Positions 1 through 64,000 of a DNA stretch of 64,000 nucleotides are shown one piece after another. The translations under genes and the position numbers were made by a program. A model generated the notes under the pieces. The model did not search any database. It was not told the origin of the DNA and was given only the letters and a program-made list of their open reading frames with translations. Source of the stretch: Mytilus edulis. Lineage: Eukaryota. Each line of letters starts with the position of its first letter. Positions within the stretch are counted from its first letter, which is position 1. The DNA is taken from contig NC_092349.1 in NCBI RefSeq assembly GCF_963676685.1, forward strand, positions 31,124,001-31,188,000, written 5' to 3'.

Positions 1-497
1 TTTACTAGACAACATTTTTGTTCGCTTTGGAGATTCCGTATATCGTATGGTTATCGGAGTTCCAATGAGGACTAACTGCTCAACACTTATTGTGGACCTA
101 TTTTTGCATTGCTATGCGTTACAATTGATGACAAAAATCATCAAAGACCCATCGAAACAACATCTGATACAAAAATTTAATAATACTTTTAGATATATGG
201 ATGATATATTAGTTCTCAATAATGACGACTTCAGTATATATACTAAAGAAATATATCCTGTTGAACTTACTTTAAATAAACCTAATACCAACAATGAACA
301 CTGCCCTCTCCGCGATCTTGATATCTATATCATAAACGGAAAGCTTAATACTAAAATGTATGATAAAAGATATGATTTTTCATTTCCTGTCGTAAATTAT
401 CCATTTTTAAATGGTGACGTTCCCTTGTCACTATCTTACGGTGTTTATATATCTCAACTTGTACGATTCGCTCTTGTACGTAACAACGTTTTAGATA
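1..497 (+). mobile_element. Penelope-like element (Naiad/Chlamys-type) reverse transcriptase fragment, degenerate
   Basis: Translation LLDNIFVRFGDSVYR..IGVPMRTNC..DLFL..FRYMDD..YDKRYDFSFPVVNYPFL..SYGVYISQLVRFA matches the PLE RT core and thumb; cut at about 497 by the next element. Confidence 0.8.
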
Positions 498-499
498 TA

Positions 500-3247
500 A
501 TGTTATATATGTATATACTCCCATTGACGATAATCATCTCATACAAGGATGGATGGGTGGCTGGGTAAACATAATAACGAATGTTGCTACGTTGAACTAT
601 AGGCAAACTTCGAATTACTTTATTTTCTCAGACTAACCCCTTAAGTAATACGAAAATCATGAGGGCATATATCCGTAAACCCTGCATTATGGGTATATGC
701 CATCCAATCAAATTAAACGTAAACACACACCATGTGCTTGATATAAACACACACACTTGTTTATAGTAAAAAAATCACTTGATCGATACAACGTCATGTG
801 ACTTAACACCTTTAATAAATATTTGTATATTCTAATTCGCCAGCTCAAACGAATTTAAATTATTTAATAAATTAAACAACACATAAATAGGATAAGACTG
901 CCTACAGCTGTACCAGCCTTTCGAAAGACAAAAAAGGCCAAGAAGATCTGAACAAAGAATAATACATATATAAAGTATATTTTTGAAAATTATATTCCCA
1001 AACTTTTAGACACAGTCAGTTATTCTTTAATATTTTCTCTTACATAGACATCTTTTGCTTTATCTGAAGCCAATCTACCATCCTTCTTAAATAATCTATC
1101 ATGAATGCTAGCTGATGCAGCTGCAGTAGCTCCATCTGATCTAAAGCTATGTAATCCAAATTTGGACTTGATAAATGATAAAGGTTTAAGACATCTCAGT
1201 TCATAAGACTTAGATTTTTCACATAAATACATGGATTTGAATATATTATCTGAAGATGATGCGTCAATATTGGATAATAATAAATATTTTCCCAACATAC
1301 TAACAGGGCATGTTTCTGTATCTGTTCTAGCAATTAAAACCTGTGTGCCTTCTCTATAATGATCAGTTTTGCTTTTCTGTATGAGCAAAGAGACATGTGT
1401 ATCACTACATTTTAAATCAGATCTTTTTAAATATACCATTTAGGAAAATCTTAAAAACCCTGCATAGCTAATACGACACATACAACAAATTATAATTTTA
1501 TAAGATTGTTACATAGACCATATTTATCAACAATTTTCCTTAAAATATCTGGCGCAATTGGTTCTTTTTTATGTACAATAACATTGTCCAATCTTTCTAT
1601 GAGCTCCTTCTTTAACCGATATACACAACTGTGAATTACACGGATTGGGATAGCTAGCTAGTTTATGAGCCCAGCTTGTTGCATATTATGCTTCTTCAAC
1701 CTTATAATACGAATTAAATGTCTATGATAAGTGTATTAAGTACAATGAAACATAAAAATCTGATGCTGGTAAAGGTTTGACGTAAGAATAGTTATTACAA
1801 CACTTACAGAAATTGTTAAATGCATATGAATATTTTCTTTTGGTATTCTTTGCTTTCGAACGCACACAGAACTCAGGTAGGCAATTAGATAGATATGACA
1901 ATTTTTGGTCGACTGGCTTAGGCAAGGATTTCAATACTCCACATGAAAAAATATCTGAAAAACGGGCATATGAAATAGAAATATAATTTACTATACTACT
2001 AGCTTACAATATATTTAAATGACCTTGCCAGATTTATTTTTCACACTGGTCATGCCAGGGAGACCTTGCCTATTAAATTTGGCCTTGTCATCAACATACG
2101 AGCTTGCCAATATATTGGCCTTATCTTTTGCTATGCCACCTTGCTCAACAGCCTTGTCGTAAATTCTTACGTGAACTCAGCATTCAATCTCATAGCTAAA
2201 ACACATTGTCCAAACTGACGAGGAAGGCCATTTTGAAACTATCAAAGTGCCTCTAGCCGTACATTAACTCAAATATTTAATTGCTCTACAGACAACAGAA
2301 ATTGGAGAAACAATCTAATTAACTTCATTATTCAAATATTGCGTAAACTCATCAACTGTTTCAACACCTGGACTCCAGAATTTAGAATTAAACCTGGGTA
2401 ATGTTTTATTTAATTACTCGCAAACCTGTCCACAGTATGCGGACCTCAATACCATCTACAAATTAAAAAAAATCTATGTTTGTTCCCCAGTCTTTTATAT
2501 CAATCATTTTTGAAATATAATCAGCTTTAGTATTTTAGATCTCGGAATCCAAACAACATCAAACGTTATATTCAATTCAGAACACAATTGAAAAATATTC
2601 ATAACTATCTCTTGTAAATGCACTTTTGCACTTCCTTTCTGAATGATGAAGACTCAGTTATTATTATCTTTATGCCATTAACACATTTATTTCTAACAAA
2701 GACGTTTTCACAAATGATAAACATTCGGAAGCTTCTTGTTTATTTTTACCCATTCCAAGTCCATCATCTAAGTAAAGTACAATATCTACGCCATTTTCCC
2801 GCCAGTATTGTACGATTTGACGATTAGACATTTTGTAAAAAGATATGGAGCAGATGATAGACAAAAGACTAACACTATAAAACAGTAAAATTTATTGTCC
2901 AGCAAAATCATTAATATGTTTGTTGTTTAGTACATACGGCATAATGAAAATAACCAGACTTCTGATCAAATTTAAATTGATAGCAATCTTTGTTGAAATA
3001 GTTCCACGCCACTTTCAAGTCTTCAAATTGTATTCTTTCTTTTTTTAATAAAAACCATTCAGTTCACTTAAAATCAGACGTTTATTGCCCGAATTTTGTA
3101 CTGCAACACTAAGCAGATTTACAACAAATGGTTGAAATGGAGTTTCAATAACAACAAACACCATGTGCTTGATATAAACACACTCACGTGTTTATAGTAA
3201 ACAATCACTTCACCGTTACAACGTCATGTGACTTAATACCTTTAATA
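500..3247 (-). mobile_element. Degenerate DIRS/Ngaro-like tyrosine-recombinase retrotransposon (RT-RNaseH-MT + YR), gag region missing
   Basis: YR motifs HSFRSDGATAAA..DRLFKKDGRL..AKDVYV (1020-1439); RT VVNLLSVAVQNSGNKRLIL (3061-3150) and IVLYLDDG (2670-2864); WIPRSKNTKADYISK and RFNSKFW (2350-2600); ~90-bp direct repeat at 727-817 and 3158-3247. Left boundary approximate. Confidence 0.8.
1020..1940 (-). pseudogene. Tyrosine recombinase of the DIRS/Ngaro-like element, frameshifted
   Basis: ORF pieces 1722-1934 (N-terminal SKAKNTKRKY) and 1020-1439 (KSKTDHYREG, HSFRS, catalytic Y in KDVYV). Confidence 0.8.
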
Positions 3248-3249
3248 TC

Positions 3250-4580
3250 TAGCTTAAAATATTTTCCCTATGGTCATGTCATTATAGGAGACCTCAACAT
3301 CGTCGAAGACCGTGAGATCATAATCCGTCCTCCATCTATAATAGATTGGCAACAGTGTCGGCACATCATTAAAGACGCTGCTCTGTCTGCCTACTGTAAA
3401 AACTAGTGCAAACGTGAAAAATCTGACAAAAAATCTTAGACAGTTATTTGAATAAAATTATGAATACTGTTTATATTCGAATATCTCATTTAGAAAACAA
3501 TTCTGAAAATAATAATAGGAACCATGCTATTCCCATTTATATAATAAAAAATAAAATCAAGGTACTCGCAGATCGGTTTGTGTTCGTACCGACAGACAAG
3601 GCAGCCAATAATGTAGTGTTTGTGTGACGCATATACTACACGGAAGTTCTTCAAAACGAAATTATCAATTCCTCTACATTCAGGTCAGTGCGCACCACAG
3701 AGAGTCAAATCGTTAACAAGAATACCACTGCCATTACCTAGCTTAAAGCATCTTCCGAACATTTGAAAGTCCCCACCATGTATTGGTTACCGAAATTACA
3801 CAAAAAAAAACCATTTAAATTCCGTTTCATCTCCGCTTCGAGTAAGTGTTCTACTACTAATCTATCAGTGCTTCTATTTACCTCCTTTACTACTATCAAA
3901 GAACTGGTTATTAACTTTTGTAATAAAGCTTATGAAAATAATGGTATTAATTATCTTTGGGGTGTTGAACATTCTTTAGAGGTTTAATATAAAATACATG
4001 CTTTGATGGTCCTTATAATTCTGTTGACAGTTATGATTGTTCTACTCTGTACACTAATCTTCAACACAATGTTATTATGAAAAAGTTTTTGTATTTGATA
4101 AAATGGTCTTTCGAAAATTCTCATTGTAAATTTTTTTGCTGTAACTCGATTAAAGCCTTTTTCTGTAACCAAAAAGGAAAGAATGCTAGATACACTTACT
4201 GGAAATGTGAGGATGTGATTGAAGCTTTCTGCTAGAAAACATTTATGTACGTTTCGGCGATAAAGTGTATCGTCAGGTAGTAGGTATTCCTATGGGCACT
4301 TACTGTGCCCCTATAATAGCAGATTTATTTTTATATTGCTATGAATCTCAGTTTATGACCAAAATCAGTAAAGATCCATCATTGTTATATTTGGTTGATA
4401 AATTCAAAAATACCTAATGTTATCTGGAACGTAATCAATGCATCACTGGGAAATTGTTGTGTCAGGGATTTCGATACCATAGATTACTCAAAACTTTTAC
4501 TAAATTCTTTCATAGATACAAAGATTTGATTAGTAAATTTGGCTGTACCTGGTATTTCACATCCTCAATTTTATGATAAT
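3250..4580 (+). mobile_element. Second Naiad-type Penelope RT relic
   Basis: GHVIIGDLNIV, FVFVPTDKAANNVVFV*RIYY, PTMYWLPKLHK.PFKFRFISASSKCST, ENIYVRFGDKVYRQVVGIPMG; multiple stops and frameshifts. Confidence 0.8.
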
Positions 4581-4849
4581 TTTGTACTTAAAGTGATGTA
4601 CTTTTGTTAATATTGACTTATACAAAAATATGATTTCAATGAAAAGACAAAATCAGGACATTTTTTTTTATCAAATTACGCCACTGTTTTGACCAACCAG
4701 TAACCTATCTTTTTTATTATATTTAAATTTACGAAACCATCCTGAGTTACCTAAAATACTGAATTAAAATACCGGCATTTAGTAACGAATAAGAACTATT
4801 AGAAGATTTTGTTTATGTCAACGAAGATGTAAACTTATAATGTTCAGGT

Positions 4850-5035
4850 TGTATTTAGACAATAACAATCAAAACCAAGGAGTAAAAAAAGACTCACAAA
4901 ACCGAAGGACATTTACATCAACAGTTATAAATAATAATTAAGAAACAACACGCACTCCACTTAAAACCGGGAGGGAAATCAGGTGCTCCGGAAGGGTAAG
5001 CATTTCCTGCAACGTATACGGCACCCGTCGTGTTA
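4850..5035 (-). repeat. Dispersed repeat, 3' end of a Naiad-type PLE (acgacgggtgc...ggagcacctga motif)
   Basis: Same motif recurs near 6900-6985(-), 8060-8270(+), 17780-17850(-), 45345-45555, 45865-46075, 56628-56835, 57140-57360, 58615-58835. Confidence 0.6.
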
Positions 5036-6073
5036 TGTCTTTGTTCACCTCGGTAATTAGAACAGTCAATCCCGATGTATCAAAATTATTGATTTTGAAT
5101 ACATACAAAGTCATATAGTTTTCTATATGAACAGATAAATCGGTCTCATCATCAAATGATTAGAATATGTTAGCAATCATTGATTTATTTACTGAATGTA
5201 TATGCAACAGTATGCATCCTAATGTTTCAAAAGTGTTGATAACGAAAACGACTACACATTACGCCAACATGGATATCTTTAGAGTTTATCTTTGCTGATT
5301 ATGTGATACACTCGTATGAATAATCATCGTATCATTGATGCCACCACAAACTGTGTAAACGCGCGGTTTCTGTTTTCCATTATAACACGGATGGAAACAA
5401 AAAAGTGAACGCACATTGACGTTCTATATCAACAGAAAGTTCAATGTAATGCTGAGTAAACGAGGCGTTTATATAAATTGCAGGTGAACGGTGTGTTTTT
5501 TTTAAATGTATGCTTGATCTACACTGTATGCGAAGAGTCCCTTTTCAACATAACAAATAATATCGATTTACGTCATATTAACTGAAACTAATATAACCGA
5601 TCTTTCGCTGTAAACACAAATCTTCAACGAATAGACCGGCTGATCCTACAAAGCATTATCATGAAAAATAATTACTATATAGCCATTATGATTTCTGGAA
5701 TAAAATTACCAATCTATTATTTTAAAATCTTAATAATCATGTGTTTGACGGAAGATAGCAATCAGATGTTCCAAGACATTATTGGATAAGTTGTAAAATT
5801 GCAAACTTAATAAATTTTTGTTTTCAATAAAGATCCCTGTTTGTTTGGATAATTTAAACCTCATGGACACCAATTGTGTACGTTTATTAGCTGTTTAAAA
5901 ATCAAAATTTATAAGATACAGGATTTATCCAACATGTTAATTTATATGATGACATCGTTGTTGGCTAAATGTTATTTAGTTTCTCTTATTGACACTATCT
6001 TTAAGTATAATTTACTATAAAGTCGTTCATGTTTTGTATACATGATTTGCAAACTGCCAACTTTTAAATTCAG

Positions 6074-6175
6074 ATAGGTGATAATGCCTTACACTTAGCT
6101 GCTAGAGATGGACAGTCCGACGTAGTGCAATGTTTACTAAAAAGAACAGATTTAGATCTTAATCAAGGAAATAGG
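6074..6175 (+). CDS. Ankyrin-repeat exon A1 (IGDNALHLAARDGQSDVVQCLLKRTDLDLNQGNR)
   Basis: ttcag|102 nt open|gtatgt. Confidence 0.9.
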
Positions 6176-7434
6176 GTATGTACTTTATTTGTTATAAGGA
6201 TTGTTTACATCGAAAAGTTACAGAGTATGATTTCACTCTGACTCTTTGTCTCTCACTTTGAATCTATAGTATTTAGAATGATAAAATAATGAATGGGATG
6301 GATAATGAACATCATATGTAAATCAATTTGCGGCAAGTATTGCAAGAAAAGTGTATTAAATTTCATAACACTATGTCAATATCAAATGAGCTTGTAATTT
6401 GAAAACAGCCAATAATTTCATTTTCAAATACAACATCATGTTATCTAATCAGAATGAAACTGTATAAAACAATAGAAAAAAATATGTGGTATGAAAGCCA
6501 AATAGACACCTACCTGTCTACAAGAGACTACATGACATAAAAGTTAATTACCAAAGGTCACCGTAGACATTAAACAATGAGCCATACCGATTCCGAATAG
6601 TAAACTAAAATCGGCGAAAACCAAATATAATATAAAGCAGCAAATGATAACCACTGATTTCGATTTAACTTTGCAAAACTAGCTCATAGATAATTTAAAT
6701 TTTTACCACTATTAACACACAAATAAACGCCAATATCTGAATAAAAAAAAAGAGACGGAAGATAACGAAGTGATGTTTGAACTGATAGGTCGAATACACA
6801 CACACAGTCATAGGAAACATGACAAAACGACATAAAGAACGAACAACAAACTACAAAACACTACATAGAAAAATAGAGACTAAGTAACTAGACCCTCACG
6901 AACAACCGAAGTGATCGCAGGTGCTCCTGAAAGGTAAACAGTTGCTGCTTTGCTGGTATCACCCATGTGTTGGTCGTGATAGTTCACATGCGGTGATAAG
7001 TATAATTGGCTATGTAAGATCATGTAAGGAAAAGAGTTGTGGATGGTGGTTACGATATAACACTTTATAGTGTTCATATAACTTGTTATGCCCCCTTTAA
7101 GTTTTCAAAAGGATGACGTCAACTATAAAACTTGGAATCCTTAGTTTGAATAGCTTCCTTGTATGATACAACCCTATCTAATTGATTCAAGATAATATAT
7201 ACATGTACAAGCTCTGGAATATAGATGATGTCAGTTTTAACTAGGGATGTGAACTCAGTAAATATTAACTTATTTAGTACTCGCTCGCAAAATCATCTAA
7301 AAAATATATATAGAAAATTATTCCAATTTTATGTATTGTGTGTAGTTGTCTCATGGAATTAAAAGCCTCAACATTATTTCCTGGGACTAGTTAGTAGTAA
7401 GTTACCAAAGATACCAGGACTATAATAGATTATA

Positions 7435-7918
7435 CAGTCCTTGGATGGTGTAAACTTCCCACTAACACCATACACCATTACACCATACACCATTACACCA
7501 TTACACCATACAACATACACCATTACACCATTACACCATACACCTTGTACCAGTACACCATACACGTTACACCTTTGCACCATACACATAAAACATTACA
7601 CCATACACCATTCGCCATTCTATCTACACGATCCGAAATTACACATAAAGCAATTACACTTCAAATATTAAGATTATTATTATTGTTTATGTTTACAATT
7701 CGAGAAAATGAAATAAAAAGAACTTCGTTTTTAACCAATGAAATGTCGTACACCATCATTCACACCATTCCCGATCACACGTTACACAATCACACAGTTC
7801 CTAAAACACCATTACACCATACACCATAGCACCATACACCTTACACCATTGCATCAAATGCCATACACCACTACACCATACACGTTTTTTTTGGGAGGTT
7901 TACACCATTCAAGGGCTG
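7435..7918. mobile_element. MITE with ~26-bp TIRs, TA target duplication and internal (TACACCAT)-like tandem repeats
   Basis: ta|cagtccttggatggtgtaaacttccc ... gggaggtttacaccattcaagggctg|ta. Confidence 0.8.
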
Positions 7919-7949
7919 TAGTACCAGACATTTTATACCATAATTAATA

Positions 7950-8271
7950 CGTTTCACAAATGATATCGGATATGTTCCTCACGTCGATACTACAAACTCC
8001 TTCCATTTCATGAATGTGACCTACCGAATAAGACTATTTACCGCATTTATTATCACATAATCAACACGACGGGTGCAACATGTGAAGCAGGATTTTCTTA
8101 CCCTTCCGGCGTTTTTTGGTGGGGTTCGTGTTGTTTATTCTTTAGTTTTCTATGTTATGTCATGTGTACTATTGTTTGTCTGTTTGTCTGTTTCTTTTTA
8201 GCCATGGCGTTGTCAGTTTATTTTGGATTTATGAGTTTGACTGTCCCTCTGGTTTCTTTTGTCCCTCTTTT
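7950..8271 (+). mobile_element. 3' end of Naiad-type PLE (RT C-terminus VSQMISDMF + 3'UTR)
   Basis: gtttcacaaatgatatcggatatgttc followed by the acacgacgggtgc repeat. Confidence 0.6.
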
Positions 8272-10101
8272 GTGTCTGTGTATTAGCTAACGGTGGACAT
8301 TTTTACCCCTTCTTAAACTGTGGTTTACTGTTTACGTCGTCTAGTCTTTTAAGAACCGAACATGACCTTTTTTTCCGAATTAGTCAATTTGGGAGTGTGA
8401 ATTCGCATTTTTATAAGACAATTGACGGTATTTGTTTATCGCACACTCATGTAGTTAGTGATGATGTTGTATTTGGAATTCTGATCGGATAATGTAAAAT
8501 GTCTTATCGTTTAATTGTTATTGTAACTTTATTATTTCTGTTAATTTATACGATTTTAGTTATAGCAACTATATGCACACGATCTATTTGTGGATCGTGT
8601 TTTGATTTAGAAAGTATACCGACATAACAAGATAATACAATTAATGATTTAATTACTAACACAATTCTATATCGATTGTATTGTAATTGTTATTAAATAC
8701 TTCAAACGACATGATTACGAACCTGATCTTGAATTGTAAATTTTTTGGGAAATTTACCTGTGACGTCACTTTTGTCGTTGATTCATTTGTGTGACATAAA
8801 GTTCGTGGTTCTGTTGTGCGGTTTTGGTGCGCTGTCTAAGAGTTGTTTTACGTGTTCATTTTTTTTTCTGTGGTTAGCTTTTCGAAATGAACTATGGTAT
8901 AGTCTTTTTATTATGTGTATGTGTACCTGAATATAATGTTGTCATTTTAGTGTTATATTGAATATTACCCGGACAGGGCGATGTTTAACTATCCTCAAAA
9001 CCATTTTTTTTCTTAAAATGTCCTGTACCGAAATTTTGTTTTACTTTTTGTTTTAAAAGTTTTTTTTTTAAAGTTCGTTTCTGTGTGTGTTGCATTGTCG
9101 ATTATATTTTGTTGCACTTCAGTATTTATGTTGTTTCGTTGTTTTCCTCTTATTGTTAATTTGTTTCCCTCGGTTTTAATTTGCAACTTTTTTATTTGTT
9201 TTCTGTCTATCGCTTTACGACTTTCGAACAATGCGATTCTACTGTTGCCTTTATTTAGGTCGTAATTAATTCAATTGCAATAAGATGTTAATTTAGACTA
9301 TGCTTCGTTGATTTATGGCAACTGTATAAGCAGTGATCCTATATCAAGTAAATAATGATAATTAAAAACCAGGATCATAATAATTGTGTACGCAAGACGC
9401 GCGTTTCGTCCACAAAACATTCACGAGTTCGAAATAGAAGAGCATTGAGGACTAATCATTCCGAAAGATAATTCAGAAAAATAAGTGCAATCTCTGGAAT
9501 ATTGTTGCTACATATAATTGACAAGTTCACATTTGAAAACCTACGATATTCTCTTTTGTCCAAAATCTACCATATTGTCAATTTATATGTATAGGTCAGA
9601 ATATAAGCATATTTTACTGTATATGCAGAGACATTATTTCAAGTCCGATGGGATAGATTGATTCATCGATTTTTGCATACTTTGGTGAACTAGATGCATA
9701 CTTTCATTTTTTTATAGAGATGATATCATTTATATAGCGGGAAAAGTGTCATCTGTTGTCATTCTCTTTGTGAATCTAGTGCATAAAGTCAGTATTATAT
9801 GAATTATAAAATAACTCGATAGGGAGTGTACCATAGTTCGATCCTTTTGGAGTGTCAATTGTATGTTTTAAAACACGTCCACCAATCGAAAAAAATATGT
9901 TATGATTGATAAAAAACGGTGCTAAAGTTCATTAAGTAAATGTGTGGTTTTAAAATGATTGATACAAAACGGTCCTAAAGATCATAAGGTAAATGTGTGG
10001 TTTTAAAAGCGTAATAATTTTTTCTCATCATAAAATTAAGTTCTGTAGAGTAGTTCATTTTTCTGTATGATACTGTTTATATCGTCATCTTTTAATTTCA
10101 G

Positions 10102-10203
10102 GACGGTAACACCCCCCTACACTTAGCTGCATTAAGAGGTAATCTCCGAATAGTTCAATTGTTATTAGAAAGAACAGACACAGATCAAAATAAAGGAAAC
10201 AAG
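10102..10203 (+). CDS. Ankyrin-repeat exon A2 (DGNTPLHLAALRGNLRIVQLLLERTDTDQNKGNK)
   Basis: tttcag|102 nt open|gtatgg. Confidence 0.92.
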
Positions 10204-10875
10204 GTATGGTATGAAATGTTCACTAGAATAGGTAATATTCTGAATTATTCTGCACTGTAACAGGTTTATTATGCAGTTTTGTATTTCTTGGGCCTATTAA
10301 AGGCAATTTGGAAATTATATCTAGTCTGGTTCATCTAGATTTAAAGTGATATTACATTTTTTTATCATCCTCTGCAACTATGATTTTTTGGTTTCGAGCC
10401 ATTCAAAATCAAATTTGGCGAATATATAGTTATCAAATGTACCATGATGAATAAATTGAGAGGAACTTTAATAAATGTCATATGCATACCAAATTCGGCT
10501 TGTATTGCATTATCCTGTAAAATTTCATCAGAATGTGTCAAGGCTTCTCACAAATCAGTTTGGTTATTAAAAAAATCCACAAATAGAGTGGAATGGTTAT
10601 GAAATTCCTAGCATAGCACTTGCTTTCGTGGTTTGCCTTTGTCAAAGTTACCTTCAAAAGAGATTGAAGATTCTATAGAGAATATTGAAAATTTGGTTGG
10701 ATTGTTGTCTCCTTGACACATTCCCTATATCCATTCTCAATTTAAATACTATGGTAGTGGTATGATATAAATACTGCATGGAAGATCTTAAAAAATCCTG
10801 TACATTCACGACGGTGCACTACACAGAGAGTCAAATACTAAATAATCATAGCATTACCATGATTACCACACCTGG

Positions 10876-11123
10876 GGAATCGATGGCTGAGTTGTATAGG
10901 TGGTCGAGCTACTTTGTCACTAGCCTGTCAACACTGATGTTGTGAGTTCGTTCTGCACGGGTTACGTGCACTCGACTCTTATCGTCATTGACTAGGATTG
11001 TCAGTCTTCCTACCGAAGGTCGTTTTTTTTTCTTGGCACTCTGAATTCCGCCACCAATAAACTGACCGCCACGAAACAGCACAATAGTGTTGAAAGCGGC
11101 GTTAAACACCAGTCAATCAATCA
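10876..11123 (+). mobile_element. tRNA-derived SINE (V-domain-like), degenerate
   Basis: A-box-like tggctgagttg, B-box-like gagttcg, body ggcactctgaattccgccaccaataaactgaccgccacg..gcgttaaacacc, (caat)n tail. Confidence 0.6.
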
Positions 11124-11769
11124 TTAATATACCTCATCATTTAGCCTCTTTTAACATATGCATGTTTGTACTATTAATTATAATTTCAGTGCTTTTAACT
11201 AATTTCCTTACTACTGTCAAAGAGGTCACCATAAATGGTTTGTAACACAGCATCTTCAAAAAATTGATTTACTTTTCATTGGAGTGGTATTGTTTGTTTA
11301 GATGATTTAAATAAAACTCGTGCAATTGATGATCATTCAAATTTGGTTGACAGCTTTGACCCTTAAACCCTCTACTCTACCGGTCAATACAAATAGCATA
11401 GACTGTTCAATATTAATAAATTGTCTTTTAGAAAAAATAGACTGCAATTTACTGATGTAACTCTTATAAAGCCTATGAAAAGAGTACATATATGCTAGAT
11501 ATATTGAATTGAAATGTATTGAGATCAAAGCGTACATACATGTACATGTTTTCTTTGAAAATGTTTCGACAATAAAGTGTATCGCGAGGGTATTTCTTTG
11601 GACACTACGTGGACCCACTCTTTTAGTCGCAATTCGTAGGAAAGGTGGCCATTTTCAAATTGGCAATGATTGGCGGAGGTTTGATTTCTGTAAAATACTT
11701 AAAAAAAATATATTAGTTAAGCTTTTAACACTCAAACTGATAAAAAAAAAGTGGCACTGCTTAAATCTA

Positions 11770-12065
11770 GATATAGGAAGATGTGGTGTGAGCGCCAGTG
11801 AGACAACTCTCCATCCAAATAACAATTTATAAAAGTAAACAATTATAGGTCTATGTACTGGTTTCAACACGGAGCCTTGGCTTACACCGAACAACAAGCT
11901 ATAAAGGGCCCCAAAACTACTAGTGTAAAACCATTCAAACGGGAAAACCAACGGTCTAATCTATAATTAAAAAGGAGAAACGAGAAACACGTATAAATTA
12001 CATCAACAAACTACTGCACATCAGAATCCTGACTTAGGACTAGTGCAAACATTTACATTATACAT
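11770..12065. repeat. Dispersed SINE-like repeat (gaagatgtggt..gccaatgagacaactctcca family)
   Basis: Degenerate relatives at about 6480-6660, 31485-31670, 35995-36100, 37495-37620. Confidence 0.6.
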
Positions 12066-12216
12066 GTTATAACATTGCCATTTGAACAAAATGTTTTTAA
12101 ATGTTACCCTTATTAAGTGGTCACCCGATCGACGATGTTCGGTGACATATTGCTTTTCATCTAATTCTTTTTGTCTTATTATTGTCATTCTTCGACCTAA
12201 TTTTGTTAATACATGT

Positions 12217-14747
12217 CCAAGACCAAACAAGATGTCGACACGATATCGAATCGATATCGACAAACGAATACACAGTGAAAAACACTGTTGATATCGACAA
12301 TTTCGGTACGATATCGAATCGATATGGACGAATGAAGATAGCAAGAAAATACATACAGTCGATATCGTTGATATCGACAATAGCAACACGATATCGAATC
12401 GATATCGAAAATTTTTGAATTAAAAAATGTACGAACAAACAACACGTCGATATCGACATAGAAAATGTTAAACCTCTCTCTGATGATATATGGTATATGG
12501 ATATAAATTAAAGGAGAAAAAAAACATAATCTTAAAAGAAGAGTTGACAACCCAGGATTATCTAAGAAGGGCAAACAGAGGACAAAAGACAAACCCGGTA
12601 ACAAATAAGACATACAAGGACTAACAACAACATTTGATATGGAAACTAAAAACAAATAAAAAACGCAGACCCCTAAATACTTGGGCGATAACACCATACA
12701 TTTGTATTGCGTTAACACCTATGAATGGATGAATGTCAAGTTAAGATATTTTACATAATCTCTTAAATGCATTGCCAACATAGACAAAAATTGTATGTAA
12801 ACTGGATTTTAAAAGAAAATTTACGGATTAACTTCAACCGGAGGAAACAAATTATAAACGCACATAGTCCCCCTTTGCCCTCCAACTTCGTACTTGTTTG
12901 GCTTTATAAATATCTTGATATGAGCGTCACTGATGAGTCTTATGTAGACGAAACGCGCGTCTGGCGTACTAAATTATAATCCTGGTACCTTTGATAACTA
13001 TTGAATGATACAATCATTAATCACATTAGCCTCTTGCGTTGTCTAATGAAGATCTTCATAGTGTTAAATATCTTATACGATGTAGTTTTATTACTTAATA
13101 ATCAACATAGAAATTTACATAAAACAACATCATCGACAAAATGGGTCCGTGTATATTTGCGGCCATTCCTTTTTCATTTTGAAATATCAAAAACAAAAAA
13201 CGAGAGAGTTTTTATTTTTCGTTTTTGAGTTCTCGAAAACCAAAATGAAACACAAAAGTGTTTTCGTTTTTTGTTTTTAATTTCTCTAAAACAAAAACTG
13301 AAAACGAAAGTGTTTTCATTTTTTTGTTTTTGATTTCTCTAAAACCAGAGTAAAAATCAAAAGTGTTACCGTTTTTCGTTTTGGATTTTACTAAAGAAGA
13401 GTTTTGTACTAATTTTAATTATTTTTCAATTTGTAACGAAAAAATGATTTGCCTCCTTGTTTTACAGTCATTGATAGTAAATATTACCAATGTAAACACC
13501 CCGGTGTTCTTTCAACGTAATGTAGACAAAAAAGACCGCATGACTTCTGAATTGAACTACGGTAATAAAGTAATCAAAGACTTTCAAATCACCTTGCTTA
13601 TATCTTTGATAACGAATAAATTATAATATTTAAATATTAAACGCATCACAAATTTAAATGGTACAATATAATATTAAATAAGGATGGTACAAATAAATAA
13701 TTTGATGACAACATCACACTAACAAGGGAGGTAACTTCGTTTAAAACTGACAAGAAAACTAGCCCGGTCGTTAAAGTATACATATCATGCACAGCGGTTG
13801 TCGGATCAATATTAATTTAATCAAGAAAATGTCGATAAGGGTACGTGATCCTCAGTTTTTGGTTTAGAAAGGTTGATATAAAATTATTAGAATTGATGAC
13901 CAAGGTCCATCCATCAGTATTTTACGAACATCTAGGACGATTGTGTGTTTTCTTTGACCAATTGATTAAAAAAAGAAATTTTCGCAATTTCACATTTCAA
14001 ACTGGGACTAGCATTCAAATGTTTTGACGTTCGGAGACTTTTCGGTATTAGTTTTGCGTATTTTTGAAGGCTATATGGTGCCCTATACTAGAGGGCGTTG
14101 ACTGGGGATTATGGAGTTGAGAATAGTGGACAATATATACAAATAATAGAGACAATGGACCAAGAAATAAATAAAATAGCTAGAATAATGGTGCCGAAAT
14201 ATAAAGAGAAGAGAATAATTGCCAACAAGTATAAAGAATAGAGAAAAATGGCCTAAAATATCAAAGGTACACAAATTAAGAACCCGGACTACAGACCATC
14301 ATACTAGTTGCCACAATGCACATTAGTTTGCCTTTGAGAGATTTTTATTGGTTATTATACGGTTTCTTTTGATTTCAATGTCTATTAATTAAGATGCGAG
14401 CTTTTATTATTTGCCAACATTACATATCGCATTATGCAAAAAGACTATTATGCTTAGATATGCTTATATTTTGCAAACTACCATATATTTCCGGTAAGTA
14501 CTCTGGCGTTGTTCAAATTATGGGATGTTTTTCGATTTCGAATTGATATCGTCGATATCGTCGATATCGACAACCAAGACAGAGGTTTCAAGCTGTTTTT
14601 CAAATTATGGGATGTTTGTCGATATTCAGGCCATGTGGATATTACAACATACATACGAAAAGTCGTGCATTGATATCGAATAGATATTATAGAAATCGTC
14701 GATATCGACACAATATCGTGTCTTTCACAAACCTAATTTTGTCTGGG
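12217..14747. mobile_element. Putative non-autonomous DNA transposon with subterminal GATATCGA arrays, carrying nested insertions
   Basis: Clusters of palindromic (tc)gatatcga at 12235-12457 and 14545-14720; imperfect termini ccaagaccaaa / ttttgtctggg. Confidence 0.5.
12924..12967 (+). ncRNA. Minimal type I hammerhead ribozyme (retrozyme/PLE-type)
   Basis: gcgtca-CTGATGA-gtct tatgt agac-GAAA-cgcgc-GTC/tggcgt: stems I and II pair, core intact, palindromic stem III; predicted cleavage after 12961. Confidence 0.85.
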
Positions 14748-14809
14748 AGTTTTCTCACAGCCAATCGAACCAATCATAATGGCTGGTCACTATAACAAGG
14801 AACCCTGAC

Positions 14810-16573
14810 TTTAGAGTTGCAGTGCAACTAGGGAACTAAAAAATGGCTGCCATCACTATAGAAACAAAATGTTGAAAACATTAAGTTTTAGGGTTTGATG
14901 AATTATTTAGATATGCTTATATTTAAAATCATCATTCTTTTAAACAATGTATCTTGCCACTACATACTAGTTTTGGATGATTTTGAAAATGATCGGAACC
15001 TATTATGTTGCCATGGAAAATGCAAAAAACGTTTCAAAAATTTCAAAATCTTGTAAACTTGATCAAACTTCGCAGCGATAATTAGTGACGATTGTAGATG
15101 TGGCGTTTTGAGTTGGAATTTCCAAAATAGCTGCCGTTACCATGGAACCAATGCAAACATGGTCAAAATGCTTTAAAAACCTTAAAGTAGCTTTCACATT
15201 CTAAAAATGGTATGTCAAAACCATTGAAATATTGATGGTGTGTTCCCTCCAATGTAACAATGTGGCACCTGTCATGAAATTTTGGGATTAGTTTCTCTTA
15301 CCATAAGGACCAGCAAATATATGATTGTTATCTGGCAAGTCTAGATTGGAGTTTTGACTTTTGAGTATCTACCATGGCCACCGTTGCAATATATCTGCAA
15401 AAATGTTTTTTTTTAAATTTACAGAAAGATGTGAAGCACTGAATATATGTGCATTCACTGTTTTAAATATTCGAAATAACTGCCGCTTAGTGGCAATGGA
15501 GGAAGAATGACATCCGCTATTGCTTGCAATGGCAAATCAAGTTATTATTATTATTCTACCTTTTTATTTTGGTATGCTTGTTATTAAAGCTATTAAATTT
15601 TAATACAATATACGTGTTCACTATAAACAGATTTTGGATGATTTTGACAATCATTTGAACCACTATATTGCTGTGAAAATTACAGCAATATTTTTAAAAA
15701 TATCAAAATGCTCCTAACTTGTCGAAACGTTGACTGACATGTGTAGATGTGGTAATTGGCTTTTGAATTTTTAAAATTGCTGTCGTTACCGTGGACACAA
15801 CGCAAAAATGTGAAAATTCTCAAAAAACCTTAAATTTGCTTAAAATGGTAGGTAAAATACATTGAACCTATGATGGTACATTGTATGTTCCCTTCAATGT
15901 ACCAATGTTGAATCTGTCATTTAAACTTTAGATATTGGTTAGCGTTATTATATAGAAACAGCAAAAATGTCTAAAATTTCAAAAGGCTCTAAAGTTATTC
16001 AAACTCATTTTGAATGTTAACTGGCAAGTGTAGATAATACTTTTGACTCTGAAATTTCCAAATTGGCAAAATTGCTATGGAAACGGCAAATATGTGTAAA
16101 ATTTCAAAATGCTCCAAATGTTCTGTCAATTTTCAAAAGATGTATAGCTAAGCATCTTTGTGCATTCACTGTTTGTAATTTTTGAAATGGCTGCCAATTA
16201 ATTGCAATGGGGGAAGGTTGACATCCACTATTGCATGCAATTGCAATTCTTGTTAATATGTTTTTTCACACTTTTTTGTGCAGCTAATATCTCGGAATTT
16301 TATGAACTATCAATGGAACTATACAATAATATTAACTAGCATGTGCAGATTTGGAATTGAAGAATGGCATTTTAAAGATAGCCACCGCTACCATGGAAAC
16401 AGCAGAGATGTCCAGTCAATCATTATGCTACAAACTCGATGAAACTTTACATTAATGTTGAAAGGCATGTGTGGATGCCCTCTTCGACTTTAAACTTTTC
16501 AAAATATCTGCCGTAACTGTGGCAATGGAGGAACGAGGTTGAACTCCGTTATTGCTAGCAATTACAAATCTAG
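14810..16573 (+). repeat. Helitron/Helentron-like non-autonomous tandem element
   Basis: Recurring gccgttaccatggaaac motifs; three unit ends with attgc-nn-gcaat palindrome followed by a ctag-like end and T-run (about 15541, 16252, 16573). Confidence 0.5.
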
Positions 16574-16672
16574 TTGTTTTTGTTTTTTTATAATCAAACT
16601 ATTTCTATAAAGTCGTTCATTTTCATACGTTTAATATACTTTGAACATTGTAATCTTTTTTTTTTATTTCAG

Positions 16673-16774
16673 GACGGTAACACCCCTCTACACTTAGCCA
16701 CATTAATGAGAAATATCCAAATGGTGAAATTACTATTAGAAAGAACAGATATAGATCCAAATACATTGAATGAG
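16673..16774 (+). CDS. Ankyrin-repeat exon A3 (DGNTPLHLATLMRNIQMVKLLLERTDIDPNTLNE)
   Basis: tttcag|102 nt open|gtatgg; overlaps ORF 16574-16804. Confidence 0.92.
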
Positions 16775-17064
16775 GTATGGAATGAAACACTCATACATCG
16801 GTAATATGATGATTTATACTTCATTGTAACCACAACTATTTTGTATCTCATTTAACTATAAAAGGCAATTTGGAAAATTCTCTCTAATCAGTTTCAACTG
16901 AATTAAGAATTATATCTTAATTTATGTTTCAATCTTTGTAACCATTTTCTTGATAATTAGTTAATGAATATATATGTTTAGCCCACCTTGTACTACAAGG
17001 TATAAAACAATTTGGCGAATGCGTGAAGACACTGAGAGAAGACTGTATCAAAATCGTAAACATA

Positions 17065-17572
17065 AAATTGAGAAAGGAAATGGTGAATATGTCAAAGCGA
17101 CAACCACCCGACCATAGAGCAAACAACAGCCGAAGGCAACCAATGGGTCTTCAATGTAGCGAGAATTCCCGCACCCGTAGGTGTCCTTCAGCTGGCCCCT
17201 AAAATATGCATAATAGTACAGTGATAATGGACGTCATACTAAACTCCGAATTATACACAAGAAACTAAAATTTAAAATCATACAAGACTAACAAAGGCCA
17301 GAGGCTCCTGACTTGGGACAGGCGCAAAATTGCGGCGGGGTTAAACATGTTTATGAGATCTCAACCCTCCCCCTATACCTCTAGCCAATGTAGAAAAGTA
17401 AAACAATAACAATACGCACATTAAAATTCAGTTCAAGAGAAGTCCGAGTCTGATGTCAAAAGATGTAACAAAAGAAAATAAATAAAATGACAATAATACA
17501 TAAATAACAACAGACTACTAGCAGTTAACTGACATGCCAGCTCCAGACCTCAATTAAACTGATTGAAAGATT
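17065..17572. repeat. Dispersed SINE-like repeat
   Basis: GC-richer block starting aaattgagaaaggaaatgg..tgtcaaag; inverted fragment of its end at about 10710-10743; family recognised from memory only. Confidence 0.5.
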
Positions 17573-20346
17573 CAAAGGTAGGGTTTGCACATCAGCTATT
17601 AAATGTCATAAGATTTGGCAATGTTATTTACAAATCAATTCGGAGAATAAAGATCAAAATTTATGAGTCAACATAAATCCAACAACATCATGGTAAAACA
17701 CGTAAAACGACAAAACCTATAACAATCTACAAAACACTACATAGACAATTTAAGTCAGAGTAAAATGGAACAAATAAGAAGCTGATAGTGATCTGAGGTG
17801 TTTTGGAAGGGTAAGAAAGTCCTCTTAACGAGGCATCCGTCGTTTTACTCCTAGTAAGTACAAATTCTGTGATCAGTATCATTCGGTGCAGTCACAATCG
17901 AGGAAAAGAGAGTAATATTTTGGAACAAATCATTAGTTATCTCTGACACAGAAAGTTCATTCATAGTCAACAAACCCGACGGGTGTACTTTACCGCTTCG
18001 ACGTATTAGCGGCAACATTTTATCAAGGAAATAAGAATTAATTTGTCGTCATTATATGGTGCTGCCTAAACGTTGCTAGATACAAATCTAATTCAGTACC
18101 CATCAAACAAATCGCATGTTGTTGATTTTGTACTGTTGAGTAGCTTTTCAGATAATTCATTTTGATGTGTATATGATCAGGTAAATATCAACTCCTGAAC
18201 TCTAAGAACATAGAATAAACAGGTCTTTATTGTCTGCAAGTGAAAAACTAAAAAAGACTGATAAGTACCGATTATCAGGTTGTCTGCATGTTGATATCGT
18301 AAAATATCAGCTGCGATACATAATATGAAGCTTTTTGTCGAGTCTGCAAGTGAAAAACTAAAACAAACTGATATATGTATTGTTTAGTCTATTTAATGCA
18401 TGTACCAATTCAGGAATATGACTGTTATTTTCCATTAGTTTGATGTGTTATAGCTTTTTGATTTTGTCATTTGATAAGAGACTTTCTGTTTTGAATTTTT
18501 ATTGGAGTTCAGATTTTTTTTATTTAACTTTTAAATTGCTGTTCATTTTAAACAGACCGTTTCAGAGCACAATTGCTTGACTAATGTCTATAATCTGTAT
18601 ATCAGCATAGATCAATCTACAGGTGATCCAGACTGATAATAATAATAATAACTAAATTTGTCACAAATTTTCAAAATTCTACTAGAAATAACCGCTAATT
18701 AATTTAGGTACACAAAACGTCATAGTATTATAGAACTGACTCATATTTTGTTAGTTGAAGATTTCAAATCTTTTGAGAAAATTATGAATAAAGTCTGGAG
18801 AAACATCATTCGACGCAGGGGATCTATAAATTAATTTTGAAAAATGAATGTTACATTCATAATAACTTAATTCACCTGTTCAAACCCCGAAAATTGTATT
18901 CAAATTTAATTATCAACTTCTCTTTCTTAATGACTAACTGTATAAGCATATAACATTTACATTATTATTAATATAAAACTGAGTGGTAATACTTTTTACT
19001 TATCATCCCTTCTAATTTTGTATTTGTTTTAACGTAGCATTGTGTAGTAATATTACTTCTTTTTTTTTAAATCTAGGCAATGCCTTCATTTTGAAAATGC
19101 ATATAACACACACATACTATGTTTTCTCATTAACAGATTTATGTAATTATTGTGGTTACTCCAGATAAATTGTTCTACACAAATTCTTACCTGGATAATT
19201 CTACGGTTCCTTTAATTTGTGTCAGCAATAAGTATAACTTCCCATATTTTTTCACTAAATTCATGTACCGACATTACAATTCTGTTCGTTTGTCACGATG
19301 GGGATTTTATACAAGTTGAGATCTAAATAAGTTGACACTTAATTGAACGAATGTAGATAACAATAAGTGTCAATATTAATTCCTTTTTAATTTATAATAT
19401 TCAAGTACTGGCCTTATCTTTGAGTACATTTTATGGCGTTTTCATTTTATGATTGATTTGTGAGTTTGACTGTCCTCTGGGTATCTTTCGCCCCTCTTCT
19501 ATACCTTTAGGGGGGTTAACTTACTAAGGATGCTTTTCTATTTAAGTTGAAAATTGCAAAATTTGCTGTTATCATCAATTTCGTGTTGATAGGGTGCCAA
19601 TACCATCTCATTTCCCTGAAAACTAAGTACCCGCATCTTAATTCTGTTTTATTTTTGTGAACATCAGGATGGATGGATTAACACAAAGGTTGAGATATAA
19701 TAGTCTATGATTTCTTAAATTGTAGTCAGCAACAACATGAAGTACCAATATTCGTTTTCGTTTTATAAGATATTGCACCGGTAGTAACATTTAGTTCTGT
19801 TGGTTCCTCCTGAGGGATAATTTTGCATACCCACAATAAACTGAGAGCTATATAATTCTAGTAAAAGTGCCAAACACTTCTAAGTCTAATATGGGCAGTA
19901 TTTGTACTCGACGGTACTATATTTTACTCGACCATTTTGGATTGGTATGTGTTTTACTCGATATTACTCGACTCTAGCCTGAACCAAACTAAACAGTCTG
20001 AACTTGTACTCGACTTTTAGGATGACCATACTGAACAGTCGGAACTCTTATTCGACGAGGCTGAGTCTGAATTCATTCTGGATCTTTACTCAACCTAGAC
20101 AAGTCAAAACAAGATCATTATATCATCGATATTTGTGTTTATGAATATGAGTTAGGACAGTACTTATCTTTTGTCAATTAAATCCGATGTGAACATTAAA
20201 GGTCAGTTGTCAAAACTACAGACTTTGTTTTTAATTTTATCATTTAGAGAAAAGAACGAGATTATTGTATATTTGCACACTGTAAATGTTTTTCTTAAAA
20301 ACTATTTTTTCTTATGTTTTATAATACTAAGCAATTTCTATTTTAG

Positions 20347-20448
20347 AACGGTGATTCACCGTTACACTCAGCTGTTGCAGGTAGAGATATCGAAACCACT
20401 AAGTTGTTATTGAAAAGAACAGATATATTTCCAGACATAATAGATAAG
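20347..20448 (+). CDS. Ankyrin-repeat exon A4 (NGDSPLHSAVAGRDIETTKLLLKRTDIFPDIIDK)
   Basis: ttttag|102 nt open|gtatgg. Confidence 0.88.
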
Positions 20449-20992
20449 GTATGGAATGTATTTCTGACCAGAATTGTCAACCATTGTTACGTAACCAAAT
20501 TATCACATATCTATGATGAGTTTATTTTTATCGAGCAATAATCCTATCTATTTTCAATTAAATTGGTTTTTAATCAACAACAGTTGACGGCAATGCAAAT
20601 GTAACACTCGTTTGGAAACAAATACATTTGGTTATCATTAATTAAGATATACATATGATTTGTACAGAAATTATTGGTCGATCGTGAAACTACAGACTGC
20701 ATCCAGTTTTATAATTTTAGAAAAAAATCCTAGTTGATTTGTTATTTGGACAGTGCATACATTTTGGATAGAGATTTTTTTCAATGTAAGCTGATAAAGC
20801 AGTAAAATTTTACAATCTAAAAGGAATTGTGTGTCTAATGGATGACATGTTCACATCCAACGGTAACTTACTTCTCCATCGATGGCTGAGGGTGATTTGT
20901 TTTCCCATTATCAATCTATTTCTATAAATTTGTTGATTTGATAATTGTGTATCATTCTGTAAAAATCAATCTTTCTACTGCAGTCCCATCAG

Positions 20993-21094
20993 TCCGGTTG
21001 CACTCCTTTCCAGTGTGCTGTTATAAGTGGACAACTCAACATAGTTCAATTGTTATTAGAGAGAACAGATGTATATCCAAACCAAAGAGATGAG
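20993..21094 (+). CDS. Ankyrin-repeat exon A5 (SGCTPFQCAVISGQLNIVQLLLERTDVYPNQRDE); alternative in-frame start at 20984
   Basis: ctgcag tcccat cag|102 nt open|gtagta. Confidence 0.85.
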
Positions 21095-21574
21095 GTAGTA
21101 AATGTAGTTACATGTATTATCCGAAAAGTCAACCCTAAATATTTGCAACGTGCTAACATTTGCATAGGAAAAAGGCCAAAAACAAAACAAACATAACATA
21201 GAAAAAAGAAACGGGAAAGGTTCAAAGAGACAGGAAATCAAAAGAAAAGCAGACCAAAGGCTATCAAAGGCTCTTTTACGATGCGAGAAAAATATCGCAC
21301 CTGTGGTTCTAAGTACGTAACAAACGAAACAATGCAAAATGACAATGATCAACATAAGTAAACAAAGAAATACTAGCAGCTTCTTACATGCAGCTTCATC
21401 CCACAGTTTACCTAATCCAAAGCTAATATCCTCATCATATTAATACTCACGTAAGGAGAGGATAGGTTTGCACTCTGAATCTAAGTAGAACAATAGACAG
21501 TAGAAATGTTTGCCTTCTAGGTTTCAGCCGACCAAATCTTTTAGTAACTGTACACCAATTTGATTTCATTTATC

Positions 21575-22508
21575 TTGTGACTGTGCTGATGAACTTGGTT
21601 TCTATATTGGCGACTTTGCAGCACTTACAATTGTCCCTTTCGCATTGTTTATAACCTCCGATTGTTGATATCTCCCGTTTAGATACTTTGGATGATACTA
21701 GAATATCTTTGAGGTTTTTTGGTCTGCGGTAAGCCAAAACGGGAGTGGCAGTTCATCAGCACAGTCACAAAGAAAAATTACAACATATTTATAACATCAA
21801 ATTGCAAAACGCAAAATTGCATTTATGTGCTTACGTGTGGAACTTGCAAATTACAATATGTTGGTGAAACAGAAACACCATTTAACATCCGACTAAATAA
21901 CCATCGGTCATATTATACAAAAGAAAGGAACTGCCCAATTACAAGACACCTTTTAAGAGCAGGACATGATTTTGAAAACGTCACATTTCAAATCATTGAG
22001 AAAAAATTGAGAGAGATTTTGGATGCACCAGTTACGAACTCTTGAACCTGATGGACTCAATGAGAGAGACGAAAAAAGATTTCAAAGCAAATCAAAACCA
22101 TAATTATCTTGAAATCATACAAATTAATTTATAAAAATTCATGCAATAAATATGAATGTGTTAAACTTTTATTCCAACTTTATGTAGTTGTAGCTACAAA
22201 CATATTTTATGCCCCAATCAATATGTTATACTGTCCCTCAACTCTTGTATAGATTAAGCTACAAAAATTGTCATGCATCCGATTTCACCTTGAGAGATGC
22301 ACTCGCCTGATGAAGCTAATTTGTTTAGCGAAATATTGCGTATTTCTATTTAACATCTAATAGAACTTTGTAATGTATCAATTAGTGTGTTTTAGTTATA
22401 TTCTCAGACATTTATATAATTTTAATTCAGTAACGGTATTAGTTTCTTTTCTCAATCTGATCCACGCTTAATTAGATTGAATGTTGATTGTTGCTATTTT
22501 TAGACATT
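21575..22508 (+). mobile_element. Neptune-type Penelope family 1, 5'-truncated copy with inverted 5' piece (21575-21745 is minus)
   Basis: GIY-YIG (CIYVLTCGTCKLQYVGET...RLNNHR), 3'UTR with hammerhead, ends in (TA)n; near-identical to 26172-27125 and 28270-28980. Confidence 0.9.
22304..22341 (+). ncRNA. Minimal type I hammerhead ribozyme, PLE family 1 3'UTR
   Basis: cgc-CTGATGA-a gctaa tttgt ttagc-GAAA-tatt/gcg. Confidence 0.7.
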
Positions 22509-22530
22509 ATATATATATATATATATATAT

Positions 22531-22860
22531 CTTACATTACATTAATTTGTAGGATCCTTTACTATAGATAATTTAGCTGATCTGTAACAATAACATCTTC
22601 ATGCCTTATATATCATGTACTGTAGTACGCCGCTAGATTAAAACTGACGTGAAAAGGTAACACATGCCCACCGAAAGCTCTTTTTTGAGAGCCCAGGTGG
22701 TCGTGTGGTCTAGCGGGACGAATGCAGTGCAGGCGATTTGGTGTCACGATATCAAAGTAGCATGGATTCGAATCCCGGCGAGGGAAGAACCAAACATTTG
22801 CGAAAGCAAATTTACAGATCTAACATTGTTGGGTTGATGTTTAGACGAGTGGTATATATA
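22531..22860 (+). mobile_element. tRNA-headed repeat unit (SINE-like) flanked on both sides by (TA)n
   Basis: tRNA-like head from 22691 with A box (tggtcgtgtggtctag) and B box (gattcgaatcc); inverted copy at 29002-29577. Confidence 0.75.
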
Positions 22861-23251
22861 TATATATATAGTCATAGGTTTGAACGTAGTTTTCAATTTA
22901 GACTCGTTTATATTTTTTTGTTTGGGCATGTATCATATTTTCCCTCCGGTTTATATGATCCGTTCATTCTATATATTGACTATTAAAATTCAAGAGTTAA
23001 TCTAAAAATGAGGGTACTTTCTCTAAAAATGAGGGTACTTTTTATATGGCCTTCCAAATACCGTTTCGATCTATAAAGGGAGATAAATCGTATTACACTT
23101 AGTCTATATATAGAAGTATGGAGCGTCATTATTCCACAATAGAAAATGCATAGTTTGCATTCAATCGTGATTTAAATTTTGAAATAAAATGTTTTTCCTT
23201 TACTTCTCGTGTAATGTCACAACCCATATTCATTTTATAAAATGGGAATAT

Positions 23252-25360
23252 TTAAAAAAATCCCCCTCCACATTCGTCTAAATGTTTGCTTAGGGGGATT
23301 TTTCTGTATTGTGGCTGCCTTATATGTTGTCTATGAATGCGCACTCTTTCTGTTACACTGTTCCCTGTTTGGCCGATATAAATTTCCTGGCAACGATTAC
23401 ATTTAATGCAATAAATTAAGTTCTCGGATTTACAGGTAATGTCTTCGTTGGTAAAAAGTGATAGACCATTAGGTATGTCCATTCCCTTGCCGACATGGAT
23501 ATACGGACATGCTCCACAACGACTATCTCGACATTTTGACACACTGAATGTTCTTTGTTGGTCGAATCGTGCTCGGGTCAATAGTCGTTTAAGGTTTTGT
23601 GGTTGCCGTTTACTTTGTAGAAGTGTTTCTGTATTAATTAAACGGCGCATCTTTTCATCCTGATCAAGAATAGGTAAATTTGCCTTTGCAACGGGAATAA
23701 TTTTAAAGTTCCGAGGATTATGTGTAATAACGAACGGTATTTTATCGTTGTTATTACTCTGCTCCTCGCAGGTGGAGCGTAGTTGGTTGGTTGGGATCTG
23801 TTTTGCCATTTGAATTCCCCTTTCTATTAAAGTCTCTGGATAGTTTTGCTTGATCAAAAATGATTGTAGTTCCTCTAGACGGTCTTCTCTCAAATGTTCA
23901 TCCTCGACTACTGTACATATTTTTCTTGCTAAACAATAGGGGATATTCCTTTTAGTATGAGATGGGTGGCACGAATTAAAATCTAAATACTGATGAGTAT
24001 CAGTACCTTTGTAAAAAATATCGGTTTTAATTTCAGTGCCATCTTTAATAACAAGAATGTCTAGAAACGGTAATTGGTTAAAATTTTCATCCTTCGTAAA
24101 TTTTATGGAGGTATACAGGTTATTTAGTATGTCCGAAAATAGTTGGAGTTCTTCGTCGGATTTGTTCCAGATAATGAAGCAATCATCAAGGTATCTTTTC
24201 CATGATAATTCGAATTCTCTTGCAAATTCAACTCCAAAATTATTTTCAACTTCTTGATACAGTCTTTGTTCAAGGAAGCCCATGACTAATGTTGCATAGG
24301 TTGGTGCAAATTTTGTTCCCATTGCTGTCCCCCGATGTTGCAAATAGTTCTTGCCATTGAAATAGAAAGAATTGTTTTCAAGAATTAGTTTAGTAGAATC
24401 GAGTATAAAGTCAATAGTGAATCGATTTGGTATTGCATCTCGATGTTTTGCAACCCAATATTGTATTGCCTCTATTCCTAAATCATGTGGAATGTTCGTA
24501 TATAGGCTTGTGACATCGAAGCTTACTAAACGAGCGTGAACCGGTGCTATTTTTGGCAGGTGTGAGAGAAAATCTATATCGTCTCTTATATAGCTCGGTA
24601 CATATTTACACAATGGTTTCAAAATTATGTCTAAAAAGTTGCTTAGTCTGTGAGTGGGACTTGCTGGACCTGCAATGATGGGTCTAAGTTTAAGATCCGT
24701 CGGTTTTTGCAGTTTTATGTATTCGTTTTGCTGAGAATTAATAGCCGATTGGATCTCCTTTGATTTATGGATTTTTGGAAGGCCATAAAAGTTACTCGTT
24801 TTCCTTTCGAAATTTTTCAAGTAATCATACTTTTTTTCCGTAGTGGCCGTTGTGTATTTGTTCAGTACGGTATTCATTCTTCTCTTGACTAGATGATCTA
24901 TATTATCAGGAATTTCTGAGTAAAATGTCGAATCATTGAGTTGTTCTTCAACTTTAATTCTATAGTAGTCTGAATCCATTATTACTATTGCCCCACCTTT
25001 ATCGGCCTGCTTAATTACTATGCTTTTATCGTTTCTTAGATTTTGGAGTGCTGACTTTTCGCCTTTAGTTAAGTTGTGGTTGACTTTAATTGGTGTAAGT
25101 GGGTAGTTGGACAAATTTTCGATATAGTCATCTAAACACTTGTTTCTTCCGGTATTTGGAATAAAGGTAGATTTGTTTCTTACTAACGAGTCGTCCTCCT
25201 CACTTTCTTTATCCGCGAAATATTCAGTGAGTCTCAATCTTCGACAAAATTTCGACATGTCTGCTTTAAGTTCATCATGATCCACAGAGGGAGTTGGTAT
25301 AAATTTTAAACCCCTTTTAAGCAATTTCAGTTCATTGTCATTAAATACTCTGTTGGACAA
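23252..25360 (-). CDS. Penelope-like reverse transcriptase + GIY-YIG endonuclease; premature TAA in a homopolymer, frame continues to about 23129
   Basis: KQADKGG, FYGLPKIHK, LRPII, FDVTSLYTNI, GTAMG, RYLDD, CRDSRCGAC linker, LIYCIKC..YIGQT..RVRIHR. Confidence 0.93.
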   Translation of the reverse strand: MSNRVFNDNELKLLKRGLKFIPTPSVDHDELKADMSKFCRRLRLTEYFADKESEEDDSLVRNKSTFIPNTGRNKCLDDYIENLSNYPLTPIKVNHNLTKGEKSALQNLRNDKSIVIKQADKGGAIVIMDSDYYRIKVEEQLNDSTFYSEIPDNIDHLVKRRMNTVLNKYTTATTEKKYDYLKNFERKTSNFYGLPKIHKSKEIQSAINSQQNEYIKLQKPTDLKLRPIIAGPASPTHRLSNFLDIILKPLCKYVPSYIRDDIDFLSHLPKIAPVHARLVSFDVTSLYTNIPHDLGIEAIQYWVAKHRDAIPNRFTIDFILDSTKLILENNSFYFNGKNYLQHRGTAMGTKFAPTYATLVMGFLEQRLYQEVENNFGVEFAREFELSWKRYLDDCFIIWNKSDEELQLFSDILNNLYTSIKFTKDENFNQLPFLDILVIKDGTEIKTDIFYKGTDTHQYLDFNSCHPSHTKRNIPYCLARKICTVVEDEHLREDRLEELQSFLIKQNYPETLIERGIQMAKQIPTNQLRSTCEEQSNNNDKIPFVITHNPRNFKIIPVAKANLPILDQDEKMRRLINTETLLQSKRQPQNLKRLLTRARFDQQRTFSVSKCRDSRCGACPYIHVGKGMDIPNGLSLFTNEDITCKSENLIYCIKCNRCQEIYIGQTGNSVTERVRIHRQHIRQPQYRKIPLSKHLDECGGGFF

Positions 25361-26029
25361 ATTTATAATTTTTGGATCGACTTTTAGGCATGTTTTAGAC
25401 TGGTTTCTTCTGGATTTTTCTCCCTCTCGGGAGTTATTTGGGCCGACACTAAAAAATGACTACGTTTTTCTTGATTCTGGCGCTGATTAGTTTTTACATA
25501 ATTTACATAATTTTGCCGGTTGTTTTGAACGTTATTCTTATTGATACGGGATCGGTTCACTGATTTATTCCTTGGACGGCGATTTTGTTGGTAGTTTCCT
25601 CTACCAGCTGACTGCGGATTCGCTGTCCGACGTTTTTGAGACGAAGCATTGCGAACTATATCGGCCAAACAGGGAACAGTGTAACAGAAAGAGTGCGCAT
25701 TCATAGACAACATATAAGGCAGCCACAATACAGAAAAATCCCCCTAAGCAAACATTTAGACGAATGTGGAGGGGGATTTTTTTAAAATATTCCCATTTTA
25801 TAAAATGAATATGGGTTGTGACATTACACGAGAAGTAAAGGAAAAACATTTTATTTCAAAATTTAAATCACGATTGAATGCAAACTATGCATTTTCTACT
25901 GTGGAATAATGACGCTCCATACTTCTATATATAGACTAAGTGTAATACGATTTATCTCCCTTTATATACTCAACGACAACTATGACGTTACATACCTACC
26001 GTTACATAGTTACGTTAATCATGTATAGT

Positions 26030-26071
26030 TTCACCTGAAGATTGTTATTTAAACATGAAAGTACTAGTGAA
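26030..26071 (+). ncRNA. Minimal type I hammerhead ribozyme, PLE family 2 3'UTR
   Basis: ttcac-CTGAAGA-t tgtt attta aaca t-GAAA-gtac-TA/gtgaa; perfect 5-bp stem I, palindromic AGTACT stem III. Confidence 0.78.
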
Positions 26072-26171
26072 TTAAAACTATTCATACCGGAAATGTTGGA
26101 TTTTTTAGTAATCTATATATATTTCTATACACAAGAACATTTATTATAGTGATCTTTATATATATATATAT

Positions 26172-27577
26172 AATGTCTAAAAATAGCAACAATCAACATT
26201 CAATCTAATGAAGCGTGGATCAGTTTGTGAAAATAAACTGATACAGTTACTGAATTAAAATTATATAAATGTCCAAGAATATAACTAAAACACACTAATT
26301 GATACATTAAAAAGTTTTATTAGATGTTAAATAGAAATACGCAATATTTCGCTAAACAAATTAGCTTCATCAGGCGTGTGCATCTCTCAAGGTGAAATCG
26401 GATGCATGACAAAAAAATATTTTTGTAGCTTAATCTATACAAGATTTGAGGGAAAGTGTAACATGTTAATTCGGTCATAAAATATGTTTGTAGCTACAAC
26501 TACATGAAGTTGGAATAAAAGTTTAACACATTTGTAGATGTTCGATTAATTGTATGAATTTTTATAAATTGATTTGTATGATTTCAAGATAACTATGGTT
26601 TTGATTTGCTTTGAAATCTTTTTTCGTCTCTCTCATTGAGTCCATCAGGTTCAAGAGTTCGTAACTGGTGCATCCAAAATCTCTCTCTTTTTTGTCTTCC
26701 TTGTGTATCCCAATTTTGATTTTTCTCAATGATTTGAAATGTGATGTTTTCAAAATCATGTCCTGCTCTTAAAAGGTGTCTTGTAATTGGGCAGTTCCTT
26801 TCTTTTGTATAATATGACCGATGGTTATTTAGCCGGATGTTAAATGGGGTTCCTGTTTCACCAACATATTGTAATTTGCAAGTTCCACACGTTAGAACAT
26901 AAATGCAATTTTGCGTTTTGCAATTTGATGTTATAAATATGTTGTAATTTTTCTTTGTGACTGTGCTGATGAACTGAGTTTCAATATTGGCGACTTTGCA
27001 GCACTTACAATTGACCCTTCCGCATTGTTTATAACCTCCGATTGTTGATATCTCCCGTTTAGATACTTTGGATGATACTAGAATATCTTTGAGGTTTTTT
27101 GGTCTGCGGTATGCCATAACGGGAGGTGATGGAAAAATCTCGTTTAAGGAAGGATCATTTTCAATAAGACGCCAGTGTTTGTGGACAATTGATGAAATAT
27201 TTGTCAGATGAGGATGAAAGCTAACAACAAACGGGATTTTATTTGTCTGGGCCGTCTTTTCTTTGTATTCAAGTAGGTTTGTTCGTTCTTTTTCGTTTGC
27301 TTTTCCGAAAGCTTCTGAAATACTTTTGTTCTTATAACCTCTTGATTTGAGTTGCTGTCTGAGTTGCCCTAAACAATGGTTTAACTTTGATTCCGATGAA
27401 CAAATCCGTTTTAACCTGGTGGCTTGGCTGTACGGAATGCTCCGGGAGCAGTGTTTCGGGTGACAACTCTTCGGAGAGAGAAATTGCTGTTTATCAGTTT
27501 TTTTTGGTGTGAAGGTCTGTTGTCATGACTCCGTTTTCTAAAGTTATGGTGGTGTCGAGAAACGCAATTTTCTCATT
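26172..27577 (-). mobile_element. Penelope family 1, 5'-truncated copy (RT thumb + GIY-YIG + 3'UTR)
   Basis: ORF 26593-27117 GIY-YIG; reverse complement of 27670-28980. Confidence 0.92.
26339..26377 (-). ncRNA. Minimal type I hammerhead ribozyme, PLE family 1
   Basis: Reverse complement acgc-CTGATGA-agctaatttgtttagc-GAAA-tatt/gcgt. Confidence 0.72.
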
Positions 27578-27578
27578 C

Positions 27579-28980
27579 CATTTGGAACGAAACTGCAGAA
27601 CGCCTGCAAGAATTTCTTGATTTCTGTAACAACTTTCATCAATCGATAAAGTTCACATCTGAAGTTTCAAATGAGAAAATTGCGTTTCTCGACACCACCA
27701 TAACTTTAGAAAACGGAGTCATGACAACAGACATTCACACCAAAAAAACTGATAAACACCAATTTCTCTCTCCGAAGAGTTGTCACCCGAAACACTGCTC
27801 CCGGAACATTCCGTACAGCCAAGCCATCAGGTTAAAACGGATTTGTTCATCGGAATCAAAGTTAAACCATCGTTTAGGGCAACTCAGACAGCAACTCAAA
27901 TCAAGAGGTTATAAGAACAAAAGTATTTCAGAAGCTTTCGGAAAAGCAAACGAAAAAGAACGAACAAACCTACTTGAATACAAAGAAAAGACGGCCCAGA
28001 CAAATAAAATCCCGTTTGTTGTTAGCTTTCATCCTCATCTGACAAATATTTCATCAATTGTCCACAAACACTGGCGTCTTATTGAAAATGATCCTTCCTT
28101 AAACGAGATTTTTCCATCACCTCCCGTTATGGCATACCGCAGACCGAAAAACCTCAAAGATATTCTAGTATCATCCAAAGTATCTAAACGGGAGATATCA
28201 ACAATCGGAGGTTATCAACAATGCGGAAGGGGCAATTGTAAGTGCTACAAAGTCGCCAATATAGAAACTCAGTTCATCAGCACAGTCACAAAGAAAAATT
28301 ACAACATATTTATAACATCAAATTGCAAAACGCAAAATTGCATTTATGTTCTAACGTGTGGAACTTGCAAATTACAATATGTTGGTGAAACAGAGACCCC
28401 ATTTAACATCCGGCTAAATAACCATCGGTCATTTTATACAAAAGAAAGGAACTGCCCAATTACAAGACACCTTTTAAGAGCAGGACATGATTGTGAATTA
28501 AAACATCACATTTCAAATCATTGAGAAAAATCAAAATTGGGATACACAAGGAAGACAAAAAGAGGGAGATTTTGGATGCACCAGTTACGAACTCTTGAAC
28601 CTGATGTACTCAATGAGAGAGACGAAAAAAGATTTCAAAGCAAATCAAAACCATAGTTATCTTGAAATCATACAAATTAATTTATAAAAAATCATACAAT
28701 TAATCGAACATCTACGAATGTGTTAAACTTTATTCCAACTTCATGTAGTTGTAGCTACAAACATATTTTATGACCGAATTAATATGTTACACTTTCCCTC
28801 AAATCTTGTATAGATTAAGCTACAAAAATATTTTTTTGTCATGCATTCGATTTCACCTTGAGAGATGCACACGCCTAATGAAGATAATTTGTTTAGCGAA
28901 ATATTGCGTATTTCTATTTAACATCTAATAAAACTTTTTAATGTATCAATTAGTGTGTTTTAGTTATATTCTTAGACATT
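27579..28980 (+). mobile_element. Penelope family 1, 5'-truncated copy (RT C-terminus + GIY-YIG, frameshifted), hammerhead with mutated core at 28871-28909
   Basis: IWNETAERLQEFLDFCNNFHQSIKFT..FLD; ORF 27721-28524; ends in (TA)n. Confidence 0.92.
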
Positions 28981-29001
28981 TATATATATATATATATATA
29001 T

Positions 29002-29577
29002 ATATACAACTCGTCTAAACATCAACCCAACAATGTTAGATCTGTAAATTTGCTTTCGCAAATTTTTGGTTCTTCCTTCGCCGGGATTCGAACCCATGCT
29101 ACTGTGATATCGTGACACCAAATCGCCTGCACTGCAGCCGTCCCGCTAGACCACATGACCACCTGGGCTCTCATTTAAAGAGCTTTCGGTGGCCATATGT
29201 TACTTTTCCACGTCAGTTTTAATCTAGCGGCGTACTACAGTACATGATATATAAGGCATGAAGATGTAATTGTTACAGATCAGCTAAATTATCTATAGTA
29301 AAGGATCCTACAAATGAATGTAAGATACAGTCACAGAAAATAATTATATTCATAAGTACGTCTGAGTCAGTGACAACCCTACAACAGATGTATCCATCGG
29401 ATCGCCATCAATGATGGTGATACATGGCTGTGTACATAATGTATATACAACTCGTCTAAACATCAACCCAACAATGTTAGATCTGTAAATTTGCTTTATA
29501 TATATTTGCGAAAGCAAATTTGCTTTCGCAAATTTTTGTTTCTTCCCTCGCTGGGATGCTACTGGGATATCGTGACA
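29002..29577 (-). mobile_element. tRNA-headed repeat, 1.3 tandem units of 441 bp
   Basis: caactcgtctaaacatcaacccaac recurs at 29007 and 29448; B box ggttcgaatcc on minus strand. Confidence 0.75.
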
Positions 29578-30508
29578 TATTTAGCATTAATTTTGAGAAA
29601 CCAAGACTTTTTAAAAAATATTGTATCAATCGATGTTTAGCTATCATGGTGAAAAGTGTTGAGCAGAAAAAACTAATATTCTAACATGACGTCCTTCAAA
29701 CGCTTTGAGTACACACACGTGGTAAAATATGAAAATATTGTTAGGGCTGTTCCAATTGTACTCCCACGTCATATGTATTTTAATGAATGAGCTACCCGAC
29801 GTCATAGAACAAAGACGTCATAAGATGAGCATTTTACGGGAAAATACACGCTTGTGACACCGAAAATCACCACAACAAGAAAACGTAAACAAACGATGGT
29901 AAAATGTAATGTAAGCCAAGTTTTTTGAAACATATAAGACATATAAGTAAATTATCATTTTAAAAATTCATCCAAAACTATCTAATAAATACATAATAGT
30001 AAATATTTTGAGCAGTTTGTTCCGTTCTTTATCGCCAATTGAATAGTGCGTTTAGTTATGGCAGCCGGCAAATATGAGCCTCCACCTAGAGCACTTCGAT
30101 CCAAAAGAATTGCCGTATTTGTCCTATTCGAATCGAAATAATTCATGGGGGCTTGAATATATTTAGATTTGTCCCTTAATGCCGATAGTTTACCCCTCGC
30201 TATCGCTCAGGGTTAAATATTTGTCATAAAGGGTCAACCCGTGGTAAAATCACGATATATATGCAAGCCTCCATGAATTACTTCTTAAGTAGTTTCAGAT
30301 CAGGTCTGATTCTAGCGCAGTTTTGAAAATAAACGTAATCTTATTGCAAAAACTAGTTTTGAAGTTTATTTCAGTAACGGAATATACTAGCTAGTTCACT
30401 TACTGTAACGTATATATACGTACATGTTATAATTACACCGATCTGTTATTAAAACAAACAAAACGAACATTTATAACTAATAGATAAGTTCTTATGATAT
30501 AGTATTAA

Positions 30509-33500
30509 GAGCCATTCTCTGTAATCATCAAAATATGATGGAAACCAGTGGTCACAGATTTTCATAAAACTTTTTTAAATGAATGCTTAGTGATGTAAAA
30601 ACATCTTTGTCATAATAAAACAAATATTGTAATGTTCATTGCCATGGTAACCATACAATTTATTTTCAGAAATTTACAGTAGAAACCTTTAAAATCCAAC
30701 TAAGTATTTCTTCAAAACGTACCGATGAAATCCCTTGACATTTACAGAATATAAAGTTCTCTCCTAATAGTTTTTATATACCAAAAATCAGATATGTGTT
30801 ATTTCAAATAAGAAAAATAATTCACCTTGGTCATATAGAAATTTGCTATCAGTAGTGCAAAATTCTACTAGAGTTATTTCCCTTAGTACAACTCTTTTGT
30901 TGTTTATGTTAAATATGAAAGTAGCTCCAGCAGCTGACACACGAAATGGTTTGCAATTTTAACACAAACTACACTACAAATGAGTGTTCTGATGATGTTA
31001 CTGATATCAACACATGTGATTGCAATGACAAAAATATAATTTTAACTGAATCTGGTCTTTTGCCAAAGAATTTTACTGATTTTTATATATGCTCAACCCA
31101 TTTCAACCAATTATTGAAAAGAAACTCTGATTTGAGAAGAAGAAAAGTATGTCAGCTTCCTACTTTGATTAGTGCACATCCTCCAGTAGCATCACACTCT
31201 GTTGTTGGTGTAAAAATGCCAAAGCCTAGTCGCAATATCACAATCACTGATGTAGAAAAGATTCAGAAGTGTTATGGCCTCACACTTCCTATTGGAACAC
31301 GTAAGTTAAAAACTAAATTAATATATTTATTATGACTGTTTATTTTTTTTCTTTCCAATTGCCTGGTATAGTTTACATTTGTTCAATACTTTTTTAAATA
31401 ACACTCTAGAAATACAAAAGAGACCCTATTTCAACACAGGAACAACATATTCATAATTTTTTGGGTACAATTCATACAAAAACAAGAAGATGTTGTATAA
31501 TACTAAAAGCCAACAAGTCAAATCTCCACCAGAGACCAAAGGCATTGAAGTAAATAGCTAATGGTCATTATTATGTCTTCAACAATAAGAAAAACCCATA
31601 AATCACAGAGTCAGCTACAAAAGGCCCCCAAAAGACAATTGTAAAACAATGCAACGAGGAAAACTAGCATCCCCTCCTTTATAAATCTGTCCCTTTTTGC
31701 AATGATTTTGAATTACAAAATTTGAATTAAAATTACCTTCTCATTTGATAAAAGTGCAAAATAAAAGCACATAGAAATTGTTCATATTGCTAAGAAATAC
31801 ATTTAATTTTAACTAAAGTATATATTTGCATTTGTTTTTCTGACGTTAATTTTTTTGTTGATGTTCGATGTTTGATGTTTAAATGTAAAGATTTTATTAA
31901 CAGGTTTATGTATTATATACTAGTACACGTGTCTGTGTCTGTGTCTTACGTACCAAAACAAAATATATATTTGTCGGTGGTAAAACCTGTTTTACTTAAT
32001 ACAAGGTTAGAATATAGTTTAGTGCAAAAATTAGATACTGTATACAGACCATAATGTTTAAAAAAAAAATGTTGTTTCTATAGTAATTAATCATGTTTGA
32101 AAACTAAAAATGTGTTAATGCATTTAGCACATTCAGGATTTCAAAAAATGTAAACAAAATACATCACTATTTTTCAGATTGAAATTTCAGCATCCGAATA
32201 TACAGTTACATCAGAAGAGTCAGGAAGTCAAAATTATTTATCCCAGTCACAAGTAAGTAACATCTCCAAAAAAAGTATTCTATCACATTACATTGATAAA
32301 AGTTTATATCATTAACACTTTAACATGATCAATGTGACAACTCAAAAACAGAAATTAAAGCCGCATTCAAAAGAAATGAATCCTATAGTTTAGGCACAAT
32401 TACCAGAAATTAAAAGGAAACAGAATTAAAAGAAGAACAATCAAAACATATAAGCATTACATTTAGGAGATAACTGTATTGGATTTTAAGCTCCGACGGC
32501 ATCAATTGGGGATTTGATGGTCGCAAATTAAGTTTATTGGCGAATCCCAAATTGATGCCGTCAGAGCTTAAAATACAATATTGTTATCTCCATTCTAATG
32601 AAACTGTCAGAAATCAACGTTAAAACATGTATTCAAAATTTGTCATATGCCATCCATTACATAAACCTCATTTAGATTAAATAATTCCTTGATTTTTGTC
32701 TTGCCTAGAAATAATAAAAAAAAACAAACTCATATGTATGCTATTTCCAGCATTGATGGCATAGTTTGTGATGAGATCCAGTTTAAATGTATTTGCAAAC
32801 CACTAGTATTAGGCCAATGAAATTGGAACAAGTGTAGTTCATATGTTATTTTATATACCTTCACATTACTTTATAATATTTTCAGCTTCATATTTCAAAG
32901 GGAAAAGAAGTAGCAGATCACTGTATGTTGTATGCCCTCAGTGACGAAAAGGATGAGGCATTTACAGAACAATGTTCTCACAATCACCAGATGGTCTGTG
33001 AAAGCTGTGAACAGTTGAAAGAGACCATTGCTGCATTACAAAAGATCTTTGTTACTTCCTCAGTAGATGGAAAAGAGGATGAGATGAATGACCTCAATTT
33101 CAGGGTAACTTATTATATTATTTATATGACTACTTTTAAATGTAAAAAAGTTTAATTACATTTACATATGATTGTTCAGGGAAATTAATTACCCTTATCT
33201 ATTATTGTTGGTTGCTGTTAATTCAGCTTGCTATGAGATGTTCTCAAGCTTATTACTTTCTTTGAATATTTCCTCCATATATATGTTTCCCAAATACAAT
33301 ACTATCTTTTCCGATTTGTTACTTGATGACCAATCTTCCTACTGGTATTTTACTGGCTATCATTCTGCATAAATTTCCATTACACAATATATGTACTGGA
33401 CTAGAAGGAAAGAGCAACTGTTTAATATTTAATTATTTTTGTATTAACTTATGAATTAAATAAAAAGAATTAACTAATTCAGGATATGTTTTATCAGAGA

Positions 33501-36500
33501 GTATTCTATTTTTAAGTGTGAATGAATCGTCACTAGGCTAATTGAGTTGCAACAGGAAAGTCTGTAATTTATATTTACACTGCTTTAATTATTCCCCTAA
33601 GAAAAGACCAATGAAAAAGCATACATTTTAGAAAACTGACATCAGAGATCAGAACAAAATATTACCTAACATTTTTGCCTAACAGGTCATACCTAAATTT
33701 AGAATAAAACTTAATAAAAATATGTTTTTTTGAATTGATCTTCATTTTTAGGTACAACAAGCAACAAAGAGTATGTTCAGCCTGAAAAAGCACATAATAA
33801 GATGCAAAAACCAAGACTTAGCAAAAACTCATCTTTTTGAAACCATGCCTTAGATGAAGTTTTACTAGTATGTGACTGGGCTATGCAGTTTTTACCCCGA
33901 CAGTTTCGTGAAGATCAATGTGACTGGTTCGGAAAGAGAGGAATACCATGGCACATATCTGTAGCCTTCTTTAGGAAAGATGATGGAATCATTGGTAGCC
34001 TTGGGTTTGTTCATTTGTTTGCAACCCAAATATCCCAGGTTAGATTTTTTTAAATGAATAAGCTATAATTTTGATGTACAAATAATTGTTTTTTTACAGT
34101 AAAGATAACATATTGAACAATATATGGTAGGGCAAGTAGGAACTTTGTTGCAAAATACATCTATACCAAAGAAAGAATAGAGGGTAAACGCACACGAGAC
34201 AATATCTCAACATATAACATAGTTTAAATTATAATAAATATGAATGGCACACAATAAAGCAAGTTGAAGATGGTGTAAAAGACCTAGCAGACAACTTGTA
34301 AAATATTTTTAAAATGTGAAAGAGGAACCATACCATGACAATGAGTAAGAATATCATATAAAGAAAATAAGGTAAAGACATTGGCTAATAAATTTAATTG
34401 TGCCATTGGTGAGATTAAATGTGGTCTGTACACTGATGTAGCTGTGAGATATGTATTATCCATTTTCATAATGCATTTTTATACACTAAGAATAAAAGAC
34501 AAACAAATGAACATCTTGGGGTTAACCTTTGGTATCATTAATCAAATAGTGTATATACATGTATGACTACCCTAAACAAAATTGTGTTTGAATACCTATC
34601 CATATACTTGATTTGATACCTTCTTCTGAAAACAATTTATTATTTGTGCTCTAATTTTTGTTGTAGTTGATCAATTATGCTTAGGAAATGGATATTTTAT
34701 AAAGCAGTTTAAAGGTTGTGATTTATTTTGTTTACATTCTTTTAACAGGACAGCCAAATAACAGCCAGTATTATCCAAGATGTAATGGATAAAATTAGAG
34801 AAATTAACACCAATGACATAAAGTTTCATGTATGGTCTGACAATGCTGGTTGTTACAAGTCAACATAAATGCTTTCATTCTAATTCCATTCAGGTCTTAC
34901 CCTGTCATATGACTTCTGTGAATCCCAGAATGGGAAGGGACCATGTGACCGCACTGCTGCAACCATCAAATCTTCTATTAGAAGATATGTAAACCAGGGT
35001 CATGATGTACTTACAGCACAATCAATGAAAAAGGTACAGAAAATTTTAAAAACCCAATCAGTTTCATGTCTTAAACATCCCTAGGTTACAGCTGTAAATG
35101 TACTTTGAAATTCAGAAATTATTGCGAGGTTTTTATTAATGGTCATTAATTGGAATTGTTAGACTGCTTGATTATAGTAATAATAAGAACTCTCATTCTG
35201 ATATTTTAAACATAAATCTGTGTGCAACTTTTGCAAATATGGCAGTAATTTATCTCACAATTTCATTAATTCTGCAAAAATTGCAATAACAAATGCACAC
35301 AATAATTTATTAGTCTAACAATGTCAGTGCCAAGCAAAACAATTAACAAGGTTTATTATAAATGATTCAGAATAGCATGAGTGCAGCTTTAAAAAGATTA
35401 AAATCAAGTGGAAACCAGTGAGCAACAACAATAACTAATTTGGATATAATATCTAAAGGAATTAACCCAGTTATAGGACAGCAAAAGTTACTTTTTAACT
35501 CTATATAAATATAAAAACAAGGATTAGTATAATTGTGCCTGATACTAATATCCACTGGAGACCATATGACATAGAATTTATCAATTATAGGTCACTGCAA
35601 GGCCTTAAACAATGACAAAAAACAGATACTTCATTGTAAGCTCTTTTTTGTTATGCTTTTATATCTATTATGATTTGAGGTTTTTATAATTCAAATAAAG
35701 GTTTGCAACCAAAAAAGCCAACAGTTCTAATCTACTCTAGTTATTTTTCTCCTTATAAGCATTTACAATAATTTCACTTTATTTACAGGCAATAGACAAG
35801 TCAGCAAAAAATGTAAAGTACATAGTTCGTGTCATAGAAGAAGCTGAGTGTAGGAAAACTAAGTACACTGCTATACCTGCAATATCAACCTATAGTAACT
35901 TCACATTTAGCGCACATGGCATTACCGCATGGAAGGCACAGGTAAAAAGATAAATATTATTTTTATAATTCCCCGCAACATGAATATGAAAATAAAAGAT
36001 GTGGTATGATAGCCAATGAGACAACTATCCATAAAGAGACCAAATGACACATAAATTAACAGTTATAGATCACTATATGGCCTTCAATGATGAGCAATGG
36101 CCATCAGAGTCTTTGCAATACTCTTAGAATGCTTGTTAATTTACTATTTTCTTATCCTTTCTTTTTATAATTTCCTAATCATGATTAAGATCTCCAAACA
36201 CTGATTTTCTATTGATATCTGTAAGCAGTCAATAGACCATAACTTGATATATGTGATTCAAGTATTATTTTTTGCTATTATGTTGAAAAATTTGTCACAA
36301 TTTTTTTAGTTTGCTCCAAGTTAGAATATAGTGTTCAAATATTATTTATGACTTCCTGCAAACCGTTTCCTTCATGTGGGTTCGCAGGTTTAAGATTCAA
36401 ATAAGTTTTTTTTGCACTATTTAATTTACTCCCTAACATGGGACAGTGGAGTAACAGTACAACATCGGAACAAACTATAAAAACACAGTTCTTACTTGTC

Positions 36501-39041
36501 AGATTGATCACAACAAAGCAAAAAACAACTAACAATACATAGACACATACTAGATGTGGCAGCCAAGGATTATGTATATCCAGCACTAGACTCAATGTTC
36601 AGTTATATTCATTTCATACATACTTTTCATGTCAATAGCTACAATATATAGCCAGTTCATTTTCACTGAGTGTAAAACAGCAACAATTAATCAATTAATC
36701 AATTATTGTTTAAACAGTATTCTCAAATTATAAGTTAGTAATTTTATTTTCTACATTTTAGGAAAGCTAATACCTTCATCTGATATTCCAAGTGTTGAAA
36801 AGTGTATTCTAAATACCTCATGTCCAGAGATAGAGGGAGAAATTGATGTGTTTTTTCACCAACTGCCACTTAAAGCTGAAAAGGAAGAAAACACCATAAC
36901 ATGTGCAAATGAGGGATGCACACTGTCTTTTTCATCTTTTCATGACCTGTCAAGCCACTTAATGTTCGGCAAGTGTGAGTTTGAATTCAGGTGTCAGTTT
37001 AGTAATGGATGTGACATTACTAAGAAGACTTACATTACAAAGATATCTAAGTCTTTTTCAACCAACTTTCAAGTTTCAACAGCAGGGCTGACAGTTGGAA
37101 TTAATGATCTCTGATTTAGAACTTGGCTGGGCATTGAAAGAAGAAAGGAAGAACAAAAGGTTTAATGTGAACCAAAAAGAATATCTCACTGAAAAGTTTA
37201 ACAAAGGTCTAAAAACTGGCAGAAAGGAAGGTCCTTTTTTGGTATCAGAGGAAATGCTGACTGAGAGAAAAGAAGATGGAAATAGAAGATTTTCATATGA
37301 TGAAATCCTTTCGGTACAACAAATCACAAGTTTCTTTTCTATAATGAGCAGGAAGAACAAATCATTTGATGATTCCGTTGATGCATCAAGGGAAGAAACT
37401 ATAACACCTATCAGGAGAGAACTAACTGCAGATGAACTTAATTAAATATCTTTTACCAACTTTATGTAAAAAGCTACAAATATTTTATGCACTTATAATA
37501 TGGTATGATTGTCAATGATACAAATCCTATAAATGACACTAAAGGTCACTGTAGAGTCTTTAACAATGAGCAAAGCCCATACTGCATTATCAGCTACAAA
37601 AGACTTCAAATGACAAATTTAAATAGCTTAAAGTGAAATTGCTAAAAACAATTTGTTTTTCCAATAAAAATACCAAATGAGACATCAAACTCACGATCCA
37701 TTGAACATAGACAATGATGGTAAAAGTTTCCGTTATAAGTTTTTGGTAAAAGATTTTGGTCAAGGTAGTTTTTGATGAAATTGAACTCCAATCAACTTGA
37801 AACTTAGTACATATGTTCCCTAAGATATGATCTTTCTAATTTAATATGTCTAATGCCAAATTCGATTTTTTCCCCCAATTTCACAGTCAACTAAACATAG
37901 AAAATGATAGTGTGCATGGAGCATGCGAGCATCTGTGGACGGTTGACAACATTTTGTTCTTGCTTTTATAAGTTAATAGTGAGATTTGGATTTCCTATGA
38001 TATTTCCAATCATAGACAGACATTGACTTGTGTTTTGTTTGCATAGTGTTTTAGCACCAGTGCAACTCTGTAGTATATTATTTCAAAGTTGAAGTGAAAT
38101 GAGGTGCAAGATGTATGCATTTTCACAGGTTCTGATTAAATTTCACTTAAAATTTTCATAATTTAACCACTTAACCATGTTAACTGTTATTTACAGACTC
38201 TTGAGAGTTGACAAAGTCTTAATCTTTACTGACATGGTAATCTTCACAACAACTCTTTTGTTTGAGATATGCTTTTAGAAAGAATACCGGAGTAAATATT
38301 TGTATGCAGAAGCTATAAAATACATATTTTTGGCGATTTTTCTTTTTTCTGCTTAGGGTCGTATAAATGGTTACTATGGTAGCCACAATCTTAAATTGAC
38401 ATTTATCTTTTCAAATAGAGTTAAATTAATAATCAGATCGTATTGAACTAAATTTTCTTCATTTTTAACTTAAAATTTGCCAATTTTCAAATTTTTGTTT
38501 TTTTTTAGATAGTTTTCATTTTTTGAGAAATAACACTACTAAAATTTTTTGATATTTTGGACTTTATGCTTTAAACATTTTATATGCATTATTTTAAGAA
38601 CATCTGTCGGTGCATTTTTTCACAGTCTCTTATTAAAATTGGTAAAAAATCCAATTTTTCAAAAATCCCCAAAAAGTCAAAATCAAGGTTTTTGGCAGCT
38701 TCAAAAAACTGTGATAGGATTTTTTTGTATTATGTTATATACTGTTATTATATGCTTAGATCATTGTCTTCATGATGACAAATAAAGAATATGACCTCAG
38801 AACAATTTGGTTTATGTTTTATATGCAATGAAAATGGTAATTTCACTGATTGAAAGACTCTGTAAGAAGCCTTATTTGATGATGTATGGTAACCATGGCA
38901 ACCGCAACTCTGTGTATCAATTTTATACCAAATTTCAAACAAGGGTGACATATGGGTATTACCTACCAAGTTCCATTGAAATTTGAGGTCCTGACTTTCC
39001 CACCCTATATCAGAATTTTTGATGCCAACAGAGAATGGCTC
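30509..39041 (+). mobile_element. Sola3-like DNA transposon, 8.5 kb, both ends intact, transposase inactivated
   Basis: TTAA|GAGCCATTCTCTGT ... ACAGAGAATGGCTC|TTAA (TTAA TSD, GAG..CTC termini, imperfect TIR extending about 150 bp); spliced DDD-type transposase inside. Confidence 0.8.
30946..37445 (+). pseudogene. Intron-containing Sola3-like transposase (exons 30946-31300, 32178-32252, 32886-33104, 33752-34038, 34749-35033, 35789-35941, 36762-37445)
   Basis: VADHCMLYALSD..C.H.H..C..C; CDWAMQFLP..FRE.Q.DWFGKRGIPWH; WSDNAGCY; DFCESQNGKGPCDR; C2H-type finger; GWALK..RF..QKEYL..QQITSFFS; two stops and at least two frameshifts. Confidence 0.8.
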
Positions 39042-39993
39042 TTAAATGTTTTTCCAAAAAAGTATGAGAAAGCACAAAACCTATTGGTCGACTATTCCTG
39101 TAATTGCAGAAGAGCATAACTTAATCTACTGTTTTCTATTTATTGAACCAGTGTAATCAATGTTTTTAAACCCAATTATATAAGTATATAAATGGTATAA
39201 GGGTCTCTTCTTTTCCAAAGTTTGACTAAACATTTAGACGCTTAAACCAAAAATATATGAATTCCTTCCAGAAAGTTGAAATTCTACTTTACTGAAAATC
39301 CATCTGATTTATTAGTATTTATTTAAAAGAATGTTATTATTTATTTCTTTTATAGTCAAACCACCTTCTTATTTAATTGTTTTACCAATAATATTAAAAA
39401 TTCAAATATTTTAAAGCTCTTTCATAAACATTTACTTCACAACCATTACCATTTTGCGAAGAATTTTCTTAATAAGAATACCAAATTGGTCTTTGTTACT
39501 TTCCTCCATCCCTTTTTTCTATTTTATTTTATTTATTTGATTGTTATATTAGGTAGTCAAATACTAATAAAGCTTCACCCTCAAAATCAACCGTTCTTCT
39601 TACAAAACATTTCATTAAATTAGTATACGTATCTGCGATCTCTTTTTATTTAAACAGGACATTATATCTTTTACATCTGTTGATTTATAACGCATTTGCG
39701 AATAAACTGTTAATAATTTAATTGCTATATCTGTTTGACGGAAACTGTGTCTTATACCTGAATACTAGAAAAGGAGAACTTGAAATACACATCGATACGA
39801 TCATGTTTTTAAAAAAAACAAAAGTGATTAATTAGTGCAAAACTAAAGTATCAGATAATTTGTAATATGTTAAATAGATATCATTACATGAGATTAGTGT
39901 GAGTTTTGCTGGATAGATTGTTTTTATCTTTATCATCCAATTAATTAGGGAAATATGCCTTTGTAATATAGTGATCTTTGTAACTGTTTTCAG

Positions 39994-40095
39994 AATGATG
40001 ACTTTCTCTTACACGTGGCTGTTTATGGAGGAAATATAGCCATAGTCAAATTGTTATTAGAAAAAACTGATCTTGATCCTAACAAAGGAGACGAG
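39994..40095 (+). CDS. Ankyrin-repeat exon A6 (NDDFLLHVAVYGGNIAIVKLLLEKTDLDPNKGDE)
   Basis: ttttcag|102 nt open|gtacat. Confidence 0.88.
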
Positions 40096-42669
40096 GTACA
40101 TGTATTGAATGCATTTATAGTCAGGATTGCCATACTCAGCTACAACGTACGGCCCGACAACGACTTAAACAGCCTTCGTATTCTACAATGTTCTTTATCC
40201 AGACAATGTTGGTACATGTAGTAAAATATCCACACACTTGAAACATACATCTCTTTAATCGTGTTTTGTTTTAAATACAACTAACTAATTAATTAGTGCA
40301 AAACAACAGTCATGACAGTATCTTTAAACGGAAAACAGAAATAAAGCGAACCATCTGAAACGCTTAGACATTTGATATTATTCATATTAACACAATGCTC
40401 TAAATGTGTATTTTATAAAAAATGGAAATAATTGATTAGTTAAAAGTCATATCATTTGTTCATTGAAAGGTAGTACAGACAAATTTATCATAATTTCAAA
40501 CACATGGTCTAATGTATGACATTATGTTACTACTGCTTTAGTTGGAACTAATACACATTTGAAGATATGTATAACAGAATACGGTGGTGTTAACAGAAAT
40601 TTTTATTTATATTACTTAACTTTATAAATTAAACTGACTAAACTGTGAAGTAACTGATTTTGTAAAAAATTGATATTAATGATAGACGATGTTCGCCGAA
40701 CTTCTTTTCGTAACCAACGTAAACAAGATGGCGGCGATTATAAAACAATTCGGATGGACGTTGTTTCACCTCGCGTTAATCGATAACATAACACATTCGT
40801 TTGAAGGATAATTACAGTTTTTGTAGTTGATATTTTATCAGATAGAAAATTTCATGGAAAACATGTTTGCGTTAACCAACAAATATATTCATATGCCAGG
40901 TCTATTTAAAGAAACTGATATAGAATTTACGTGTGATAGAGGTTGCGTGTGTGGAAAAATAGATTCCTTATCTCCTTATATTTTAAAGAATATAAGGATT
41001 AAACGCTTTTTTAAAGGAATTTATTGGTGTAGTTTCTTTATACGATTAAGCTTTTAAAACCAGGCAAAATTGAATATGAAGGTAACCCAGATACTTCGGA
41101 TCAGTAAGCAGTTTATATATACCCTCCTGTTTAAATATATGATAAAGCGTATAAAACTCGACTAATATCATTCCTCGCGCCTTAAAGATTTAAACTTTGT
41201 ATCGTTAACGTTTCCTTTTACAAAACCAATAAAAAGAACACAGGCATTCTAGTATTTTGTCTCTGTAAACTGTAGAACAGCATATATAAATTTACTATTT
41301 TCTATTAATAAAACAAGCCTGATCAAAATTAATTTAGGCGTGTAAAATTCTATAAGCAATAACCCATTAGCGAATTACCTATATATAATAAAGGTCTATA
41401 TAACTGTCCTTCGTGTTCTTTCGTTTATTTGTACTGTCACGTAATGTTGTCATATTAGCGGTATTTGTACAATTGCCTATTAAGCAGTAGGGTTGGCTGG
41501 CGATAAAACCAGGTTCAAACCACAATTTTTTCATAAACTGTCTTGTTCCAAGTCAGGAATATGACAGTTGTTATCAACTAGTCCGTTTGGTATTTGTTTT
41601 TGTACGAGGATAGGTAAATGTTGTACTGGAGTAAATAGGCTATTTATTCATATAAAAATCAATGAAATTTGAAATTATTTAGAATTTTAGTCTAGAAACT
41701 TTCTTACCCAGAACTTATTTTTATCATCCCTAATATCATCCAAAGTTTTTATTTCTGGTGTCTCAGAACCCCCCACGTGGTACCATGGTAACGACCAGAA
41801 TTCAAAGCTGGCGTTTGAACGCGAAACTTCAAGAGCCTGGCGCACCCCAAAGAACTAGACAAATGAATGAAAATAAAGTTGTATTTGGTTGACAACGATG
41901 TTATCTTTCCCGTAACAGCTGTTAAAAGTGCCTTTTTATAATAAAAAATAACAGAAATGACATACAATCTAACCGTGGCCACACCAAAAGTCAACTATCT
42001 TGTCAATTTTTAAAATGTTGTATTTATTTTAAAAACAAGAAACAACAATCTTGGTATTCATGAGCTTTTTAAGAATAAATATGCCAAGTTTTCAAGAGAT
42101 CAATAAATTTTAACGTGGTGTGCCAATGCGATCTTCATAGATAAATGATATTCAAGTCCTTACGTGGCGACATTTAAACACTGAATTGAATCAGATCAAT
42201 TATTCCCCTTTTTGGTGTAAATGTTGCCGGAAAAGAAATAATCGACATTTTGATAGATTTTGACTAGAAATAGACACATTATAGATATAGAATAATGTTA
42301 TTTTTTTCATTTTTACTCTTGAGGTGTTAATGCATCTTAAAAAGTATCACCGTGCATACGAAGAGAAAAAGGGGGGATGCGCTTACGTTATACTTTGTTT
42401 TAAAGAGCTTTCGTAACCCAATGTTCATTTCTAACTGCACATGTGTGTCATATGTGTCGATTGTAAATAAAATTATCTTACTTACTTTCTTAAATTTATT
42501 TATCATTGGGTCTTAACGACTTTTAGATTACCAAGGTTTGGCATATAGCATACGTTTACTTTGCGTTTAGTAAGTTATAGGTTATTCATTGAAATCAACA
42601 AATTATTAATGTAAAGTCTGTCATTATCATACCTTCGTATAATACTGTGATTATTGCAACTGTTTTCAG

Positions 42670-42771
42670 GAGGATGATACTCTCTTACACTTAGCTGTTA
42701 AAGGTGGATATATCGACATAGTAAAATTGTTATTAGAACTAACAGATATAGATCCAAACAAAGTAAATGAG
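42670..42771 (+). CDS. Ankyrin-repeat exon A7 (EDDTLLHLAVKGGYIDIVKLLLELTDIDPNKVNE)
   Basis: ttttcag|102 nt open|gtatga. Confidence 0.92.
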
Positions 42772-43924
42772 GTATGAAATGTAGTTCTAGTCAGTTTGTT
42801 AATCCTTTGTTAATTCAGCACAGACAACCATCAAATTCCAACTCCGCAGAATGTTGCTAGTAAAATATATACCCAACTTTTTTACGTACTTAAGTCTTGA
42901 AACGCGAAAAGATGTACTGAAGCAAAACAAACCAAATGTTAAGATATGAGTATCTTCCGTCTATTTACATTTAGCTTTTAAAGGGGTAGTTTTAAAGAAC
43001 TAGTTGTTAAATTCTGTGTCATTTGCTGTCTTATGGAGAATTGCCTTGTTCGCAATCATACCACACCTTCTCATTTTGATAGAGATATTTTTTTTGTAGC
43101 AGGTCGTTTTCTTTGTTATTAACTTTCCATTTAGCATTTGTACAGATGTATTTAACATAATTTAAAATACACGATCCAATGTATGACACTTTTGTTTCTC
43201 CTGCTATGTTATATACACAGACATTTATGAATGGAATTTAAGAATTAGTCGATGTGGATAGTTATATGTATAAGGTATTTAGTTTTTAGTTATGTTCATA
43301 TCACACACTCTCAAACTTTACGCAGCCAGACAGATAATCAATTTCGATTTTATATTTCGTCCTATGTGACTTTTACAATTTATGACGTGAAACACACAAA
43401 GCAGTGCCTGTGGTTTTTAAATTTGAGAGATGCTTATGGTTTTTTTGTTAAATATTTTTTTGTTTTGAGATTGTGACACAGTGATGACTGATGTACCCTT
43501 ATTTTGCCTAGTTTACTTTTTATGCCTGTTTTGTTCACGCAACATTATAGTTGATGAAGTTTAATATGTTTAGTTTATTTTTTTCTCAGGTAAGAATGTC
43601 TGGAGACTTATAAAGCGTGAAGGAAAATTTTATAGTTAATAGTAGATTCATTTTGTATGTTGCCCTTATTATTGTTGAATGGGACTTGTAAGGAATGTTC
43701 ACAGATGAACAAATACACGAGAAGTCTGTACATATTTGAACGTATTGGTCATAAATTTCTTGACATTTTCGTTACTTACTTATAATTGACTTTCAATTTA
43801 TTGGCTTCGAGCGTTTCTGGTACAAATAAATCAACAGAAGGGATTGAAACATTGTATCGTTAACGTATGCCTTTAAAAAAAAGGGAACAAAGCCTCAAAT
43901 GTAGTTTTTTCATTGAATAAGGTA

Positions 43925-44086
43925 TACGAAATATTTTGGCGGTTATTTTTTTGGCGAATTAATTTTTTTTTATCAATACGTTTGCATATGCACTTTTAAA
44001 TAGGCAGAATTTATTTTGGCGATTTTGTTCCATCCGCGAAAATAAGCGAAAATTTACACACCGCGAAAATAACCTGCTATACGGTA
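43925..44086. mobile_element. Truncated Tc1/mariner-like MITE (copy at 55205-55369)
   Basis: Terminus ccgcgaaaataacctgctatacgg|ta with internal ttggcg / cgcgaaaa repeats. Confidence 0.5.
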
Positions 44087-44155
44087 TATTAATTAAAAAA
44101 ACCAATCAATGTGTTTAAAGCTCTTGAAATCCTACAAACTATAACCCATGAACAA

Positions 44156-44186
<31 letters not shown>

Positions 44187-45038
44187 TAACAAGGTCTTTA
44201 CTTATACAAAGTTTGACTCTAAATTTAACATGTATAAAAGCTTGAAAAAAACAACAGATTTCAATTCCTTTTTGAAAACTAAAATGTTAACACTGTTGAA
44301 AAACAATCAGATTTTTCTATTAATCATATTTGAAAAACTATTGTTTTATTTTCAGTCATAATATATTCTAAATTAAGCAGTAATACCACTGTAAAAATGT
44401 TTTGAAATGTTCAATTCTATAATGCTCTTTCTTAATCACTTACGTTACATTTATAGGCATTTTGTAAAAAAGTTTCTTAACTTTGAATATCAAACTGGTT
44501 TTTAACTTCATTTCCCAATACTCACTTTCCATTCTTGGATTTTTTTCTTGCAACATTGGATGGTTCAATACTGATATGGCATTACCCTAACACATAACTT
44601 CTAAATTAGAATAAGATTTATTTCAAAATTGTATTTAAATACTTTTATTTGTGATCCCCGTTTATTAAACTGTGGCCAACGAAAGTAGATCTTTTAGGTC
44701 CTTTATATTCCACGCTTTTCCGTAAGAACGGTTAGCTTTTTTAACATTTAAATTTGATGAAGGGGTTTTTATTTTAATACATGCCATCTAAAGAAATGAA
44801 GACTCGATTTTTAAGTCGCTTGACCTTGTTTTATATTCTCACGCTACATTTTATTTACGTAATTCAAATTAACAGTTTCGAAGGAATTGCGATTTATTAA
44901 AATGATCTCTCTATATGCAAACGTTCACTTTTTGTTTAGTTAGCTATAAGTTGTTCATTGATATTATTACTTTTTTTGTGTAAAGGCTGTCGTTTTCTTA
45001 CCTTTGTATAATACTGTGATTATTGCAATTGTTTTCAG

Positions 45039-45140
45039 GATGCTGATACTCCCTTACATTTAGCTGTTGAAGGTGGATATCTAGACATAGTCAAATTGTT
45101 ATTAGCACAAACAGATATAGATCCAAACAAAGTAAACGAG
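45039..45140 (+). CDS. Ankyrin-repeat exon A8 (DADTPLHLAVEGGYLDIVKLLLAQTDIDPNKVNE)
   Basis: ttttcag|102 nt open|gtatga. Confidence 0.92.
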
Positions 45141-46700
45141 GTATGATATGTAGTACAAGTCAGTATTGAAATCCATTTTTATTCAGCTTAGACAACCATC
45201 AAATTCAAGCCCTGTTGACGATAATGCTAGTAATATATCTACCCACTTTTGCAACTTTCTATAACATTATAATGTCAAATGATGCTATGAAGCAAAACAA
45301 ATAAAATGCTTAAACATACTCGCTTTTGGTTTTTTGAACTTTGCTCATGATGCCATATGTGGAGCAGGATCTGCTTACCCTTTCGGAGCACCTAAGCTCG
45401 CCCCCAAGTTTTGATAGGGTTCTCGTTGCTGAATCTTTTGTGTTCGATATTGTGTCGTGTGTAGTATTATTTGTCTGTTTGTCTTTCATTTTTTGTCAGT
45501 TTATTTTTGACCTATGAGGTGAATGTCCTTGTGGTATCTTTCGCCCCTCTTGTATTTAGGGATCAGGTAGTGACTTAAGCATGCATGTTTCAGATTTTGA
45601 TGAAAAATTGAATAAATCATCTAAATAACATGTTATAATAAAAAAGTCCGTTTCAAGAAGATGCGGTTGTTATGGAAAAAAAGCCATATGAATATTACAA
45701 AGTAACAAGTAATGATCTTTAAGATAAAATCCCCATTTTTTACTGTTTCCATTAGTAAAATGGCGTATTAAATTATAATCCTGGTACCTTTGATAACAAT
45801 TAAGCATACATAAATTTTGGTATTTTATACTTTGCTGTTAACAATGGTTAAGTGTCAGTTTACTTAGGATGCCACATGTGGAGAATGATCTGCTTACTCT
45901 TTCGGAGCACCTACGATCACCCCAAAGTTTTTGTAGGGTTCTTGTTGCTGTTCTATTTGGTGTCGGTTTTACTGCTATTTGTTTGTTTGTCTTTCACTTT
46001 TTTGGCCACGTCTTTGTCAGTTTACTTTTGACCTATGAAATTGAATGTCCCTGTGATATTGTTCGCCCCTCTTTTATTTAGGGATCAGGTAATGACTAAA
46101 ACATGAATGTCTAAGATTTTGATAAAAGAAAAAAATGCATAAATCATCTAAATAACATGTAACACGTAATGTAGGTTTACATATAATCAACAATTTTTCA
46201 CTGTTTCCATTAGACATGTTTATATTTTTTTCGTTGGGGGTTTCTGGTTAATATAATCCATTCATCCTATTGTGACTCTTCAAAATTCAAGAGTCTATCC
46301 TAAATTGAGGTTGATCATTATAGATTCAAAATATGTTTTTTTCAAATTAACAGTTTCAGAGGAATTGCGTTTATCAAAGCAGTCTCTATATGCATACGTT
46401 TACTTTGCGTTTAGTAAGTTATAGGTTATTCATTGGAATCATCAAATTATTTATGTAAAGTCTGTCATTATCAAACCTTTGTGTAATACTCTGAATATTG
46501 CAACTGTTTTCATTATGATGACGTAAATTAAAATAACAGTTTCAGAGGAATTGCGATTTATTAAAACAGTCACGGTATGCATACGTTTACTTTGTGTTTA
46601 GTAAGCTATAAGTTGTTGATTGATATCATCACATTTTGTGTGTAAAGGCTGTCGTGTTAATACCTTCGAATTATACTGTGATTATTGCAACTGTTTTCAG

Positions 46701-46792
46701 TTTTATGATACTCCCTTACATTTAGCTGTTAAATGTGAATATCTAGACATAGTCAAAAAAGAACAGATATAAATTTAAACACAGTAAATGAG
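46701..46792 (+). pseudogene. Damaged ankyrin exon A9, 10-nt deletion causing frameshift and TAA
   Basis: 92 nt between intact ttttcag and gtataa; ttgttattag missing after gtcaaa. Confidence 0.85.
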
Positions 46793-47519
46793 GTATAATA
46801 TGTAGTACTAGTCAGTATTGAAATCCTTTTGTATTCAGCTTAGACAATCATCAAATTCAAACCCTGTTGATGATGTTGCTAGTAGAATATGTACACAACT
46901 TTGCAACATACTATGATATTGAAATGTCATAAGATGCTATGAAGTAAAACAAGTAAAAAAGCTTAAACATACATATATTTTGGTTTATTTTACTTGCTTT
47001 GAAGTGTCATTTTGCTTAGCATGGAACATGGGGAGCAGGATCTACATTTATAGAATTGATCATAATATGTTGTTAATATATTATGAATTAGAGTTCAATT
47101 ATAAACAAAAACACAAAAACATTTGTTTTATTTAAATATCAGAATCCTAAATTTTCGTTGTATATTAATGATTCTTATATCAAACAATTTTCATGCAGAC
47201 ATTGTGTTGGAAACCATAGAGAAATGCAATCAAGATTAATGAAGGAAAAATATACACAAATGTAGTGGCATCTAATAAAATGGGTAGCCGTTGGTTATTT
47301 AAAGATGCGCATCACATTTTTGAGTCTTTTTTGAATAGATAAATAAAAGTTGCAGTTACTCCTAAGAAAATTTAATTTAAAGAGGTAAATCATGAAAAAA
47401 CGTTGAAGACGCCATGGTCACATGTTAATTTTATTATACTAGAAAGACTGCTTCAAGTCTTGAAGTCTTCCTTAATTCTGACACAGATGGACTCTTCTCA
47501 GTTGATATGTTATGCTCAT

Positions 47520-47790
47520 ACATATTCACACTTTACGGAATAAAAACACAGGAGTGTGCTCCAACAAAGTTATGAGATGGAAATATTAAAAATTTCATTC
47601 CGTAAATTTTATGGACACTATCACAAATTGGTTGATACATACAATGTGTCTAAACTAACTGACGACATGTTTTCACGTCTGAGATTGTGGTTTACAATTT
47701 AAGTCATCTGTTTTCTGTGAGTACCGAAGCTTACCTATTTCCGAATATGACTTTTTTGCTGAGTGTGAATTCGCATTGCTATAAGACATT
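47520..47790 (+). mobile_element. Naiad-type PLE RT C-terminal fragment (copy at about 60220-60500)
   Basis: LQQSYEMEILKISFRKFYGHYHKLVDTYNVSKLTDDMF. Confidence 0.6.
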
Positions 47791-48713
47791 TCTCGTTATT
47801 TGTTTATTCAGCGTTCATGTATTTAGTTACAAAGTCTTTTTGAAATTCTGATCGAATATTGTTTTTTCATAGTGATTTGGAAGAAAGATCGATATAGTTA
47901 GTTGCACAATAAAAAAATACAATTCTATATCACTATTCTTGTTAATATTATAAAGATTTACTTACAAAAGTAAATTTACTTAATTTGGACACTGTTTGAT
48001 ACTTGTCTCATTCACAACCATGCCAAATCTCCTTATTTATATTTTGTGATGCACTTAAATGCACTTAAAAGGTATTATCATATTGCAATATACCTTACAC
48101 TATGCATGTACAGATTTAAGTCTTTCCCATATCCATGTGCAGCATTTGCAGTAAACCACACAACATGCTGGTAAAAATTCCAGTTTTGCATATACTTTAA
48201 AAAGTGTAAATTGTTTTCAAAAGAAAAAGAAAATTACAAATTATTGCTTTTATTTATTCTCACCTTTTTAATTAATTACTGGGCAAAATAAAAAAAAATA
48301 ATGTATGCCTATTCAGAAAAAGCTGAAGCCAATTACATGCATATTTATCTTATTTCCTAATGTGAATTCTGATTATTGCGATATTCAACCAATCTCAACA
48401 TTTTTCCCAACATTCAAATTGTTCAGGTCGTTTGATATTTATCACGACTTCATATCTTGTCTGTTATGACGATTGAGGATATTTTCGCAAGGTCAAATAT
48501 GTCAAATGTAATTTCTTCATGAACATGAGGCTAAGCTGTCGTCGTTCGCTACTGAAATATTGGTTAATTTGAAACACGCTCTTTCATTATCAAATACATT
48601 ATCCAATGTATGAACAGTTTGTAACTCCTGCTATGTTATATACACTGAATAAATATGAGAATAAGTCGATATGGATAAGTATATGGATATGTATATACAT
48701 AATGTGTTTACAC

Positions 48714-49790
48714 ATCTAGAATGAGATCTGATAAACTGCAGTTTCTCCTGATTATATTCTATTATCTAGAATGAGATCTGATAAACTACAGCTTCTCCTG
48801 ATTATATGCTTTTATAAAGAATGAGATTTGATAAAATACAGCTTTTCCTAATAAACTAATATCTAGAAAGAGATCTCATAAACTACAGCCTGCCCTGATT
48901 ATATACTTTTCTAAAGAATGAGACTTGATAAACTACAGCTTTTTCTGATTAGATACTATTTTCTAGAATGAGATCTGATAATCTACAGGTTGCGTATATT
49001 ATCTTTCTAAATATTAGTTTATCAGGAAAAGCTTGCGCTTATTATATAGTATCTGACAATTATCTTGAATGTGATTGGATAAACTACAGCTTGTCCTTGT
49101 CATATACTATTTTCTAGAATGAAGTCTGATAAACTACAGCTTGTCCTTATACTATTTTCTAGAATGAAGTCTGATAAACTACAGCTTGTCCTTATACTAT
49201 TTTCTAGAATGAAGTCTGATAAACTACAGCTTGACCTTTGTAAATACTATCTGACTATTATCTAGATGGAGATCGGATAAACTACATCTTGTCCTGATTA
49301 TATACTATTATCTATTATGAGATCTTATTAAACTGCAGCTTGCCCTGATTATATACTATTATCTACATTGAGATCTGGTAAACTAAATCTTGCCCTGATT
49401 ATATTATAATAGATTACAGCTTGCCCTAATTATATTTTATTATCTTACATCAGATCTGATAAACTACAGTATTTTCTAATTATATTCTTTTATCTAGAAT
49501 GAGATCAGATACAGTACCGCTTGTCCTTTTTGTATACTATTCTCTAGATCCTATCTAGAATGAGATCTGATAAACTACAGTTTTTCCTTTTTATAAACGA
49601 TTATTTAGATATTATCTAGAATGAGCTTTGATGAACTACAGCTTTTCTTGATGATATACTTGTATCTATAATGAGATCTGATAAACTACTTTTTCGGATT
49701 ATATACTATTATCTAGAATGAGATCAGATACACTACAGATTGTCTTGTTTATACATTATAATCTAGAATGAGATCTGATAAACTACAGCT
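48714..49790. repeat. Minisatellite, ~50-bp unit, about 20 degenerate copies
   Basis: Consensus atctagaatgagatctgataaactacagcttgtcctgattatatactatt. Confidence 0.9.
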
Positions 49791-49949
49791 GCTCTGTCTT
49801 TTATACTCTTTAACAATAATACACATGATATACAGTTATGTATCTCAAAATATTTTTCCAAAAAACTGTTGTAAAAAGAAGCATATTTTTTCTCTCATTT
49901 AATACTGTATTGACATTGTCTAAAATACTAGTATTTTATGAGATAATAT

Positions 49950-50700
49950 GAAAATTATACTAAAACCCTATTATTTTAGGATAAGTTTTAAATCAAATAA
50001 AAAGTATGGAAAAGTTAGAAAAACTAGAAAACAAAATTTAAAAATGCTTTCTTAAAAATAATAAATCATTTGAAAACTAAGAAACAGCAACCCCAACAGA
50101 AACTAGTAAACTGCTTTGCTATGACAGTTGTAACATATCTGTAACTAAGATTGACGCAAGACTTGGTATAACTTTTTTCTTCTTTTGCATCTATTCCTAC
50201 AGATAACGATGCTCTACGGATAATTATTGAATAGAACTACTTGATGATGACCTTTTTAGGAGTAGAATAAGATAATGCAATTGACAAATTAAAATCTGGT
50301 TAAAGTCCTCGACTAGATCATTTTAGCAAAGAGATGCTTAAGGCAGCTCAATGTCATATTAATACAATTTTACTTAATTTTTGTAATGTAGACTCTACCT
50401 CTGGTATATAACCCATTGAGTGTACAAACAAGTTTTGCCTATCCAATAATAAAAGAAAACGATGGATAAAAGCTAGAAGAATTGCTATAAACGAAAAAAT
50501 GGTTTAAATAATCAAATTAATATTTAAGTACAAATTTTGACAAATTCTTGACTGATAAAAACATAATTCATGAAACTCAAATATAATTTTTTTTTTTTAC
50601 CTCAGACTATATATTTTTACAGTAATGGAAGATTGAAACAATTTTACTTCCATATTGGAAAAGAAGAATAGAATGTGTAAAGCAATATAATAGTTGAGTC
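49950..50700 (+). mobile_element. Highly degenerate non-LTR retrotransposon (LINE) fragment
   Basis: AIDKLKSG*SPRLDHFSKEMLK..LLNFCN..SGI*P resembles the K-S-P-G-x-D pre-RT motif. Confidence 0.5.
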
Positions 50701-50707
50701 TTTATTT

Positions 50708-52165
50708 GATAATACTGTGAATTTGTTGATGCTAGAAGCTTGATATCTTAAAGTCTCTACATTTGATATTTTTAAGCAAAATCAGGATAATTTTACAATC
50801 TTTACAACTCTGAAATACATGCAAAAGAGTAGTTTGATGATCAAAACCCTAGTTGTATTTAAGAATGTATTCATTTATATATATTTATATAATTATTATA
50901 TGATTTGCATATTAGGAAAAACATTAATAGGACTCCAATATTTGTTCTTGACGTTTGTTTTTTTTTCGATAGACGACGTTCGCCGAACTACTTTTCGTAA
51001 CCAATGTTAACAAGATGGCGTCGATTATAAAACAAGCCGGATAGACGTTATTTTCACCTCGCGTTAATCGTTAAAAACATAACACATTCGTTTGAAGGAT
51101 AATTACAGTTTTTGTAGTTTATATTTTATCAGATAGCAAATTTCATGGAATACATATGTTTGCGTTAACCAACAGGTTTTTTTTTATAATACTGTGAAAT
51201 TTGTTGATGCTAGAAGGCAGCTGTTTAAAAAGAACTTGATATCTTAAAGTCTCTGCATTTTATTTTTTTTAGCAAAATCAGGATAATTTGACAATCTTTA
51301 CAGCTCTGAAATACATGCAAAAAAGTATAGTTTGATGATCAAAACCCTAGTTGTATTTAAGAATGTATTCATTTATATATATTTATATAATTATTATATG
51401 ATTTGCATATTAGGAAAAACATTAATAAGATTGGTCGAGAGGACTCCAATATTTGTTCTTGATGGTTTTTTTTTTCGATAGACGACGTTCGCCGAACTAC
51501 TTTTCGTAACCAATGTTAACAAGATGGCGTCGATTATAAAACAATCCGGATAGACGTTATTTTCACCTCGCGTTAATCGTTAAAAACATAACACATTCGT
51601 TTGAAGGATAATTTGTAGTTTATATTTTATCAGATAGCAAATTTCATGGAATACATATGTTTGCGTTAACCAACAGTTTTTTTTGATAATACTGTGAAAT
51701 TTGTTGATGCTAGAAGGCAGCTGTTTAAAAAGAACTTGATATCTGCATTTTATTTTTTTAAGCAAAGTCAGGATAATTTGACAATCTTTACAGCTCTGAA
51801 ATACATGCAAAATAGTATAGTTTGATGATCAAAAACACTAGTTAATATTAAAGAATGTATTTATTTATATATAATTCTGATATGATTTACATATTATCAA
51901 ATATATTTATATGATTGGTCGAGAGGACTCCGGTAGTTGTACTTGACGTTGTTTATTTTTCGATAGACGATGTTCTCCGAACTTCTTTTCGTAACCAACG
52001 TAAACAAGATGGCGGCGATTATAAAACAATTCGGGCGGACGTTGTTTCACCTCGCGTTAATCGATAACATAACATATTCGTTTGAAGGATAATTACAGTT
52101 TTTGTAGTTGATATTTTATCAGATATAAAAATTTCATGGAAAACATATGTTTGCGTTAACCAACA
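50708..52165 (+). repeat. Tandem repeat, three units of about 480-500 bp
   Basis: ataatactgtgaa(a)tttgttgatgctagaag recurs at about 50709, 51186, 51686. Confidence 0.9.
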
Positions 52166-53954
52166 AATATATTCATATGCCAGGTCTATTTAAAGAAACT
52201 GATATAGAATTTACGTGTGATAGAGGTTGCGTGTGTGGAAAAATAAATTCCTTATCTCCTTATATTTTAAAGAATATAAGGATTAAACGCTTTTTTGAAG
52301 GAATTTATTGGTGTAGTTTCTTTATACGATTAAGCTTTTAAAACCAGGCAAAATTGAATATGAAGGTAACCCAGATACTTCGGATCAGTAAGCAGTTTAT
52401 ATATACTCTCCTGTTTAAACATATTATAAAGCGTATAAAACTCGACTAATATCATTCCTCGCGCCTTAGAGATTTAAACTCTGTATCGTTAACGTTTCCT
52501 TTTACAAAACCAATAAAAAGAACACAGGCATTCTAGTATTTTGTCTCTGTAAACTGTAGAACAGCATATATAAATTTACTGTTTTCTATTAATAAAACAA
52601 GCCTGATCAAAATTAATTTAGGCGTGTAAAATTCTATAAGCAATAACCCATTAGCGAATTACCTATATATAATAAAGGTCTATATAACTGTCCTTCGTGT
52701 TCTTTCGTTTATTTGTACTGTCACGTAATGTTGTCATATTAGCGGTATTTGTAAAATTGCCTAATAAGCAGTAGGGTTGGCTGGCGATAAAACCAGGTTC
52801 AAACCACAATTTTTTCATAAACTGTCTTGTTCCAAGTCAGGAATATGACAGTTGTTATCAACTACTCCGTTTGGTATTTGTTTTTGTACGAGTATAGGTA
52901 AATGCTATACTGGAGTAAATAGGCTATTTATTCATATAAAAATCAATGAAATTTGAAATTATTTAGAATTTTAGTCTAGAAACTTTCTTACCCAGAACTT
53001 ATTTATATCATCCCTAATATCATCCAAAGTTTTTATTTCTGGTGTCTCAGAACCCCCCACGTGGTACTATGGTAACGGCCAGAATTCAAAGCTGGCGTTT
53101 GAACGCGAAACTTCAAGAGCCTGGCGCACCCCAAAGAACTAGACAAATGAATGAAAATAAAGTTGTATTTGGTTGACAAAGATGTTATCTTTCCCGTAAC
53201 AGCTGTTAAAAGTGCCCTTTTATAATAAAAAATAACAGAAATGACATACAATCTAACCGTGGCCACACCAAAAGTCAACTATCTTGTCAATTTTTAAAAT
53301 GTTGTATTCATTTTAAAAACAAGAAACAACAATCTTGGTATTCATGAGCTTTCTAAGAATAAATATGCCAAGTTTTCAAGAGATCAATAAATTATTTTAA
53401 TGTGGTGTGCCAATGCGATCTTCATAGTTATGATATTCAAGTCCTTACGTGGCGACATTTAAACACTGAATTGAATCAGATCAATTATTCCCCTTTTTGG
53501 TGTAAATGTGCCGGAAAAGAAATAATCGACATTTTGATAGATTTTGACTAGAAATAGACACATTATAGATATAGAATAATGTTATTTTTTTCATTTTTAC
53601 TCTTGAGGTGTTAATGCATCTTAAAAAGTATCACCGTGCATACGAAGAGAAAAAAGGGGGGATGCGCTAACGTTATACCTTGTTTTAAGGAGCTTTCGTA
53701 ACCCAATGTGTATTTCTAACTGCACATGTGTGTCATATGTGTCGATTGTAAATAAAATTATCTTACTTACTTTCTTAAATTTATTTATCATTCGGTCTTA
53801 ACGACTTTTAGATTACCAAGGTTTGGCATATAGCATACGTTTACTTTGCGTTTAGTAAGTTATAGGTTATTCATTGAAATCAACAAATTATTAATGTAAA
53901 TTCTGTCATTATCATACCTTCGTATAATACTGTGATTATTGCAACTGTTTTCAG

Positions 53955-54056
53955 GAGGATGATACTCTCTTACACTTAGCTGTTAAAGGTGGATATATCG
54001 ACATAGTAAAATTGTTATTAGAACTAACAGATATAGATCCAAACAAAGTAAATGAG
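53955..54056 (+). CDS. Ankyrin-repeat exon A10 (identical to A7)
   Basis: ttttcag|102 nt open|gtatta. Confidence 0.88.
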
Positions 54057-56319
54057 GTATTAAATGTAGTTCTAGTCAGTTTGTTAATCCTTTGTTAATT
54101 CAGCACAGACAACCATCAAATTCCAACTCCGCAGAATGTTGCTAGTAAAATATATACCCAACTTTTTTACGTACTTAAGTCTTGAAACGCGAAAAGATGT
54201 ACTGATGCAAAACAAACCAAATGTTAAGATATGAGTATCTTCCGTCTATTTACATTTAGCTTTTAAAGGGGTAGTTTTAAAGAACTAGTTGTTAAATTCT
54301 GTGTCATTTGCTGTCTTATGGAGAATTGCCTTGTTCGCAATCATGCCACACCTTCTCATTTGATAGAGATATTTTTTTTGTAGCAGGTCGTTTTCTTTGT
54401 TATTAACTTTCCATTCAGCATTTGTACAGATGTATTTAACATAATTTAAAATACACGATCCAATGTATGACACTTTTGTTTCTCCTGCTATGTTATATAC
54501 TCAGACATTTATGAATGGAATTTAAGAATTAGTCGATGTGGATAGTTATATGTATAAGGTATTTAGTTTTTAGTTATGTTCATATCACACACTCTCAAAC
54601 TTTACGCAGCCAGACAGATAATCAATTTCGATTTTATATTTCGTCTTATGTGACTTTACATTTTATGACGTGAAACACACAAAGCAGTGCCTGTGGTTTT
54701 TAAATTTGAGAGATGCTTATGGTTTTTTTGTTAAATATTTTTTTGTTTTGAGATTGTGACACAGTGATGACTGATGTACCCTTATTTTGCCTAGTTTACT
54801 TTTTATGCCTGTTTTGTTCACGCAACATTATAGTTGATGAAGTTTTAATATGTTTAGTTTATTTTTTTCTCAGGTAAGAATGTCTGGAGACTTATAAAGC
54901 GTGAAGGAAAATTTTATAGTTAATAGTAGATTCATTTTGTATGTTGCCCTTATTATTGTTGAATGGGACTTGAAAGGAATGTTCACAGATGAACAAATAC
55001 ACGAGAAGTCTGTACATATTTGAACGTATTGGTCATAAATTTCTTGACATTTTCGTTTCTTACTTATAATTGACTTTCAATTTATTGGCTTCGAGCGTTT
55101 CTGGTACAAATAAATCAACAACAGGGATTGAAACATTGTATCGTTAACGTATGCCTTTTAAAAAAAGGGAACAAAGCCTCAAATGTAGTTTTTTCATTGA
55201 ATAAGGTATACGAAATATTTTGGCGGTTATTTTTTTGGCGAATTAATTTTTTTTATCAATACGTTTGCATATGCACTTTTAAATAGGCGGAATTTATTTT
55301 GGCGATTTTGTTCCATCCGCGAAAATAAGCGAAAATTTACACACCGCAAAAATAACCTGCTATACGGTATATTAATTAAAAAAACCAATCAATGTGTTTA
55401 AAGCTCTTGAAATCCTACAAACTATAACCCATGAACAAGTTTTATATATATATATATATATATATTAACAAGGTCTTTACTTATACAAAGTTTGACTCTA
55501 AATTTAACATGTATAAAAGCTTGAAAAAAAAACAACAGATTTCAATTCCTTTTTGAAAACTAAAATGTTAACACTGTTGAAAAACAATCAGATTTTTCTA
55601 TTAATCATATTTGAAAAACTATTGTTTTATTTTCAGTCATAATATATTCTAAATTAAACAGTAATACCACTGTAAAAATGTTTTGAAATGTTCAATTCTA
55701 TAATGTTCTTTCTTAATCACTTACGTTACATTTATAGGCATTTTGTAAAAAAGTTTCATAACTTTGAATATCAAACTGGTTTTTAACTTCATTTCCCAAT
55801 ACTCACTTTCCATTCTTGGATTTTTTTCTTGCAACATTGGATGGTTCAATACTGATATGGCATTACCCTAACACATAACTTCTAAATTAGAATAAGATTT
55901 ATTTCAAAATTGTATTTAAATACTTTTATTTGTGATCCCCGTTTATTAAACTGTGGCCAACGAAAGTAGATCTTTTAGGTCCTTTATATTCTACGCTTTT
56001 CCGTAAGAACGGTTAGCTTTTTTAACATTTAAATTTGATGAAGGGGTTTTTATTTTAATACATGGCATCTAAAGAAATGAAGACTCGATTTTTAAGTCGC
56101 TTGACCTTGTTTTATATTCTCACGCTACATTTTATTTACGTAATTCAAATTAACAGTTTCGAAGGAATTGCGATTTATTAAAATGGTCTCTCTATATGCA
56201 AACGTTCACTTTTTGTTTAGTTAGCTATAAGTTGTTCATTGATATTATTACTTTTTTTGTGTAAAGGCTGTCGTTTTCTTACCTTTGTATACTACTGTGA
56301 TTATTGCAATTGTTTTCAG

Positions 56320-56421
56320 GATGCTGATACTCCCTTACATTTAGCTGTTGAAGGTGGATGTCTAGACATAGTCAAATTGTTATTAGAACAAACAGATATA
56401 GATCCAAACAAAGTAAACGAG
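56320..56421 (+). CDS. Ankyrin-repeat exon A11 (DADTPLHLAVEGGCLDIVKLLLEQTDIDPNKVNE)
   Basis: ttttcag|102 nt open|gtatga; overlaps ORF 56239-56427. Confidence 0.92.
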
Positions 56422-58293
56422 GTATGATATGTAGTACAAGTCAGTATTGAAATCCATTTTTATTCAGCTTAGACAACCATCAAATTCAAGCCCTGTTGAC
56501 GATAATGCTAGTAATATATCTACCCACTTTTGCAACTTTCTATAACATTATAATGTCAAATGATGCTATGAAGCAAAACAAATAAAATGCTTAAACATAC
56601 TCGCTTTTGGTTTTTTGAACTTTGCTCATGATGACACATGTGGTCCAGGATCTGCTTATCCTTTCGGAGCACCTAAGCTCAACCCCACGTATTGATAGGG
56701 TTTTCGTTGCTGAATCTTTATGGTTCTATATTGTGTCGTGTGTAGCATTGTTTGTCTGTTTGTCTTTCATTTTTTTGTCAGTTTAGTTTTGACCTATGAG
56801 TTTGAATGTCCTTGTGGTATCTTTCGCTCTTCTTATATTTAGGGATCAGGTAGTGACTTAAGCATGAATGTCTCAGATTTTGATGAAAAATTGTATAAAT
56901 CATCTAAATAACATGTTATAATAAAAAAGTATGTTTCAAGAAGATGCGGTTGCAATGGAAACAGAACCATATGAATATTACAAAGTAACAAGTAATGATC
57001 TTTAAGATAAAATCCCCAATTTTTACTGTTTCCATTAGTAAAATGGCGTATTAAATTATAATCGTGGTACCTTTGATAACAATTAAGCATACATACATTT
57101 TGGTATTTTATACTTTGCCGTTAAGTGTCAGTTTGCTTAGGATGCCACAAGTGCTGCATAATCTGCTTACCCTTTCGGATCACCTACGATCACACCCAAA
57201 GTTTTTGTAGGGTTCTTGTTGCTAAGTCATTTGTGCTCTATTTTGTGTCGTTTTTACTGTTATTTGTTTGTTTGTCTTTCACTTTTTTGGCAATATCTTT
57301 GTCAGTTTACGTTTGACCTATGCATTTGCATGTGCCTGTGGTATTGTTTGCCCCTCTTTTATTTAGGGATCAGGTAGTGACTAAAACACGAATGTCTCAG
57401 ATTTTGATGAAAAATTGCATAAATCATCTAAATTACATGTTATAAAGAAAAAGTACGTTCCAATAAGATGCTGTTGCTATGTAAACAGAGCCATATGAAT
57501 ATTACAAAGCAACACGTAATGAAGGTTAACATATAATCAACAATTTTTCACTGTTCCCATTTGACATGTTTATATTTTTTTCGTTCGGGGTTTAGGGTTA
57601 ATATAATCCGTTCATCCTATTGCGACTCTTCAAAATTCAAGAGTCTATCCTAAATTGAGGTTGATTATTATGGATCCCAAATACCGTTTTGATTTCTTAC
57701 AGCACTGCATATATATTAATTGCTAAATCCGGATACGGTGTACCAATTTTTGCTCCTCGTGTTCTCGGTATACAATCTTGTCAGCAAATTTATTGTTTTT
57801 TGTTTGGTATTGAATTAATAATTAAGATCTTTTTCATTACATCTGTTGATCTGTTTATTTGTCAATCACCGTGGCAGTCATCAGGGTCTAAAAACAACCG
57901 TTGTTCGACATGCTAGTCAAATATGTTTTTTTTTTCAAGTTGACAGTTTCAGAGGAATTTTGATTTATTAAAGTCGACTATATATGCATAATTTTAATTT
58001 GTGTTTAGTAAGTTGTAGGTTTTTTTTGAAATCATCAAAATATTTATGTAAAGTCTGTCATTATCATACATTTGTGTAATATTCTGAATATTGCGACTGT
58101 TTTCAGTATGATGACGTAATTCAAATTAACAGTTTCAGAGGAATTGTGATTTATTAAAACAGTTACTTTATTCATACGTCCACTTTGTGTTTAGTTAGCT
58201 ATAAGTTGTTCATTGATATCATCATATTTTTTGTGTAAAGGCTGTCGTTTTCTTATCTTTGTATAATACTGTGATTTTTGCAACTGTTTTCAG

Positions 58294-58395
58294 TATGAAG
58301 ATACTCTCTTACACCTAGCTGCTGAAAATGGATATCTAGACATAGTCAAATTGTTATTAGAAAGAACAGATATAGACCCAAACAAAGTAAATAAG
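58294..58395 (+). CDS. Ankyrin-repeat exon A12 (YEDTLLHLAAENGYLDIVKLLLERTDIDPNKVNK)
   Basis: ttttcag|102 nt open|gtatga. Confidence 0.92.
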
Positions 58396-59614
58396 GTATG
58401 ATATGTAGTACTAGTCAGTATTAAAATCCTTTTTTTCAGCTTCAACCATTAAATCCAAACCCTGCTGATGATGTTGCTAGTAAAATATGTACACAACTTT
58501 GCAACATACTATAATATTGAAATGTCAAAAGATGTTTTGAAAAAAAAGTAAAATGCTTAAGCATACATACATTTTGGTATATTATTCTTTGCTGTTAAGT
58601 GTCAGTTTACTTAGGATGCCACATGTGGAGCAGGATCTGCTGAACCCTTTCGGAGCACCAACGATCACCCCCACGTTTTGTAGGGTTCTTGTTGCTGAGT
58701 CATTTGTGTTCTATTTTATGTCGTTTTTACTGTTATTTGTTTGTTTGTCTTTCACTTGTTTGGCCATGTCTTTATCAGTTTACCTTTGACCTACGAGTTT
58801 GAATCTCCCTGTGGTATCGTTCGCTCCTCTTTTTCATAAATCATCTAAATTACATGTTTTAAAGAAAAAGTACGTTTCAACAAGATGCTGTTGCTATGGA
58901 AACAGAGCCACATGAATATAAAAAAGGAACACGTAATGAAGGTTTACATTTAATCAACAATTTTTCACTGTTTTCATTAGACATGTTTATATTTTTTTCG
59001 TTCGGGGTTTTGGGTTTATATAATCAGTTCATCCTATTGCGACTCTTTAAAATTCAAGCGTCTATCCTAAATTGAGGTTGATTATTATGGATTTCAAATA
59101 CCGTTCCAATATTTGCTCCTCATGTTCTCGGTTTACAATCTTGTCAATTTTGTGTTTAATTGAATTGATAATTAAGATCTATTTCGTTACATCTGTTTAT
59201 CTGTTTATGTGTCAATCACCGTGGTAGTCAGCAGGGTCTAAGAACAACCGTTGTTCGACATGCTAGTCAAATATGTTTTTTTTCAAGTTGACAGTTTCAG
59301 AGGAATTTCGATTTATTAAAGTCGTCTATATATGCATAATTTTAATTTTTTGTGTTTAGTAAGTTGTAGGTTTTAATTGAAATCATCAAATTGTTTATGT
59401 AAAGTCTGTCATTATCATACCTTTTGTGTAATACTCTAAATATTGCAACTGTTTTCAGTGTGATGACGTTATTCAAATTAACAGTTTCAGAGGAATTGCG
59501 ATTTATTAAAAAAGTTACTTTATGCATAGGTTCACTTTGTGTTTAGTTAGCTATAAGTTGTTCATTGATATCATCACATTTTGTGTAAAGGCTGTCGTTT
59601 TAGTACCGTTTTAG

Positions 59615-59677
59615 TATCTATACATAGTCAAAATGTTATTTAAAAAAACAGATATAGATCCAAACAATGTAAATGAG
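59615..59677 (+). pseudogene. Half ankyrin exon A13 (YLYIVKMLFKKTDIDPNNVNE); original acceptor and helix 1 deleted
   Basis: 63 nt homologous to codons 14-34, donor gtatga intact, preceded by duplicated cgttttagta. Confidence 0.8.
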
Positions 59678-62600
59678 GTATGATATGTAGTGCAAGTCAT
59701 TATTGAAATCCTTTTGTATTCAGCTTAGACAACCATCAAATTCAAACCCTGTTGACGATGTTGCTAGTAAGATATGTACACAACTTTGCAACATACTATA
59801 ATATTGAAATGTCAAAAGATGCTATGAAGCAAAACAAGTAAAAAAGCTTAAACATACATATATTTTGGTTTATTTTACTTGCTGTGAAGTGTCAGTTTGC
59901 TTAGGATGAAACATGTGGAGCAAGATCTACATGTATAGAAGAGGGACGAAAGATACCAAAGGGACAGTCAAACTCATAAATCTAAAACAAACTGACAACG
60001 CCATGGATATAGGATTGATCATAATATGTTGTTAATATATTATAAATCAAAGTTCAACTATAAAAAAAACACAAACAGATTTTTTTTTTAAATATCAGAA
60101 TCCTAAATTTTCGTTATATATTGTTGATTCATATATCAAACGATTTTCATGCAGACATTGTGTTGGAAACCATAGAGAGATGCAATCAAGATTAACAAAG
60201 GAAAAATATACAGTTGATATGTTATGCTCATACATGTTCACACTATACGGACTAAAAACACAGGAGTGTGCTCCAACAAAGTTATGAGATGGAAATATCA
60301 AAAATTACATTCCGTAAATTTTATGGACACCATCACGAATTGGTTGATCCATACAATGTGTCTAAACTAACTAAGGACATGTTTTCACGTCTGAGATTGT
60401 GGTTTACAATTTAAGTCGTCTGTTTTCTGTGAGTACCCAACCTTACCTATTACCGAATATGACTGTTTTGCTGAGTGTGAATTCGCATTGCTATAAGACA
60501 TTTCTCGTTATTTGTTTATCCAGCGTTCATGTATTTAGTTACGAAGTCTTTTTCAAATTCTGATCGAATATTGTTTTTTCATAGTGATTTGGAAGAAAGA
60601 TCGACATAGTTAGTTGCACAATTAATAACACAATTCTATATCACTATTCTTGTTAGTATTATAAAGGTTTACTTACAAAAGTAAATTTACTTAATTTGGA
60701 CACTGTTTTATAATTGTCTCATTCACAACCATGCCAAATCGCCTTATTTATATTTTGTGATGCACTTAAATGCACTTTAAAGCTATTATTATTTTGCAAT
60801 ATACCTTACACTATGCATGTACAGATTTAAGACTTTCCCATATCGATGTGCAGCATTTGCAGTAAACCACACAACATGCTGGTAAAATTTCCAGTTTTGC
60901 TTATACGTTAAAAAGTGTAGGTCTTATTGAAAATTGTTTTCAAAAGAAAAAGAAAATTACAAATTATTGCATTTATTTATTCTCACCTTTTTAATTAATT
61001 ACTGGGCAAAATAAAAAAAAAATATATGCCTATTCAGAAAAAGCTGAATCCAATTACATTCATATTTATCTTATTTCCTAATGTGAATTCTGATTATTGC
61101 GATACTCAACCAATCTCAACATTTTTCTCAGCATTCAAAATGTTCAGGATTGATTGATATTTATCACGACTTCATATCTTGTCTGTTATTGCGATTGAGG
61201 ATATTTTTGCAAGGTCAAAAGTAATTTCTGCATAAAATAGAGGCTAAGCTGTCGTCGTTCTCTACTGAAATATTAGTTTATTTGAAGACACGCTCTTTCG
61301 TTATCAAATACATTATCCAATGTATGAACAGTTTGTTACTCCTGCTATGTTATATACACTAAATAAATATGAGAATAAGTCGATATGGATATGGATATGG
61401 ATATGTATATACATAATGTGTTTACTTTTTAGCCATATACATATCACGTGGAATTATGTCAAACTTTACACCGCAAAACAGTAAATCAATTTCGATTCTT
61501 AAAGAATAGTTTGTGTTTAATCATAATTGCCATTTACATCAAATGTTTTCACATAATACAAGCGTTATAGTTTATGAAGTTTGGTTTGTTTAGTATAGTT
61601 TTTTTTAAAAGTCAGAATGTATGACGATTAAAAAGGCGTCCAGGAAAAGTTAATGGTTAAAAGTCGATTCTCTTTGTATGTTGCCTTTATTGTTGTTGAG
61701 AGGGACTTGAAATGACTGTTAACAGATGAACCAATACATAAGAAGTCTGTATATATATATATATATATTAAAGTTTTGATCATTAATCTCTTCACATTTT
61801 CCGGTACTTACTTATCATTGACTTCCAAATAACTGGCGTTGATGTTTTGAATCATTTGTTAATTTAACTCAGACAACCATAAAATTCAAGCATCGCAGAA
61901 TATTGCTAGTAACATATATACCCACCATTTCAACGTATTTAAATCTTGAAACGCGAAAAGATGTATTAAAGCAAAACAAGCTAAAATGCTTAAACTTAAA
62001 TATTTTGCGCCTGTATACATTTATTTGTGAAGAGGTTAGTTTAAAAGAACTTGTCACATTATTGCCAATCATATTACATGTTTTCATTTTTATAGAGATA
62101 CGTTTCAGTAGAAGGTTGCTTTTTTGATTTTGTACTTTCCGCACATTGGTGCAGATGAATGAATAATAATTTCAATTTAAATACATAATCCAATGAATGA
62201 ATATTTTGATACTCTTGTATTTTATATACACAAAGTATATATGAGAATAAGTCGATGCTGGTATATATATATATATGTGTGTAATATGTTTACCTTTTGG
62301 TCCTGTAGATATGCAATGTCATACCTTTAAACTTTATACATCCATTTCGATTCTTAGAAGTCCGAATTTCGAAGTTTAGTTGTTTGTTTAATCACAACTG
62401 TCATTTATCTAAATAATTTTACATAACAAAAACGTTATAGTTTATGAAGTTTGATATGTTTAGTTAAGATATTTATTACGTAAGGATGTCTGGAGATTTA
62501 AAAGGTGTCAAGAAATATTTTATAGTTAAGTATGGATTCCTTTTGTATGTTGCCTTTATTGTTGTTACGAGGAAATTGTAAGGGGTGTTTAAAGATGAAC

Positions 62601-63134
62601 CAATACATCATAAATCTTTATATAATTGACCGTTTTGGTTATAAATCTCTTCATATTTTTTATATTTACTTATCATCGACTTTCAAATAATTGGCTTTGA
62701 GCGTTCCTGGTACAGATAAATCAACAATAAGGATTGACACGCTGTATCGTTATCGTATAATTTGTCAAAACCAATACAGAGAACACAACGGGAAATGTAG
62801 TTTTTCTCTGTATACTCTAGAACAGCATAAATCAATTTATCGTTTTATATTAATAAAAAAGTCTGATGACAATTTATCAATGTGAATAAGGTCTTAAAAG
62901 TCTACAAACAATAACACATGGACGAATGACAAGTTTCATATACAACATGTATATTATTACCTATCCAAAATTTTGCTTTAAATTTTACATTTATAAAAGG
63001 TTGAAAAAAGGAACGGATTTCAATTCTATTTTTGAAAACTAAAATGTTAAGACTGTTGAAAAACATCACATTTTTAGTCTGTCATCTTTAGACCTTCGCA
63101 TAATACTGTCATTATTGCAACCAACTGTTTTCAG

Positions 63135-63236
63135 GATGATGATACTCTCTTACACTTAGCTGTTAAAGGAGGATATATCGACATAGTCAAATTGTTCTTA
63201 GAACAAACAGATATAGATCCAAACAAAGTAAATAAG
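63135..63236 (+). CDS. Ankyrin-repeat exon A14 (DDDTLLHLAVKGGYIDIVKLFLEQTDIDPNKVNK)
   Basis: ttttcag|102 nt open|gtatga. Confidence 0.92.
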
Positions 63237-63867
63237 GTATGAAATGTAGTTATAGTCAATATTTTAGTGATGTGTTAATTTCGCTCTTTAACTTTTGCGT
63301 TAACACGTAACACATTTTTAAGAAATATATTAATTTAGTGTTTTTAATTAAACTTATTTGTGATTACCGTTTGATTAAGATGTGACCAGCGACAGTATAT
63401 TTCGACCATTACATTTTATGACATGGACTTAATTGCACATTTGTCTTCTGACAATGGGGAGGACAATAATACACCTGGCAATGAGAATGTTATTATATAC
63501 ACATTCAAGTAAAACTTAATGCTCATTTTCAGTCTCAGAGTAATAACGATTTAAAAAAAGGTTTTTAAATAAATAATTTAAAGCGTGCATCCTTACGGTT
63601 TTTTATTTAAATTATCAAAAAGTAAAATCACAAAATATCTACCTCCTAGGTAAATTCAAAACGGAAAGTAGTCCGTTATCAAATATCAAAATCAAAAACT
63701 CAAAGACATCAAACGAATGGATGACAACTGTCATATTCCTGACTTTGTACAGGCATTTTCTTATGTAGAAAATGGTGGATCAAACCTGGATTTTAATCAA
63801 ATTATTTTGTAAAGTTTGTCATTTTTAGACCTTAGTATAATACTGTGATTATTGAAACTGTTTTCAG

Positions 63868-63969
63868 GATGATGATACTATCTTACACTTAGCTGTTAAA
63901 GGTGGAAATCTTCACATAGTCAAATTGTTATTAGAAAGAACAGATATAGATCCAAACAAAGTAAACAAG
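63868..63969 (+). CDS. Ankyrin-repeat exon A15 (DDDTILHLAVKGGNLHIVKLLLERTDIDPNKVNK)
   Basis: ttttcag|102 nt open|gtatga. Confidence 0.92.
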
Positions 63970-64000
63970 GTATGAAATGTAGATCTAGTCAGTGTTGGAA

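Follow-up and report, generated by a model that had tools for sequence, protein, structure and literature searches.

A tandem array of single-repeat ankyrin exons in Mytilus edulis, probably the N-terminal part of a ROCO gene ending in death-fold modules

Bivalves lack adaptive immunity and depend on greatly expanded innate gene families. A stretch of 64,000 nucleotides of Mytilus edulis DNA (contig NC_092349.1, positions 31,124,001 to 31,188,000; the whole stretch is called the window) contains a series of small exons, each encoding a single ankyrin repeat. To which gene do these exons belong, and does their regular design allow one gene to give rise to many receptors? A preliminary description, made from the sequence alone, had tentatively placed them in a bivalve recognition or immune gene, diversified by exon skipping and unequal crossover. 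The host is indeed a bivalve; how the remainder of the proposal fared is described below.

A first scan of the window for AG, a 102-nucleotide open frame and GT gave 29 candidates on the forward strand and 18 on the reverse strand. Profile searches with nhmmer and hmmsearch identify exactly 13 intact ankyrin exons, with E-values of 1e-16 to 1e-23; the preliminary description had counted at least 13. All are on the forward strand, and the same searches found no intact ankyrin units on the reverse strand. Each exon is 102 nucleotides long, in phase 0/0, bordered by AG and GT, and encodes one repeat of 34 residues. The five single exons tested all pass the Pfam profile PF00023 (Ank), with 28–39 bits against a gathering score of 21.1, and the TPLH and LLL signature of the roughly 33-residue ankyrin repeat is present. 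The repeat is a 34-residue variant, with one additional residue in a loop.

The first five exons are old, at 6074–6175, 10102–10203, 16673–16774, 20347–20448 and 20993–21094. The first of these is divergent and scores 28 bits with the Ank profile; the second scores 39 bits, its closest relatives elsewhere being only 73–78% identical. The fifth has the donor gtagta, and the genome contains no other match to it at E ≤ 1e-6. The young-type acceptor context, ctgttttcag, first appears at the exon 39994–40095, which is followed by the exon at 42670–42771, identical in DNA sequence to that at 53955–54056, and the exon at 45039–45140, 98% identical to that at 56320–56421. The remaining three, at 58294–58395, 63135–63236 and 63868–63969, encode repeats 1 to 3 of the RefSeq protein discussed below; the last two are types A and B, respectively, of a young two-exon unit. 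Identity to the young consensus is 44–62% for the 5' exons versus 74–94% for the 3' exons, in agreement with the earlier view of divergent 5' exons and 3' near-copies. The fold-determining positions are kept across all repeats, and variation falls on surface positions, concentrated at 1, 11, 12, 14–17, 27, 31, 32 and 34.

Between the intact exons lie the dead and half units that had also been noticed. The pseudo-exon at 46701–46792 (forward strand) retains its acceptor and donor, but a 10-nucleotide deletion causes a frameshift and stop codons, and its inclusion would poison a transcript. The 3' 63 nucleotides of an ankyrin unit are found at 59615–59677 on the same strand, open and with an intact donor; this half unit is absent from the RefSeq model. 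An 18.9-kb gap in the array (21094 to 39994) is occupied by Penelope-like RT/GIY-YIG elements, of which the intronic copies at 21700–29000 contain RT and GIY-YIG open reading frames and inverted arms of 1.3 kb. A block of 5.5 kb is present twice on the forward strand, at 40681–46160 (with exons 42670 and 45039) and at 51962–57440 (with exons 53955 and 56320 and the mini-exon bearing the annotated start codon), the two copies being 97% identical. In the third exon unit, adjoining this block, identity between 46336–47043 and 57929–58638 is 85%. Rfam gave no match at the gathering threshold in the whole window.

As had been suspected, the array runs past the window edge, with nine further intact exons downstream; three more are found upstream. 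The full array thus has 25 intact ankyrin exons over 106 kb, 24 of them of 102 nucleotides and one of 105. All 25 are in phase 0/0, so that every subset stays in frame, as the preliminary description had stated. Tandemly duplicated, symmetrical exons that are uniform in length and hold a single repeat each characterize the exon-cassette repeat receptors of the brown-algal ROCO or NB-ARC-TPR type, and this is the design found here.

The RefSeq protein XP_071177577.1 (1393 residues, 12 ankyrin repeats; PF00023 at 2e-82 and 266.7 bits over 11 stretches) annotates the 3' part of the array. Its annotated first coding mini-exon, of ten codons, maps exactly to 56955–56984, and its 12 ankyrin exons map exactly from 58294 to 100624 (coordinates beyond 64000 continue the window numbering). 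Mapping of the same protein places a cap exon at 112330–112413, a linker at 114397–114489, the Roc exons at 121450–134940, the COR exon at 135802–137046 and two putative death-domain exons at 139188–139451 and 147438–147731, in this order 3' of the array and all on the forward strand. The cap exon was recovered only through the RefSeq protein; a search with paralogue peptides did not find it.

In the Roc region, the P-loop GxxxxGKS/T, DFGGQ and THSD motifs can be read from the sequence in exons 121450, 123002 and 134836, as the G1, G3 and G4 motifs of a ROCO protein. Pfam scores at the locus are low: for XP_071177577.1, Roc reaches 18–21 bits (18.4 for the exon by itself), under the cut-off of 27; COR-A reaches 25.3 bits (E-value 1.6e-5), under the cut-off of 35.3; and Death (PF00531) in the terminal exon reaches 16.5 bits versus a cut-off of 22.6. 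The first death-like exon has no Pfam match; searched individually, neither it nor the Roc and P-loop exons gave anything significant. Though sub-threshold, the per-exon matches to Roc, COR-A and Death are in the correct order. Among 24 paralogues, Pfam recognizes COR-A in 18, Death in 16 and Roc in 16. A search of PDB sequences with the COR exon alone gave no match, a family profile being needed; this profile matches the Roc-COR region of LRRK2 at 4e-9 and the death domains of CRADD (7.6e-9), FADD, RIPK1 and ankyrin (8e-9 to 1e-4).

The predicted fold agrees with these assignments. The M. galloprovincialis orthologue has an AF2 model (pLDDT 72), with which Foldseek finds 35 matches at E ≤ 0.001; every one is a Roco protein, LRRK1 among them at 4.7e-15. 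The model superimposes on the RocCOR structure of C. tepidum (3dpu) with a TM-score of 0.64 over 527 columns, and on a COR domain (3dpt) with a TM-score of 0.73; it also contains two helical bundles at residues 753–941. From the family profiles and this predicted fold, XP_071177577.1 probably belongs to the Roc, COR-A and Death families, with COR placed C-terminal of Roc as in ROCO proteins. A death domain appears to be present in the family and in the second module, and the first module is a putative one.

The preliminary description had pointed to the flanking sequence as the place to look for NACHT, ROC-COR, TIR or death-fold domains; ROC-COR and death-fold exons are indeed present downstream on the same strand. 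No NACHT or other STAND NTPase was found from −80 kb to +204 kb by tblastn with a STAND-bearing relative, and no kinase domain in the 284 kb around the locus by tblastn with a kinase-bearing paralogue; both searches matched Roc-COR-death exons only. Upstream of the array there is no long open reading frame other than those of transposable elements. XP_071177577.1 has no matches to LRR, kinase or WD40 domains and ends in the death-fold modules. The N-terminal kinase, HEPN, Ig and STAND domains known from paralogues were not found at the locus; HEPN_DZIP3 (PF18738) occurs among the retrieved relatives.

The best structural and profile matches of the Roc-COR region are LRRK1, LRRK2 and the prokaryotic Roco proteins of C. 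tepidum and M. barkeri, and G4 has the THxD form of Roc, but sequence identity is only 10–15%. With neither LRRs before Roc nor a kinase and WD40 domain after COR, the gene is not a member of the LRRK family. The animal ROCO protein DAPK1 (death-associated protein kinase 1) likewise has ankyrin repeats, Roc, COR and a C-terminal death domain, in this order. The mussel gene differs from it in having two death-fold modules instead of one, the 34-residue repeat variant and many paralogues, whereas DAPK1 is conserved as a single copy; neither a kinase nor a calmodulin-binding region was found in the 284 kb. Lacking the N-terminal Ser/Thr kinase and calmodulin-regulatory segment, it is not a member of the DAPK family, nor is it an orthologue of DAPK1.

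The gene is part of a large lineage-specific family. The M. edulis genome contains at least 96 paralogues of its COR exon, all 96 scored candidates (of 466 candidates) having E ≤ 5e-58, and there are at least 146 single ankyrin exons of the 34-residue type, nearly all on chromosome C6. Sister arrays are located on this chromosome at 11.9, 15.1–15.3, 20.9–21.1, 27.5–30.1 and 57.8 Mb. A profile of 22 ankyrin exons, searched against 1.84 billion representatives, retrieved only giant generic ankyrin proteins, none with the T-D-x-D-P-N loop of the family, and is thus uninformative. We found no published description of a mussel ROCO-death family in the literature searched.

The array bears marks of turnover in the germline. 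In its 3' part, units of exon plus intron are duplicated in tandem with 90–97% identity. Among the A/B units, identity is graded from 88 to 97%, and one unit is recombinant: exon 68035 is a chimera of A and B with the crossover inside the exon, a direct footprint of unequal crossover. The M. trossulus orthologue model has a different set of 18 repeats, unlike in both number and kind, on a Roc-COR-death body that is 91–97% identical, in a comparison between automatic gene models rather than aligned genomes. Germline turnover is supported by the unit duplications, the chimeric exon and the differences from M. trossulus. Divergence of the exons (0.118) is half that of the flanking introns (0.26–0.28). 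Mean pairwise dN/dS of the ankyrin exons is about 0.5, over 34 codons each, and provides no evidence of diversifying selection.

We therefore favour, with a probability of about 0.7, the reading that the exons form the N-terminal ankyrin array of an M. edulis ROCO gene with the order ankyrin repeats, cap, linker, Roc GTPase, COR, death, death. The ankyrin array may act as a sensor that binds proteins or other ligands, or as an autoinhibitory module, whose repeat number and surface would evolve fast in the germline by unequal crossing-over between in-phase exons. Roc-COR would be a GTP-dependent dimerising switch, and the death domains may bring in death-fold adaptors to signal cell death or an innate immune response, as an NLR-like receptor family would. 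Such an immune role is suggested by the architecture and the family expansion.

How much of the array is part of the functional gene is less clear-cut. The coding sequence of XP_071177577.1 takes in only three of the 13 window exons; the other ten, the last of which is exon 56320, together with the three upstream of the window, precede the annotated start codon. These 13 exons might be an untranscribed, decaying remnant or a dead neighbouring copy, with the 12 from 58294 onward functional, which we consider possible but on balance unlikely. Apart from their absence from the RefSeq model, the frameshifted unit at 46701 and 19 kb of retroelements break up this upstream part, and orthologue models of M. 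galloprovincialis are without any ankyrin repeats. However, all 13 retain open frames, AG/GT borders and fold-determining residues (L6, H7, A9, V18, L20–22, T25, D26 and D28) despite identities of 44–62%; at 68% A+T, this would not be expected after long neutral decay. The annotated 5' end is itself doubtful, since the mini-exon at 56955 belongs to an intronic motif that occurs in four copies; a ten-codon start in such a copy is typical of ab initio model completion. Many models of the family have starts that fall within an ankyrin repeat or a read-through acceptor tract. A search of the locus with paralogue peptides found no credible 5' first exon.

A further reading is somatic or combinatorial diversification, as proposed for Dscam and the brown-algal LRR-ROCOs, in which in-phase ankyrin cassettes are skipped or chosen, possibly with allele-specific arrays; this locus, together with the sister loci on chromosome 6, would then supply the mussel with a repertoire of ROCO-death sensors. 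We consider this improbable. The exon symmetry would permit it, and any transcript spanning the pseudo-exon and the half exon must skip both. Two isoforms of a paralogous M. edulis ANK-Roc-COR gene (XP_071143848.1 and XP_071143849.1) differ solely by one 33-residue repeat, and alternative splicing is reported for brown-algal ROCO genes in which every LRR has an exon to itself (PMC11378527). Against it, a single RefSeq isoform was recovered for the locus, and its use of 12 consecutive exons argues against mutual exclusion of the Dscam type. In four RNA-seq runs, five of six young exons are covered, at no more than 1.4x, in two runs only and confined to the exons. No exon-exon junction reads above the reporting limit were found in these runs. 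Such a result is no evidence of silence, and short reads are ambiguous between near-identical exons. The gene may be barely or conditionally expressed; the repeat exons are probably included constitutively for the most part, with low expression in the samples examined. Of the two routes to diversity initially proposed, unequal crossover is supported by the chimeric exon and by arrays that differ between the annotated models of sister species, and exon skipping has so far found no support at this locus, with its one recovered isoform and no junctions.

It is very improbable that errors of assembly, for instance haplotypes placed in tandem, gave rise to the young near-identical units and in particular to the 5.5-kb pair. 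Mussel genomes are highly heterozygous, and 97% identity is within the range of allelic divergence, but identity falls in the adjoining third unit, where one copy has a pseudo-exon and the other an intact exon; the A/B units are graded and include a recombinant, and analogous independent amplifications are seen in the M. trossulus model. Least credible of all is that this is a conventional ankyrin gene, cytoskeletal or scaffolding in function, that has a conserved one-to-one orthologue and owes its one-repeat-per-exon structure to ancestry: Ankyrin-1 does head the PDB sequence matches of the ankyrin part, and in vertebrate ANK1–3 most repeats lie in single 99-nucleotide exons, but here Roc-COR-death-death follows rather than ZU5-UPA-death, the COR loci are numerous, and repeat content differs even between the M. 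edulis and M. trossulus models.

The gene resembles the expanded NLRs of invertebrates and fungi, with their ANK, TPR, WD40 or LRR arrays, in combining an NTPase switch with a putative fast-evolving solenoid sensor and a putative death-fold effector. It also shares with them repeats that turn over by unequal recombination and a large expansion within its lineage. The switch is different, a Roc-COR GTPase in place of a NACHT or NB-ARC STAND ATPase. Similar in design are the brown-algal LRR-ROC-COR genes of Ectocarpus and Saccharina, for which diversifying selection has been reported (PMC11378527). In both, solenoid repeats precede Roc-COR, symmetrical exons of constant size encode one repeat each, exons are duplicated in tandem or shuffled, and the family has expanded within its lineage; both are proposed immune receptors. 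The algal repeat is an LRR of 72 nucleotides in phase 2, whereas the mussel repeat is an ankyrin repeat of 102 nucleotides in phase 0, in an animal host and with two probable death domains after COR. The two systems are certainly independent in origin.

The locus presents an animal ROCO-death gene with a putative ankyrin sensor made of single-repeat, in-phase exons that duplicate and recombine; the family to which it belongs numbers about a hundred Roc-COR loci or more. What is known of ROCO proteins comes chiefly from LRRK2 and DAPK1, and little is understood of how they sense. The same architecture has been proposed as a source of receptor diversity in brown algae, and it therefore appears to have evolved twice. 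If the exons were also used combinatorially, the gene would be an independently arisen animal counterpart of the brown-algal LRR-ROCO system. With its exons resolved, the locus lends itself to asking whether recognition in a death-domain pathway with a GTPase switch is tuned by splicing or by variation in repeat number.

In the following, window coordinates are used, extended below 1 and above 64000 for the flanks; adding 31,124,000 gives the genome coordinate on the forward strand of chromosome C6. A mechanical scan for AG, an open frame of 102 nt and GT yields 29 candidates on the forward and 18 on the reverse strand. With DNA and protein profiles derived from the first scan hits, 13 intact ankyrin (ANK) units are found on the forward strand of the window and none on the reverse, starting at positions 6074, 10102, 16673, 20347, 20993, 39994, 42670, 45039, 53955, 56320, 58294, 63135 and 63868. 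Each is exactly 102 nt long, is in phase 0 at both ends and is bordered by a polypyrimidine-AG acceptor and a GT donor. Pfam Ank (PF00023) scores above gathering in all five exons searched one by one, confirming the single-repeat ankyrin exons of the preliminary description. At 34 residues the repeat is a variant form, longer by one residue in the loop that follows the second helix; its helix-packing residues are fixed, and variation is mainly at positions 1, 11, 12, 14–17, 27, 31, 32 and 34.

The dead and half units described as interspersed are also present on the forward strand. The unit at 46701–46792 has lost 10 nt, leading to a frameshift and stops, with both splice sites kept, and that at 59615–59677 consists of the 3' 63 nt, with an intact donor. 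As described, the 5' exons are old, sharing 44%–62% identity with the young consensus, the 3' exons are young (74%–94%), and the array runs past the window edge. Profile searches of 284 kb around the window locate 25 intact units between −5647 and 100728, all on the forward strand; three precede the window and nine follow it, and the final unit is 105 nt long.

Downstream of the array, open frames on the same strand give weak Pfam matches to Roc and COR-A. The COR exon retrieves Mytilus proteins whose annotation names a COR or death domain, the best of them 97%–99% identical and from M. galloprovincialis and M. edulis. RefSeq protein XP_071177577.1 (P0366, 1393 amino acids) aligns exactly with the locus, all on the forward strand. 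An ATG mini-exon of ten codons (56955–56984) is followed by 12 consecutive ANK exons (starting at 58294, 63135, 63868, 66571, 67343, 68035, 68727, 69499, 71004, 92188, 94104 and 100624), a cap exon (112330–112413), a linker exon (114397–114489), three Roc exons (121450–121704, 123002–123523 and 134836–134940), a single COR exon of 415 codons (135802–137046), two small exons and two death-fold exons (139188–139451 and 147438–147731), after which comes the stop. About 25 kb further on, an open frame at L018:8593–9051 of the 3' flank (172593–173051, forward strand) encodes a von Willebrand factor type D domain (PF00094, 1.4e-11) and is probably the next gene.

Roc motifs at the locus include a P-loop, DFGGQ and a Roc-type THSD. 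On its own, XP_071177577.1 stays under the Pfam thresholds for Roc, COR-A and Death; the assignment is based not on these scores but on relatives. Of 24 aligned paralogues, 18 have a Pfam COR-A hit, 16 a Death hit and 16 a Roc hit, and their profile matches Roc-COR of LRRK2 (4e-9) as well as prokaryotic Roco and the death domains of CRADD, FADD and RIPK1. When the AlphaFold2 model of the M. galloprovincialis orthologue (91%–97% identical to this locus, pLDDT 72) is submitted to Foldseek, all 35 matches at E ≤ 0.001 are Roco proteins, with a TM score of 0.64 for C. tepidum RocCOR. The array is bounded and is part of a ROCO-death gene, the kind of bivalve gene predicted: Roc, COR and death folds lie downstream on the same strand. 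Kinase, LRR, HEPN, Ig and STAND exons are absent from the locus.

The annotated 5' end of XP_071177577.1 is doubtful, because its ATG mini-exon belongs to an intronic motif that occurs four times (45672, 56955, 57479 and 58896) and many gene models of the family start within a repeat or in an acceptor tract that is read through. The motif, about 36 nt long with an ATG at its start and a GT donor at its end, recurs in introns of young units. The RefSeq coding sequence takes in only three of the 13 intact window exons (58294, 63135 and 63868). Although deeply diverged, the 13 exons upstream of the annotated ATG have kept their open frames and splice signals and every fold-determining residue, and exon 10102 matches exons from paralogous C6 arrays about as closely as it matches its own neighbours; judged from sequence, this favours long-term constraint rather than decay. 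The gene is partly annotated and uncharacterised.

Self-comparison reveals that a 5.5-kb block (40681–46160) recurs at 51962–57440 with 97% identity, the adjoining unit having only 85%, and that, from 63 to 71 kb, units of 0.7–1 kb share 88%–97% identity. The young part is a two-exon unit in tandem repeats, with A exons at 63135, 66571, 68727 and 71004 and B exons at 63868, 67343 and 69499, all on the forward strand. Exon 68035 follows an A-type intron (92%–97% identity) and in its 5' half matches three of the four A exons exactly, while its 3' half (96%–100%) and downstream intron (94%–96%) are B-type. It is a recombinant with its breakpoint inside the exon, the footprint of the unequal crossover earlier proposed to shape the array or, alternatively, of conversion. 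Young exons diverge by 0.118, about half the 0.26–0.28 of their flanking introns, with a mean pairwise dN/dS of about 0.5; the signal is that of constraint or homogenisation, and positive selection is not demonstrable from it. Comparing automatic gene models rather than aligned genomes, the M. trossulus orthologue (XP_063448193.1, 1728 amino acids) has 18 repeats, partly of different kinds and with internal amplifications of its own, and a Roc-COR-death body with 91%–97% identity.

Other elements occur in the introns. Penelope-like retroelement copies occupy 21700–29000 of a long intron, including a reverse-strand open frame of 735 amino acids (23255–25459) that encodes RVT_1 and, at the C terminus, GIY-YIG, as well as additional GIY-YIG frames and 1.3-kb inverted arms (26262–27577 and 27670–28986, 97.7% identical). 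Between the 5.5-kb block copies, the intron contains a tandem array at 48714–49787, in which a unit of some 50 nt occurs about 14 times with 73% matches. The first block copy ends inside 45310–46213, a region that, like the entire window (1–64000), has no Rfam match at the gathering threshold. On the reverse strand of the 3' flank, a reverse-transcriptase-bearing element (L005:884–2585, or 64884–66585) is inserted directly upstream of exon 66571; its open frame reaches the acceptor region, and the acceptor is not destroyed.

A search of indexed RNA runs finds none that contains the stretch. Six young exons (L005:2400–7300) were compared with the raw reads of four RNA-seq runs. Depth is at most 1.4×, confined to exon bins in two of the four runs, and the read strand is that expected for forward-strand mRNA in a dUTP-type library; exon–exon joints are absent at the reporting limit. 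Given this trace depth and absence of joints, the gene is weakly expressed at best in the sampled runs, at a depth too low for splicing patterns. One paralogue has two annotated isoforms differing solely by one 33-residue repeat, an annotation-based pair that the skipping of one repeat exon could explain. Combinatorial splicing of the ANK exons, the exciting part of the preliminary description, is unproven.

Of 466 candidate matches to the COR exon in this genome, at least 96 are strong. Paralogues of this exon are densely clustered on C14 (0.9–4.6, 13–16 and 55–69 Mb), C12 (24–82 Mb) and C8 (72–78 Mb), and in many of them the match contains a single in-frame stop, which may point to an intron or a pseudogene. 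The 34-residue ANK exon type has 146 matches, almost exclusively on C6 (11.9, 15.2, 20.9–21.1, 27.5–30.1 and 57.8 Mb), where every group sits upstream of a same-strand COR exon. Relatives carry alternative amino-terminal modules: 33-residue ANK, HEPN_DZIP3, Ig with a transmembrane segment, kinase or STAND. Three older M. edulis or M. galloprovincialis models (P0262, P0324 and P0342), in which pieces of these ROCO genes are fused to unrelated genes (copper monooxygenase, choline transporter and RhoGAP), are likely annotation chimeras.

In the literature searched, no account of this mussel Roc-COR-death family was found. Published work mentions ROCO domains in TIR and death proteins of Aplysia (PMC9334734) and also in sea anemones (PMC5094078), and brown-algal ROCOs have one LRR per exon (PMC11378527). 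The domain order resembles that of DAPK1; however, the mussel locus lacks the kinase and is not a DAPK. A Roc-COR-death gene that bears an array of ANK exon cassettes is a variant architecture of a known type.
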